NCBI RefSeq assembly: GCF_964194155.1
Contig: NC_135903.1
Span: 26,660,001-26,724,000, forward strand
Direction: 5' to 3'
Length of the DNA stretch: 64,000 bases
From: Cetorhinus maximus
Lineage: Eukaryota
Each line of letters opens with the position of its first letter. The stretch's first letter is position 1. Positions 1 through 64,000 of this stretch are shown one piece after another. The notes under the pieces were generated by a model. The model worked only from the letters and a program-made list of their open reading frames with translations, searched no databases and was not told the origin of the DNA. A program made the position numbers and the translations under genes.

Positions 1-1373
1 ATCAGGATTGTTTAGCAAGTGTTGTCCAACCATGGAATCACATCTAATGTTTAACACTATGTTTTGAGTTTTGCAAGCATAGGTACAATCAGTAAAATCA
101 GTACTTTGCTTGTTGCGAACAACCGAAGGGACATGCTGTTTGATATGATCCACCAGTCGTTGGGACGTATGACCTACATGCCTGACATCACACCAGCACT
201 GACACTTCATCACTCACACATGGGCATAGATTGGACGAGAAGACTTGCAAGAGAGACAGTCTATTAGCCGGGTATGAGCAATGCCATTGAAGTCATTATC
301 AAGTGCGAGTTATGCCGAGCATATGCCAAGTCAGCACAAAGCATCATTGATTCCATATAAAGTTCCTACCATCCATAGACCAAAATTGCATTCTACCTCT
401 TTCATGTTCATGGCGCTGACTTCATCATCATTGATGACTACTTTACCAAGTACCCCATTATTCGAAAATTGCACAATACGTCAAACACAGTTGTCACACA
501 CACTCACTAAGTGCTATCTTCAGTTTATTTGGAGTGCCTAGAGTAATCATGTTGGATAACAGTCTGCAATTCAATGGCATGCCATTTTAGGATATGTGTG
601 AGAAGTGGAATATTGATCACACTACTTCTTCTGCTCCTCATTATCCTAGATCTAAGGGCCTAGCTGAACGAATGATTAGCACGGTGAAATCCCTAATTCT
701 CAAATGTAGATGGACCAAGCAAGATCTATATATTGTAATGTTACCTCTGAAAGTGACACCTTTAAGTGCAACTATTCCATCACCACAAATCTCATGTTTG
801 GCAGACTAGTGTGTACCAATTTACTTACTCTTATCCATTCTACTTTCTCAGAAACTAAAGAGCAACTTTTAAAACTGCAAAAGAAGACGACTAATGTGCA
901 CAATAAAATTGCAAGTACAAAATTGCCAAGTTTACAGTTGAGACAACAAGTTTGCATCCAGGATCCCATAGAAGGTATGTGGCAACCAGCTGAGGTGATA
1001 GAATTTGTTCAGATCCAAGGTTCTATGAAGTCATTACACACAAAGACACAACGGTGAGGCATAACAGAGAACATATCAGATCCATTCCAGCTCCTCAACC
1101 ACTGTGCAATCCTATTGCATCTAGGACAAAATGCAAAATGCAGAAAGGAACAACATCCCCAACAACCCTATGAATCACTGTGAGCAATTAAGGAACCTGC
1201 AGACAAGTTTACCATTACATGATCTGGGCATATCAGCAGATTACCTGTACGCTTTAAAGACTCATAGATTCATCAGTTCTATACACTTATTTAATGGTGA
1301 CTAAACATGAACATGTATTATAAACAATTCTTCTTTGAAAGGTGGGGGGGGTATCTTTAAAAAGAAAGGGGGA
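1..1373 (+). mobile_element. Degenerate Gypsy-type LTR retrotransposon, 3' end of pol (integrase) and polypurine tract
   Basis: Broken ORFs give an integrase zinc-finger-like segment (LHHSHMGIDWTRRLARETVY) and a core segment (HTTSSAPHYPRSKGLAERMISTVKSLI). Multiple stops and frameshifts. Purine tract AAAAGAAAGGGGGA ends at 1373, directly before the LTR. Confidence 0.85.
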
Positions 1374-1597
1374 TGTTGTAACATGCCTTTAAGGGATATC
1401 AGCATGACAGCACTAGAAGGGTGATCCAGATTTTGTTTCACTTTTGCTTTGAGCAGAGCACACACACACAGCTCTGATGTCTTCCAGCTTTGTACCTATG
1501 TATAACTGTTCTCATACACCTAGTCTCAATAAATGAACCCGCAGCATGTTTACCCAACCCCTTATGAGTGATTAGGTATAATATCATTATAATAACA
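1374..1597 (+). repeat. 3' LTR of the Gypsy element (~224 bp)
   Basis: Starts TGTTGTA right after the PPT, ends ATAACA (TGTT...AACA termini), has an internal AATAAA near 1528. L2 sequence resumes at 1598. Confidence 0.7.
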
Positions 1598-2315
1598 TGA
1601 CCAGTCTTGGTGTCATATTTGATCCCGAGATGAGATTCCAATTTCATATTCGTGCTATCACTGAGACCACTTATTCCCTCCTCCATAACATCACCCAAAT
1701 TCACCCCGTCTCAGCTCATCTGCTGCAACCTTTATCAGTACATTCATTACCTCAAGACTTAACTAATTCAATGCACTCGTGCATGTGGGGTCTCCCACAT
1801 TCTGACATCCATAAATCTGAGGTCATTTAAAATTCTGCTGCCCGTGTCTTAACTGACAGCAAGTGTGTTCTGGTCTCACCCCTCTGCTTGTTGTCCCACA
1901 CTGGTTCTCATTCAAGCGACATCTTGATTTTAAAATTTTCATCTTTGTTTTCAAACCCTTCTGTTGCCTCATCCCTCCCTATCTCTGTAATCTCCTCCAG
2001 CCCCACAGCCCTCCCAAGACATCTGCCCTCATCTAACTCTGGCCACTTGTGCATCCCCCAGTTTAACTGCTCTACCATGGGTGGCTTCACTTGTCTAGGC
2101 CCTAATCTCTGCTATACCCTCCCTAAGCCTCTCCCCACCTCTGCCTCACTTTCCTCTTTTAAGGCACTCCTTAAAACCTAATTGTTTGTTCAAACTTTTG
2201 GTCATCTGACCTAATACCTCCTTATGTGGCTCGGTGTCATTCTTGGCTTTATAATATTTCTGTGAAGCACCTTGGGATGTTCATTACATTGAAGGCATTA
2301 TATAAATAAAAGTTC
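1598..2315 (+). mobile_element. L2-clade LINE 3' fragment (host of the Gypsy insertion)
   Basis: Translates as LGVIFDPEMRFQFHI and SLSSFKALLKT, typical of the L2 ORF2 C-terminus. 3' tail gtgaagcaccttgggatg...tataaataaaagtt. Confidence 0.75.
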
Positions 2316-2969
2316 TTAATTTCCTGCAGTTTCATCCCTTCGATTGCATTCACCGTCCTGGAGTTTTGCTATGACCATCTTTCTATTGAGTTCTTGAAAA
2401 TCTAATTTCCATAATGCAGTGCAGCACTCTCAGTTATTTCAGATTAACAGAAGTGTGTGCAAACTTTATCCAATATCTCTGACTGTTTCCGACAATAATG
2501 AATGATGGAGTTAACATTTCTGCAAAGTATGCTTTCTCTCTCAAAACACCGTTATTATTGTTGGTAAATGCTATATTATATTAAAGCATGTGATTTAACA
2601 GTTGTCCTTTGGGTAGGGGTAGGTACATTACAGAACTATATGAGAACCTTAATACTTTATAAATAGACAAATTATTTGAAGAATATACGCAAAGTTCTAT
2701 AAACCTAGCACAGCTTCACAAATAAAAGATACCTTCTCTAAAACCTATACCAATAGTGAAAGCTCTTAACCTTACAATACAGTAAAAATAAGAGGCAGAG
2801 AAATGTTATGATTTTTAGTAGTTTGAATATTTTAGATCTGGGAGATAACTTTGTCCTAATAGTTGACTGTATTAAGCGGGACTTCCTCAGTGGGCATAAG
2901 GTAGCAGAATAACCATATTCACCTTAAACCTTGCCATTTTGGAGAAAGACACTTTTTGAAGAAAGAAGG

Positions 2970-3400
2970 AAGTTGCATTTATATAGCACCTTTCATGACT
3001 TCAGGACATCAGAATGAATTTTAAAGCTACTAAGGTACTTTTGAAGTGTAGTTACTATTGTAATGTAGGGAAGTATGGCAACCAATTTATACACATCAAG
3101 CTCCCCCAAACTACAATACAATAATGACCAGTAATCTGTTTTCGCAATATTGGATGAGAGAGAAATTTTGACCAGAACAGCAGAGACAACTCCCCAGTCT
3201 TCATCAAATAGTATCCAAGGGATCATTATGCAAGAGGGCAGTTGAAGCCTTTGTTTAACATTGCATTCATAAGGTAGCACTTGTGACAGTGCAGCACTCG
3301 TGTATAATTACAGTGGAATGTCAGCCTAGATTGTGCTCCAGTCTCTGGAGTTGAACCACAACTTTGTGACTCAAAGGCAAGTGTGTTACCTCTCAACTAA
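2970..3400 (-). mobile_element. tRNA-derived SINE with Deu-like core (SacSINE1/DeuSINE-like)
   Basis: Reverse complement resembles the copy at 37400-37740 (tRNA-like head, gtgctgcactgtc core, aaattggttgcc...cacttcaaaagta tail). Confidence 0.6.
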
Positions 3401-3821
3401 TGTTCATAACATTTGAATAATTGGATGCCACAGGAGATTCTCATCACAATACCAACTTTAAGGGTTCTAATGCTTGTTATATGTTAAATAATTGTGACTA
3501 TGAAGTGAGGATCATGACTTTATACTCAGGCCAATTTTAAAATTAGCAAGTAGAAAATATATCTCTAAGGGTTATGGAGATGAGGGTCAGTTTTTCTTTT
3601 ACAATCATAGGGCATGATCTGAGATTATGTTGTAAACATATCTGCTTACTAATGCCACGATATGGAAAGTGAAGCAAGGATTGTATTAATCCTACAATAC
3701 TTACTGAAAGTCACCAAGAAAATTAGAAACTCCAGTGCAAGCTGCTCTCCACTAGGGAACATGAAATGCTGCAAGTCTGTTGTCTATCATAGTCCCAGGA
3801 ACCAGAACCTTACACTGCAAC

Positions 3822-4130
3822 AGTAGCATAGTGGTCATGTTACTGGACTAGTATTACAGAGGCCCGGACTAATGGTCCGGAGATATGAGTTCAAATCACC
3901 TCACAACAGGTGGGGGAATTTCAATGCTGTTTAAATAAACCTGGAATTAAAAGCTACCATCAGTAATGATGACCATGTAACTACCGATTGGCATAAAAAT
4001 TTGTTTGGTTCACTCACATGCTTAAGGGAAGGAAATCTGTTGTCCTTACTCTGTATGGCCTGTATATGGCTCCAGACCCACAGCAATGTATCTGGCTCTA
4101 AACTGCCCTCTGTAATGGCCAAGCAAGCCA
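3822..4130 (+). mobile_element. tRNA-derived SINE (family also at 5965-6130, 38680-39025, 47657-47850)
   Basis: Head gtagcatagtggtcatgttactggactagta...gagttcaaatc (A/B-box like), body gactccagacccacagcaatgtgg shared with other copies in the window. Confidence 0.65.
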
Positions 4131-4189
4131 TGCAGGTGCAACAAACAAAAGAAACAGCTGAGCATACTAAATGCAGCAACGGCTATTGG

Positions 4190-5900
4190 CCTTGACAACA
4201 TCCCAGTTGCAGTGCAGAAAACTTGTGCATCAAAACTAACTGTACCTCTAGCCAAGCATCCTATACAGCTACAACACTGGCATCTACCTGACAAAGTGGA
4301 AAATTGCCCAGATTTGTTCTGTCCACAAAAAAAAGGACAAATTCAGCCAATTATCACCCCATCAGTCTACTCTTAATCATCCGCAAAGTGATAGAAGGGG
4401 TCGAGGACAGTGCTATCATGTGGCAATAACCTGCTCACCGAGTTTGGGTTCCAACTTGGCCACTTGGTTCCAGACCTCATTACAACCTTGGCCCAAACAT
4501 GGACAAAAGAACTGAATTGCAGAGGTGAGGTGAGATTGACTGCCTGTGACCTCAAGAAGCCCTTGCAAAATTGAAGTGAATGGGAATCAGGGGAGAATGC
4601 TCCTTTGCCTGGAGTCACACATAGTACAGAGGAAGATGATTGTGGTTGTTGAAGGCCAATCAGCTCAGCCCAAAGACTTTGTTGCAGGTGTTCCTTAGGG
4701 CAGTTTCCTAGGCCCAACCATCTTCAGCTGCTTCACCAATGACCTTCCCTCCATCATTAAGTAAGCAGTGGGGATGATGATTGCACAGTGTTCAGTGTCA
4801 TTCACGACTCCCCTGATACTGAAGCACTCTGTTTCTGCATGCAGCAAGACCAGGACAACATTCACTTGGGCTGATTAGTGTGGCATGAATGTTACTTGCC
4901 ACATGCACCAGACAATGATCATCTCCAACAAAAAGAGAATCTAATCATCTCTCCTTGACACTCAACAGCATTACCATCAGTGAATGGATGTCCCTGGAAA
5001 GGGAGCACGCGGTGTCTACCGGCACCATCGAGGCCTTCCGTGCCCGGTGGGCACCGCGGGGACTGGGGTGTTTTGTTGACCCCTTTAATCACATCTTAGT
5101 TTGATGTTTTTAAGGTTCCTTTAAAAGTTCTTCCTTGATTTTACAGCTGACCTGACTTAGGGGCTGTGCTTGATTTCTCCCTTGTTTTTGCTAATTTAGT
5201 TTATTGTTTTGACTCAAAAGAGTTACCATCAGTGAAGCTCCCACCATCAACATCCTGCGGGGTGACCATTGGACAGAAGCTTAACTGCACCAGCCATGTA
5301 AATATTGTGATGACAAGAGAAGGTCAGAAGCTGGATATTCTGCAGTGAATGATTCATCTCCTGACTCCCCAAAGCCTGTCCACCATCTACAAGACACAAG
5401 TCAGGAGTGTGATGGAATACTCTTCACTTGCCCGGATAAGTGCAGCTCCAGCAACACTCATGAAGCTCAACACCAGGCAGCCTGTTTAACTAACAGTCCA
5501 TGCACCATTTTGAAAATTCATTCCTTCCACTGGTGCCTAGTGGCCGCAATATGTATCAACTACAAGATGCACTGCAGCAACTCACCAAGGCTTCTTCAAC
5601 AGCACCTCCCAAACTCGCAATTTCTACCACCTGCCACAAGGGCAACAGGCGCAAGGGAATGCTACCACATTTAAGATACCCTCCAAGTCACATATCATCT
5701 TGACTCGGAAACATATCAATGTTCCTTCATCGTTGCTGGGTCAAAATCCAGGAGCTCCCTCCCTAACAGAACTGTGGGTGTACCCACCCCAGGTAGACTG
5801 CAGCAATTCAAGGAGATGGCTCACCACCACCTTCTCGAGAGTAGTTAGAGATGGGCATTAAATGTTGGCCATGCTAATGAAGCCAACATGACAAAAATTA
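4190..5900 (+). mobile_element. Degenerate CR1/Jockey-group LINE, RT domain and 3' end
   Basis: Colinear with the less decayed copy at 58117-59575. Ends ccaccaccttctc...gatgggcattaaatgttggcc. Interrupted at 4985-5222. Confidence 0.8.
4985..5222 (+). mobile_element. 5'-truncated Tx1/L1-clade retrotransposon 3' end nested in a LINE
   Basis: Perfect 14-bp TSD TTACCATCAGTGAA at 4971-4984 and 5223-5236. Insert encodes SLEREHAVSTGTIEAFRARWAPRGLGCFVDPFNHILV*, resembling Tx1-type ORF2 C-termini, followed by a T-rich 3' UTR. Confidence 0.7.
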
Positions 5901-8900
5901 ATTTTTTGTTTTGAACCTTGCAGTCAAATCTAGTAAGTTTATTGACAATATACCTAATACCGTAACCTTATCCAGTCTGGCCTACCTGTGACTCCAGGCC
6001 CACAGCAATGTGGTTGGCTCTTAATTTCATTCTGCTATGTTCTAGCAAGCCACTCAGTTCAAGGCCAGTTAGGGATGAGCAGCAAATGCTGGCCTTACCA
6101 GAGACCCACGATCTATGAAAGAATTTTTAAAAAGACACTGGAGAATAATTGAGCCATAAACATGACCCAGGAGCACTTTTAGACTGCATACCTTCCATTT
6201 GATTTATACATGTATCCATTACACAAATATGCTTTCCAAAAGAGGATTTCCACCCTTTACACTTGGAAGCATGAGGTGTCAAAGTTCATCTGCTTTAGAT
6301 CAAATCTCCTCAAGACTATATCATTGTAAAAATTTTCTATTGTAGCTAAAGTTAAAATTTATTTTATGAATCTATTTTTTCCATTTGACCGACTATGCAT
6401 TTCAATATTTCGTGAAAAATCAAGCACCCTTACTTTCTCCAACACCCTATTTTTTCATATGATAATACCTTATTCTATTTAATAGTCATAACTAAATATT
6501 TAAACATTTGAAGGTATGGTGGTTGAAACCTTGCTGTAGCATTCTATACATTCCTTGGACTGCATGTATGATTATTGATGGGACCCTTTCCATTCCATTC
6601 CTTAAAACCCCATTTTCCTTACAACCAAATTTTCCAGCACAGAGTACATAACCAGGAAATAGTCCATAGAAACCAACCTTGAGTTAATTACTCTCAGTGA
6701 TCCTTTATCTTTATTAGAAGCTCTTCCACTATGATCCAAAAAGCAAATAAATTATTTTTTGTCTTTCTGTTTAGAACACCAATTATGCCAAGTGCTGATG
6801 TGGTACAGGATTTGAATAACATAATTCATAGATACACATTGTAGTCTAGAGCCTGAAATCTTTTTAGCTACTCATAACTTTTTAAAGATTTAATTTTAGT
6901 TATGGGGCATCTGTGGCAGAGTGATCATAGGCCATTTGGAGATGTCACTGTGATTTGGGAACCTTTAGTGGTCAAATGATGCATTGGCAAATTACTTTGC
7001 TGCATAAATTAGAAATAACCTTATCATTCTTCCTCGTTACTTTAATTCTGATCCTGTATGATATAATTTATAGCAAAAGAAGGAGGCCATTAAGCCCATC
7101 TTACTTGTGCTGGTGCTGACTTTTCAACTGAAGCCATCTATTCTGCCTCTTACATGCCCTTTCCCCTCATCTTTTGATGTCCTTATTCATGAATGAGTTC
7201 CAAGATCCCTTTATTACTCACAATAAGAGGTTGCAGTGGAAGAATTAATCCAAGCTGTTTTTTTTTGGTTCAAGCTGGTTTATTTTCAAGACAATTCCTC
7301 AGTGCTACTGACTTCCAAGTTGCTTCCACACAATGTGTTCCAGCTGTATCTTTTTATTCTATTTAGATAGGATAACCAATGCCCATCACCTGTTTAACTA
7401 GCAATTGTCTTTGACAAGGTGGTTGCCATATTGACACCCTTTTCAAACTTGGAATTGCAGAAATTCATGACCAGTGGCTGGAGATGAACATCAGGGCAGT
7501 GTGGAGTATCATGAGTAATGGACATTAGCAAACCCTATTTCTTTAATCATTATAGTTATGTAATAACTGAGGATTTCCACTATGATTATAAATGGCTTCT
7601 TTTTTTCCCCCAAGGCTTCTGGGGGTGGGGGTGGAGATGGGGGGGGGAACAGAAATAAAATGTACCAGTTTTATCATAAATTTGTTGTCATGTGGTACCC
7701 CAGGACCTTACATCAATAAATCATGCACCCGCATGAAAATAATCACACCTGGCTTCAGTCCTTCTGAATGATTCGTAAGGCAGAAATTGAAAATAATCGC
7801 ATGTTTGTAATAGATTATGTCAAAGTTCCCATTCTTAAACCATGAACATTGTTTCCTGAGGCTTGGATTTGTCTTCAACAGAAAATATTTCTGGAGACAC
7901 AAGCCTTTATGCAGTCATCGTCATGATGAACAGTTAACCTTGCCAAGCAGCTTCAAGAGGTTCTGGAATATCTTTAAGCCAGGAGTATCACTTTCTGAAG
8001 GTTTTCCCTTCACATTCTGGCACATTTTGCTTTGCCACACTGGCGATGTATCTGAAATGTGTCATCCTCCATGTTCAAGTACATGTCAGCAGCTCAAGAG
8101 TTATGACAGCATTGCATTGGTCAGGATAACAGCTCATTAAGTCTTCTTTCCAATATCTCAGCCTCAACAACAGCATTTCAAACAATATTGTGAATTGGCA
8201 AACTTCCCATGTATGCTGGGTGTAATCCAGTGGGCGCTGGGATCAAGCAATTCCTGAGAATGAAGGCATTTACCACGATTGCAAAACATGAACATCTGAT
8301 GAACATGAGAATCTTGCACTCCCATATTATTAGTTTATTAGTTCCCTAGATCTTGTCATTATTCCTAGCGGTTGATGTATTTAAAACAATGATAACAAAG
8401 GATTCTGGCTTGTGAAACACAAGGGCTATAGCTTAATTATGCAGCAATACAGGTCAAACATAACTAAGCTTCCTGAATTGCCAGATGTGTAATTAGGAGA
8501 GCTTTGGCCCCAAATACATTTGCATTGCAACCAGAAAAAAAACTCCATATAGTTCTAGTAGGTTGTGTGGTTTACACAACTTTGCTCTTAGTTATGGAAT
8601 ATAACAAGAATTTCACTTCTAAGATTATCTGATGAAGATGCAACAGATCTCCAATAACCTAAAGCAGGAATGTCAGACAATTGATAAGGATTAACAATTG
8701 ATAACTGCTAGTGGATGCCCTCAAGATAATTTTGATGTGATCGGTGGCAATCTAGGAACAAAAACAAAATTCAGACAAAATATTTTTAAAGAATAATTAC
8801 AAGTTATATTGATTTATAAAAAAAAATCAATATCCCACACCCAAAATTAACTTAGCTTAATAGAGCTTTCTGCCTCTGGCACAGGGTTTTGATTGTTTGA

Positions 8901-11900
8901 AGAAAGCAAAGAAAAATAAAATGTCCACAAATCCATTTTTAAATGTTGTTGTTGTAGTTATGTCTTGGTATTTCTGAAATGCAGCCGTGAGGCAGAGTTA
9001 CATGATTCTGAGTCCTCTCAGGGTATTAAGAGATCAAATTATGAAGTAATACTACTCGCCCAATTTTGATTGAACCCATCCTTCTGAATGAGAGGACATG
9101 GAGAGTCTCGTTCAGTACTTCCACTGTACCATGGAGAAGCTTCAATGAACTAAACAGGTCAGTGATGTTCTTCTGTGCTATTGCTGAAATTGATCCCCTG
9201 TGGTTTAAGTGCGTCTCATTTTGGGCCAGCTGAGGGACCATCAATTGTTCATCACTAATCCTGCTACCACTCTCACAAAGTTTGTTGTGTACAGTCATTA
9301 GGTCTAACAGGATCACCATTGCTTGCTTTCTCAACTCCTGTCCAACTTCAGATTTCACAGATTTTTGAGGCATGAATTATATATCCTTGCAGCAAAAGAT
9401 AAAACTAAGTCATGCAGTTTGCTAATTCCTGGCATTAATAAAATTAGAACATGCAGGCCATTTTAGATTAATAGTTTTTAAACAAACTGTGGAGTGTGCA
9501 GCATTAAAAATTTTTAAAATCATAATATAAAGAGATGGTGTAGCAGCAGTGTTGTGATGTATGATCACCTGTCAAATAGATAGATGATACATTACATCAA
9601 AGATCTAATTCCCTCAGTTAGAAAGTATATCAGTTGGACTTAATTCTGGGCTTCAATATAGTGCTGGACCAGAGATTCCATCTAGGCTGCATCTTGTAGC
9701 ATAGTGATCAGCTAAACCAGTGATTATTTCCTTCATTAGATTTTAGCAGATGTGCTGACTGGTCTGAAGTTTTTTCTATTAAAGACATCTTCTGATTGAC
9801 TGAGATAATTTCATATTTTAATCCCTATCCTTGGGATCCTGGTACTCAAATTGCAATACTTCTGGCTGAGATACTGGTGTTCTCTCACTTACTGGGGAGA
9901 GTGCACTCATTCTCTTTGGAATTTCCTGGCAAATTTTATCTTGGCCATCAGAGTTAATTTGGCTTCACCTTACCAAACATCTTCTCCACGTCTGTTCAAT
10001 GGCTAGTGCCACCACAGCAAGATAACTATGCAGAAGAACTAGCTTCATTCAATTTTGTCTAATGTAGGTCTTTAAAAACAGTTCCAGTACTCTATAAAAT
10101 ATTTTTAAATGATTTTCAACTCTGGCATGCATTAATGTCAAGATCTTGAATGTTTACATGCAAGAGTCTTTGATAAATCATTTGAAAGCTCCATACTTAT
10201 GCAAACTCAAAGCTTCTCCAAATATTATTTGCTTCTCCGGATGTCTTCCCCTTCTCTGTTCTCCTCTGCAAAGGTACTTCTTCATGTTGCAGTGTGGTTT
10301 CATGCATTCCCACAGCTCTCTGTTCAACTCACAATGGTGGTCATTATTCATGTGAAATCTTAGCCAATGAGTGCCATCTTCAATAGCATTGCAATTCAAC
10401 TCCCCCTGAACACACACCAATGCATTCCAATAGGAACCACTAGATATCGGTCAGGAGGGGGAAATCATGGCTGTTTTTTTCCTGTACCGCTTTTTTAGTT
10501 CAGAGGCACTGAGCCATTTGCACCACACTTTACATTGTCCCAGCTTAGATCAGTTAACTCAACACAAACAGAGCATTAAACCTGGAACCAATCTGGTGTT
10601 CATGGCTTGGTCCCATACTTGCTAGTACATTCACCCAATGAGGGATGCTGTTGACTCACAACATTTGGTAAACAACTCTGATCTTTTAGTCATGAATACC
10701 CCTGGCTAAGTAGTAGTGAAGTACTGTATAACGGTTTGCTGTTTGCCAGTTAACTGGTTAGAAATGGTAGACTTCATTTGTAACCATGATGCCTGTCCAC
10801 ACAGTGATTTGATTAGTACGTTACTGTGGTATGAGAAACAAGCAGGAATCCGAGTTCCAATGAGCGCAGTTTAAAAAAGGTTGATCCATAAGTGAGATTT
10901 TAAAATGTAGCCAGCTAAGGCCTGTTTTTCATGACATTTTGCATTTCACAGAATGAAAATGCTTGTTAAATGCAAACATATTGAGATCTAAAGGAGTGCG
11001 CTTCACTGCAGCCTCTTTTAAAGCGTTGTGATCTATGATTTCATCAAATACATACTTGAAATCGAGCCAAACCCGCAACAGCCAAACTATTCTACCCGCG
11101 GAAAGGAAAGAATGGATCTTTCCCAATCTTATCAGAATGAAACAAGATCACAAATATTCCTAAATACGGGAAGGACAAGGCTGACCCGAATTAGAGTTTG
11201 GAAAGGTTAAATCAACATTAAAACATTGGAGGAAAAAAAAAATACACCAGTGGATGTAAAACAGTTACATTGAGCATTTGTTTTTTAAAGTTAGTAGTTT
11301 ACAATTTTCCTAATCGTGCTCTTCACAAAGGGTAATCTTAACAGGGTTGGATTTGCAGTGAAATAATAGATTTGGTCATAAAAACACCCCATAAACAATC
11401 CATGCTGTTCTGTACTCAGTTGAAAAGAGGTTTCTGATGGCTTTGATCTCTGTTAAGTAGCTGAAGGACAAAGAGCACACATGTACCCAATCAACCAGCC
11501 TGGAAGCATGTTGCAGGAAAAGAGCGGCACTCCTGTTTCAGACTTGTCCAAATTTTTGTGAATTGTCAACCTTAAGTTTTCTGTTTGTACTGTTTTGACA
11601 AGCTCACCTTTTTTTTAAAAAAAAAGTTTTTAATTCAAATTAAGGCGAGTTGGCGATAGGTGAGTGTAGCAAATAGGACCCGTGAGAGTCATTCATTTCA
11701 CAAACATATTTTTAACAGGTAATTTTATCACCCAGGCTGCGTTGAGTACTGAATATTGCACCTCCCCATCTCATCGTCGCTTTCACATTTTCCACTTTTG
11801 GCTTTTTGTGGCGAGAATTGTGATTTCGTCGTCCTTTAATACCTGAGTCCGTGATTTTAAAAAAAAAAGCAAATGAGAGTGTCCGTTTGCCATTAATTAT

Positions 11901-13574
11901 TGTGAAAATTATTCTTTGATTATTTAATCTAAGGTTTGGGTACGTTTTACTAAAAATGCTGGAAGCACATTTATACTTGTATTCTTTTCGTTTGCTTGTA
12001 GTGAAAACTAAAATACGGTTTTTTGGTCTTTATTTAGTAAGTTCATTATTTAGAAGTGGCGGATTTTGGATGTAAATTCACCAAATGCAAATCCCGCTTT
12101 GTTTACAGCCGGAATGTCTTGGTGACCAGTTGCCATTTCTGTATCTTCATGCTGAAAATTCTGAAACCGCAGTTAATACATTGAATGATTTGCATTTAGG
12201 AGGGAAAATATTTTGAGGGTTGCAGAAAACGGATTTTCCCTTTGTTATATCAATATTCTTAAGTGACCGGCCTGTGTGAGAGGCGATCTGTTGACTTCTG
12301 TGACCCGCTTCTGTCCACCATCCTAATAAATTTTTTACCGAAATTGTGTTTCCCATTTAGTAACAAGTACAGGGTACTCGGGGGATCTTGCGGATGTTAA
12401 TTTAAGATCCTAACCATTTTACAACCGTTAATGTAAGCAGTACTTTTCCAAAAAAAATCAACAGAAATTTTAATTCAGAATCCGTTGTGGCTATTTCGCT
12501 TTTAGCGGAGCCTTTGCCATTTAAAGTGATCTTTAAGGGCAAATTAATTTCAACCTATTTCATTATAATCTGAGTTCCAACATCCGCAATATTGTTTATA
12601 GAAGTGGTTGGGCGCAATAGCCATTTGCACCACTAGATGTAGCTAGTGCACACTGCTAACTGCTTTCATCAAATCACTGTGACTGGAGAATTTGAGGATT
12701 TATAGATTAAACAGAAATACCATTAATAGAAATATTGTCGTGTTTTTCTCACAGACTGATGTAGGTAAAATTTTCTTTGACATAATAGTTTTATAGGAGA
12801 TCATTCTGGCAGGAAGGAGGGCAAGAGGTTTATCTAAACTCAAATCAGGGTGAGCAAACATTGATTTTAATTCCGGATATAACCCGTCGTATAAAATAAA
12901 TCAAATTACAGTTTATTGAGGGGCCTTTTGCCTACAGAGATGTTGATATTAAGTGTAACCTAAACTCCGCGGAGATGATTTAGCTAAACTCTACATCTGC
13001 CCAGGGATGCTGTCAGTGAACATTAATGAGGATTATCAAGAACCGGATCTAATCCTGCTCCTCCCCAGAGAAATATCATGAGAGAAAAAGGCAATGTATC
13101 ATTTCCACCTCCACCCCCCATCCCATAAACTAGGCTACCAGCCCCATTTTTCCATTTCATTCTCCGCACTAACCTCGATCTCCTGTTTATTCTGTTCCTA
13201 TTTCGAAGGAGCTCTCTCCCTCTCCCTGTCAAGCCCAATGTTAATAATCATGACCTCTCCGCCCAGACCCAACCTCTGATATTCCACTGTCCGATTCCCC
13301 CTGACCTTTCGATAATGCTTCCACTTCCTTGGATTTTTGCTCCGATCGGATTCGCCTTCGGGGTCACCGACCTCCTCTCTCCTACCCAGACCAGACAGCC
13401 TTGCTTCTTGTAACAGGAGCGGGGGAATGCAGAAACTCCCAATGCCAAAAACAAAAAACCGTGCAGTGCATCTGTCTGCTGACATGTGTTTTATTATGGA
13501 GTTGGTGAAAGAGATTTGGATTTGATATGTACATATAAAGGGGTCAAAGCACTTGGCCAATCACCCCTGAACTC

Positions 13575-13670
13575 CGAAGCACTGAAGAGTCATACAGACT
13601 CGAAACGTTAACTCTGTTTTTTTACCCCTCTCCACAGATGCTGTTAGACCTGCTGAGTGTTTCTGTTTGT
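13575..13670 (+). mobile_element. Penelope-like element terminal repeat fragment
   Basis: ctgaagagtcatacagactcgaaacgttaactctg...ctctccacagatgctgttagacctgctgagt; the same motif occurs at 34780, 42310, 45161 and 51340. Confidence 0.7.
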
Positions 13671-14339
13671 GAACCCCTGAACTCCCTTTGGTTCGCCCTC
13701 GCCTCTACCTCCCTTGTCTCTCGCCTCCTCCAGTCGCTCTTCGATTCTCACCAAAATCCGGTGTCAGTCGAAGCTTCTGCTATCTATTCTCTCTCAGACC
13801 CTTTATTAAACTCTGAACGCAAAATATTTTGTATTCGTTTTATTTGTTGCTCGGGCAGAAACGCCGGATTTTGAATGTTAAGATTTCTCGCGTTAACATT
13901 TTACAAGGGACTGAACCGACTCCACACGAGCAGCCTGTTCGAAATCACAACAAAGAGATAAAAAGAAAATCTTTCCACTTGCCAGAAGGTAACCACATGT
14001 TGAGTAGAAAGTGAAGTTTCAGACAGAACACAATTGTCCTGTGTTCAATCGTTAAGAATAAACAAACCCAATCTCCTCAGAATGGCCGTTTGGTGATTTT
14101 TGCCCAGGTGAATTTGACTTTGATCAGAAAGAATAACAAATGCGTCAGTGAATGCAAATGTCTAGAACTACAGACAAACCTCATATATAAAATGTATAAA
14201 ATGGTGCAGGGTTTTAGTGTATTTCAGTCCGTGTGGGGATTTTGAAGTTGTGTATGATTCCCGTGTATTTTGAAACCTTTCTGGAGTTTAATTCTGAGAT
14301 GTATAAGAGTGAATGTATGTAGAACTCTGCGTGTGATCG

Positions 14340-15120
14340 TGCGTTTTGAAACCTGTGAGAGAATTTGCGTGTTTTGAAATGTGTGTGAAAGTTTGTGTTT
14401 TGAAATCTGTATGTTTGTGTTTTGAAATGTGTGTGTGTTTGTGTTTTGAAATGTGAGAGTTTGTGTTTTGAAATGTGTGTGAGAGTTTGTGTGTTTTGAA
14501 ATCTGTGCGTGAGTTTGTGTTTTCAAGCCTGTGTGTGAGGATTTGTGTTTTGAAATCTGGGTGTGTGAGTTTGTGTTTTGAAATCTGTGTGTGAGAGTTT
14601 GTGTTTTGAAATGTGTGTGTTTTGAAATGTGTGTGTGTTTGTGTTTTGAAATCTGTGTGTGAGTTTGTGTGTTTTGAAGGCTGTGTGTGAGAGAGAGTTT
14701 GTGTGTTTTGAAATGTGTGTGAGAGTTTGTGTTTTGAAATCTGTGTGTGTGAGATTGTGTGTTTTGAAGGCTGTGTGTGTGATTTTGTATGTTTTGGAGG
14801 GTGCGTGTGTGAGTTTGTATGTTTTAGAGGCTGTGTGTGTGAGTTTGTATGTTTTGGAGGCTGTGTGTGAGAGTTTGTGTGTTTTGAAGGCTATGTGTGA
14901 GAGAGTTTGCATGTTTTGAAGGCTGAGAGTTTGTGTGTTTTGAAGGCTGTATGTGAGAGTTTGTGTGTTTTGAACGCTGTGTGTGTTTGTCTGTTTTGAA
15001 AGCTGTGTGAGTTTGTGTTTTGAAGGCTGTGTGTGAGAGTTTGTGTGTTTTGAACGCTGTGTGTGAGAGAATTTGTATGTTTTGAAGGTTGCGTGTGTGA
15101 TCATACGTGTGTGTTTTCAT
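14340..15120. repeat. TG-rich minisatellite, degenerate ~20-32 bp units (gtgtgagagtttgtgtgttttgaa(gg/at)ct)
   Basis: Roughly 30 recurrences of TTTTGAA-like anchors separated by (TG)n/GAGTT spacers. This produces the low-complexity H/T/K/Q and C/V ORFs in the track. Confidence 0.95.
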
Positions 15121-16429
15121 TGCGTGTTGAACTGGTCTCAAGGAGGGTTTCTCGTGGGGAAGCTGCAACTATACAAACAAGGTCAGAGAGAGGAAGCTAA
15201 CTTTTCCAGGTGAGGGCTGGGAATGCCTTCCCCACCTTAGAAGAAAGAGCTGAAAACAGAACATTTGATGCTGTCAAAGTGCAGCAATTTATATGCAAAA
15301 TTGCGCAAATTGCATCTTAGAACTGCACACGAGAATGAGGACTACGCTAAGTTAAGAGTTACTCCAATTTTCAGAGTGACCCACCTCTTTATAATAATCT
15401 TATGCAGCCAAACCTTGCTATTAGATACAAGATTGAGTGGTTACAGCCCTTGGCTAGATGATTAACATTAATCCTGCTTTGTATCATAACTAACTGCATT
15501 ACTATATGCAAAAGTAGTCATTATAGCGCCTATTAATTCATGAAGTCTTTTGACCTGAAAAGCAGGAATCTTTGAATGAGCAATAAAAAAAACATCACTA
15601 TTCCTGTACTTTCAAAGCAGTATTCAGCTTTATTGCATTTTTTAAATTGTTAGGTTTCACGTTATAAAAATATAATTGCGATTAAAAGCAAATGTGAGTT
15701 TCCTGCAAAATGTACTTTACAAGCCTGACTCGATGAAACAAAAGTTTGATATAAATTGCATTTGTTTTGTACAAAGTATTCTTGTATATTTTAAAGTAGC
15801 GGTCATTTGATGGACCGTCGGCCCAATAGACTCTTGCTTCCATCCCTTTCTAACCCCTTGTCTCAGTGAGAAACCAAACCGCTGCCACTTTCATTTTGTT
15901 TGGGGTGACTTTCAATGCGTTAGTTTCCTTCCTCCGTCGTCATCTCATCTCCTCTCTTCGTTCTCGCTTTGCTCAATGGGCTTTGGTGAAATTCAGTTTA
16001 AAAAAAACACCCCATCTAGACCTGCGCCAAGGAGCAGGCACCGGCGCTTTGTGAACCGCGAATCCACGTAATCTAACGAATGAAGAAGTGTGACTGGAAA
16101 AGCGGTATTTCGAAGAAATTAAGAGGTACCGATTAAAAACACACTGTGACACTTTCAGACCACACCTGAGCTTTCGTAGAACGGATTTCTAACAAAGTTA
16201 TGCCTTTGTATTTACTGGGAAAATGCAAAACCGACCTGAAAATTCTTGTAATAAGCTAAGTTTTTGGAGAACAGCAAATAAAGATTGAACACCCAGTATC
16301 CTGCCCGACTCCGTTTTCTTAATTAAAGGTGAAATTACTTTCTGCTCCCGAATCTCAAACTTTAATAATCATCAAAAAGAAAAGCTTGAGTTGTAAATGA
16401 TCTGAAATCTTACTTCTGAAATTACACGG

Positions 16430-17184
16430 TATTGCATGAAACATTGTTTATTCAATCAAAACTGTAACTTTGTATTCAATTAAAAACTCGAAACTACACC
16501 GTATGTATATATAGTTTTAACATATCTTTTTAACTGTATAGTATATTTGTCTCGTTATATAGAGAGGCCACTACCTTAAATATAGAGAGATTGATTTTAC
16601 TTGAAGGCTATTGTTAAGCATCTGACTTCTGTTTGAGGGGAATATTTATTTCACGGTCGACTGCCTCACTGCTCCTCAGGGAGCTATAAATTCACCAAAA
16701 CTCGACTGCAAAACACACCAAAACTTGGTAAAACTTCGCAATGTGCATTTATTATAAAACACAGAACGCCATATAACTTTTCTTAAAATAATAAGACGGT
16801 TCACAACATTCAGAGCTCATTCTCCGGAAATAAAGTTCCGTTTCCAATTAAAATATAAAAAATAATATTTCACAACAAAGCTCTGTGTTTATATCTCTTA
16901 GTCCGCGGCTTTCTTCCTTTTTTTTAAAAAAAAAAGACATTTCCCCAGTCCCGCCACACGATATACGGTGGAATTGAAGCTCTACAGAAGACATGCAAAT
17001 AAATAGATGACATTGGATCCACAGACTAACGTCGTCTGATGTCCCAGTATATTTATTTCTAGGTATTCTCACGTCCATAGCCCCAGCTTGGTAGTTAAGT
17101 GCTCTTGACTTTTGCTTACGCTAGGCCAACTTTAAAATGCTCCTGGTGCATTGTGTAGAGATCCCACGTAGCATATTAATGTGC
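16430..17184 (-). other. Putative non-coding last exon (3' UTR) of the Twist gene
   Basis: Minus-strand acceptor ttctccctttgacttacag at 17185, AT-rich UTR, minus-strand AATAAA at 16447-16452 (others near 16645 and 16748). Vertebrate Twist genes have a non-coding second exon. Confidence 0.5.
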
Positions 17185-18244
17185 CTGTAAGTCAAAGGGA
17201 GAATGGTTTCGATCATTTAAAAATTAGAGGGGAGGTGGGGGGTGGAGGGGGTTTAAAAAACATACCTGAAGTAAATTCTAACTCCCCAGCCTGTGACTGA
17301 GCGCCTTTGAAGAGTTCCAGATCTTTTCAGTAATAAACCCGAATGCGGAAGTTTTTGGCTTTACAAATAAATGAAACTATAATGAATCCCGACAAGCAGC
17401 TATTTACATCTATTTCTTTTGGTTGGAAGTAAAACAATGAAACACATCATTATGAAAAAAAATTCTAGAAGATGTATTGACTTGAACTGGAAAATGAGTG
17501 AGTGAGTGAGTGAGTGAACATGTTTAGCAGTATCTAGAAGTGTGTGTGTGTGCAGATTGATTTGGATGCTCAGAGTTCACATTTGCTGAAGGTTTGGGAG
17601 GTGGGGAGGGGGGGGCAGGGGCAGGAGGAGGAGGAGGAGGGGGTGGGGGTCCAGAATGGTTGCATTCCTCCTAGTGTTTGCTTAAACTCTCTTTCACGCT
17701 ACGCCGGGGCCAATTCCAATAAATACTCGCGACAAGGGGAGAGGGGCTTACAAGTGGAGATCGTGCCTACTTGTTGACTTTCACAACCTGAAAGTGTTGA
17801 CTGATCAAACAATGTATCATTAAAAGCCCTTGTTCATCCAGCCGGGGTGGTGGAGGTAGGGGCGTGCAGGGGAGGGGGGAAAAGAAAAAAAAAATACACA
17901 CAAAGAGAAATGTTACGCAGAAAGCATTAAAAAAAAGTAAAAATTCAGGCAGCGAAGGCAAAATATACACATTCCCATAAAACAAGAGGGAAGCGGGGAA
18001 GGAAAGAAGTACTCATGCAGCTGGAAACGCTTGAAACTGAGATGAAAGACGCTTATTATTGCTAGATGTTTGTTTAAGCGCCTCTACGTTGCAGGAGTTT
18101 TACATGTGGCTGTCAGTCTGTCTATCCAGCTGCCTATTGTGTTTATATATCAGTCGAAACAACGGAGACTTTTCAAAATATCTCGATGGCGATGTGACCA
18201 CCCCCCACCCCCCCATCTCACAATTACCTGATCAGCAGCAAATG

Positions 18245-18718
18245 CTAAGGTCCAGCAGACAAGGGCCAGGATTCTTCCATCCTCCACACAGAAAATGCAT
18301 AGCTGAGTCTTTCGTGTGAAAGGTAATTGCAGCTTGTCACCTTACTATCCATCTCGTCGTTCTGCAGTACCTGGTAGAGGAAGTCGATGTACCTGGTGGC
18401 CAGTTTCAGGATCTGGATTTTACTGAGTTTATCTGAAGGCAGAGTGGGGATGATTTTCCGAAGAGTTGCAAAGGCATCATTCAGGGATTGTGTCCTCTGA
18501 CGCTCCCTCACGTTGGCCACGACTCGCTGCGTTTGAATGTCTTCCAAGCTCTGGGCAAGGGGAGAAATCTTCATCCCTTTCTTGCCGGTGCTGGGCCTTT
18601 GAGCCCTTTGGCCCGAGCGTCTCTTTCTGCCATTTCTCTTCTGCTGTGAGTCCTGCTCTTCCTCGCTGTTGCTTGAACTGTCCACGGGAGAAAACGGGGA
18701 ATTGGAATCCTCCTGCAT
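18245..18718 (-). CDS. twist3-like: Twist-family bHLH transcription factor, Twist3-type residues (157 aa from MQEDSNSP)
   Basis: N-terminal SPxSPVDS-S-NSEEE motif, basic NLS (KRNGRKRR), b[58 protein letters not shown], and Twist box [13 protein letters not shown]. Intronless CDS with donor CAG|GTAATT 17 nt after the stop (18228/18227). Family certain; paralog identity inferred. Confidence 0.97.
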
Positions 18719-18719
18719 G

Positions 18720-19100
18720 TTGCGTCCCACCAAACTTTTTTTTTAAGGGCTGTCGTCAGCAAGAGAGGCGACGGGGGGAAGAGAGAGAGAGAGAGAGAAA
18801 ACAAAGTCTCTGTGAACAGAAATTATGAATTTGTAAAAATAAACAAACTTACAAATGTGTCTTAGCAACTTTAGTCCCAGTGGTCCTAATTCTTCTTTCT
18901 GTCTTTCACTGTTTTCGTGGGGGGGTTTTAGCTTTCAAGATCCGAGAGAGGGCCCACATCCCGGGGAAGCTCAGAACTGATTGGGCCACATTCCCTCTAA
19001 TGAGTGGGAGTATTCTCTTGGCAAACGGTGCAGAAAACACCCACTAACATCTGTATAAAATCAGCCCGCGGATCAACTCCCATTTTTTTCCAAAGCGAAA
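18720..19100 (-). promoter_or_regulatory. Twist 5' UTR and proximal promoter
   Basis: (CT)n tract at 18779-18798 in the 5' leader, minus-strand CCAAT box (gattgg) near 18980, local CpG enrichment. TSS not determinable. Confidence 0.45.
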
Positions 19101-20056
19101 AGTTGATCTTAAAGGATATTTGGTGGAATCCAGACGGATACAAAACGTTTCATGTAACGAGATTTGCACATTAAACCTCTGCCAGGTGCTGGCCAAATCG
19201 GGAGGAAATGGCGATTTGGTAACAAAATAAAAGGAACGGTTGCTACATGGAATTTATAAATTCGGACTGTGAAGTATATTTCTAGTTACACTTTAATTGG
19301 CTGGTTGCAGTTTTTTTTTAAAAAAAAAAATTTGTTTTAAATGGTGTTAGGGAAATATTCTGGTGATGTCGCGTTGAAAACCGTCCACCAGTTATGAAGC
19401 GCTCTATTTATAATGTTCTCTTGACTCTATCAGTACGAGTTGTGTTCATGGCGTTAACGTGCATTATTCCTGAATGAATTTTGTACTTGATCAAAAGACG
19501 CTCCCAGGAAAGTTCTGGATTATTCTGCTGCAAAGTGTGAATTAATGCATCTCAATTCTTGTTCTTTGCTAAATCTGGGCAGCCTCAATGGAATATGTAA
19601 ATTAACACACATTCCGTGGTTTTCAGTCATATATTATTTTGGCCTACTCCAATTATTAAAGTCAGTTTAACTACAAAACTCTAATTCTGCTTGCAGTGCT
19701 GGAGATTTAGACTCCCATCATGTCTCTGTGCTGTTCCTCATTGTGCGTTTGTAACGCATTGGGGAATCGGCCCATGTTCGGAAGTCAGTGGAAGAGTTGG
19801 GGATTTGAGGCAAACCATCTTAAAATCCAACTTCAGGTTACTCCCCACAACCCCCTAACCAACAGCCTTCACCCCCACGTTGTTTTATTACAGGAATTCT
19901 TTGACAATTGCAAAGTGGACAGCAATGGTTTTTTTTGGAAGAAATTCTAGAGGAATTATGTGTTTTTAGTCACTGGACATAGTCTGGGGTGAGACAAGGG
20001 AAACTTGACCCAACACATTTTGTGATGTTTAACCATTAATCTTGTCTGTGTAGATC

Positions 20057-20076
20057 ACTGCGCCCCCTCGCGTCCA
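20057..20076 (-). promoter_or_regulatory. CTCF binding motif
   Basis: Minus strand reads TGGACGCGAGGGGGCGCAGT, a close match to the CTCF core CCGCGNGGNGGCAG/CCASYAGRKGGCRC, with CpGs retained. Confidence 0.65.
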
Positions 20077-20569
20077 TTCGGGGGATAGGCTACATCTGGC
20101 AACCGGAAGGTCGTGATCAGAAAGGTAAAGGTTTGTACTTTTATGTCACTTCTCAAAACCGCCTTTATAAAATCGCATAAGCAGCAAAAGGCCACTCAAT
20201 TTGTTTTTGGGTGATGCGGGTTGAGTAAAGGATGTTGGTCAGAACAGCCTGTTCTTCACCTAATGTAATTAGGATCTTTAATGATTACTCTAACCACTGG
20301 AATAGACAGATGGTATTGATTTAATGTATTATTACATTAAACCAACTACAGGGTAATTAAGGATGGGCAGCGGCAATGTCATCCACCTCCCAAGAACACA
20401 ATTTTTAAAAAGTTGGTTTCATACAAGCTGATGAAAAAAATTAACTGTTTCAAGTGAAGACTAACATTATTTTGTCCTATCAAGATAAAACTCAAGACTT
20501 GAGGTTGGCTGGTTGGACTAACAAGAGATTTGTTCAGCTTTATCCCATGGGAGTGCGGCATGGGCACAG

Positions 20570-23500
20570 AGTATGAAGTTGGGAGTTTAGTGAGTGAGGG
20601 AGTTCAGTGTAAAGGGGAAGGAGGTGCACCTTTCTGTTTTTACCTTTTTCAGTGTCCAGTAGCTGGTCAGTTTTCTTCCTTTGTCTCCAAGCAGGATTGG
20701 TCAATGTGAATCCACTGTGGAGGACTATGTGTAAGTAGCTATATAATAGAAAAATGTAAAAGTAACCCTTAACTACCTACAGGAGAACAGGAGTAGGAGC
20801 TGATTGGTGAGTGAGAGTCTGTAATTCTACATTCTACTAGCATCTAGTTTAAAAGTAAGGTTAATGTATGGCGGGGCAGCACAGGCTGAGTGGAATGTGC
20901 CTCCTGTGGTATGTGGGAAGTCACAGACACTTCAAGTGGCCTTGATAAACATGTCTGCAGGAAGTGACTCCAGCTGAAGAAACTTGAGCCCCAGGTTTTG
21001 GAACTCAAACAACAGCTGGAGTAACTCTGTCACTCATCAGATGTGACACATTTGCGAGGCTGAGGACTATGTGGATAATTCGCTTAGCGAGATGGTCACA
21101 CTGCAGGTTACAAGTGTGCGGGATGAAAGGGAATGGGTGACCACCAGAAAGTCGATTAGGACCAGGCAGGTTGTACACGAGTCCTCTGAGTCTATCTTGC
21201 TTATGAACCGGTTTTCCATTTTAGACCCTGGTGAGGGCAATGGTCCCTCATTGGTGTGTCGCAAGATCCAAGTTTGGTGCACCATGGGTGGCTCAGCTGC
21301 ACAGGTGGGAAGGAAGAAGAGTGGAAGAGAAATAGTGGTAGGGGATTCAATAGTTAGTGGAACAGACAGGCATTTCTGTTGCCATAGATGGTCTGTTGTC
21401 TCCCTGGTGCCAGGGTCAAGGATGTCACACAGTGGCTGCAGGAGATCCTTAAGGGGGAGGGTAAACAGGCAGAGGTTGTGGTTCACATTGGTACCAATGA
21501 CATAGGTAGAAATAGGGATGAGGTCCTGAAAGCAGGTTTTAGGGACCTAGGTAAGGCATTAAAAAGCAGGACATCAGAAGTAGTAATCTCTGGATTACTA
21601 CCAGTGCCTCATGCTGGTAAGCATAGTAAAAGGTTAGAGCTGATGAATGTGTGGTTGGAGAGATGTGCAGTAGGGAGGGCTTCAGATTCCTGGGGCATTG
21701 GGATTGGGTCTGGGGGAAGGCAGGACTTGTACAAATCGAATGGTTTGCAACTCAATAGAGCTGAGACCAATATCCTTTCCAGGAGGTTTGTTAGTGCTGT
21801 GTTTGCTAGTTTGGCAGGGTGATGGGAACCTGAGGGTAGACTCAGGTGGCACAAAATCAGAAATTGAAATGGAGTGTAAAAGGTTAGTGAATGAGTCTGG
21901 AAGGCAGAGGAAACAATGGATAGAAAATTCTAAAAAAAGAGTTTGGCAGTGCTCAAGGGTATATACTTCAATGTAAGGAGTATAGCAAGTGAAGCAGACA
22001 AGCTAAGGGCACAGATAGAAACATGACAATACGATACTATAGCCATTACAGAAACATGGCTTAAAGAGGAACAGGAATGGTAGCTCAATATTCCTGGTTA
22101 CAGGGTTTTCAGACGAGATAGAGAGCGGGATAAAGGAGGAGGAGGGGTGGCAATTTTGGTTAGAGAAATAATTATGGCTATGCGGAGGGTTGATATGTTA
22201 GAAGGATCATCATTTGAGGCCATATGGCTTGAGCCTAGGAACAAAAAAGGGCAGTCACACTATTGGGAGTGTACTATAGACCCCCAAACAATGAGAGGGA
22301 GGTAAAAGAGCAAATATGTTGGCAAATCTCTGAGAGGTGCAAAAGCAAAAGGGCAGTAAATGTAAGGGATTTTAACTACCCCAATATTAACTGGGATAGT
22401 TTTAATGTGAAAGGAATGGAGGGAACAGAATTCTTAAGGTGCATTCAGGAGAACTTTCTTGGCCTGTACATAGCAAGTCCAACAAGAGATGGCTTGGTTC
22501 TGGACTTAGTTTTAGTTAATGAAGCCGGGCAGGTGGAAGGAGTGGCAGTGGAGGAGCATTTTGGTGGTAGTGATCATAATTCAGTGAGTTAAAACATAAT
22601 TATGGAAAAGGACAAAGATAGAACTGGAGTTGAAGTTCTAAATTGGGATAAGTCCAATCTTACTAAGCTGAGAAGTGATTCAGCAAAAGTGGACTGGACA
22701 CAGCTACTTGAAGGTAAATCCGTGTCAGAGCAGTGGGAGGCATTCAAAGGTGAGATTCAAGGGGCTCAGAGTAAATATGTTTCCCCCCAAAAAAAGGTGG
22801 GATGGCCAAATCTAGAGCCCGCTGGATGTCAAGGAGCTTACAGGATATGATGAGGCTGAAAAGGAAAGCTTATGTCAGACACTGAGAACTCAATACTACA
22901 GAAAGCCAACAGGAATATAGAAAAAAGAGGGGTGAAATCAAAAAGGATATTAGGAAAGCAAAGAGAGAGCATGAAGGAAATATTGGCAAGCAAAATCAAG
23001 GTGAACCCAAAGATGTTTATCAATACATTAAGAGTAAGAGGATAACTAACAAAAGAGTAGGGCCCATAAAAGATCAAAAAGGTAACCTATGTTAGAGGTG
23101 GAAGATGTGGGTATGGTTCTTAATGAATATTTAGTGTCTGTCTTCACAAGAGGGGGACAATGCAGACATTGTAGTTAAGGAAGGGGAGTGTGAAATATTG
23201 GATGTGATAAACATAGGGAGAAGGGAAGTATTAATGGGATTAGCATCTTTGAAAATGCATAAATCATCAGGGCTGGATAAAATGTACCCCAGTCTGTTAA
23301 AGAAGCCAAGGAGGAAATTGCAGAGGGCCGGTCAGATTCACCTCAGAAGTAGGCAAATTATTGGAACCAATTCTGAGAGACAGGATAAACTGTCACTTAG
23401 AAAGGCATGTATTTGTTAAAGGAAGGTCGTGTCTGACTAACTTGATTACATTGTTTGAGGAAGTAACAAGGAGGACTGATGAGGTTAGTGGAGTTGATGT

Positions 23501-24685
23501 CGTTTACATGGATTTTAGCAAGGCTTTTGACAAGGTCCCACATGGCAGACTGGTTAAACAAAAGCCCATGGGATCCAGGGGAATGTAGCAAGCTGGATAC
23601 AAAATTGGCTCAGTGACAGGAAACAAAGGGTAATTGTTGATGGATGTTTTTGCGACTGGAAGGCTGTTTCTAGTGGGGTTCTGTAGGGCTCAGTACTGAG
23701 TCCCCTGCTATTTTGTAGTATAGATTAACAATTTGGACATAAATGTAGGGGGAATAATCAAGAAATTTGCAGATGACATAAAAATTGGTCATGTAGTTGA
23801 TTGTGAGGATAGCTGTAGCCTGCAGGAAGATATCAATGGACTGGTCAGGTAGGCAGAAAAGGGCAAATGGAATTCAACCCAGAGAAGTGTGAGATGACGC
23901 GTTTGGGGAGGTCAAACAAGTTAAAGGAAAACACAATAAATGGGAGAATACTGGGAGGTGTAGAGGAAGTGAGGGACCTTGGAATGAATGTCCACAGATC
24001 CCTGAAGGTAGCAAAACAAGTTGATAAGGTGGTTAAGAAGGCATATGGAATCCTTGCCTTTATTAGCCGAGACATGGAATATAAGAGCAGGGAGGTTATG
24101 CTGGAACTATATAAAACATTAGTGTGGCTACGATTTGAGTACTGTGTGCAGTTCTGGTCACCTCATTACAGAAAGGATGTAATTGCATTAAAGAGGGTAC
24201 AGAGGAGATTTATGAGCATATTACTGGAAAATTGCAACTATGAGGAAAGATTGGATAGGCTGGGGTTGTTTTCTTTGGAACAGAGGACGCTGAGGGGAGA
24301 TTTGATTGAGATGTACAAAATTGTGAGGGAGCCTGGACAGAGTGGATGGGAAAGGCCTATTTACCTTAGCAGAGAGGTTAATGACTAGGGAGCATAGATT
24401 TAAAGTGATTGGTAGAAGGATTAGAGGGGAGATGAGGAAAATCTTTTTCACCCAGAGGGTGGTAGGGGTCTGGAACCCACTGCCTGAAAGGGTGGTAGAG
24501 GCAGAAAACTTCATCTCATTTAAAAGGTGCCTGGATGTGAACCTGAAGTGCCATAACCTGCAAGACTACAGACCAAATGGTGGAAAGTGGGATTAGGCTG
24601 AGTGGCTCGTTTCTTCAGCCAGCACAGACACGATGGGCCAAGTGGCAACCTTCTGTGCTGTAAACTTTCTATCATTGTAATGTTT
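20570..24685 (+). mobile_element. Near full-length degenerate CR1 LINE (5' UTR, ORF1 zinc-finger plus SGNH esterase, ORF2 APE plus RT)
   Basis: ORF1 has CASCGMWE, VVGDSI and VVHIGTND. ORF2 has endonuclease GVYYRPP and SDHN, RT VVYMDFSKAFDKVPH and FADD, and C-terminal EYCVQFWSP and FFTQRVVGVWNPLPE. Many stops and frameshifts. Confidence 0.95.
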
Positions 24686-24819
24686 TGCTTGAAATGTTGT
24701 TTCCACAGAAATGTATGTATTGTTGACTCTCCCTCCAGAAGCCTTGTAAGGAAGAACTACACACCTTTTACTGATTTAGTTTAGGTTATCCTTTAAAATT
24801 TATTCCCCAAACAACATCA

Positions 24820-25000
24820 CTAAAACAGATTATCCTCATTACATCACTGGATGTGGGGCCTTGCTGTGTGCAAATTGGTTGCTGCATTTCCTGCATTACA
24901 ACAGTAACTAAAATTCAGAAGTACTTCATTGCCTTGTAAAGCATTTTGGGACATCTGGAGGTCACGAATGGCATTATATAAAGGCAAGTCTTACTTTTTA
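24820..25000 (+). mobile_element. DeuSINE-like 3' fragment
   Basis: ttgctgtgtgcaaattggttgctgc...tatataaaggcaagtc; matches the tail of the 37400-37740 copy. Confidence 0.55.
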
Positions 25001-25139
25001 TTTGAAGGATAGGCTTCCCCATGACTACACTGGTATGTTAGCCATGTTTATGTCTTCAAGTCCTGATTATGGATTCCAATCCTACTCCTTCTGACCCATA
25101 AATGAAAGGACAGATTGTCCCTTCCGTTCTGAAATGTAA

Positions 25140-26190
25140 ACCAAGGTCATTTCAAAAGGCATCGACAAAGTGCCACATAGTAGTCTCATGACCAAGGTCA
25201 GAGAACGTGGAGTCACAAGACATGTAGTGGAATGGATAGGAAGCTGATTACAAACAGAAAACAGGGGTTAAATGTAGCTATTCAGCCTGGCAAAAGGTGA
25301 TAAGCGGTGCTTTCAAGTGATTGGTGTTGGGACCACTGATGTTCACAATTTACATAAATGATTTGGCTTGTACAATTTCAAGATTTGCAGATGACATCAA
25401 ATTGGGGTGGGTATAGTTAATACTAAGGAAAAATGTGGCAAAATACAAGAAGACATTAATGAACTTGTAGAATGGTGTGCAAGCAGAAAATTCATTTTAA
25501 TACATATGTTTATAATGGTGCATTTTGGTAGGAAGAGTAAGGAAGCCATATATTGTTTAGATAATAAGGGTCTAAATGGGGTAGAGGAGCAGAGGGATCT
25601 AGGGGTACAGGTGTACAAATCACTAGAAGTAGTGAGACTGGTCAATAAAGCTATTTTTTAAAAAAAGGCAAACCAAGCAATGGGGTATATTTCTGGAGAG
25701 CTTCTCTGTTATCCAACTCTATGTTGAACTTGTATCAAACTTTGGTTAGACCTCATGGAGTACTGTGCTCATTTCTGATCTGCATATTATAGAAAGGATA
25801 CAAAGGCACTGGAAAAAGGTGCAAAAAAGACTCTTAAAGATGATACCAGAACTGAGAGGATATGCTCATCAGGAAAGGCTGAACAAGCTGGACCAGTTTT
25901 CTCTAGAACAGACAAGTTTGAAGGTTGATCAGATGGAGGTTTTTAAAATTATGGAAGATGTAGAGAAAATGTTTCCACTTGCAAAGTCCAGAACTAGATG
26001 TCATAAATAGAAAACAGTCAGCAATAAATCCAATAGGAATTTCAGGAGAAACATCATTACCCAAATTTTGGTTAGAATATGGAACTTGCTACCACAAGTA
26101 GTTGAGGCAAATAGCAAAGATGCATTAGCTAGACAGAGGGAGAAAGAAATGGAAGGAAACACTGATAAGATTGGCTGGAGAGGTTGGAAA
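25140..26190 (+). mobile_element. Degenerate CR1 ORF2 3' fragment
   Basis: DKVPH, FADD and EEQRDLGVQV remnants homologous to the CR1 at 23500-24600. Confidence 0.85.
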
Positions 26191-26679
26191 AGTCAATAAA
26201 ACCATTAGCCAATGAAAAGAAAATTACAGGCACTAGAGGCATTTTATTATATAGATTCCACCTTTCTGGGTTAATGATATTTTCTCATTTAAGTTTGCTA
26301 ATGGAGTTCAGGTTACATTAGTGTTAGTAACGTTTTCAGCATCAATAACCACCTCTTTTATAATGGCATATTTTTCAATGTGATCATGTGAGCACAGCAT
26401 CGCAACAAGGAGGAGGCTAAGATTGTGGTGTTGGAAAATAAAATTCATATGCTTCTCATGAGTTTTTAAAAACTTTTATATTATAGTTTTATGTAAACTT
26501 TTATATTATAGTTTTATGTAACATGTATAAGGTATGCAATTCTAGTCATATGAATTGATCATAGGGGGCTATTGTTGCTACATGTCATGTTGCCCCTTTG
26601 CTAGCAATCAAATATTTAAAAATGGTATAAAATTGTATCCACAGTCTTTCTACAATCTAAATAACCCTGGAGGGGTTTC

Positions 26680-26935
26680 ACAGATGGAACACCACCACCT
26701 GGAAGTTCCCCTCCAAGTCACTCACCATCCTGACTTGGAAATACATCGCTGTTCCTTCAGTGGCACTGGGTCAAAATCCTGGAACTCCCTTCCTAACAGC
26801 ACTGTGGATTTACCTACACCACATGGACTGCAGCGACTCAAGAAGGCAGCTCACCACCACCTTCTCAAGGGCAACTAGTGATGGGCAATAAATGCTGGCC
26901 CAGCCAGCAAAGCCCATCCTGTGAATAAATGATAA
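26680..26935 (+). mobile_element. LINE 3' end (family of 58117-59575)
   Basis: Near-identical to 59330-59560 (SKSWNSLPNSTV, AAHHHLLKG, gatgggcaataaatgctggcc). Confidence 0.85.
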
Positions 26936-29480
26936 AAGGAACAGATGTAGTACATCTACAGGTTCATATATTGATTTTAAAAATGACTAAAGCTGTTGTA
27001 AGGATTTGCCTCATATGAAGTCCTCAAGGTGTTACTGCCTTATAACTCATTCCAACCTATGTGTTATCTACTAACCTCCACTTGTTCTCATTTTCTGGTG
27101 GTCAACCATGATTACAAAATAACTTAATACTGTAATGTGGATATCATATTTCAGCCGCCTGGACTACAGTGGCCAACACTGTCCACCATCTCATCTGTTC
27201 TAGTTTCACAATGTTCTTTTCATCTACCATGGAATCAAACCTCAGCAAGAGACCCCAGCAAGAAAAGGAGATAGCTGGTTTAAAAAAAAAAACTTTTTGT
27301 TTACTTAGCGAAATGCTACAGAACACTTTATGACAATACTAAAAGGATTAAAAATAGCTATCTGGCAATTTTTAATGGTTGTCAGAATTCTGAATTACAT
27401 TTAATCTTTGGCAATGTAGATCTATTTTTGCACCACATCAGCACAAAATGTTCAGTGCAACAATATCACGTGACAGGACCTATACTGCTACCAATTTACC
27501 TTCTGTAGATTGTAGCAAAATTCACTTATAGAGTATATAGTGAATACAACTGTGCTGAAGATTAATACACGAATGAATAATAATTAATAATGAATCCATT
27601 TCAAAGTCAAACACTGGAGATGTTCATTAAGTCCTTGTCATTAAACACTGTCAAGTATTACACTTATGCTGTGATCCCTCTGCACCTCTGTTCTATACTT
27701 TGATTCATATCTGACCTGTTGTCAGCATTTTACTTGTAATAATGGCATGTTGAATGTTCCACTGTAAAGCTGTTCAGATTTACTAACTCAACAAGTCGAA
27801 TGTGTTCCTTGCAGGAAGGGTGAATTCCTTTGGTTGCAATGAAATGAGTGTGCATCATATTAGAATCAAAACAACTATTTCCTTCCCAATTTTTAAAATT
27901 TTCTTTAACACAGAGGCAAAGATCTAAATTCTTGCAATTTATTTTTTGAATATACAATTAGAGTAAATGACAGACTTTATGGAATAGAACAACAGTGAAA
28001 TGACATTAAGGAGTCAAGGGACAGTGGCTGGAATAAATAAGACATATTGCTGACGAGGTAAAACTTTAACTTAAATTTTTGTTCCCTTACACCTGTCAAA
28101 TGTAGCCAGTGTAAGCCTGAGAGTGCATGTTCAGCTTTACTTCAGTACTAGCACAAAAGGTACTGTAATAGGAACTGGAGTACGCCATTCATCCCCTCGA
28201 GCCCAATCTGTCATTGTTAGATCATGTCTGATCTGTAACTCAAATCCAGCTGCCTGGCTGCATAACCCTTAATACCCTACGCTTAACAAATGTGAAGATA
28301 TAAACATGATCTACCTGACTGGTATAAAGTGACAAAGTAAAAAAAAAAACTGCTGTTATGTATGATTTTATTGACTATTATCACTTTTATTTTAGGTGTA
28401 AACTTTCAATTGCCTCCTTGCTAACCAGATTAAGCTGGCAATGGAAACAACAACTTGGATTTAACAGTATCCTTAGTGTATTAAAAGATTCCAAGGTGTT
28501 TCACTGAAGAAAAATTGACTGAGTAGTAGAGGGGCTGGGAGGGATCACCAGGTTCACAATGAAAAGGTCGGTGTTTTTGGGATGATGGAGGGTTTCAGGA
28601 GGAGAATCAACATTGGTTCTGCACCTGTCCAGTGTTGAGGCTTCAGCACACTGGCAGTGATACCCCATAAGTACCTTCATAGGAAAGTTCCTAGGCAGGT
28701 GACCCTTTCATTCTCCATATCGAGCTCAGGAACTCAGGGCGAGATTTTCCACACCCACTCGCTGCAAGTCAATGGGCGCCGCCTTGCCCACGGCAAGTCC
28801 CACCCGCGATGGGGCCAGAAAATCCCGGCCTCAGTCTTGAACTGTGGGCACAAACCTGCCATTTTGCACAGTATTTTAGGACATCAACTGATTATATTTG
28901 TCAATCACAGCCACTCTGTTAAAGACCTGTGCCCGCATGGCTGCAACAAAACAAATGATTCAAAAACAAATTACACTTTATACACAGCAAAGTAACAGAT
29001 AAAAGTGTGACCACAACGAAAAGAAGCTACAGTGTGTAGAGTAATCATGACTCAAGCAACTACTGTACCAGGATAGTGCAAGGCGGGAACTGGGCCTTTT
29101 ATTGTCCAGAAATCCCAATGTTCCTATAGCAGAGTTTACAGAGCAGGTTTGTCCCTGGGTGTACTCACTTTATATGAGGCCTAGGAAGTAATTTTGATAC
29201 ATTGTAAAGGAGGCAAAATATCTTTATTTTGAAGGATTAAATGGAGATCTAGAGCTAATCGGTAAACAGCTGGCACTTTGTAATGTCCTTGCATATGGCT
29301 CTGAACAGGAAGCATCATTACAGTTACCACCTGATTTCAAATCAGTTTGACCACTATTGATTCAGGCTATTGATTAAACTGCGGAAGGTAGGAGGTATCA
29401 ACTATAACAGTATGTTGTATTTTGAAATATGTAGCAGGATAAGGTGAAACTCTTTTTAAATAGGTGTACCATCATTGGTG

Positions 29481-29844
29481 CTACTGTTGTTTCTGTGACT
29501 GCTGAATTACAAAAATGGAATGCACTGTCCAAGGGATAATAGCAATAACCAGAACAGGAACAAATGCATTCTTCAAGTAAAACAGAACATAAAACAGAAC
29601 ACTCGAGTGTTTCGACAGTGGTATTTTATCCATGATCTCAATGATGAGGACGGAGAGCACTATGCACAAAATTTTCAGCTTCCCTGTCATTTTCCATCGC
29701 TGTGTGCTGGCATACATTGGTGAGGCGAGCCCAAGACCAAGTCCTAGCAGTGCCCCTGTATCCCTGCTAAGTGAAGAAAACGGTGCCGTATCCAGTCGAA
29801 TCCATTCAGGCTTGGCACACCACTTTGTAGCAAGGTGAATCGTC
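29481..29844 (-). CDS. G6PC3: G6PC3 exon 6 (364 nt, includes stop)
   Basis: Acceptor tgttccag, phase 2. Translates (W)TIHLATKWCAKPEWIRLDTAPFSSLSRDTGALLGLGLGLASPMY...VPVLVIAIIPWTVHSIFVIQQSQKQQ*, matching the G6Pase KWC..PEW...PF.SL motif. Minus-strand AATAAA at 29223-29228. Confidence 0.95.
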
Positions 29845-32271
29845 CTGGAACATGCAAGCGTGAATTAGTCCTAAGAGTGTCTGTGACTTTAAATGCGGTT
29901 TCACATGTGCTACAATTTAGGTTGCCAACTTGGTTAGACATATTTGTGGAGATTTCTTCACGTGATCTCCTGCCTCCAACTGCCCCACCAAGTCAAATAG
30001 TCACTCCCCTCGCCATTGCAAACAAAAGTATTCAAAGCAAATGAAATAAAACACTTTTTTTTAACTGCCCTTACTGTTTTTCTCCCTGGTTGCTTGCTGC
30101 AGTTTTCAGGAGATAAATCTTTAATTCCTGAAGACTCTAGGACAATCCTGGATGGTTGGCAATGCTAACTAATAGCTGGCTTTTTAACTGTGCAATTGTA
30201 TATATTTGTCAAAGGAACATCAGACTAATCATCATTTCTGCCTCCCTAGAAGGTCTGATTAGATTGACATCAAACCATCAAACCAAACAAGAATTTCTAA
30301 TTGTTTAACAAAACAGTACTTTTCAACCATCTAAATTAACATGACTGGCTAGTTTTCCGCTCCCGCTTCATTTCCTTCTTCTTTGGTTCAGTTGGACTTC
30401 ATCAAATCAAAACTGTGGCGGAAAATTTCTGGGACTAGAAAAGTCTGCAAGGGATCTTGACCTGCAGTTTGAAAATATATTAGTGGTGTTCTAGGTATAA
30501 ATTGTCTGGGTGCAATTCATCACTTTGTCACACAAAAATCAATCATTAATTGTGCATGACTGCTTGACCTGTTGCCCAATAATTAAATAAATACAAGGGC
30601 TGTTGGGTGTATATATAGTAATTGGCTGAATGCTTTTCAACACAGTCTATGTGCAATAAATTAAAATAAATAATTCAGTAAACCTGCTCAACCTCAGACT
30701 GAAAATTAAATAAACTGTTATGTTGCAGGTATAAATCAATCCACTAAACTTTCCTGGCTCAATTCACCTGTCCAGTGCAAGGTTTGTTTCAGATTCTTCC
30801 TGAGATATATTATCTAATGAATGAGCTGCTGGCCATACGAGACTGGCATGAAATGATTAATTTGGACTGCCCACTCTCCTGCTTTAAAGATTGATGTCAT
30901 TGTTTTATGAAGCAGCATCAAGATAATACATTTTAAATTAGTACAATTCTTGGCTTGCTATGTGTATTATTTGCATACACTTCCTGGCTAGGAAATGTTT
31001 CTTCCTGTCATTTTTTCTTTTTGTCACACTTTTGTATCAACATCTTACATTACAAATTTCTATGTCTACATTTAAAGTGGAGAACCCCTAAATCAATTGT
31101 ACATGCTGTCCTCTCATTACTACAGATTATGGCCACCAGAAGGCACTTATCCCCAATTAATGCTCAAATGCTTTCTGAAATGTTTTCATTTGCCATTTGC
31201 TCCTTAGTAACCAAAATATCTAATGTCCAACATAGAAATTAATTAGAAAAACATATTTCACAGTAACATGATTAAATTTATCTATTAAATTTGTGCCTTT
31301 TAATGCCCTCATTAAAGATTTGAACGTCTCAGCCTTTCTAAAAGCCTGGCCTGGAGTTTGATACAGGGTTACAATGCTGTTAACTGAAGAAAGGTCTTGC
31401 AGTTTGAGCATGAATGGTCTTTGCTCTTTCCCAGGATGCAACGGTAGCATTTAAGCTCGGCCAAACATTAGAAACACCGGCTGGGATTTTTCCGGGCCCA
31501 CCATGGTGGGGGGGGGGGGTGCAGCGGCCCAGCCAAAAGTCCATTGACTTTCGGCGGGATTGGACGATCCCGGTGGTGGGCGGGGCCATAAAATTCCACC
31601 ATAAACTTTCAGAGAAGAACTGAATAGCTTTTGTTTAAATAATTTCAAGAAGAGCTTGAGGATGAATTTCAGACGCCTTATTTGGTGTAAGAAACCACTT
31701 TATAATGATTTTATAAACTCCTAAGAAATTTATTGAATATTGGAAGAATAGATTTCTCTCTCTCCCTTTATAAGGAAAGCTGCTTGGGCTGACAAACACA
31801 AGACAGCAAAGGCTGTTATCTCTGCCAAGCACATGTCTCCAGCACCGTCACTGAAACAAGGCATTGCTAATCCTGATTTGGCGGGAGCGGGGTGTAAGTT
31901 GGCCTCCTGAGCCATACCTGAACCAACTGTCTGAAGGTCAAACAAGGACGTCCCAGGAAGTGATAAGCCACAAGATGACACATGGGCTTCTGATGAAAAT
32001 AGGAGGGATTACCTTGAGTCTCTGTCCTTTGCCAATGGACAATTGAACAAACGATTGGCATAAGTCTCCCAGAAATAAGGTATATAAACAGACGCTTAAG
32101 AAGGAGAAACAACACTTTGTATGGAAGAGAACTACTCAAAGTGGACCAATGCTGTCTCCAGCCCAACATTTTGGCTAGCTCAAGAAGACTGATGAAGACG
32201 GCAGAAACTGTCACTCCTAACCCTCGCTTAGGAGAAGATAAAGAGTATCCTGCTATCTTGGCTGACTTGAA

Positions 32272-32950
32272 GGGCAGAATCTTCCGGTCCCACCAGCAGC
32301 GCAAAGCTTAGCAGGCAGGGGAGCTTAATTTGAGGGGAGGCTGACAATCAGTTTCCCGACGAGCGGGATGAACTTCAGTAATAAAGTTCTCGGGCCTTTA
32401 AAGGCGGGTTAGAGGCAGGTTGAGCTTCCTGACAAATCATGTCGGGAAACCCACTTGCATGCATTAGCAAGTCGTGCATGCTCATTAAAAGGCCAGCTCG
32501 CCAGAATTAAGCTCCCCTCCAAATTAAGTTCCTCGCCAGCGAGACATTCAAATGTTCACATTCATGACTGCACATAGGTGGCATGCACATGATGAGGTAG
32601 ACTATTCCCATGATTGATGATAAGTTGCTACTACATTTTGCTCCTTGGGGAGAGTTTGTAAATACCAGCCTGTGCTTGAGTGGGTGGTGGCAGTGCAAGT
32701 TGCCTGGAGGATGACCAAGGAGGGGAAGAAGTGTTAGTGGGGTAGGGTGGAGAGGTGGCCGGGCAAAGGCAGAAGGGATAGTCCAGGTGTTCTTTAAATA
32801 TGGCGCCCAGAACTTCGACCAAATTACGTAACGGTGGGAAAGGCAACTTCCTGCCTTCCACTGCTGTGAGAATCAGTGAGCTCCTTGCGGATGCATATAT
32901 ATTGAACTGAACAGTGCAAGATCGTGCATGGTCAGCTAAAAATCCCCCCA
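32272..32950. mobile_element. Harbinger-type MITE
   Basis: Begins gggcagaatcttcc and ends aaaatcccc, similar to the TIRs of the Harbinger at 55021-60826. Internal inverted gggagcttaatt/aattaagctccc. Confidence 0.5.
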
Positions 32951-32989
32951 GCAGATATCACTCTCACTTCTGCCCCCACCACCGAACTT

Positions 32990-33660
32990 AGACTCCAGGA
33001 CGGAAGATTCCAGCTGTTGTAGCCAGATGCAATGGCTTCTCTTTCTGTTCTTGCACCATCCTCTTTGGAGTCCCCCAAGGATCTATCCTCCTCTATATTG
33101 CCCATGGGGACATCATTCAGAAACACAACATCAAGTTCCACATTTATGCTGTCAGCCAGCTCTACCTCACCACGACCTCTCTCAACCCCTGCATTGTCTC
33201 TCAATTGCCAGTGTGCTTGTTTGACATCCAGTAATAAAATGTTCAGAAATTGCCTTCTATGACATTGGCTCTCTGTTAAACAAAAACTTGATTTTAAAAC
33301 ATAATTATTTTGAGATCCCTCCATGTCTTCACCCCTCCCTATCTCTATAATCTCCAGCAGTCTCTTGAGTGCTCGTCCAATTCTAGCCATCTAAACAGCC
33401 CTGATTTTAATCACTCCACTACTGGGCTGTGCCTTCAGCTGCCAAGGAACTAAGCCCTGGGTCTCCTTTGCTAAGTCTTTCTGCCTCTCTTCTCTCCTTT
33501 AAGACACTCCTTAAAATTTTCCTCTTTGACCAAGCTTTTGGTCATCTGCCCTGATATCTCCTTACGCAGCTCAGTGTCAAATTTGTTTGATCGTGCTCCT
33601 AAAAAGCACTTGGGGATATTTTCACCACGTTAAAGGTGCTAGATGAATGTAAGTTGTTGT
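32990..33660 (+). mobile_element. L2 LINE 3' fragment
   Basis: Homologous to 1900-2310 (ctcctttaagacactccttaaa...ttttggtcatctgccc; tail tgctagatgaatgtaagttgttg). Confidence 0.7.
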
Positions 33661-34559
33661 TGTGGCCCAGAACAAAATGGAAAAACAGAAAAAGAGAGGC
33701 TAGAATGAAGAACAAGAGAGAGAGAGAACAAAATATCGACACAAATACAATGGAGACTGGCTAAAGACAGGGGGCAGTCTTCGTTTCTCTGTGCCCAAAG
33801 TAAAGGATGTCTATGTTGGGGTTTTAAAAATGTCCACCTTCTGCATCCAGTTCCTGCAGCCACTGTTAAATCAAATATAATACAAAATGTACACACACGT
33901 GACTGTCCCTCTGTGCTAACTTCTTGTTTTATTTTCAAACCCTGTACCAATTGGACACTGCTTGCTCAGGATGTTAGCATTATTCTGTGTTTCCCAGGTC
34001 ATGCTCAGACTTTTTTCCTTTAGATGTTGCATTCTCCCCCTCATATTTTCCTTTTTTCCTCAGTGATCTTCCCATTTCTCTTCCTGTGTGCACACATGTG
34101 AGAATGCACCAAGAAGTAGGTGGAAATTTTTTAACTGTTGAGATATTTTGATGTAAGGTATGCGTGTCTGCCAAGAAAAGTCACATGAATACATATGCCA
34201 GGGACGTGCCAACTACATTCCATCATTCGTCTATAACGGTTGAGCACTGCCAATCGAGCCCACAAAGCTAGACAAGCGCACCTCTAATCAAGCTTATATT
34301 TTTTTATTCGCTGGTTTGTCCTGCTTGAATGTCACGGGCCTGCAGGCTTGTCCTTAAGTGCTTTTTAATCATTTGTGGAGAAACCCTAAATCAGAACACC
34401 AAAGTCTGCTAGAATACACAGCTTGAGATCTATGTAAATTAATGGGAACATTAAATTTCGTTTGTGCCCAATAGTGCACATAAGGCCCGTGAAAATAAAC
34501 ACCCCTGACATACATCTTGTACAAGAAACAGCTTCTTCATAAACTTTGCTTTTCTTTCA

Positions 34560-34815
34560 TATGCAATAGGGCCATCTGCCACTCGCTTGTCCTGTTTGCT
34601 ACCCTTAATGTCTCCATTAGCACATCTTTTAGATAATACCACCACCATCAACAATCCTTTGTCCTTTTGTCTATGACATCTTTGGAAGTCGCTTCTTGGC
34701 CTCCAGCTATCACGGGCCCTCTGTCGAGCTCTCCTGTCCCACCCCCTTCTTATATTTCATCTCATTTCTATATGTCTTAGTTCCGATGAAGGGTCATCCA
34801 GACTCGAAACGTCAA
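34560..34815 (+). mobile_element. Penelope-like element 3'/terminal repeat fragment
   Basis: Pyrimidine-rich stretch ending ttccgatgaagggtcatccagactcgaaacgtcaa (hammerhead-like core). Confidence 0.6.
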
Positions 34816-35550
34816 GAACATAATTTCTGAGCAACCCAAGTGTCAACACATTTACTGTTTATTCAAACTACTGTGTGAAGAACCATAGCTCTTGAAATGC
34901 AGGGGGGAAAAGGACAGGAACTGAAACGCTTCTATATTGTTTCGGTTTACTGTTTTCCTGTTGAGACGTTGATTTTCATATGTCAAATACAGGAATTACT
35001 GCAGGACTTGAAAGCCCAGTTGCAAGGTGGAAAACACTTAAGGGAAAATGCTTCGAATATAGCAAGTAAGTTTCAGTCTGCAGAAATTTTCTAAATCCAC
35101 CCATACTTCACAGGTTCCACTTTGTTACTGATGAAAACAAAAGAAAACGGAAATCATTCATTTCCTGCTGGCATCAATCTACAGAGAAACAATTGTCCTC
35201 TAATTGATCGCGGAGGAAGCTTACTCACAGCAATTAGATCTCGGGCCAGGTTAACAAATCTGTACCTCAACAGTGAAAAATACATTACCTGTTGCAAATT
35301 TTAACACTCCCATAAACAGCAGATCCTGTAGCTTATTCTGATCGGCATCACAGGAGACCCCACAGTACTTGGAAGGGGGGTGGGGTGGGGGGCAAGGTGG
35401 AGGAATGATATCTACAGCTGAACTGTACCACTACCTCATCATTACCATCCAGTAATTTAGAAGTTTATTTGGAAAAAAAAATGAAGATGTTATTCATTTC
35501 ACTCACTCTATATCTGACAAATACACAAATGTCTTTCTGACAGGAATCAC

Positions 35551-36199
35551 GGGGAAACATTTTCCCCCATTGGGGGGCAATTGTGGAAGCAGGCGCGCCT
35601 CCAATTGGCTGCCATTTTACGTGGGTGGACCAATTAAGAACCCGCCCAGCGTGACGTCCGCCAGGAAGCGCTATGCGCTCCCTGTGCAGGTGGGGGGGAA
35701 TCCCTCAGCCGAGAGTGCGCTCTTTCGCGCTTGCACGTGAGAGAGCGCACTCATCTCCCTGAGGCTAGGTGCTGCCTCAGGGGGATCGGCTACAAATTAA
35801 AAGTTGTTAAACAAATGATAGATAGATTTCCCTGACATGTCCCCTCATGTGACATGAGTTGGGACATGTCCATAACTTTAACTGAAACCTTTATTAGATA
35901 TTTAAATACCCTCATGAAACCTCATTGCGCCCGTTTCATGCATTTTCTGAAGCCCGCCAGGGCTCCCGGCCTGCCCAACAACCCTAAGGTTGGACGGGCA
36001 GGTCCATTAATGATGTTAATTACTTTTAAAATAGCCTCAATAGGCCGTTGACAGGTCGACGGCCGCTCAGCTGATCCGGCTGCGCCCCCGCTGACCTGAA
36101 AATGGAAATGACACGGGGTGATGTCGGGAGTTCCACCCAACATCATCACACATTGGTGAGCGGGCCCCGCCCCCGCTCGCCGACCAGGAGATCCTCCCC
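35551..36199. mobile_element. Harbinger-type MITE (same family as 40236-40922 and 61915-62537)
   Basis: Shared internal blocks (ccaattaa, ctccctgagg...gcctcaggg, acctcatc, cctaaggttggacgg, aaatcaca) and GGG...CCC termini. Confidence 0.7.
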
Positions 36200-36397
36200 A
36201 TGGGGTAGGAGTTGAGCACAGGAACCCTGATCCATTTATTCCTCTCGAAAGTGTATATTTCCCCCTTTCTAATCTGTGCTCATCCCTAGGTGTTTGTCTT
36301 AAACACATTGTTTATCTTTGTTATAAAAGATTCCAGACCTCACCTATCACAGGTGATCGCTGCCAGAAAGGGAAAGTGTGGAAATTGCAAGACTTAC

Positions 36398-36539
36398 CAG
36401 GAGACATTGACACCGATATAATTCAATCCCCAATATAAGCACACAGCACTTAGCAGCAATCCGATCGAAGTAGTAACATAATGGATGAGTTTGATATTCT
36501 CTGGTTCATATCTGCCCAGCAGAAAGCCAAGCAGAGCAC
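36398..36539 (-). CDS. G6PC3: G6PC3 exon 5 (142 nt)
   Basis: Acceptor tttcag, donor gtaag. Translates (G)ALLGFLLGRYEPENIKLIHYVTTSIGLLLSAVCLYWGLNYIGVNVS(W). Phases fit the flanking exons. Too short for the ORF track. Confidence 0.92.
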
Positions 36540-37399
36540 CTGAAATTCCAAAACAGGTTTATTAATGACTATATATTTTGATGCTCAAAGATTAGGAGTG
36601 TTCACATTCTCAGGCCCGAATTTTACATACCGAGGACGGGCATGCATCCTGATACCATCGTGCCCATGTGCAATATTGAGGTCGTCGGAGCTGCACCCGC
36701 TGACCATTAAAGAGCCAGTTAAGATCATTATAAAGCCTACTGAGTGAGATTTGACATTGCCCATGCGATTTTGCGTTCATCGAACGGGAAAAATGGGCAG
36801 CACGTTTTTATCAAATTGTCATCAAAGGGCAGGAAAAAAAGGCCCCCACAGCACAAGCACTTTCATTTTATTTGTGATTTTGCTACTGTCGTATTTCAGA
36901 GTTTTGCCCTTGCTTTCTAAGCTGGTTCACCAGTAAATCTGTGCCAAATCTAACAAAATAGATCATTCTGTACAAACTATGGGGAACATTGTCGTTTACA
37001 AATGATATTGGCCGTAAAAATCCATGGCCATTTGGCATTTTGCCATTGTAATTATATGGGGAGTTGGGGGGGGTGGTGCGCAGTTGAGCTGAGGGTAGGG
37101 GCTCTCTGAACGTGAGACTCCCCATCACCCAGGCCTTCATTATCACCCAGCATACAGATACTGCAGGTTTGTCATCGGAGGTGTCCCAACTGAACCAGCT
37201 GTACAGGTGGAATATGACGAGATCCTTGCATTATTAAAATCAGTTTTTTAAAAAGGGATTCCCCTAAAAAGGGAACAACCACACTTTGTCTGCAGCCCCC
37301 TGCACTCCCTCCCACACTTTGCCCCGCACCATGGCCAATAGCCCTAGCTGCGCCACCTGAGCTGGGCAGTCCAGAGCTGCTGCAATAGCAGATGCAGCC

Positions 37400-37740
37400 T
37401 TGGTAGCAGCGTTGTCTACCACGTTGGAGCGTTCTGCTCTCTGGGGTTCAGTAGGTTATGGGTTCAAGTCCCACTCCAGAAAGTTGAGCACGCAGTTCCA
37501 GCGCAGTCCTGAGAGAGTGCTGCACTGTCTGTGGTGCCTGTGTTCAGGTGGGATGTTAATCTGAGACCACATCTACCCTCTCAGATAGGTGTAAAAGATC
37601 CAACATTGCTGTCTATGGGAGCTTGCTGTGCATAAATTGGCTGGCTGGCATATTCTCCACATTATAGCAGTGACCACACTTCAAAAAAGCGGTGAGGCAC
37701 TCTGGGACATCCTGAAGTCATGAAAGGTCTTGGAGAAATG
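37400..37740 (+). mobile_element. tRNA-derived DeuSINE-like element
   Basis: B-box gggttcaagtccc, core gagtgctgcactgtc...gtaaaagatcc, then gggagcttgctgtgcataaattggctg. Confidence 0.65.
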
Positions 37741-38679
37741 CTTATTCATTATTTTTTCAACCTTCACTGATGTAAATAGATAAAGGAAACCCCCTCCCCA
37801 ACTCTTTCCCCCCTCCCCCCACCCACAGCTTTCTCACTGCTGCCACAAAGTTTAGTTTGATGAGTGGCAGATGCTGGGCATGACCTGTAGACTTTCAAGG
37901 CATATTTCACAGCTGCTGTATGCAAATACATTGAGTCAGTGAAAGTTGTAGTCAGGATCAGTTCACAGCTGAAAAGCCGCAGTATTAACACCAAATTTGT
38001 TTCCATGTTGTGGGACCGATCTATTTTTCCACTGGAGGTTTAACTGAAGTTATAAAAGTCATGGGGGACACCAGTGGACCTGGTGCCCAACTCGTTCCCA
38101 GCCCCGCCCGCACTGTGAGGCCAGCCGGAAGGCGCGTTTTGCGCTGGGCGGGCCTTAATTGGCCACCCAGCATGAAATCACATTGAGAACGCGATGTCGC
38201 CCAGGAGTGGATTCTACATCTGCTTCCGGGCCCGCCAAATTCACGCACAAGCCAAGTGTCAAATTCAGGCCTTAAAATTTTATGGACAGTCTTTAATAGT
38301 TGAGTCATGCACTGAATGTGACATGGCATGTTATATGGCCACTGCACACACCACAGTGGTGGGATATGGGTTCTCCGAGTTTTCCATTAACCACTATATT
38401 GCCATGGAGAGGTTACAAGTAGGACCAAAGAGTTTTACCACTTGTAGAGAACAAACTACGACAAAGCCAACCCATTAGCAGCTGATTTTGGATGGATACT
38501 GAAGCTTGTTGCCCACTTCCCCTCAGCTGCAGATAGTCGATGAGTCAGGATGGGTTGCAAGGGAAATGGGAGCCCAACCTCTCATTTGGAGATTATGCAT
38601 GTATGTTTTACCAATGTGATTCTCCAGCTTTCAGTGCACTTGTTTCTATTTTGCTATGACAGGTTTATTAACTTTTCAG

Positions 38680-39025
38680 AGGCAGTTGGTGGCATAGTGG
38701 TAATGTCACTGGACCAGTAATCCAGAGGCCCAGACTAATGTTCTGGCAGCTGGTGGAACTTAAATTCAATTAATAAATCTGAAATTGAAAGCTAGCAATA
38801 ATGGTGACCATGACAACTATCATGGATTGTTATAACAACCCATCTGGTTCACTAATGTCCCTTAGAGAAGGAAATCTGCTATCCTTACCTGGTCTGGCCT
38901 ACACGTGACTCCAGACCCACAGCAATGTGGTTGACTCCGTTATTACTCAGTTCAAGGGCAATTAAGGATGGGAAACAAATGCTGGCCTTACCAGTGATGC
39001 CCACATCCTGTGAAAGAATAAAAAA
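38680..39025 (+). mobile_element. tRNA-derived SINE with LINE-shared 3' tail
   Basis: ggtggcatagtggtaatgtcactggac head. Tail agggcaattaaggatggg...aaatgctggcc is shared with the LINE family at 58117-59575. Confidence 0.75.
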
Positions 39026-39636
39026 TCACTTCTCTAGCTTAAACAGGTGGGACATTATCTCATTTGGCAAATTTTGGACATCCTCCAAAGAGTCTACATC
39101 TTCCCAGGGGAAGTATCTGAGTTCTTCTAATCAGGCATTAAACACTTCTGTCTATAGTTGTTATACCAGCACTATACATTTATAACAGTGCTTGAGACAT
39201 TCAATATAGCTACACTAATTATTTCCTCCTAAAGACGACGCCTTGAAGAGACTAGAAAGTACAATGTCTACTTGAATTCATTTAGAAGAAATGTTGGTTT
39301 AGCTGAGCTGTTATAGATTAGAGTCATGACTAATATCCCGGGAGTGACAAGTTGTAAGTTTATATTTACTTCTTATCTTGGTGATGGCATTAACTGCTGT
39401 CATGCAGCTGGCCTACTTCTGCTCCTGATCCATATATTTGTAAGTATGTTCCTATGTAAACATTAGCAGCTATCTGGGACATACCGGATTTTGACTATGC
39501 CAGTGGTGTTGGTAATACCTCAAGGAGAATAAGGAGGGAATTTCAAATTAAAACATAATATAATTATCAGGAGCATCAGCACAGCAATTTTAATTACACA
39601 ATCTCCCATTGAACATATTGTGATTAAAACTCTTAC

Positions 39637-39755
39637 CTGTAATTATTCCATCAAGTACTTGATGGGGAAAATGAGCCAAAATAAATATTCTGGAGATGCC
39701 GATTGCCAGCAGCATCACGATGTACAATACTACAGGGATGGTCTTTGCCAGTGAG
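39637..39755 (-). CDS. G6PC3: G6PC3 exon 4 (119 nt), PAP2 motif 3
   Basis: Acceptor ttttaag, donor gtaag. Translates (S)[39 protein letters not shown](G), containing SRxxxxxH with the phospho-acceptor His. Confidence 0.95.
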
Positions 39756-39788
39756 CTTAAAATACATGAAATATCTGATGTTAGTAAT

Positions 39789-41371
39789 TGTCATGAAAAT
39801 ATAATAATTCTCATAATATTATTGTAATTTATTGTAAAAGTAGGTTACTAGTGGGGTTTGGATAGTTTCTGTGTGTGTGTGTGTGTGGGATTTAATTGAG
39901 TTGGAGACAGTTGGTTTGTAGGCTTTGACTCATCAAAAGAAGCTCGGTTTGAAATGCTAAGTAAGTAAACTTGGCTGAAGTTTTAGAATGTGAGGCGAGG
40001 AGAATTTGCATTTTTAGATAAATCAGGGGAGTTTGAATTTCAAAGAGACGGTAGGATGTTACATCTAGCCAGAGAAGCTAGGCCAAGCAGTGTGTTTATT
40101 TTACCCAAAGGTTACTGACAATATTAGCACCATGAATAGATTTATATTATGAGAAAAGTAAAGTTCCAAAGACATATGGGAACAATGGAATTTACATTAA
40201 AAGGGAGAAACATGTATAAAGAAGGTTGAAGCTATGGGCAGGATTTTACTGTCCTCGGGTGGGTGCGCGCCTGACCTGAACGGGTGTAAAATCACACACG
40301 ATGACGTCAGGTAAGTGTCCTGACGTCATCATGAACTCTCGCAATCTTTCGGTCGGCGGGCGCGTGCAAGAATCAGCAGCGCGCCCACCGACAATTAAGA
40401 GACCTATTAATGCCCTTAAGCAATTAATTAAATAGTACTTTTCGCTGCCCACTCAACCGTTTGGTTGGCAGAGGGCAAATCGGCCTGGCAGTCTTTGCAC
40501 TTTAACGAAACCTCATCCCAAGGGCGGGATGAGGTTTCCAACTGTAAATTTTAAAAAAGAAAAACATTTTCAACTTCATTTTGAACACGGCTCTCTTCAT
40601 GTGACTGAGTCACATGTGGGGACATGTTTTTATCATCTTTTAAATCTTTATTTTTGTTTCTCCAGTTCTTCAGCCGCCTGAGGCAGCTCTGTGCCCTCAG
40701 GGAGCTTTCAGCGCATGCTCCCGCGCACATGCGCAGACTTCCGCACTCACCCTCCTCCTGCCCCCACCCCGGCAGCGCTGAGAATTTCAATGCGTCTTTT
40801 ATGCTGGCTGGCCGTTAATTGACCAGCCAGCATGATTTCGCGGTCGGAGACCGATTGCGGGCAGCGGACCTTTTCCCGGCCGCTCCCGGGCCTACCTGCC
40901 GCATGAAAGTAAAATCCTGCTCTATGTGTCACAGAAGGCATTGTAAGATCTACCAGAAGTGTGAAAAGCCCCCAGTGTTTGTGCATTAAGCTGCTGTCTA
41001 CAGAAACCGAAGCTGGGAAAAGCCACTTTAAATTCTACGGTCCAGGGTATTGTGGTGACTTGTCTGGATCTGTTTAAATCTATTTTTTTTTAACCGATGC
41101 CTTAACAGGGGTGTAACTGGAAGCCAGATTAATTAGTGCTTTCAGGAGTTATTATAGTAGTAATTCTTAGACCTATGTATGTGCTTGAAATCTTTTCTTT
41201 TGTTAATAAATGTTTAATTTAGTTTTCTAAAAAAAAATCTCTGAATTCGTGGTAGACTCAGGGCACACATCTCAAAATAAAATACAAATTGGAAAACCAT
41301 TGTGATAGCGGTATTGGGTTTCCCTCGTGGATTCGATCTGCCTGCCACACATTATCTGCCGTATCATAACA
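39789..41371 (+). mobile_element. Solo LTR with 5-bp TSD, carrying a nested MITE
   Basis: Termini TGTCATGA...TCATAACA, TSD GTAAT at 39784-39788 and 41372-41376, AATAAA near 41205. Confidence 0.75.
40236..40922. mobile_element. Harbinger-type MITE nested in the solo LTR
   Basis: TIRs GGGCAGGATTTTAC / GTAAAATCCTGCTC, 3-bp TSD TAT (40233-40235 and 40923-40925). Confidence 0.85.
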
Positions 41372-42121
41372 GTAATAACATATTATAACCGTTAAAATTT
41401 ACAATGTTTATTTGGCAAGTTTTGTGAAGTTTTGGGGAATGGGAAACTCTCACTTATGGCATCTATCAAGCCTCCCAAGATTGATTACAGTTTTGGGAGA
41501 TGCAGAGCAAAAATCCAGCTACTGTTCCCAAAACTATGGCTTAACCCAATCACTGTCTATTCTAAGCAGTATCGATTTACAGCTACTAACAGGTGACACC
41601 TGCCAAAAGTATGCAAGTTTTGATGTTGGGTGAGGGCAGAATCAGCTTGCTTAATATGTCTTCTGTGATCAGATAGCCTGCCAATGCTCAGGTTTACACA
41701 ATAAGAATGCACAATAGAGTGAGACAATGGAGAGCAACTGATGCCCATGGAACCATTTCCAGATGAGAATTAGCTCCTTCAGAAGCGGAAGAGAGAATTG
41801 CCAGTGAGAGAGAGGGAATGTTAATAGGATCCAAGCAGGTTGATAAAGCAGAAACCAAGACACAGAGCTTTTCTTCATTAGGAGAATTTATTGACTTGGT
41901 GCAATCTCAACAGTTATTCTCCCACACACCCAATGTGCCAGCTTTTTCCTATTTATATGTGCTCAAAGTATTTAATCAAACAATGCCCTTCACCTGTGTA
42001 TCCTACCAATATACTTAATATACCATTAAAAGGAAGTACACATATATTTATGCAACTAGTGTTTAAATGGTGAATAATTAATTGATCATCTTGATATTTT
42101 ATCAGTTCAAGCAACACAAAC

Positions 42122-42212
42122 CTTCTGGTGCGATTGTAAATGAATGCGGAAAGGTTGGTCATCATAACCCACCAGGCTGCACCGGTGATCATGGCATGAC
42201 CTGAAGGACTGC
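42122..42212 (-). CDS. G6PC3: G6PC3 exon 3 (91 nt), PAP2 motif 2
   Basis: Acceptor actttag, donor gtttg. Translates (G)SPSGHAMITGAAWWVMMTNLSAFIYNRTR(S) with catalytic PSGH. Confidence 0.95.
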
Positions 42213-42304
42213 CTAAAGTAACAGAAACACAGCAGGAAAATCAACACTTTATCACCAAATCACAAAGCAAAGTTTAACAGTAAGAGTAATATAAGGGACA
42301 AACA

Positions 42305-42435
42305 CACGGGTCATTTGGACTCGAAATGTCAACTCTGTTTCTCTCTCCACAGATGCTGTCAGACCTGCTGAGTTTTTCCAGCATTTTCTATGTTTGTTTC
42401 AGATTTCCAGCATCTGCAGTATTTTGTTTTTATAC
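42305..42435 (+). mobile_element. Penelope-like terminal repeat fragment
   Basis: gggtcatttggactcgaaatgtcaactctg...cagatgctgtcagacctgctgagtttttccagc...gatttccagcatctgcag. Confidence 0.7.
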
Positions 42436-42999
42436 TAATCTGAGCTGAATCTGAGCTGTCCCCATGGTGTGGTGGGTAGGTGCACACTATGGTAACTAAG
42501 TCCTACACACCAGGGAAGTTCACAGCATCTCAGTCTTAATCATTAAAATATTTATGTATGTGAGAGTATACTATGAATCATGATTGTGGAGATTTGACCA
42601 TATTCCCCCTGTGATAAACGGCTCACCACTTTTGACAAATGATGAAAAGCAAAAATAAATCTATTGAAAGAACTGGGAGGAATTATAGGGAAAGTTGTGA
42701 TCAGTCTGTTCTGGGATTATTTGTACATCAGCAGTAGAGCCCTGACTGAAATTCAACTTGTACTCCACACATTCCTGCACTTTTTCTTCTCGTCAATGGG
42801 TAACCTACATTATTTCACAATAATTAACTTCAGATTCAATTCCATACATTTGCAGTGACTGTATGACAGATGGAATCCTTCAGTGAGGGTTTCCTCACTA
42901 ATTAACTGAATGGAACTGCCTGGCCAATGTCAGTGCAGATGGATGGGGCACATCAGTAATGCAACAACAGCAGGTCAGATAATGCTGAATGATGAATAA

Positions 43000-43640
43000 C
43001 ACCAACTTGTATTTATAATGTACTGAAACATCCCAAGGCGCATCATGGGAATGTCATCAAATTAAGATTTAACACCGAGTCACATAAGGTATGAGGATAA
43101 ATGATCAAAAGCTGAGTCAAACAGGTAGGTTTTAAGGAGCATCTTAAAGGAGGAAAAAGAGGTAAATAGACAAAGAAGTTTAGGAAGAAAATTCCAGAGC
43201 TTAGGCCCTTGAAAGCCAAAGGCATGGATGCCAATGGTGGAGTGATTAAAATCGGGGATGCTCAAGAGATCAGAATTGGAGGAGTGCAGAGATTTCAAAG
43301 GCTTTTGGACTGGAAGCTAATTAGATGGAGGCAAGGCCATGGAGGGATTTGAAAACAAGACTGAGAATTTTAAAATTGAGGCATTGCCGGACTGGGAGCC
43401 AATGTAGATCAGTGAGCACAGGGATAATGGTTGAACAAAACTTGGTGTGAGTTAGAGACAAGTAACAGAGTTTTGGATGAGCTCAAGTTTATGTAGGGTG
43501 GAAGACTGGAGGCTGACCAGGAGAGCATTGGAATAGTCTGGTCTAGAAGAAACAAAGGCTTGGACGAGCGTTTCAGCGGCAAATGAGCTGAGGCGGGCAG
43601 ATTTGGGTTATGTTAGTGAGGTGGAAGTAAGCGGTTTGGA
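43000..43640 (-). mobile_element. L2 LINE 3' fragment
   Basis: Minus translation AFGFQGPKLWNFLPK...SSFKMLLKTYLF, plus the reverse complement of the L2 tail. Confidence 0.75.
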
Positions 43641-44269
43641 CTAGGTAAGCAGTGGTTGGTATAGCTGGACAGGGAAGTTTCATGTTATCACCCCTCAGCC
43701 AGAATGTCATCAAGGCCATGATGTTGGTGCAAACATCCACAGTAAACTCATGGATGGCACAGGTGAGCAGAAAGCTGGTTTGCTGGCAGAATCCAGCGGA
43801 TCAGCACCAGAAGTGGTGAGCTCAACAGGAAGGAGGTTGGCAATATTAGTCCCCAATGGGTGCACTGGGCAGTAGGGTCACGAGAGCAGGATGGGGCAGT
43901 TCAGGTTGCTGCTTGTACGGAGGTAGTGATGAGTGCCTCAATGGGCCCGTGGAGGATGCCAAGTGTGGCATGAGAGGGAAGTATAGGCTTATGTCACGGG
44001 GCGTCAAGCCTAGGATGCTGGTAGGAGTGCAGGAAGGTCGAGGAGTGCTGAAGGGCTGGAGTGGGATTTAAGAGGGCAAAGTCCCCAGGAGGAGAGAAGT
44101 GAAAGGAGGCATGACAACTGGAGAGAGGGACGTAGGAGGGTTAAGGAGAAAGAAGAAAAGGAAGGGAAGAGAAAAGAGGAAAGAGGCTCAGATCCAAAGT
44201 GATAGCCAATAATTGCATGCAATTGGACACGTGGAAACTCAAGTTACGTAGGCGTGGAAGTTAAGGATC

Positions 44270-45528
44270 TGTACTACTTGGTAATAAATGGGGCATAGGG
44301 ACTCAGACACAGATGTGCGGGGGGGCGGGGAGAAAGTGAGTCCGAAGGCTAATTAAAGGGTGAAGCACTAGACGAAGCAATGTTGGAGCTATTTGCATGA
44401 AGAGCCAATGAAACCAAAGTTGCCGAATGACCCCTGATTATTCATATAGCACCAGATTAAAGAACCTAACAGCACCTTTGTGAATAAGTGAATTCCTTGA
44501 CGGAGTCAGTGAGTCTGGAGGGTGGGTGGTTAACTCCATTAGAGATATAAATTAGTCATTTGGATCTCAGAATCAAAGGTTTGGTTTTGAAGCTAAGAGC
44601 TCATTAATGTAAATTTCTGTTTGGGGCATCCCAGGTATGCTACATTGCCATGGAGATAGGTTGCAGGGAACTTCCCTTTAATGGGGGTTTAATCTGTGTG
44701 TTTTGCTCATAGAGGCAAGCAGTTCAGCTTGGAGAAACCAGAAGATTTCGGACTTGGTGCTGGAAGCAACCGTGTTCACCCCGAATTCAGAAGGCAAAGG
44801 GAAATAATTTGCTAAGGGCTGTGGAACAGGAGGATAGTGCAATTAAAAACCAGGGGTGTTTCTAATTTTCTGTTTAAGTCACTGCGCGGGAATCGCGCGT
44901 GAAGTTCAGGCATGAACTAAAAATTCCCAAACCCTACAAGGCAGCTGTGGAAACGTTTGGAGTTGGTCCCAAGAAAGTGGATAACCTTCGAGAACCCGTA
45001 GCCAAACAGGTAACCAAAGACTTTCTGGGGGGAGTCGTAGGGGAAAAGTGAAGTGAGGGTTCAGTTGAGGATTTTGGTCTAGAGTCTACATGGTTTCATT
45101 TTACTGTGCTTTCCGATGTAAAGTATAAGTAATCACCTAAGACAATGTTGACTTCGTAGTCAAAAACAAAAACAGAATTACCTGGAAAAACTCAGCAGGT
45201 CTGGCAGCATCGGCGGAGAAGAAAAGAGTTGACGTTTCGAGTCCTCATGACCCTTCAACAGAGGACTCGAAACGTCAACTCTTTTCTTCTCCGCCGATGC
45301 TGCCAGACCTGCTGAGTTTTTCCAGGTAATTCTGTTTTTGTTTTGGATTTCCAGCATCCGCAGTTTTTTGTTTTTATTTTTGACTTCGTAGTGTTTATTT
45401 GCTTGATTCTTCTATAGCAAAATTCATTTGTTTTAAACTGTGGAATCTTGTGGCTTCATTCTTTCAGTAAGTAACAAGAATTTCAAATTTCTCTTTAAAT
45501 ACTAGCAGTCTCTACAAGGATCTTAACA
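44270..45528 (+). mobile_element. Probable solo LTR hosting the Penelope palindrome
   Basis: Starts TGTAC, ends TTAACA, near-TSD GGATC/GGATT. The 3' part resembles LTR U5 sequence. Left boundary uncertain. Confidence 0.4.
45161..45379. mobile_element. Penelope-like insertion forming an inverted terminal repeat (84-bp perfect arms)
   Basis: Arms 45163-45246 and 45261-45344 with a 14-nt spacer. Flanking 13-bp direct repeat TTGACTTCGTAGT at 45148-45160 and 45380-45392. Confidence 0.85.
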
Positions 45529-47287
45529 GGATTTGGTCCTCAAGTCACCTTCAACGGTAGTTCCACTCCATCCGAGTACTCTGGAGACAGCTGTCACCCA
45601 AACTGTACACTCCTGCAGAACCCCTTTAGCTAGATCCATGACTGTCTTCGTGGCACAGTTTTCCCAGAGAGTCCTTTATCTGACTCCTTTAATAAACTTT
45701 GTTGAATCCTCTGTTTGACTCTGGAAAAACTGTAGCTGTAAAATTTCCAATTCACAATCTCTGCTCTAATCCTGTCTTCCGTTTTTGTCCTTTTTAAACT
45801 GTATTACACGCGCAGATGCTTATAAATGTATCTTCTCTGTTCTTCCCATGCTGCAGCTTTTCTTTGTTCTTTACGCCGACCCCAGAAGCAGATCATAGGT
45901 GGCTGCAGAAGCGGGTGAGAGCCAGGACGGGCTGATTAGAAAGCCCACCTCTGTTCTCTGGGACTTCGTCCCAGTTGTTTTAGAAGCTGTTAAACCCTAT
46001 AGCTCTCATTCTTCACACCACCCCTCCCACTCCCCATGCCCACTCCCCACCAACCTCTCATGATCCTCACACACCCCCAGATCCCCTCATACTCCTATTT
46101 CATCTCCTTAGCTACTCACCCAGGATCCACTATGGACAGGCCTTAGAAACCACGTGAAGATGAAAGAAAATAAACTTCTAACAATCTAAGAGTCCCCGCT
46201 CATACATACTTGATACTGAAAAATACTCTCATGAAAGCCATTTGGTAATTTTAAATCCCCTCAAATGTTCAATCTATTATAAAAACAAAAAAACTTCTGT
46301 TCAGTAACCACATCAAAGACAGCTAATCCTTTAATAGCCTCTTTAAACTGTTGATTGTAATGTGAACTCAGACCCCCCCCTGTTGATGTGCTTGTGTAGC
46401 TTTTGAAACTCAGCCAAGCATTCATAATGACCTCAGCTGTAAATAACAACCCTTGGGAAATATCAACAATTAACTCCATTGAAATTGCAGGAGCAGGTGG
46501 TAATATTTTTTTCTATCCTACATCAGATGGCCTGGCAGTCAAAGTAGTCCAGCAAATAGTGCTTTTTTTAACTCTGCCAGCTTCAGCCTGTTCTTTGTCA
46601 TTTTTAAAAGGCTGAGGATTTAAATAACTTCAGATCATGACACTTAAACAAATCTTATCCACCCTTAAAGAGAGTTTACGTCTATTCCATAAATTCATGA
46701 CTCCCACAATGCAGGTTAAGGCCCTTGGAACACAAAAATGGGGTCTGATTGAACTCAGCTCTGATTTCAAATGGCCCTGCTGAGTTTTGGTTTCCCACTT
46801 GTGTGACTCAAGCCCTGACCCCTTCCCCTGCCTGCAAAAATGGGATCTGTCGAAATTGGGGTGGGACTTCTGCATCTGGGTCCTGCCTACCATTTTTAAA
46901 GGTCTCTGGAGTCAGCCTGGCTCCGCTAAAATCCGGCTCATAGTGTCCAACTGAATAGTAATTCACTGGAAATGAATTGTAGAATCAAACCTCTTATACA
47001 TAACCAACTGTGTAAGAGAATGGCTGATTTTCAATTTTCAATTGCTAATTATCAATAAAAATGCGACTTGAAATTGGCAGATTCAAGTCTGTTCAGATTT
47101 GTTAAGGTTAATGAAATATATTTAAAACAGGCCTTTAATAGGAGAGAGGTGTATTGAAAAAAATTGAAGGAAAGAAAATAAAATTTCGAAATTTAGATGT
47201 CAATTTAAGTGATCAATTTGACAGAAAATACAGACAAAAACAGCCCGTCCGTGTATAGAATTCACATAGCACTCAATTTGAACAAAC

Positions 47288-47397
47288 CTGGACCAGTTTC
47301 ACAGGAGGAATAAAACTGCTTTAACTTGGGCATCTGCTGCTCGCCATAGACCCCCGATTCATGAATCCACCAAAACGGACGCTCGCCAAACAGCAAC
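47288..47397 (-). CDS. G6PC3: G6PC3 exon 2 (110 nt), end of PAP2 motif 1
   Basis: Acceptor ttctaatag, donor gtttg. Translates (W)[36 protein letters not shown](G), completing KxxxxxxRP and containing CETGPG. Confidence 0.95.
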
Positions 47398-47656
47398 CTA
47401 TTAGAAACGTAAGAGATAGTCAGATTTGATCTGAAAAAGTGTGATTTCTGACAGATCTTTCTGGTCAGCCAGATGTTCTTACAGTGTTCAAAGCAAGCTA
47501 CTAAAACATATGCATATTCTGTTTGCCTGATACAATGGGATGGAGCTTCTACTTTGAGCGCAAACAATGATTCTAGCACAATTTGGTCCTGTTGTGAAAT
47601 GTGTTTCCTTAACACCCAGCACCCCCGAATATTCAGTTCAAACTTGTCTGTATAAT

Positions 47657-48035
47657 GGGGAGGCGATGGTGTTGTGGTATTGTTGCTGGACTCGTAATCC
47701 AGAGACCCAGGGTACTGCTCTGGGGAACTGGGCTCAAATCCCGCCATGGTAGATGGTGGAATTTGAATTCAATAAAAATCTGTAATTAAAAGTCTAATGA
47801 TGACTATGGAAAGATTGTTGTAAAAACCCATCTTGTTCCCAACTGCCACTCAGTTGTATCAAACTGTTACAAAGCAACTCCCTTCCTAACAACATGGTGA
47901 GTGCATCAATACCACATGGACTGCAGTGGTTCAAGAAGGCAGCTCACCACCACCTTCTCAAGGGCAACTAGGGGTGGGCAATAAATGCTGGCCCAGCCAG
48001 CAAAGTGTACATTGTGTGAATGAGTAAAAAAAAGG
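47657..48035 (+). mobile_element. SINE 5' part joined to a LINE 3' end
   Basis: SINE head like 38680, followed by the aactcccttcctaac...caccttctcaagggcaactagg tail and an A-rich end. Confidence 0.65.
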
Positions 48036-48199
48036 CAGATGCAAAATTTGATGTGATGGAGCGCAATGGAGCAGTTTTTTAAAGTATAACTTTTCTATCA
48101 TTTGTTTTAAAAATATTTCTTGATATATTTTATGAGTTGTAACTTGGGAAAGTTTGATTAATTCAGCTGGAAATTAGCATTACTCCAGCATTATACCCT

Positions 48200-48630
48200 T
48201 GACTCCAAATGTTAAATTAGGAGAGATTATATAAACTAGGAGCACAGTTCCTGGAATTTAGATGGTTAAGGGGTAATTTGATCAAAGTTTTTAAGATATT
48301 AAGGGGAATAGACATTGAAACTATTTCTGCTGGTTGGGAAGTCTAGGACTAGGGGAGAGCATTGCCTAAAAATTAGAGCCAGACTTTTCAGAAATGAAAT
48401 TAGGAAACATTTCTACTCGTAAAGGGTGATAGAAGTCTGGAACTGTCTTCTGCAAATGGCAATTGATGCTCAATCAATTGCTAGTTGTAAATCTGAGATT
48501 GGTTAACAAAAATCTATCCAAGGTATTAAGGGATATATGGCAAAGTTAGTTATAAAGATTTAGATTGCAGATCAGCAAGATTTCATTGAATGGCAGAACA
48601 GGCTCAGGGGCTGAATAGCCTGTTCCTATA
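48200..48630 (+). mobile_element. CR1 3' fragment
   Basis: gaaattaggaaacatttctactcgtaaagggtgatagaagtctggaac; 3' UTR gaatggcagaacaggctcaggggctgaatagcct. Confidence 0.7.
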
Positions 48631-49329
48631 AGTTTCCAAACACATGCCAGCAGGATTTACTCGATAGCAATCATCAAAAGGAATTTTTGCCATTATTCTG
48701 TTGTTTCCTAATCCAGCATTGTTGAGACCAACTATTAGCCCCCACACTGCTATTCTGGTTGAGATCAGCCACCACGTCACACACCAGCAATCGAACTTGG
48801 GAGTTGCCTGGCCCATACTGCTTAGCTCTCCACTGTACTGCTGTTATCCTTATGAGAATGTTTGGAACTCTAAGTAAGATGTGAAATGTAAAGGAACTGT
48901 CCACTGGGAAGGATTTTTTTTTAGCTCCATTAATCAATCATCAATGTTAAACTGAAACCTAAGTGAGAAACCATCCCATGTAATTCTGCAGGTTTATTTT
49001 TAAGCAATGTAGTGTTCCATAAATGAGAATTGAAAAATTGAAATATCATTAAGACCTGAATACCTGGAATTATAGGTTGCCAACCCAAGGATTGCCTTGG
49101 AGTCTCTGCGAATTGTAGATTTAACCTTCAGGTCAAACCTCAGGGGCATTATGAAAAATCTTTCAACGCCATTGTTTATATGATATAAAAATGCTGTTGA
49201 TTGGAAAGAAAGGTCTGTCTGACAGTTAAAAATCATCCAGTCGGGTAATGAAGAGCCAAAGCTTGCTTTCCAATTTTCATGGGAAGGGCAGCATGGGCAT
49301 GTTGGACAACCAATGGAGGTTTGTGTTTT

Positions 49330-49910
49330 ATTCATTCATGGGATGTGGGCTTCACTGGCTGGGCCAGCATTTATTGCCTATCCCTAGTTGCCCTTGAGAA
49401 GGTGGTGGTGAGCTGCCTCCTTGAACCGCTGCAGTCCATGTGGTTTAAGAATACCCACAGTGCTGTTATGAGGAAGGGAGTTCCAGGGTTTTGACCCAGC
49501 AACAGTGAGGGAACGGTGATATATTTCCAAAGCAGGATGGTGAGTGACCTGGAGGGGAACTTTCAGTTGGTGGTATTCCCACCTAATCTGCTGCTCTTGT
49601 CCTTCTAGATGGTAGTGATCGTGGGTTTGGAAGGTGCTGTCAAAGGCGCCTTGGTGAATTCCTGCAGTGCACCTTGCAGGTGGTACACACTGCTGCTACT
49701 GTGCGTCGGTGGTGGAGGGAGTGAATTTTTGTGGATATGGTGCCAATCCAGTGGGCTGCTTTGTCCTGGATGATGTCAAGCTTCTTGGAGCTACACTCAT
49801 CCAGGCAAGTGGGGAGTATTCCATCACACTCCTGACTTGTGCTTTGTAGATGGTGGTTTGGGGAGTCAGAGGGTAAGTTACTCATTGCAGGATTCCCAGC
49901 CTCTGACCTT
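49330..49910 (-). mobile_element. LINE 3' fragment (family of 58117-59575)
   Basis: Reverse complement of 59000-59560 (KKLDIIQDKAA, LHHRRTVAAVC). Confidence 0.85.
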
Positions 49911-50259
49911 GGTAACATTGGGTTAGGGCAATAAGAGGGAGAAGGAAGTCATGTGATGAAACCTCCAGGAAGACAACCAGCCAGAGTTGGTAACCCTACA
50001 GTGGGATGACACCTTGCACACTGAAAATTATAATCGCAGACGACAGGTTGGTTTTTGGCTTTAAATTTAGCAATCAGAAGAACACTGAACGATTCTAATC
50101 TGTTATGTTCCTTTCCCCTTACTTGGCCCTGCAGCATAACATCCAAAAAAAAATGTTTTAAAATCCCATATATATATATACATATTTTGGTCATTGTGCA
50201 TGTCTTTATAATAGTGTCTTTCATCACGAAGTATGACAAGGCTTTGCATAGTTTGAAAT

Positions 50260-50520
50260 AAAGCGTCTCCCGGCAGCCATTTTGCGAAGTTCCAAAAATA
50301 AAACCAGCCATGAGGCGGTGAGTGATCAATCCGCCGGCTGGGGGGAGGAATATTACCTCAGACATCGGAACTCTCTGATCATCTGACACGGCGAAGGCGT
50401 CTTTAACACCCACAGCGGAGCGGCGGAGCGAGTGGCCAAGGCAGCGACTGAACATCTCGATACAAAGTTGCAGCGAGTTCTGTCAGTAACTTGCCGCTGG
50501 TTCCGGGTCCGCATTAGGTA
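50260..50520. promoter_or_regulatory. CpG-rich promoter-like segment in G6PC3 intron 1
   Basis: YY1-type GCAGCCATTTTG at 50273-50284, ETS-type TTCCGG near 50501, dense CpG, splice-donor-like sites on both strands. Confidence 0.5.
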
Positions 50521-50729
50521 AAATGATGGGGCAAATAGGTTACAGCACCAAATATTTGCATGTTATCTATAAAAAAAAGCCACTTCTGATGATGTGGGGA
50601 GTGGGAGGGGGAGGATTTGGGAGGGGGGGACGAGGGCAAAAGGGGGGTGTCTTGTCAGCTTGAGAAGAAGAGGGAAAGATGTCGATGGGAAACAAACTGG
50701 GTCAAGGAGGGAGAGGAACAGGAACTTAC

Positions 50730-50947
50730 CATTTACAGGTTAAGTTTAACCACTCGGCAAGGATGGTAATCCACAAAACCGAAATCCCGATCTTCCTGCT
50801 GAGGAAGAAGGTGACGGGGAAATAAATGAAAAAGGAGGATCTGGGGTCGCCGACGCAGCTCATCCACAGCAGGAACCTCTCGCAGCCGCCCAGCCCTTGC
50901 TGCAAACTCTCAGCCGCCCGCACGCCCTGGATGTAAAGCGGCTCCAT
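50730..50947 (-). CDS. G6PC3: G6PC3 exon 1 (218 nt from the second ATG; in-frame ATG also at 50950)
   Basis: Translates MEPLYIQGVRAAESLQQGLGGCERFLLWMSCVGDPRSSFFIYFPVTFFLSRKIGISVLWITILAEWLNLTCK(W), donor gtaag. GDP..F..YFP and EWLNL..KW are G6Pase hallmarks. The six-exon layout (218/110/91/119/142/364) matches G6PC3 rather than the five-exon G6PC1/2. Confidence 0.95.
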
Positions 50948-51274
50948 CATCTACCCGAGTGGCAACGATGTGGATTCAAGCTGGGGGAACCAGTGTAATC
51001 CCAGGCAGAGAATGAGAGGCTGCTGGCGCCTTCCTGCTTCACTCCGCAACCATAGGCCGGGCTCTCAATGACTCAAAAACACTTCTTGGCTCACTTTTTT
51101 TTCTTCTTAATCGGTGTCCGACAGCAAACCAACGAGGACAAACCTCGTCCTTCCACAAAAGCGCTGACAGTCAAAGCATGAACCTGAGCCGCTTGAAGTT
51201 TCAACCCATTGACGCTGAAGTCGCTGTTGTCACCGATTCCCACAGACTCTACTCATTGCGGTCTTTCTAACATA

Positions 51275-51430
51275 TACATGCACAAAATGCTGGGGGGGTT
51301 GGGGGGGAAAGAAACTCAGCAGGCCTGACATCACTTTGTGTTTTTCTCTCTCCACAGATGCTGTCAGACCTGCTGAGATTTTTTCCAGCATTTTCTGTTT
51401 TTATTTCAGATTTTCCAGCATTTTCCCTTT
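51275..51430. mobile_element. Penelope-like terminal repeat remnant with partial inversion
   Basis: aaactcagcaggcctgaca followed by cagatgctgtcagacctgctgag...tttccagca. A similar decayed remnant lies near 53580-53800. Confidence 0.6.
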
Positions 51431-54400
51431 TTTCTCACATACATGTTCGTTTTCCATGACACCTGCAACGAGTGCTGCTGGCAAGTGGGAGACTGGATGA
51501 GGACAGGGTGTCGCCAAGTTGCGATGACCTGGCTGATAAAATAGCCCGCAAATACTGCAAGGCAAATACTCCCAACAGGTTCGCATGAATAACGGTGGCA
51601 GGAAAGAATAAAGGATAGCTAGTGCCTGTGGGTCATATCCTAACAAACAGTCAACACCTCCAGGAGAAAAGAAAACCAGAAAATTATTGATGTAGAAAAT
51701 TGTGAACAAACATAAATAAACATTTTTTGTGTATGTTTTATATACGTGCAGCTTTGTTGAGGCCAACTGCAGTTCCCCAAATGGCATTCTGATTGAGATC
51801 AGGCAACAGTGCACAAAACAGTCATCGAATCTGGGAGTATTTTAGTCCATAGGGTTTAGTTCTACATTCTCATTCTTACAGGAATTTTAAATAAGAGGAA
51901 GCTGTTAAATAATTAAATAATGTGAAGAACAATGTACAACATTTTAGCTCTGCTAATTATCTAGATCAATGTAGAACTGGAGCCTCACTGTGGAACACTC
52001 CCATATTATTCTGCAGGTTTATTTTCAAGCAACTCAGTGTTCCAGAAATGAGAAGGGAAAATTGTGATACCACAAAGGCCTGGATACCTGGGACAACATC
52101 TTGCATAATGAAAAGTATAATTACAAACACAGGTATGTTTTAGCTTAAATTTGGCAATTTTCAGATGGTGAGTGGGGAAGAGGTGGCAAGTTGTTGAGGA
52201 TTTGTTTCAACGATGAGCAGCACAAGGTGGGAATGAAACAGGAAGAAAGGGTTACAGAGTTTCAAGATGAGTATGAATGAAATTGGTAGGGTGAAGTGCA
52301 AGACTTAAAGGGAAACATTATTGTGATACTAAAGGAGAGATGAAGGAACAAGAATGGAGGAAAGTATTTAAATCTGCATGTATCAATTCACTGGGGAGAG
52401 GAGTCTTAGGGTTTAGTGGGATTCCGAGAATTTTGGAAGATGATTTATAGGTGTATGAAAAGAGGCAAGGGTGTTTATGGTCATTGGAAACATGGGGTTT
52501 ATGGGTAGGGGAGGAAATTCAGGGTCTTGGAGTAGAAGGTATGGTTGTAGAATTTTGGGGATACTGAAGGTGGCTTTATGATGAGGAAGCACTTGGGGAG
52601 TAGATTGAGAGCTATGAGGACCTTGGGTGTGGAATATTAGGAACGAAGGAGCATATGTTAGGGGAGTTAGCATGGGATCTGTTAGAAAGGCTGAGATTTT
52701 AGGAGAAGTGGCAGGGTAGACATGGAATGTTCAATTAGCCCGATGGAGGGTTTTGGCATTTGGCAGCATGTGCAAGAGGATATTGGAATGATATCGGGTG
52801 AGGAAGCACTGGGATTGGAAGTCATTGGGAAATTTTGAACTATCAGAGTGCTCCAAGTGAGGTGCAAAGCATTGGTATAGAAATAGATGAAGTTTGGGAA
52901 TAGTGAGAACAGGTTCCAAAGTCTGAGAACAGTATGTTGAGATGTAGCAATCATGAGCTGTGTTTTCCAGGTTTTTGCAGCATTACAAGAGTGGCCTTTG
53001 ATTCTGGAAATATTGGGTATGGGGTTTTAGGGTTTGGGACCTGAGAGCAAGGGTCATAGAATATGGAAGCATCAGAGACCTGCAAGATTCTCAGGAGATG
53101 GGAGGGGTACTGCAGATCTGGTAGAATTTGGGATGAGAATATTCAGATATGGTAGAAATGAAAATATGTTGGGGTTATAGGGGCACAGGCAGATAGAAGA
53201 ATTTTGGGATGTTGGGAGATGGAGGAAGGCATTGTGATCACCATTTTCTGACAAGAACATGTCACATTGAGAGGAAAGCAATAGGGGCTCAAAGTGAACT
53301 GGGGTCAGTGAAAAAAGCAGAGAAAAGGTACTGGCATTTGGGATGGGAGTCACAAGAGGCTGCAGCAGGGTATAAAGCAGTGATGGAGGAAACAATTGGT
53401 CACTCTCCAAACACAGCACTAACTTTGTTTGCTAGCAGATTATCATGAAATCTTTAATAACATTTTGAATTCTTCACCAGTAATATTTACCAGCACAGCA
53501 TAATTTAACAATAACTTTGTTCTCTGAAGAGCATTGTGTCAACATTAGGGGTAAGTTTTATGAAGAAATGTCATAATGTCATAACTTATCCTTTCTCTTC
53601 ATAGGTGCAAACTAACCTGTTATATGCTTTTGATATATTTTGTTTTTTATTTCAGTGGAATGATTTTCGTTTGACTCAATTCCGGCAACAGTTAGAAAAA
53701 GAACAAAATACTGCAAATTCTGGAAATCTGAAGTAAAACACAAAAAGCTGGAAACAAACAGCAGATGAAAACTGACCTACTGTGTGTTTTCAGCTGAAAG
53801 GGAAGACTTGCATTTCCATAACATTTCATTAAAATCGCTAAGCATTTCGCATATTATTAAATACTTTAAAGTGCAGTTGCTGCAGGGAAAAGTGGAAGCC
53901 ATTTTGCGCACAGTTAGATTTCAAGAATAGGAATAAGATGTATGGCCAACGTTTTGAGTGGTGCTGGGTCAGCATACCAGGAAAACTCATTACTATTGAA
54001 GATGGAAATATGCCTGAGACGAATGTTGGTGTTTTCCAAATCTATCCACATGAATGTTCTTTTTCTGACATAATTCAACATTTGGAATTCCCTTTAGTTC
54101 TACTGGCACAGTTGAAGTTCTAGTTCTTAAATGGTTACAGTGAAAACCTAATACTTGCATAGGGAAAGGATTGATCTTTAATGATCACCACATACTTGGC
54201 TTGAAGCTTCATTGAATGCTGCATCTTTTCCCTTTGTTTCTTGCCAGTTTTCTCCTCCAAAAAGTAGTAACACTGAGCTGAGGTCCAATTCTGTAGGCAC
54301 TGGAAGTACTGCTGTACGTCACCCTAGTAACCATTATTCATGTGTTAGCCTTGACAATGATTCAGCAGCCTTTGACCAGCGGGGGAGTTAAAACAGCCTA

Positions 54401-55020
54401 AACCTGACTCCATGCATACTTCCAGCAGGGATTTCCGAATTGTAATCAAGGGTCAGAAACCCGCCTGATTTTATTTCTATCCTTCGCACTAATTCTTTCC
54501 TAACTCAAGGATGCTCTTGTCTCTTGTAGCACCCTACGATCACCCTGGCTGAGATCAGCTAACAGCACAGAATAGGGATCATTTTTGTCCCCATCTCCAT
54601 TTCTTCTGGTTATTGGCCCAAGTGAGCCCTGGAAGACTACCAGCTGTTCGAAATGCAATAATGCCAGATTCATTTAATGATGAGTCTCTTAAATAAAATA
54701 CCATAGTCTGTGCATCACTTAGAATTTTCACAGTAATTCATAATATTTCATAAGCAAAGGCCGGGAGAAGAAAAGGCCGCTTGTCTCATTGAAGTTCATT
54801 CCACTAGTATCCTAACATTGGGATTTTAACATCTAACTGTATTTTGTAAATCCCTCAGATTTTGTCACTATCACTGTGCCTGATAGCTGAGAGTTGAAAG
54901 TACGAAACACATAAAATTAAGTCAATCAAAGGCCAAAGGCACATGCTGTATTAGCTACTGAAATATATGAAAGTCTCAGAAAGAAAATCTTTGACTTATT
55001 ATTTGTTCATTTTGATCATT

Positions 55021-58000
55021 GGACTGAATTTTATGTACCTTGAAAATGGGCGGAGGTTCGTTCCAGAAGTTGGTGGCTCATTGACTCTTGTCCCCACCTT
55101 TGGAAGATGGCGCATAATACATGTAGTGGCCAGTTAACAGCTGCCCTGTGGGGAGCTGGGCAACAGCTTCTGTGGGTGGTGTGATGTGAGCTCAATGGGC
55201 CAACGAAAGTGGGACGTCCGGGCATAGAGGTGTCTGGCCTGAAAGGAGGTCATGACCTCCCATTTAAAGGGACCATTGGACTGCGCCAGTGAGCATCGTT
55301 TTAAGAGAATCATTGGAGAGATTTCATTTCAACCATAGGAAGAGCTGAGTGAACATTTTTAGATCTGTATGACTGTTATTACTGATGGGAAGCTTTCAGG
55401 ATGTTTGCCAGGGAAGAAATAGCATTGGAATGCAGCTGACCCATCACCTTGATAAATATCGACTGTTTAGAGAGATGTTTAACAGCAGGCTGTTAATGTT
55501 CTGTGTCTCTCCACAGATAGTTGAGAGAGAAGGGAGCCAGGTGATGGGGAGAGCATAAGGTCAAGGATAGCCTCAAGGTTTGGCAATGACTTCCTGTGAG
55601 CCCTCCTCCAGGCTGTAAGTGAACAGCAGGAGGTACTCATTCCTGCTGACAGGAAGAGGAGACCTCCCAGCCTGGACAGAGGTTGCAGCAGAGGTGAGCA
55701 ACTTTGGGTCATCCAGCGAGCTTCAGTACCAGAAATCCCTCAACGACCTTCTCAGATCTGCAAGGGTGAGTGGGTCACCATTCTGGAGATGGGCATACAT
55801 GGACGGTTATGTGAAGGCTCCATTAAGGGATCGTCTTGTGTGTTGGCCAAATGTGTAAGGCGGTATGATGCACACATGGCATTCCGCATGGCGCCAGGGG
55901 GTTTAAAGGGGTTTGGTGTGGGGGGAGGTGTAAATGGCACACCGGCTAGGTGGTCCAAATAATTATGAAACTTGTGCTGCTGATAGAGTTCTCATTGGCC
56001 ATGCATGCTGAAGAATGTTTGCACAGGAGAATCAAAATCATTACAATGTTGAACTTTAATTGCAGGAAAAGATGCCAAGGAGAGAAGCAAAACTGGAGGC
56101 GGTGTGGCAAACCTGGCCATTTTAACTCTCATTGAGGAGGAGGTGCTGCAATTGGCTGCCAATGAATGGAGCTGAGCTGTTGGTTGATACAAGATAGGAG
56201 GAAGACCCCAGGGTGGTGAGATTGCAAGGGAGCATCTTTATAATTGAAACAAACATGTGTTAAGAGGGCTGGGAAGGCGACGTGTGCATGATGGTTGAAA
56301 TGCTGTTAGGAATGAGGCATTGATGGTTTGTGACTTTGAAGGCTCTTGTGCATCAGGGAGGAAAGTGTGACTGTATTTTGAAAGGTGTAAAATGCAAACA
56401 CTGAGTAACATGTCAGTCCAGTGCTAGCAACAAAAATGCTTGTCTCAGCGCACTCATCCCGAAGGTAGAAGATGGCCCTAACCATCTCTGTTTTTGTTTC
56501 TTACACAGGTGCAACATTGGCTGCTGCTGCTGCCACTAGCTCCCATGGTCCCACATTGACCTCTGAGGAGCAAGACGAAGCCTCAGAGGGTGCAGCATCA
56601 TAGTCTTGCTCTGCACCCAGCAGCAGCATAGATACTTGCACTTCGGTGGGTAATGGCACCTCAGACATACGGGAACCACAAACAGGTGAGGACGCATCAC
56701 GGTCACACGTGCCGCTACTGGAAACTGAGATGGATCAGACATCTGGCGGTCAGAGGAGTGCTTGAGGCGACCAAGATTCTGAGCTTCAGTTTGTTGACGA
56801 TCCTCTGCAATCGTCTGTAAGGCGACAGATACTGGACGTCCAGCGCAAGGTGCGTGGAGATGTGGCAGAGAGGTTGTGCGCTCTGACACGGACTTTGGAG
56901 GAGTCCATCCAGGCCATGAGTGCTGTGATGACCCTCTCAACAGAACATATGGCTTCCTCCATTGACAGACTGGTGACTATAATGGAGGACCAAAGCCAGC
57001 AGATAACTGATATAATAGTGGGTATGTGGGCTGGCCTGCGCTCCATCACTTTGTGTCTGAGCTCAGGGGCCAATAGCTAGGGTGCCAGAGGGATGAGGAG
57101 CCTGGAGTCACACCCAGCTTCTCATCCCTCTGAGGAAAGTAGGGAGAGCCAGCTGGAACTCATGGCAGAGGGTGATCAGCAGCAGATGCCATCGGGGGTG
57201 GGTGGGGGGGAGCATTTCTCAGGGCGCTTCTGATGGAGTCAGCCTCTCTTCTGCCCTCTGGCATTGGCACAAATACCTTTGCGTGCATGTCGACAGATGA
57301 GTCTCCTGCCACTGTACAGGAGGCTCCCACCATGCTAGGACCCTCACGGCCTCAGGCAACCAGAGGACGGCCACCACAGTCATTGCAGACAAGGTGGTGT
57401 AAGGATCAGCAGCCTGTCTCCATGGCAGGTGGCAGTGAGGGGGAAGCACCATACTGCAGCACCCGGAACAGATTCCAGAAAACCCCACAGTAGTCACACT
57501 TGGGTGTACATGGGTGTATTTATCATTTGTATTATTTGCACATGCTGCTGTGTATATAAATAATTTATTTTTTCAACATCTTGCAAACCTTCACTAGTTT
57601 ATTCACTGGTTTATTATGGAGAAGGATTCCAGTGATGGTCTTATGTGACTTTGTGATTATGTGCATCCAAATGATTGATATGGTTTGGATGTTTGAAATT
57701 ATCCAAGGTAACAAACTGATTTTCATGTAATGTAGGAGCACAAAGAAGGAAACAATGGCTATGAGACTGATATATTTGGAGAGACTCATATATTGGAATC
57801 TTCTCAGGATAAGAGCTTCCCATGTCTCGCGGCCATCTAGACATTCCCTGGAAGACCCTTGCATATCTGGCTGCTGCAGATCAGCCTCCTCTTCTTCTAG
57901 CTCCTCATCAGAGGAACAGTTTGTTCCCCATGAATCCTCCTCCAAAAGGGCAGCCCCTCTTTGCAGCGCCAGGTTGTGCAGAGCGCAGCAGACTAAGATC

Positions 58001-60826
58001 ATAGGGACATTCTTGATGGTGCACACTGGAGAGATCCATCTAATTTGTTGAGGCATCCAAATCTCATCTTATGGTCTGTTCAATTATGATCTGGCTGTGC
58101 CATGGTTCTTGCTATACTCAGCTGTTCCAGTACAGCTACAACTCTGCTATCTACCCAGCAATGTGGAAAATTGCCCAGGTATGTCCTGTACACAAAAAGC
58201 AGGACAAATCCAAACCAGCCAATTACTGCCCTATCAGTCTACTCTCGATCATCAGTAAAGTAATGGAAGGGGTCATCAACAGTGCTATCAAGCATCACTT
58301 GCTTAGCAATAACCTGCTCACTGATGCCCAGTTTGGGTTCCATGAGGGCCACTCAGCTCCTGACCTCATTACAGCCTTGGTTCAAACATGGACAAAAGAG
58401 CTGAACTCCCGAGGTGAGGAGAGTCACTGCCGTTGACATCAAGGCTGCATTTGACCGAGTGTGGCATCAAGGAGCCCTAGCAAAACTGTAGTCAATGGGA
58501 ATCGGGAAAAACTCTCCACTTGTTTGAGTCATACGTAGCACAAAGGAAGATGGTTGTGGTTGTAGGAGGCCAGTCATCTCAGTGCCAGGACATCACTGCA
58601 CGAGTTCCTCAGAGTAGTGTCCGAGGCCCAACCATCTTCAGCTGCTTCATCAATGACCTTCCTTCCATCATAAGGTCAGAAGTGGGGATGTTCGCTGATG
58701 ATTGCACAATGTTCAGCACCATTCGTGACTCCTCAGATACTGAAGCGGTCCATGTCGAAATGCAGCAAGACCTGGACAATATCCAGGCTTGGGTTGACAA
58801 GTGGCTCTTGTGTGGCATTCATGCCACACAAGAGCCAGCCAATGACCATCTCCAACAAGAGAGAATCTAACCATCGCCCTTGATGTTCAATGGCATTATC
58901 ATCACTGAATCCCCCACTATCAACATCCTGGGGGGTTACCATTGACCAGAAACTGAACTGGACTAGCTGTATAAATACTGTGGCTATGAGAACAGGTCAG
59001 AGGTTAGGAATCCTGCAACGTGTAACTCACCTCCTGACTCCCCAAAACCTCCCCATCTACAAGGCATGTCAGGAGTGTGATGGAATACTCTCCACTTGCC
59101 TGGATGCGTGCAACTCCAATAACACTTAAGAAGCTTGACACCATCCAGAACAAAGCAGCCCGCTTAATTGGTACCACATCCACAAAAATTAACTCCCTCC
59201 ACCACCAATGCACAGTGGCAGCAGTGTGTACCATCTACAAGATGCACTGCAGGAATTCACCAAGGCTTCTTAGACATTAACTTCCAAACCTACGACCATT
59301 GCCATCTAGAAGGACAAGGGCAGCAGATAGATGGGAACACCACCACCTGGAAGCTCCCCTCCAAGTCACCATCCTGACTTGGAAATATATCGCCGTTCCT
59401 TCACTGGCGCTGGGTCAAAATCTTGGAACTCCCTTCCTAACAGCACTGTGGGTGTACCTACACCACATGGACTGCAGCGGTTCAAGAAGGCAGCCCACCA
59501 CCACCTTCTCAAGGATGGGCAAAAAATGCTGGCCTAGCCAGTGACGCCCACATCCCCCGGATGAATTTTTTAAAAAGCGGCACTCAGGTTCTGTCCTAGC
59601 CCTTCTAACAGTTGTCATGAGCCACTTCTTCAGAGGATAACCTTTATCATCAAGAAGCCATCCTTCCAGTGCATCTGGTCCATAAAACATCCCTGGTGAT
59701 GCCTGAGGACGTAAAAGCCGTGGCTGCACCCAGGTACCTTACACATACCTGCCTGATACATTGTTGGTGGTTGCACGGTATATGGACATTGATGGAGTGG
59801 CACCCCTTTCAGTTTATACGTGCCCTGGCTGCCCTCTGGTGCCTTGATGGTGACATGGGTGCACTCAATGACCTCTTGCACCCTTGGGAAGCCAGCCATG
59901 GCCGCAAAGCTTCTGGCTCTTTTCCGTTGGCTACTGTTGTCTGAGTGAAGGTAATTAATTGATGGGCGTGGCGAAACATGGTATCTATTGAAACCCTTAT
60001 GCAGTGATGTCCTGCAGGCTGGGTGATCCCACTCATGTCTTCACAGGCAGCCTGAAATGACCTGGAGGTGAACAAGTTCAGCACCATTGTGACTTCTAAT
60101 GCCACAGGCATCAGGTGGCCACCCACACAATTGGATGTTATCTCAGGAGCAAGCGTGTCACATAGGAAGGTGTCAGTGTTTCAGAAAAGGCAAAGTGACT
60201 GCAGGCTGGCCTCTTTTCTCCACATCATGTGGCTCCTGCCCCTGGTCAGCTGGCCTGCTCCTTCATCACCTTCTCCTCTTCCTCTCCTCTCCTCTCCTCC
60301 TCACTGGAAGAGGTATCGTTCAGAGAATGCATGATGCTCATAGGGGACTCAGCACCAATGGTGCAGTGATGGAAGATTACAGTATCAACAAGTTTGTATA
60401 GACTGTAATGATGTATAGCCCTGATTACGTTAAGAAATTCACGCACAGCAAATAATTCCTAATGAAATGCCTGTTAGCAGCCTGTCCCACTAAAGTCAGG
60501 CATGAACCCACCTCCAGCCTTTATACCTGCCTTTGCAGAGACTCTGAATAAAATCAAGCTTCCCACCTGGCATGTTTCACGTGTAGGCACCGTATTATCG
60601 CTTCTGGAATGTATTATTGGAGCTAGTTAGATTGCAAGCAAGCTTAAATGGGCATTACTTAGATAATTCAAAAGAGTAGGTGGACTGCTGATTTCGGAGC
60701 CCACCCGCCCACTGTATTATTGCGCACCGGTATAATGATGTTAGATTCATGACCTGAGGTCATCACACCGATATTAAGCTACTGCAGGACTACAGCAATG
60801 CCATTTTGGAGTGCAAAATTCAGCTC
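55021..60826. mobile_element. Full-length degenerate PIF/Harbinger DNA transposon (Myb/SANT-like gene on plus, DDE transposase on minus)
   Basis: TIRs GGACTGAATTTT / AAAATTCAGCTC and 3-bp TSD ATT on both sides. Minus strand has AGFPRVQEVIECTHVTIKAP, GWLLDDKGYPLKKWLMT and ILVCCALHNLAL (HARBI1-like). Plus strand has WTEVAAEV...KSLNDL (MSANTD/Myb-like) with splice sites. Convergent two-gene layout. Confidence 0.9.
58117..59575 (+). mobile_element. CR1/Jockey-group LINE (RT plus 3' end) inserted in the Harbinger transposase
   Basis: WKIAQVCPVHKK...NYCPISLLSIISKVME, QFGF, FINDL and MFADD. The transposase resumes on both sides (TEPECR / YSKNHGTAR). Confidence 0.92.
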
Positions 60827-60994
60827 ATTATTTTGTGTCAAAAGATGCTTGTTTCATTCATCTGTGCACCAGCTACCTGTGTTCACATTGTGATATCAAT
60901 CTCGCTTAGCAAATCTACAATCATAGGCCTGTGTACAGTTACATATGCTAATGGTAACTTATTATTGCTTCACAAACCCTTTCAACTTCATGAA

Positions 60995-61640
60995 GGGAGT
61001 TCCAGGATTTTGACCCAGCGACATTGAAGGAACGACGATATATTTCCAAGTCAGGATGGTGAGTGGCTTGGAGCGGAACTTCCAGGTGGTGGTGTTCCCA
61101 TTTATCTGCTGCCCTTTCCTTCTAGATGGCAGCGGTCGTGGGTTTGGAAGTCGCTGTCTGAGGAACCTTGATGAGTTTCTGCAGTGCATCTTGTAGATGA
61201 TACACACTACTGCCACTGTTCGTTGGTGGTGGAGGGAGTGTTTGTGGATGTGCCAATCAAGTGGGCTGCTCTGGATGTTGTCAAGCTTCTTGAGTATTGT
61301 TGGAGCTGCACTCATCCAGGCAAGCGGAGAACATTCCATCACACTCCTGACTTGTGCCTTGTAGATGGTGGACAGGCTTTGGAGAGTCAGGACTTGTTGC
61401 AGGATTCCTAACCTCTGGCCTGATCTCGTAGCCACAGTATTTATATAGCAAGTCTAGTTCAGTTTCTGGTCAATGGTAACCCCCAAGATGTTGATAGTGG
61501 GGGATTCAGCGATGGTAATGCCATTGAATGTCAAGGGCAATGGTTAGATTCTCTTTTGTTGGAGATGGTCATTGCCTGGCACTTGTGTGGCACGAATGCT
61601 ACTTGCCATTTGTCAGCACAAGCCTGGATATTGTCCAAAT
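60995..61640 (-). mobile_element. LINE fragment (same family), minus strand
   Basis: LSTIYKAQVRSVMECSPLAWM; reverse complement of 58770-59440. Confidence 0.88.
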
Positions 61641-61914
61641 CTTCACCACTGTGATATTGCACTTGTAGAAAATAATTTTGCAAGAGGGATTATGGAGTAG
61701 TGGAATAAAACCAAATGGACTAGTTATAAACAGGGAAAAAACTAAAGAGAAGGTGGGGATAGCTCAGTCACAAATATCTTGGGAAAAGGTTTAGCAATTT
61801 ATTTTGAAGTTAAAATGCTTGTATTGTGATGTTCGAAATGTGGAAAGGCACCAGGGAACTGGAAGTGTCAATTTCATTGGAACATCTAGACTTAGCTGCA
61901 TTAACAGTGACATG

Positions 61915-62537
61915 GGGCAGAATTTTTAGGTCAGTGGGCAAGCACGATCGGCGGGTCCGGGATCAACGGGGAACGGATTGCCCCCGACCGCGGTTTCATG
62001 CAGGCTGGCCAATTAACGGCCAGCCAGCATAAAGCACACGCTGAAATGCTCAGCGCTGCCGGGGTGGGGGTGGGAGGAGGGCGGGCGCGGACGTAAGCAC
62101 GGGCGAGCACTGAATTAAATCTCCCTGAAGGCAGAGAGCTGCCTCAGGGGGCTGTAGACTTGAAAACAATTAAAGAAAGTTTTTTAAATTAGGAGAAAAA
62201 TGTCCAAGCATTACAATCAGTCACCTGAACATATACATGCTAAAAATGCTGCCCATAGATTTTTTAACTTTAATAATGGACACCTCATCCCGCCCTTGGA
62301 TGAGGGTTCATGAAAAATGCAAAGTCTGCCTGGCCAATTCGCCCATCCACCAACGGTAAGGTTGGACGGACCATGGAAAATCAGAGACAATTGCAACTTT
62401 AATTAGACTAATCGGCCTCTTAATTGTCAGCGGGCGTGCTTCTGACTTTTGCACATGCTCGCTGACCAAAATATCACATGAGTGCGGGATGATGTCGGGC
62501 ATGCGCCAGCCCGCCCACCGTCCTAAAAATCCTGCCC
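61915..62537. mobile_element. Harbinger-type MITE
   Basis: TIRs GGGCAGAATTTT / AAAATCCTGCCC; internal homology to 35551-36199 and 40236-40922. Confidence 0.8.
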
Positions 62538-62569
62538 GCAGTTTCAACTGCATAGGAAAATAGGTCAGG

Positions 62570-63300
62570 GGTGATAGAAGCAGTCTCTTGAGTGGTCTAG
62601 AATGAAGAGCCATAGATGCAAGATAAAATTAAAGAGATTCAGAACAGAGATTAAGGGAAACCTCTTTACACACAGAGTTGAGGCTGCAGATTGGACGAAG
62701 GAAATGGGGACATAGGGAATGGAAACGGGATTGGTAAATGTGATTTGGATTGGGTTTGCATGGAGGGTAAATGCTACAATGGACTGATTGGGCTGATTAG
62801 CCTGTTTCTATGGTTTTTAATGTATTTTGATGTATCATTTATCTCCATTTCATATCTTAACCCTGCCACTATTGATATTCTCAATCATCTATGCTTTTCT
62901 CACTGTTAGGCTTGACTTCTGCAACAGTTTCCTTGCCAACATTCTGAGCTCCATTTTGCATAAACTCCATCTCATCTAAACCTTTTCCACCTACATTCTA
63001 TTCCATAGCAAGTCCTGTTTGTATATCTTGCTCTCATTGAACCTCCTATGACTTCTTTCCCCCAATTCAGTGTTTTAAAAATAATTTTTTTATTTATAAA
63101 TCCCTCCATGTCCTTGACCTACTCTACCTTTTAGCTTACACTCTCTTCAAAAGCTTGATTACTGGCCATTTCCTTCACCCAATCTATCAGTGGAGGTAGA
63201 CGCTGTCATCCGCAATTCTCTCTTCATCATCAAAACCTGTCTTTTTAACCAAAACTTTGGTCACCTCTTCTAAGTGTTCTTCTAATTCCTATTTGATGTC
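62570..63300 (+). mobile_element. Adjacent decayed CR1 (62570-62830) and L2 (62840-63300) 3' remnants
   Basis: ctctttacacacagagttg (FTQRV-like) with a CR1-like UTR, followed by L2-like aaaacctgtctttttaaccaaaactttggtcacc. Confidence 0.5.
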
Positions 63301-64000
63301 CATTCTCACCTTTTCACCCCATCCCAGTTGGAATTTTCCCCTGCAAGTTGTGGTTAGTAGAATCTGAGTGAGATTTTGCTATTTGGCATATTTTATAATG
63401 ACACATTTCTACTAAATAGCTTTACCAATATTTTAAACTTCACTATTAGTGTATATACTTACATTGATTTGAAATTATTCATTTTCTTTCAACTGTCATA
63501 GGGTAGGAGGAGGCTTGTGTGGGGATAAGCAATACAAAGACCAGTTGGGCTGAATGGCCTGTTTTCGTGCTGTACTTTTCTATGTGTAGGAGAATTATAC
63601 AGAACTGCTCAGCAACTATCTTCCAAGTTTTAGTTCTGGTATACTCAAGGACTTCCTGCAAAAAGTCTCAAACCAGAGATTGTACCTCACATTGGCAACT
63701 GCACTGGGGTGGAATTTATCAGATGTATTAAGATTTATTATTACCTAGAATGCCTTTTGAGCATAAGTTCTGTTTCTTCAACTTTGGCTCAATGAGTGGA
63801 CTCTGGCTTTCCTGTGCTGCTTGTGTCTAATGTGCTACCAGATGAGAGGTCCATGGAAAGCCAGAGCCGCACACCTCTGCTCTTTCCTGGGTGTGCAGTC
63901 TCTCCACCTTCTTCAGGCCATCTCCAAGTCAGTCACAGTCACCTGGTTCTCCTTAACCGGATACCTGCACAAAGACATTCCATCAGGTGAGCAAGTGCCC

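What the first reader, a model, noticed from the sequence alone, without database searches (positions are those of the whole stretch)
18245..50950. Intact Twist gene directly downstream of G6PC3: candidate HDAC5/HoxB-linked ohnolog (possible fourth vertebrate Twist)
Seen in sequence: an intact Twist ORF lies about 10.8 kb downstream of G6PC3 on the same strand, with no other recognisable gene between them. Established: TWIST1 lies tail-to-tail with HDAC9 (HoxA chromosome) and TWIST2 lies beside HDAC4 (HoxD chromosome). In human, G6PC3 is the tail-to-tail neighbour of HDAC5 (17q21, HoxB chromosome) and no Twist gene lies between them. From memory, and needing verification, teleost twist3 is on the HoxC/hdac7 paralogon. 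Inference: this gene occupies the slot and orientation predicted for the HDAC5-linked Twist from the two rounds of genome duplication. It would be either an unrecognised fourth paralog retained in cartilaginous fish, or evidence that twist3 genes are a mix of two ohnologs. Automated pipelines would probably label it twist2-like or twist3.
Basis: partly seen in the sequence, partly recalled or inferred. Interest (0 to 1): 0.88.

Follow-up and report, generated by a model that had tools for sequence, protein, structure and literature searches.

The report
Missing fourth vertebrate Twist in sharks
Sharks and rays carry an intact Twist developmental-regulator gene between HDAC5 and G6PC3, where no such gene is on record in bony vertebrates, and it is likely the missing fourth copy from the early vertebrate genome doublings, so the 'third Twist' of sharks and that of bony vertebrates would be different genes.

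Summary
Observation confirmed. An intact 157-aa Twist ORF (18245-18718, minus) lies 10.8 kb downstream of a six-exon G6PC3-type gene. HDAC5 converges on it 34 kb to the left, LSM12 lies beyond G6PC3, and the contig carries a Hox9 gene. The genome search found three Twists, each tail-to-tail with HDAC9, HDAC4 or HDAC5; no HDAC7 was found. In published tables, gar, frog and chicken twist3 sit beside HDAC7 (beta2 segment). The hagfish-genome paralogon table lists the Twist beta1 (HDAC5) slot as empty. This gene fills that slot and is 96-99% identical across 14 other chondrichthyan proteins. Best reading (0.78): the fourth 2R Twist ohnolog, kept in cartilaginous fishes and lost in bony vertebrates, while cartilaginous fishes likely lost HDAC7-Twist3. 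Against: the bHLH/Twist-box half groups with Twist3 (97/95). The N-terminus groups with Twist1 (93/77) and the whole protein is undecided. Loss of Twist3 in sharks is unproven because that chromosome region is fragmented here. Broken or fused gene models in bamboo shark and skate help explain why it was overlooked. It is a new member of a known family; I found no paper reporting it, but two key Twist papers were unavailable.

The parts
18245..18718 (-). Twist coding sequence, one coding exon, 157 aa: N-terminal SNSEEE motif and basic stretch, bHLH (aa 64-114), Twist box with a clade-specific tail
18222..18244 (-). 17 bases of 3' UTR followed by a GT splice donor; the two other Twist genes of this genome also have a GT donor-like site 10-20 bases after the stop, so this is likely not a retrocopy
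   Evidence: sequence only; no spliced contig across it
15607..17184 (-). Likely second (3' UTR) exon; candidate acceptor at 17185-17186 read by eye from the printed sequence; AATAAA at 15629-15634, near where contigs of two runs end
   Evidence: runs are guessed to be RNA
19102..20200 (+). Likely spliced transcript running away from the Twist start: exon to 19218, GT..AG intron 19219-20053, next exon from 20054 (right end approximate)
   Evidence: loose ends in 2 of 4 runs laid match window 20054 onward; splice signals
29481..29844 (-). G6PC3 coding exon 6 with stop
36398..36539 (-). G6PC3 coding exon 5
39637..39755 (-). G6PC3 coding exon 4 (PAP2)
42122..42212 (-). G6PC3 coding exon 3 (PAP2, weak)
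47288..47397 (-). G6PC3 coding exon 2
50730..50950 (-). G6PC3 coding exon 1 with start

Best explanation
This is an intact Twist gene lying between HDAC5 and G6PC3, and it is likely the fourth Twist copy from the two early vertebrate genome doublings, kept in cartilaginous fishes and likely lost in bony vertebrates. An ancestral HDAC-Twist tail-to-tail pair was copied to four chromosomes: HDAC9-Twist1 (HoxA), HDAC4-Twist2 (HoxD), HDAC7-Twist3 (HoxC) and HDAC5-this gene (HoxB). Bony vertebrates kept Twist3; cartilaginous fishes kept this copy and likely lost HDAC7 with Twist3. The protein is predicted to work as an ordinary Twist: a bHLH factor that dimerises with E proteins on E-boxes in mesenchyme. 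Its altered Twist-box tail may change partner binding.
For: Shown here: gene order HDAC5(+), Twist(-), G6PC3(-), LSM12(+) on G000:C26. The HDAC is HDAC5: a white-shark HDAC5 that maps here exon by exon is 69-75% (N-terminal part) and 88-91% (catalytic domain) identical to 6 bony HDAC5, against 55-62% and 75-81% to 4 HDAC9; human HDAC7 scores below HDAC4. Three Twist, three class IIa HDAC and three Hox9 loci were found, all on C3, C11 and C26. In 0 of 10 bony Twist3 queries is this protein the best of the three shark Twists. It shares the Twist1 S-N-SEEE motif (9 of 9 Twist1, 0 of 9 Twist2 and 0 of 15 Twist3 have the N). From papers: twist3 lies between hdac7 and slc48a1 in gar, frog and chicken; hdac5 and lsm12 are beta1; the Twist beta1 cell is empty; a lamprey Twist lies 6 kb from LSM12; and HDAC-Twist pairs occur in lamprey and hagfish (PMC10972751 supplements). 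No HDAC7 was found in five chondrichthyan genome sets (PMC6539745).
Against: The bHLH+Twist-box half groups with Twist3 at 97/95. In a four-group test of that half, the expected pairing (with Twist1) is rejected at p-AU 0.034; with the 42-row set p is 0.086. The whole-protein ML tree also joins it to Twist3, weakly (84/71). It shares three derived residues with Twist3, one of them only with ray-finned Twist3. No genome with all four Twists was seen. The HoxC-linked region is fragmented in this assembly (SLC48A1 on a 2.8-kb contig), so the loss of HDAC7-Twist3 is not shown. The chimaera neighbourhood was not testable. The best-hit test is weakened by the gene's long stem branch (0.64).
Confidence: 0.78

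Rival explanations
1. The gene is the true orthologue of bony Twist3. It was moved from the HDAC7 slot into an empty HDAC5 slot in the chondrichthyan stem (or the reverse in bony vertebrates), so jawed vertebrates only ever kept three Twists.
For: The bHLH half groups with Twist3. The nearest non-chondrichthyan relatives of residues 58-150 are Twist3 proteins at 85-90%, leaving aside one top-scoring rodent model with a duplicated C-terminus. The two types were never seen together in one lineage among 465 Twist-like proteins held. Chondrichthyan plus osteichthyan branching fits the species tree.
Against: It needs a move into exactly the paralogous position and orientation with both flanks (HDAC5; G6PC3-LSM12) left intact. 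The lamprey Twist-LSM12 and HDAC-Twist links show the slot is ancestral. N-terminal identity is 53% to Twist1 and 32% to Twist3. The whole protein does not reject grouping with Twist1 (p-AU 0.32 and 0.40). The gene keeps the post-stop donor site.
Confidence: 0.1
2. A variant compatible with the best explanation: the locus is the beta1 ohnolog, but its bHLH was overwritten by, or homogenised with, Twist3 through exchange between the two beta chromosomes, so the coding sequence is a mosaic.
For: The two halves give opposite signals: N-terminus with Twist1 (93/77), C-terminal half with Twist3 (97/95). PMC7269912 (passages) places HoxB and HoxC on beta segments and suggests prolonged homeologous exchange on the Hox-bearing chromosomes.
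Against: Only three derived residues carry the signal. One (D in the first helix) recurs in 36 of 122 scorable representatives, most of them unnamed and distant, and one is absent from 8 of 15 Twist3. Both genes are long branches. The split point was chosen after seeing the alignment. The N-terminal half does not reject the Twist3 grouping (p-AU 0.40 and 0.14).
Confidence: 0.25
3. A chondrichthyan-specific duplicate of Twist1 or Twist2 that landed beside HDAC5 by chance.
For: Found only in chondrichthyans (16 named proteins and the unnamed window-identical one carry its motifs, of 465 held); Twist1-like N-terminus.
Against: It lies outside the chondrichthyan Twist1 and Twist2 clades. Grouping with Twist2 is rejected in the 42-row tree (p-AU 0.0115; 0.06 in the four-group test). 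Its position is the one predicted by whole-genome duplication.
Confidence: 0.04

Closest known systems
Twist3 of bony vertebrates (gar, bichir, teleosts, amphibians, turtles, birds)
   Same: Third Twist beside a class IIa HDAC on a beta segment; highest similarity in bHLH+Twist box (81.5% mean against 78.5% for Twist1 and Twist2).
   Different: Lies between HDAC7 and SLC48A1 (beta2), not HDAC5 and G6PC3 (beta1); N-terminus only 32% identical; keeps the canonical Twist-box tail.
TWIST1 (HDAC9-linked, alpha1)
   Same: Expected 2R sister (HoxA/B pairing, PMC10972751 legend); shares SNSEEE; N-terminal coding DNA aligns to this genome's Twist1 (71% over 112 bases) and gave no hit to its Twist2 (GC content differs).
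   Different: Separate locus on C3; 68% protein identity; different bHLH residues and tail.
TWIST2 (HDAC4-linked, alpha2)
   Same: Same family, similar length, same tail-to-tail layout; source of the database label 'twist-related protein 2-like'.
   Different: Separate locus on C11; grouping with it is rejected in the 42-row tree.
Cryptic 2R ohnologs with differential loss, e.g. nanos1A/1B in sharks (PMC5932020) and CHST16 (PMC7353957); both seen as search listings only
   Same: Same kind of finding: an ohnolog kept in some lineages and hidden by naming.
   Different: Here the loss looks reciprocal, so both lineages show three Twists and the count hides the paralogy.

Membership tests
Twist bHLH family | Twist-type bHLH domain | tested here: met
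   Pfam HLH; human TWIST1 8OSB aligned without gaps over 67 aa
Twist bHLH family | C-terminal Twist box (WR motif) | tested here: met
   Core [12 protein letters not shown] kept. The three residues after WRM are EES in 16 of 452 scorable proteins, all this clade, against EGA in 400.
Twist bHLH family | E-box binding and dimerisation with E proteins | not testable with these tools
   Inferred from the conserved basic region; mechanism recalled
Twist3 (beta2 ohnolog) | Position between HDAC7 and SLC48A1 | tested here: not met
   Neighbours are HDAC5, G6PC3, LSM12; SLC48A1 match is on another contig
Twist3 (beta2 ohnolog) | One clade with bony Twist3 | tested here: inconclusive
   Whole protein 84/71; C-terminal half 97/95; N-terminal half groups with Twist1
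Twist3 (beta2 ohnolog) | Best hit of bony Twist3 among shark Twists | tested here: not met
   0 of 10 queries; turtle Twist3 against the genome ranks this locus third of three; long-branch caveat
Twist1 or Twist2 orthologue | Beside HDAC9 or HDAC4 and inside that clade | tested here: not met
   Those slots are filled by the C3 and C11 genes
beta1 (HoxB-linked) 2R ohnolog | On a CLGB beta1 segment, in the ancestral slot and orientation | tested here: met
   HDAC5 and LSM12 flank it; both are beta1 in PMC10972751 data, including bamboo shark models 13896 and 13899, between which the Twist model 13898 falls by number; a Hox9 is on C26 (that it is HoxB9 is inferred)
beta1 (HoxB-linked) 2R ohnolog | Sister to Twist1 in gene trees | tested here: inconclusive
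   Not rejected for the whole protein (p-AU 0.32, 0.40); best tree for the N-terminus; rejected at 0.034 for the C-terminal half in one of two tests
beta1 (HoxB-linked) 2R ohnolog | Co-occurs with Twist3 in some genome, or leaves a remnant | not testable with these tools
   No other vertebrate genome could be searched; the HoxC-linked region is fragmented here

The most novel reading that the evidence does not exclude
This gene completes the Twist quartet and is also a molecular fossil of exchange between the HoxB and HoxC chromosomes: a Twist1-like N-terminus joined to a Twist3-like bHLH, kept almost unchanged in sharks, rays and chimaeras, and active in fin mesenchyme under wrong or fused labels.
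Probability: 0.22. Interest if true: 0.78.

Novelty: new member of a known kind. Interest (0 to 1): 0.62.

Why it matters
Twist genes are central to neural crest, mesoderm and skeletal development, and the passages read describe three ancestral vertebrate paralogs (PMC4996418). A recent paralogon table lists the fourth slot as empty (PMC10972751). If this reading holds, the ancestor of jawed vertebrates had four Twists. Equal counts of three in sharks and bony fishes would then hide a paralogy that misleads expression comparisons. The gene is easy to miss: the bamboo-shark model lacks the Twist box and is absent from the family table. In the skate, a model named G6pc3 carries both HLH and PAP2 domains. 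A catshark copy is filed in UniRef as Twist-related protein 1. It gives a direct, testable candidate for chondrichthyan-specific mesenchyme patterning.

Tried and rejected
Search for a fourth Twist in G000 with the window protein (71 of 71 candidates scored) and with turtle Twist3 (72 of 72): three loci each time. Search for HDAC7 with three class IIa probes: three loci each time; absence is not proven in a 5087-contig assembly. The HoxC-linked slot could not be inspected: the only SLC48A1 match is on a 2.8-kb, 62% GC contig, and no fourth Hox9 was found. ESM Atlas look-ups did not name the Hox9 paralog or the G6PC paralog. Blastn of 20-kb flanks against the Twist1 and Twist2 loci gave coding and repeat-like hits only; I saw no shared non-coding element. 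Sequencing runs: no RNA holder listed on record; 4 of 21 runs were laid, all guessed RNA, and no joint across the Twist intron was listed. Paper searches, 10 of 10 used: twist3+synteny, twist3+shark, twist3+hdac7 (27), twist1/2/3+coelacanth+shark+paralog, hagfish/Hox/allotetraploid, hdac7/hdac5/shark, twist+hdac5+g6pc3+paralogon, twist4 (20 of 33 listed, none relevant by title), twist+catshark+skate, twist+elephant shark+ohnolog. None of the listings reports this gene as a fourth Twist. Gitelman 2007 and Yeo 2009 are not held and could bear on novelty. The PMC8302630 supplements searched had no hits, with one file not searched; the PMC11979771 supplement could not be read. Three look-ups in earlier scan findings returned nothing. 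The lamprey and hagfish rows used for rooting are not true outgroups: the lamprey gene is a 1R copy-2 gene. I therefore repeated the tests unrooted on 26 gnathostome rows. Trees used 42 and 26 hand-picked rows out of more than 400 Twist-like proteins held. No structure or complex prediction was run, as neither would decide orthology.
Full report
Observation. The window holds an intact 157-aa Twist ORF at 18245-18718 on the minus strand, with Pfam HLH at residues 64-114 and a gapless match to human TWIST1 in PDB 8OSB. A six-exon glucose-6-phosphatase-family gene lies upstream on the same strand, 50950-29481, with an open spliced frame of 346-352 aa. Its stop is 10.76 kb from the Twist ATG. I call it G6PC3 from the exon number (recalled), from the separate cluster of five other family copies 5.2 Mb away and from the skate annotation; I did not align it to a named G6PC3. 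The genome is a shark's: an exon of the neighbouring HDAC is 100% identical to lamniform shark HDAC5 records.

Neighbourhood. The window is G000:C26:26,660,001-26,724,000. To the left, 23 tblastn segments of a white-shark HDAC5 map in order on the plus strand from C26:26,501,763. The last coding exon ends near C26:26,644,170, about 34 kb from the Twist stop. That protein is 69-75% identical in its N-terminal part and 88-91% in its catalytic domain to 6 bony-vertebrate HDAC5 proteins, against 55-62% and 75-81% to 4 HDAC9 proteins. Among PDB chains human HDAC4 scores 770 bits and HDAC7 666. No named HDAC7 or full-length HDAC4 was available for a tree. To the right, four exons matching the LSM12-like tail (Pfam PF09793) of a fused sturgeon model lie on the plus strand at C26:26,738,005-26,773,031. 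The order is HDAC5 > < Twist < G6PC3, LSM12 >. The human order LSM12-G6PC3-HDAC5 without a Twist is recalled. In the frog, one gene model number separates lsm12 and hdac5; I infer that it is g6pc3.

Genome-wide count. Two Twist queries found three loci, on C3, C11 and C26. Three class IIa HDAC probes found three loci on the same contigs, each on the plus strand converging on a minus-strand Twist. The Hox9 activation domain was found three times, on the same three contigs. No HDAC7 was found. PMC6539745 (passages) reports none in five chondrichthyan genome sets. But the HoxC-linked region is poorly assembled here: the one SLC48A1 match is on a 2.8-kb GC-rich contig. Loss of HDAC7-Twist3 is therefore likely but not shown.

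Distribution. Relatives at 96-99% identity occur in 14 other sharks, rays and a chimaera; a fifteenth model has a broken C-terminus. Identity then drops to about 70%. Clade-specific motifs occur in 16-17 of 465 Twist-like proteins held, all chondrichthyan by name or identical to the window protein. Accession numbers are two apart in Leucoraja and Hypanus and consecutive in the bamboo-shark GenBank set. The chimaera and seven other species could not be tested. For bony Twist3 and HDAC5, lengths match in 0 of 9 species: gar, Microcaecilia, Pleurodeles, four turtles, Chinook salmon and conger. Assembly versions may differ and teleosts have extra duplicates, so this is supporting evidence only.

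Where Twist3 lies. PMC10972751 source data (supplement rows) place twist3 between hdac7 and slc48a1 in gar (LG4: 13.53, 13.59, 13.61 Mb), frog (XTR2: 140.97, 141.06, 141.13 Mb; the gene is labelled twist2 there but classed beta2) and chicken (chr33: 0.384, 0.426, 0.444 Mb). hdac5 is beta1, on other chromosomes in gar and frog. twist1 pairs with HDAC9 (gar, chicken, frog) and twist2 with HDAC4 (gar, chicken). Zebrafish (PMC3426487 legend) and chicken (PMC4592986 passage) agree. Supplementary Table 9 of the same paper gives the Twist family as alpha1 twist1, beta1 empty, alpha2 twist2, beta2 twist3. It lists only two bamboo-shark Twists. The third, model chiPu_0013898, falls by number between LSM12 (13896) and HDAC5 (13899), both beta1, but lacks the Twist box and is absent from the stored part of the table (the file was cut when stored). 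Lamprey and hagfish have HDAC-Twist pairs, and one lamprey Twist lies 6 kb from LSM12, so the slot is older than jawed vertebrates.

Trees, including what speaks against the reading. With 42 chosen rows the gene forms its own clade (100/100) on a long stem and joins Twist3 weakly (84/71). Grouping with Twist1 is not rejected (p-AU 0.32); grouping with Twist2 is (0.0115). Split at the start of the bHLH, after seeing the alignment, the N-terminal 58 columns group it with Twist1 (93/77) and the C-terminal 102 with Twist3 (97/95). In an unrooted four-group test on 26 rows, the pairing expected from synteny has p-AU 0.40 (whole), 0.87 (N) and 0.034 (C). The C-terminal signal rests on three derived residues, one missing from 8 of 15 Twist3 and one common in distant Twists. 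Mean N-terminal identity is 53% to Twist1, 51% to Twist2 and 32% to Twist3. The S-N before SEEE is shared with 9 of 9 Twist1 only; PMC4996418 (passages) names that N as the Twist1 mark. In 0 of 10 bony Twist3 queries is the window protein the best shark hit. Sequence alone does not settle orthology; synteny carries the case. Convergence on two fast beta branches, or exchange between beta chromosomes (raised for the Hox-bearing group in PMC7269912, passages), would each explain the mosaic.

Mechanism. Shown: an intact, strongly conserved gene in the predicted slot. Inferred: origin at 2R and reciprocal loss. That needs two losses, whereas relocation needs a loss plus a move into exactly the paralogous position. 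Inferred function: an E-box-binding bHLH regulator of mesenchyme like other Twists (recalled mechanism), with an invariant altered tail after the WR motif that may change partner binding. Expression evidence is indirect. Contigs of one guessed-RNA run from a relative cover the coding region, and contigs of 4 of 4 laid runs cover parts of the likely 3' UTR. In the skate, the fused model named G6pc3 (HLH plus PAP2) shifts between anterior and posterior pectoral fin in the same direction as the two named Twists (log2 -2.3 against -4.8 and -2.8; PMC10115646 supplement rows). The shift cannot be assigned to the Twist part without re-mapping.

Novelty and verdict. The sequence is in databases as 'twist-related protein 2-like', and a catshark copy is in GenBank (ABY76997.1). 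Ten full-text searches listed no paper that treats it as a fourth Twist. The library lacks most subscription papers, and the two main Twist-evolution papers were not held. Papers were seen as passages or supplement rows, none in full. Verdict: real, likely the beta1 Twist ohnolog (0.78); a new member of a known kind; interest 0.62.

Noticed in passing
window 19102-20200 (+): Likely spliced transcript running head-to-head away from the Twist start (GT..AG intron 19219-20053), seen in contigs of two runs from two related organisms and two studies; a candidate conserved divergent non-coding RNA.
   Followed up: partly
G000:C26:31,877,204-31,942,520 (L041-L045): Five G6Pase-family exon matches in a 65-kb cluster, three on the minus strand and two on the plus: a likely tandem expansion of G6PC1-type genes. 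No match appeared on C11, where G6PC2 might be expected (recalled).
   Followed up: no
G000:C4637 (L049): The only SLC48A1 match lies on a 2.8-kb, 62% GC contig full of CT repeats; no fourth Hox9 and no HDAC7 were found, so the HoxC-linked chromosome is lost, eroded or unassembled here.
   Followed up: partly
PMC10115646 supplement, model LE24982: The skate gene model named G6pc3 carries both HLH and PAP2 domains, likely fusing G6pc3 with this Twist; its fin expression values may belong to the Twist.
   Followed up: partly
P0221: A sturgeon HDAC5 model ends in an LSM12-like tail, a likely fused annotation that implies HDAC5 and LSM12 lie close on the same strand there too.
   Followed up: partly
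P0539, P0683 and PMC10972751 row 22670: The frog gene named twist2 groups with Twist3 in the tree and lies beside hdac7; many bird and turtle 'TWST2' or 'twist 2-like' records are also Twist3.
   Followed up: partly
window 21092-24388 and 57565-61339: Broken transposon-like frames: a weak GDSL/OSK-like match between Twist and G6PC3, and reverse-transcriptase fragments at 58071-58870.
   Followed up: partly
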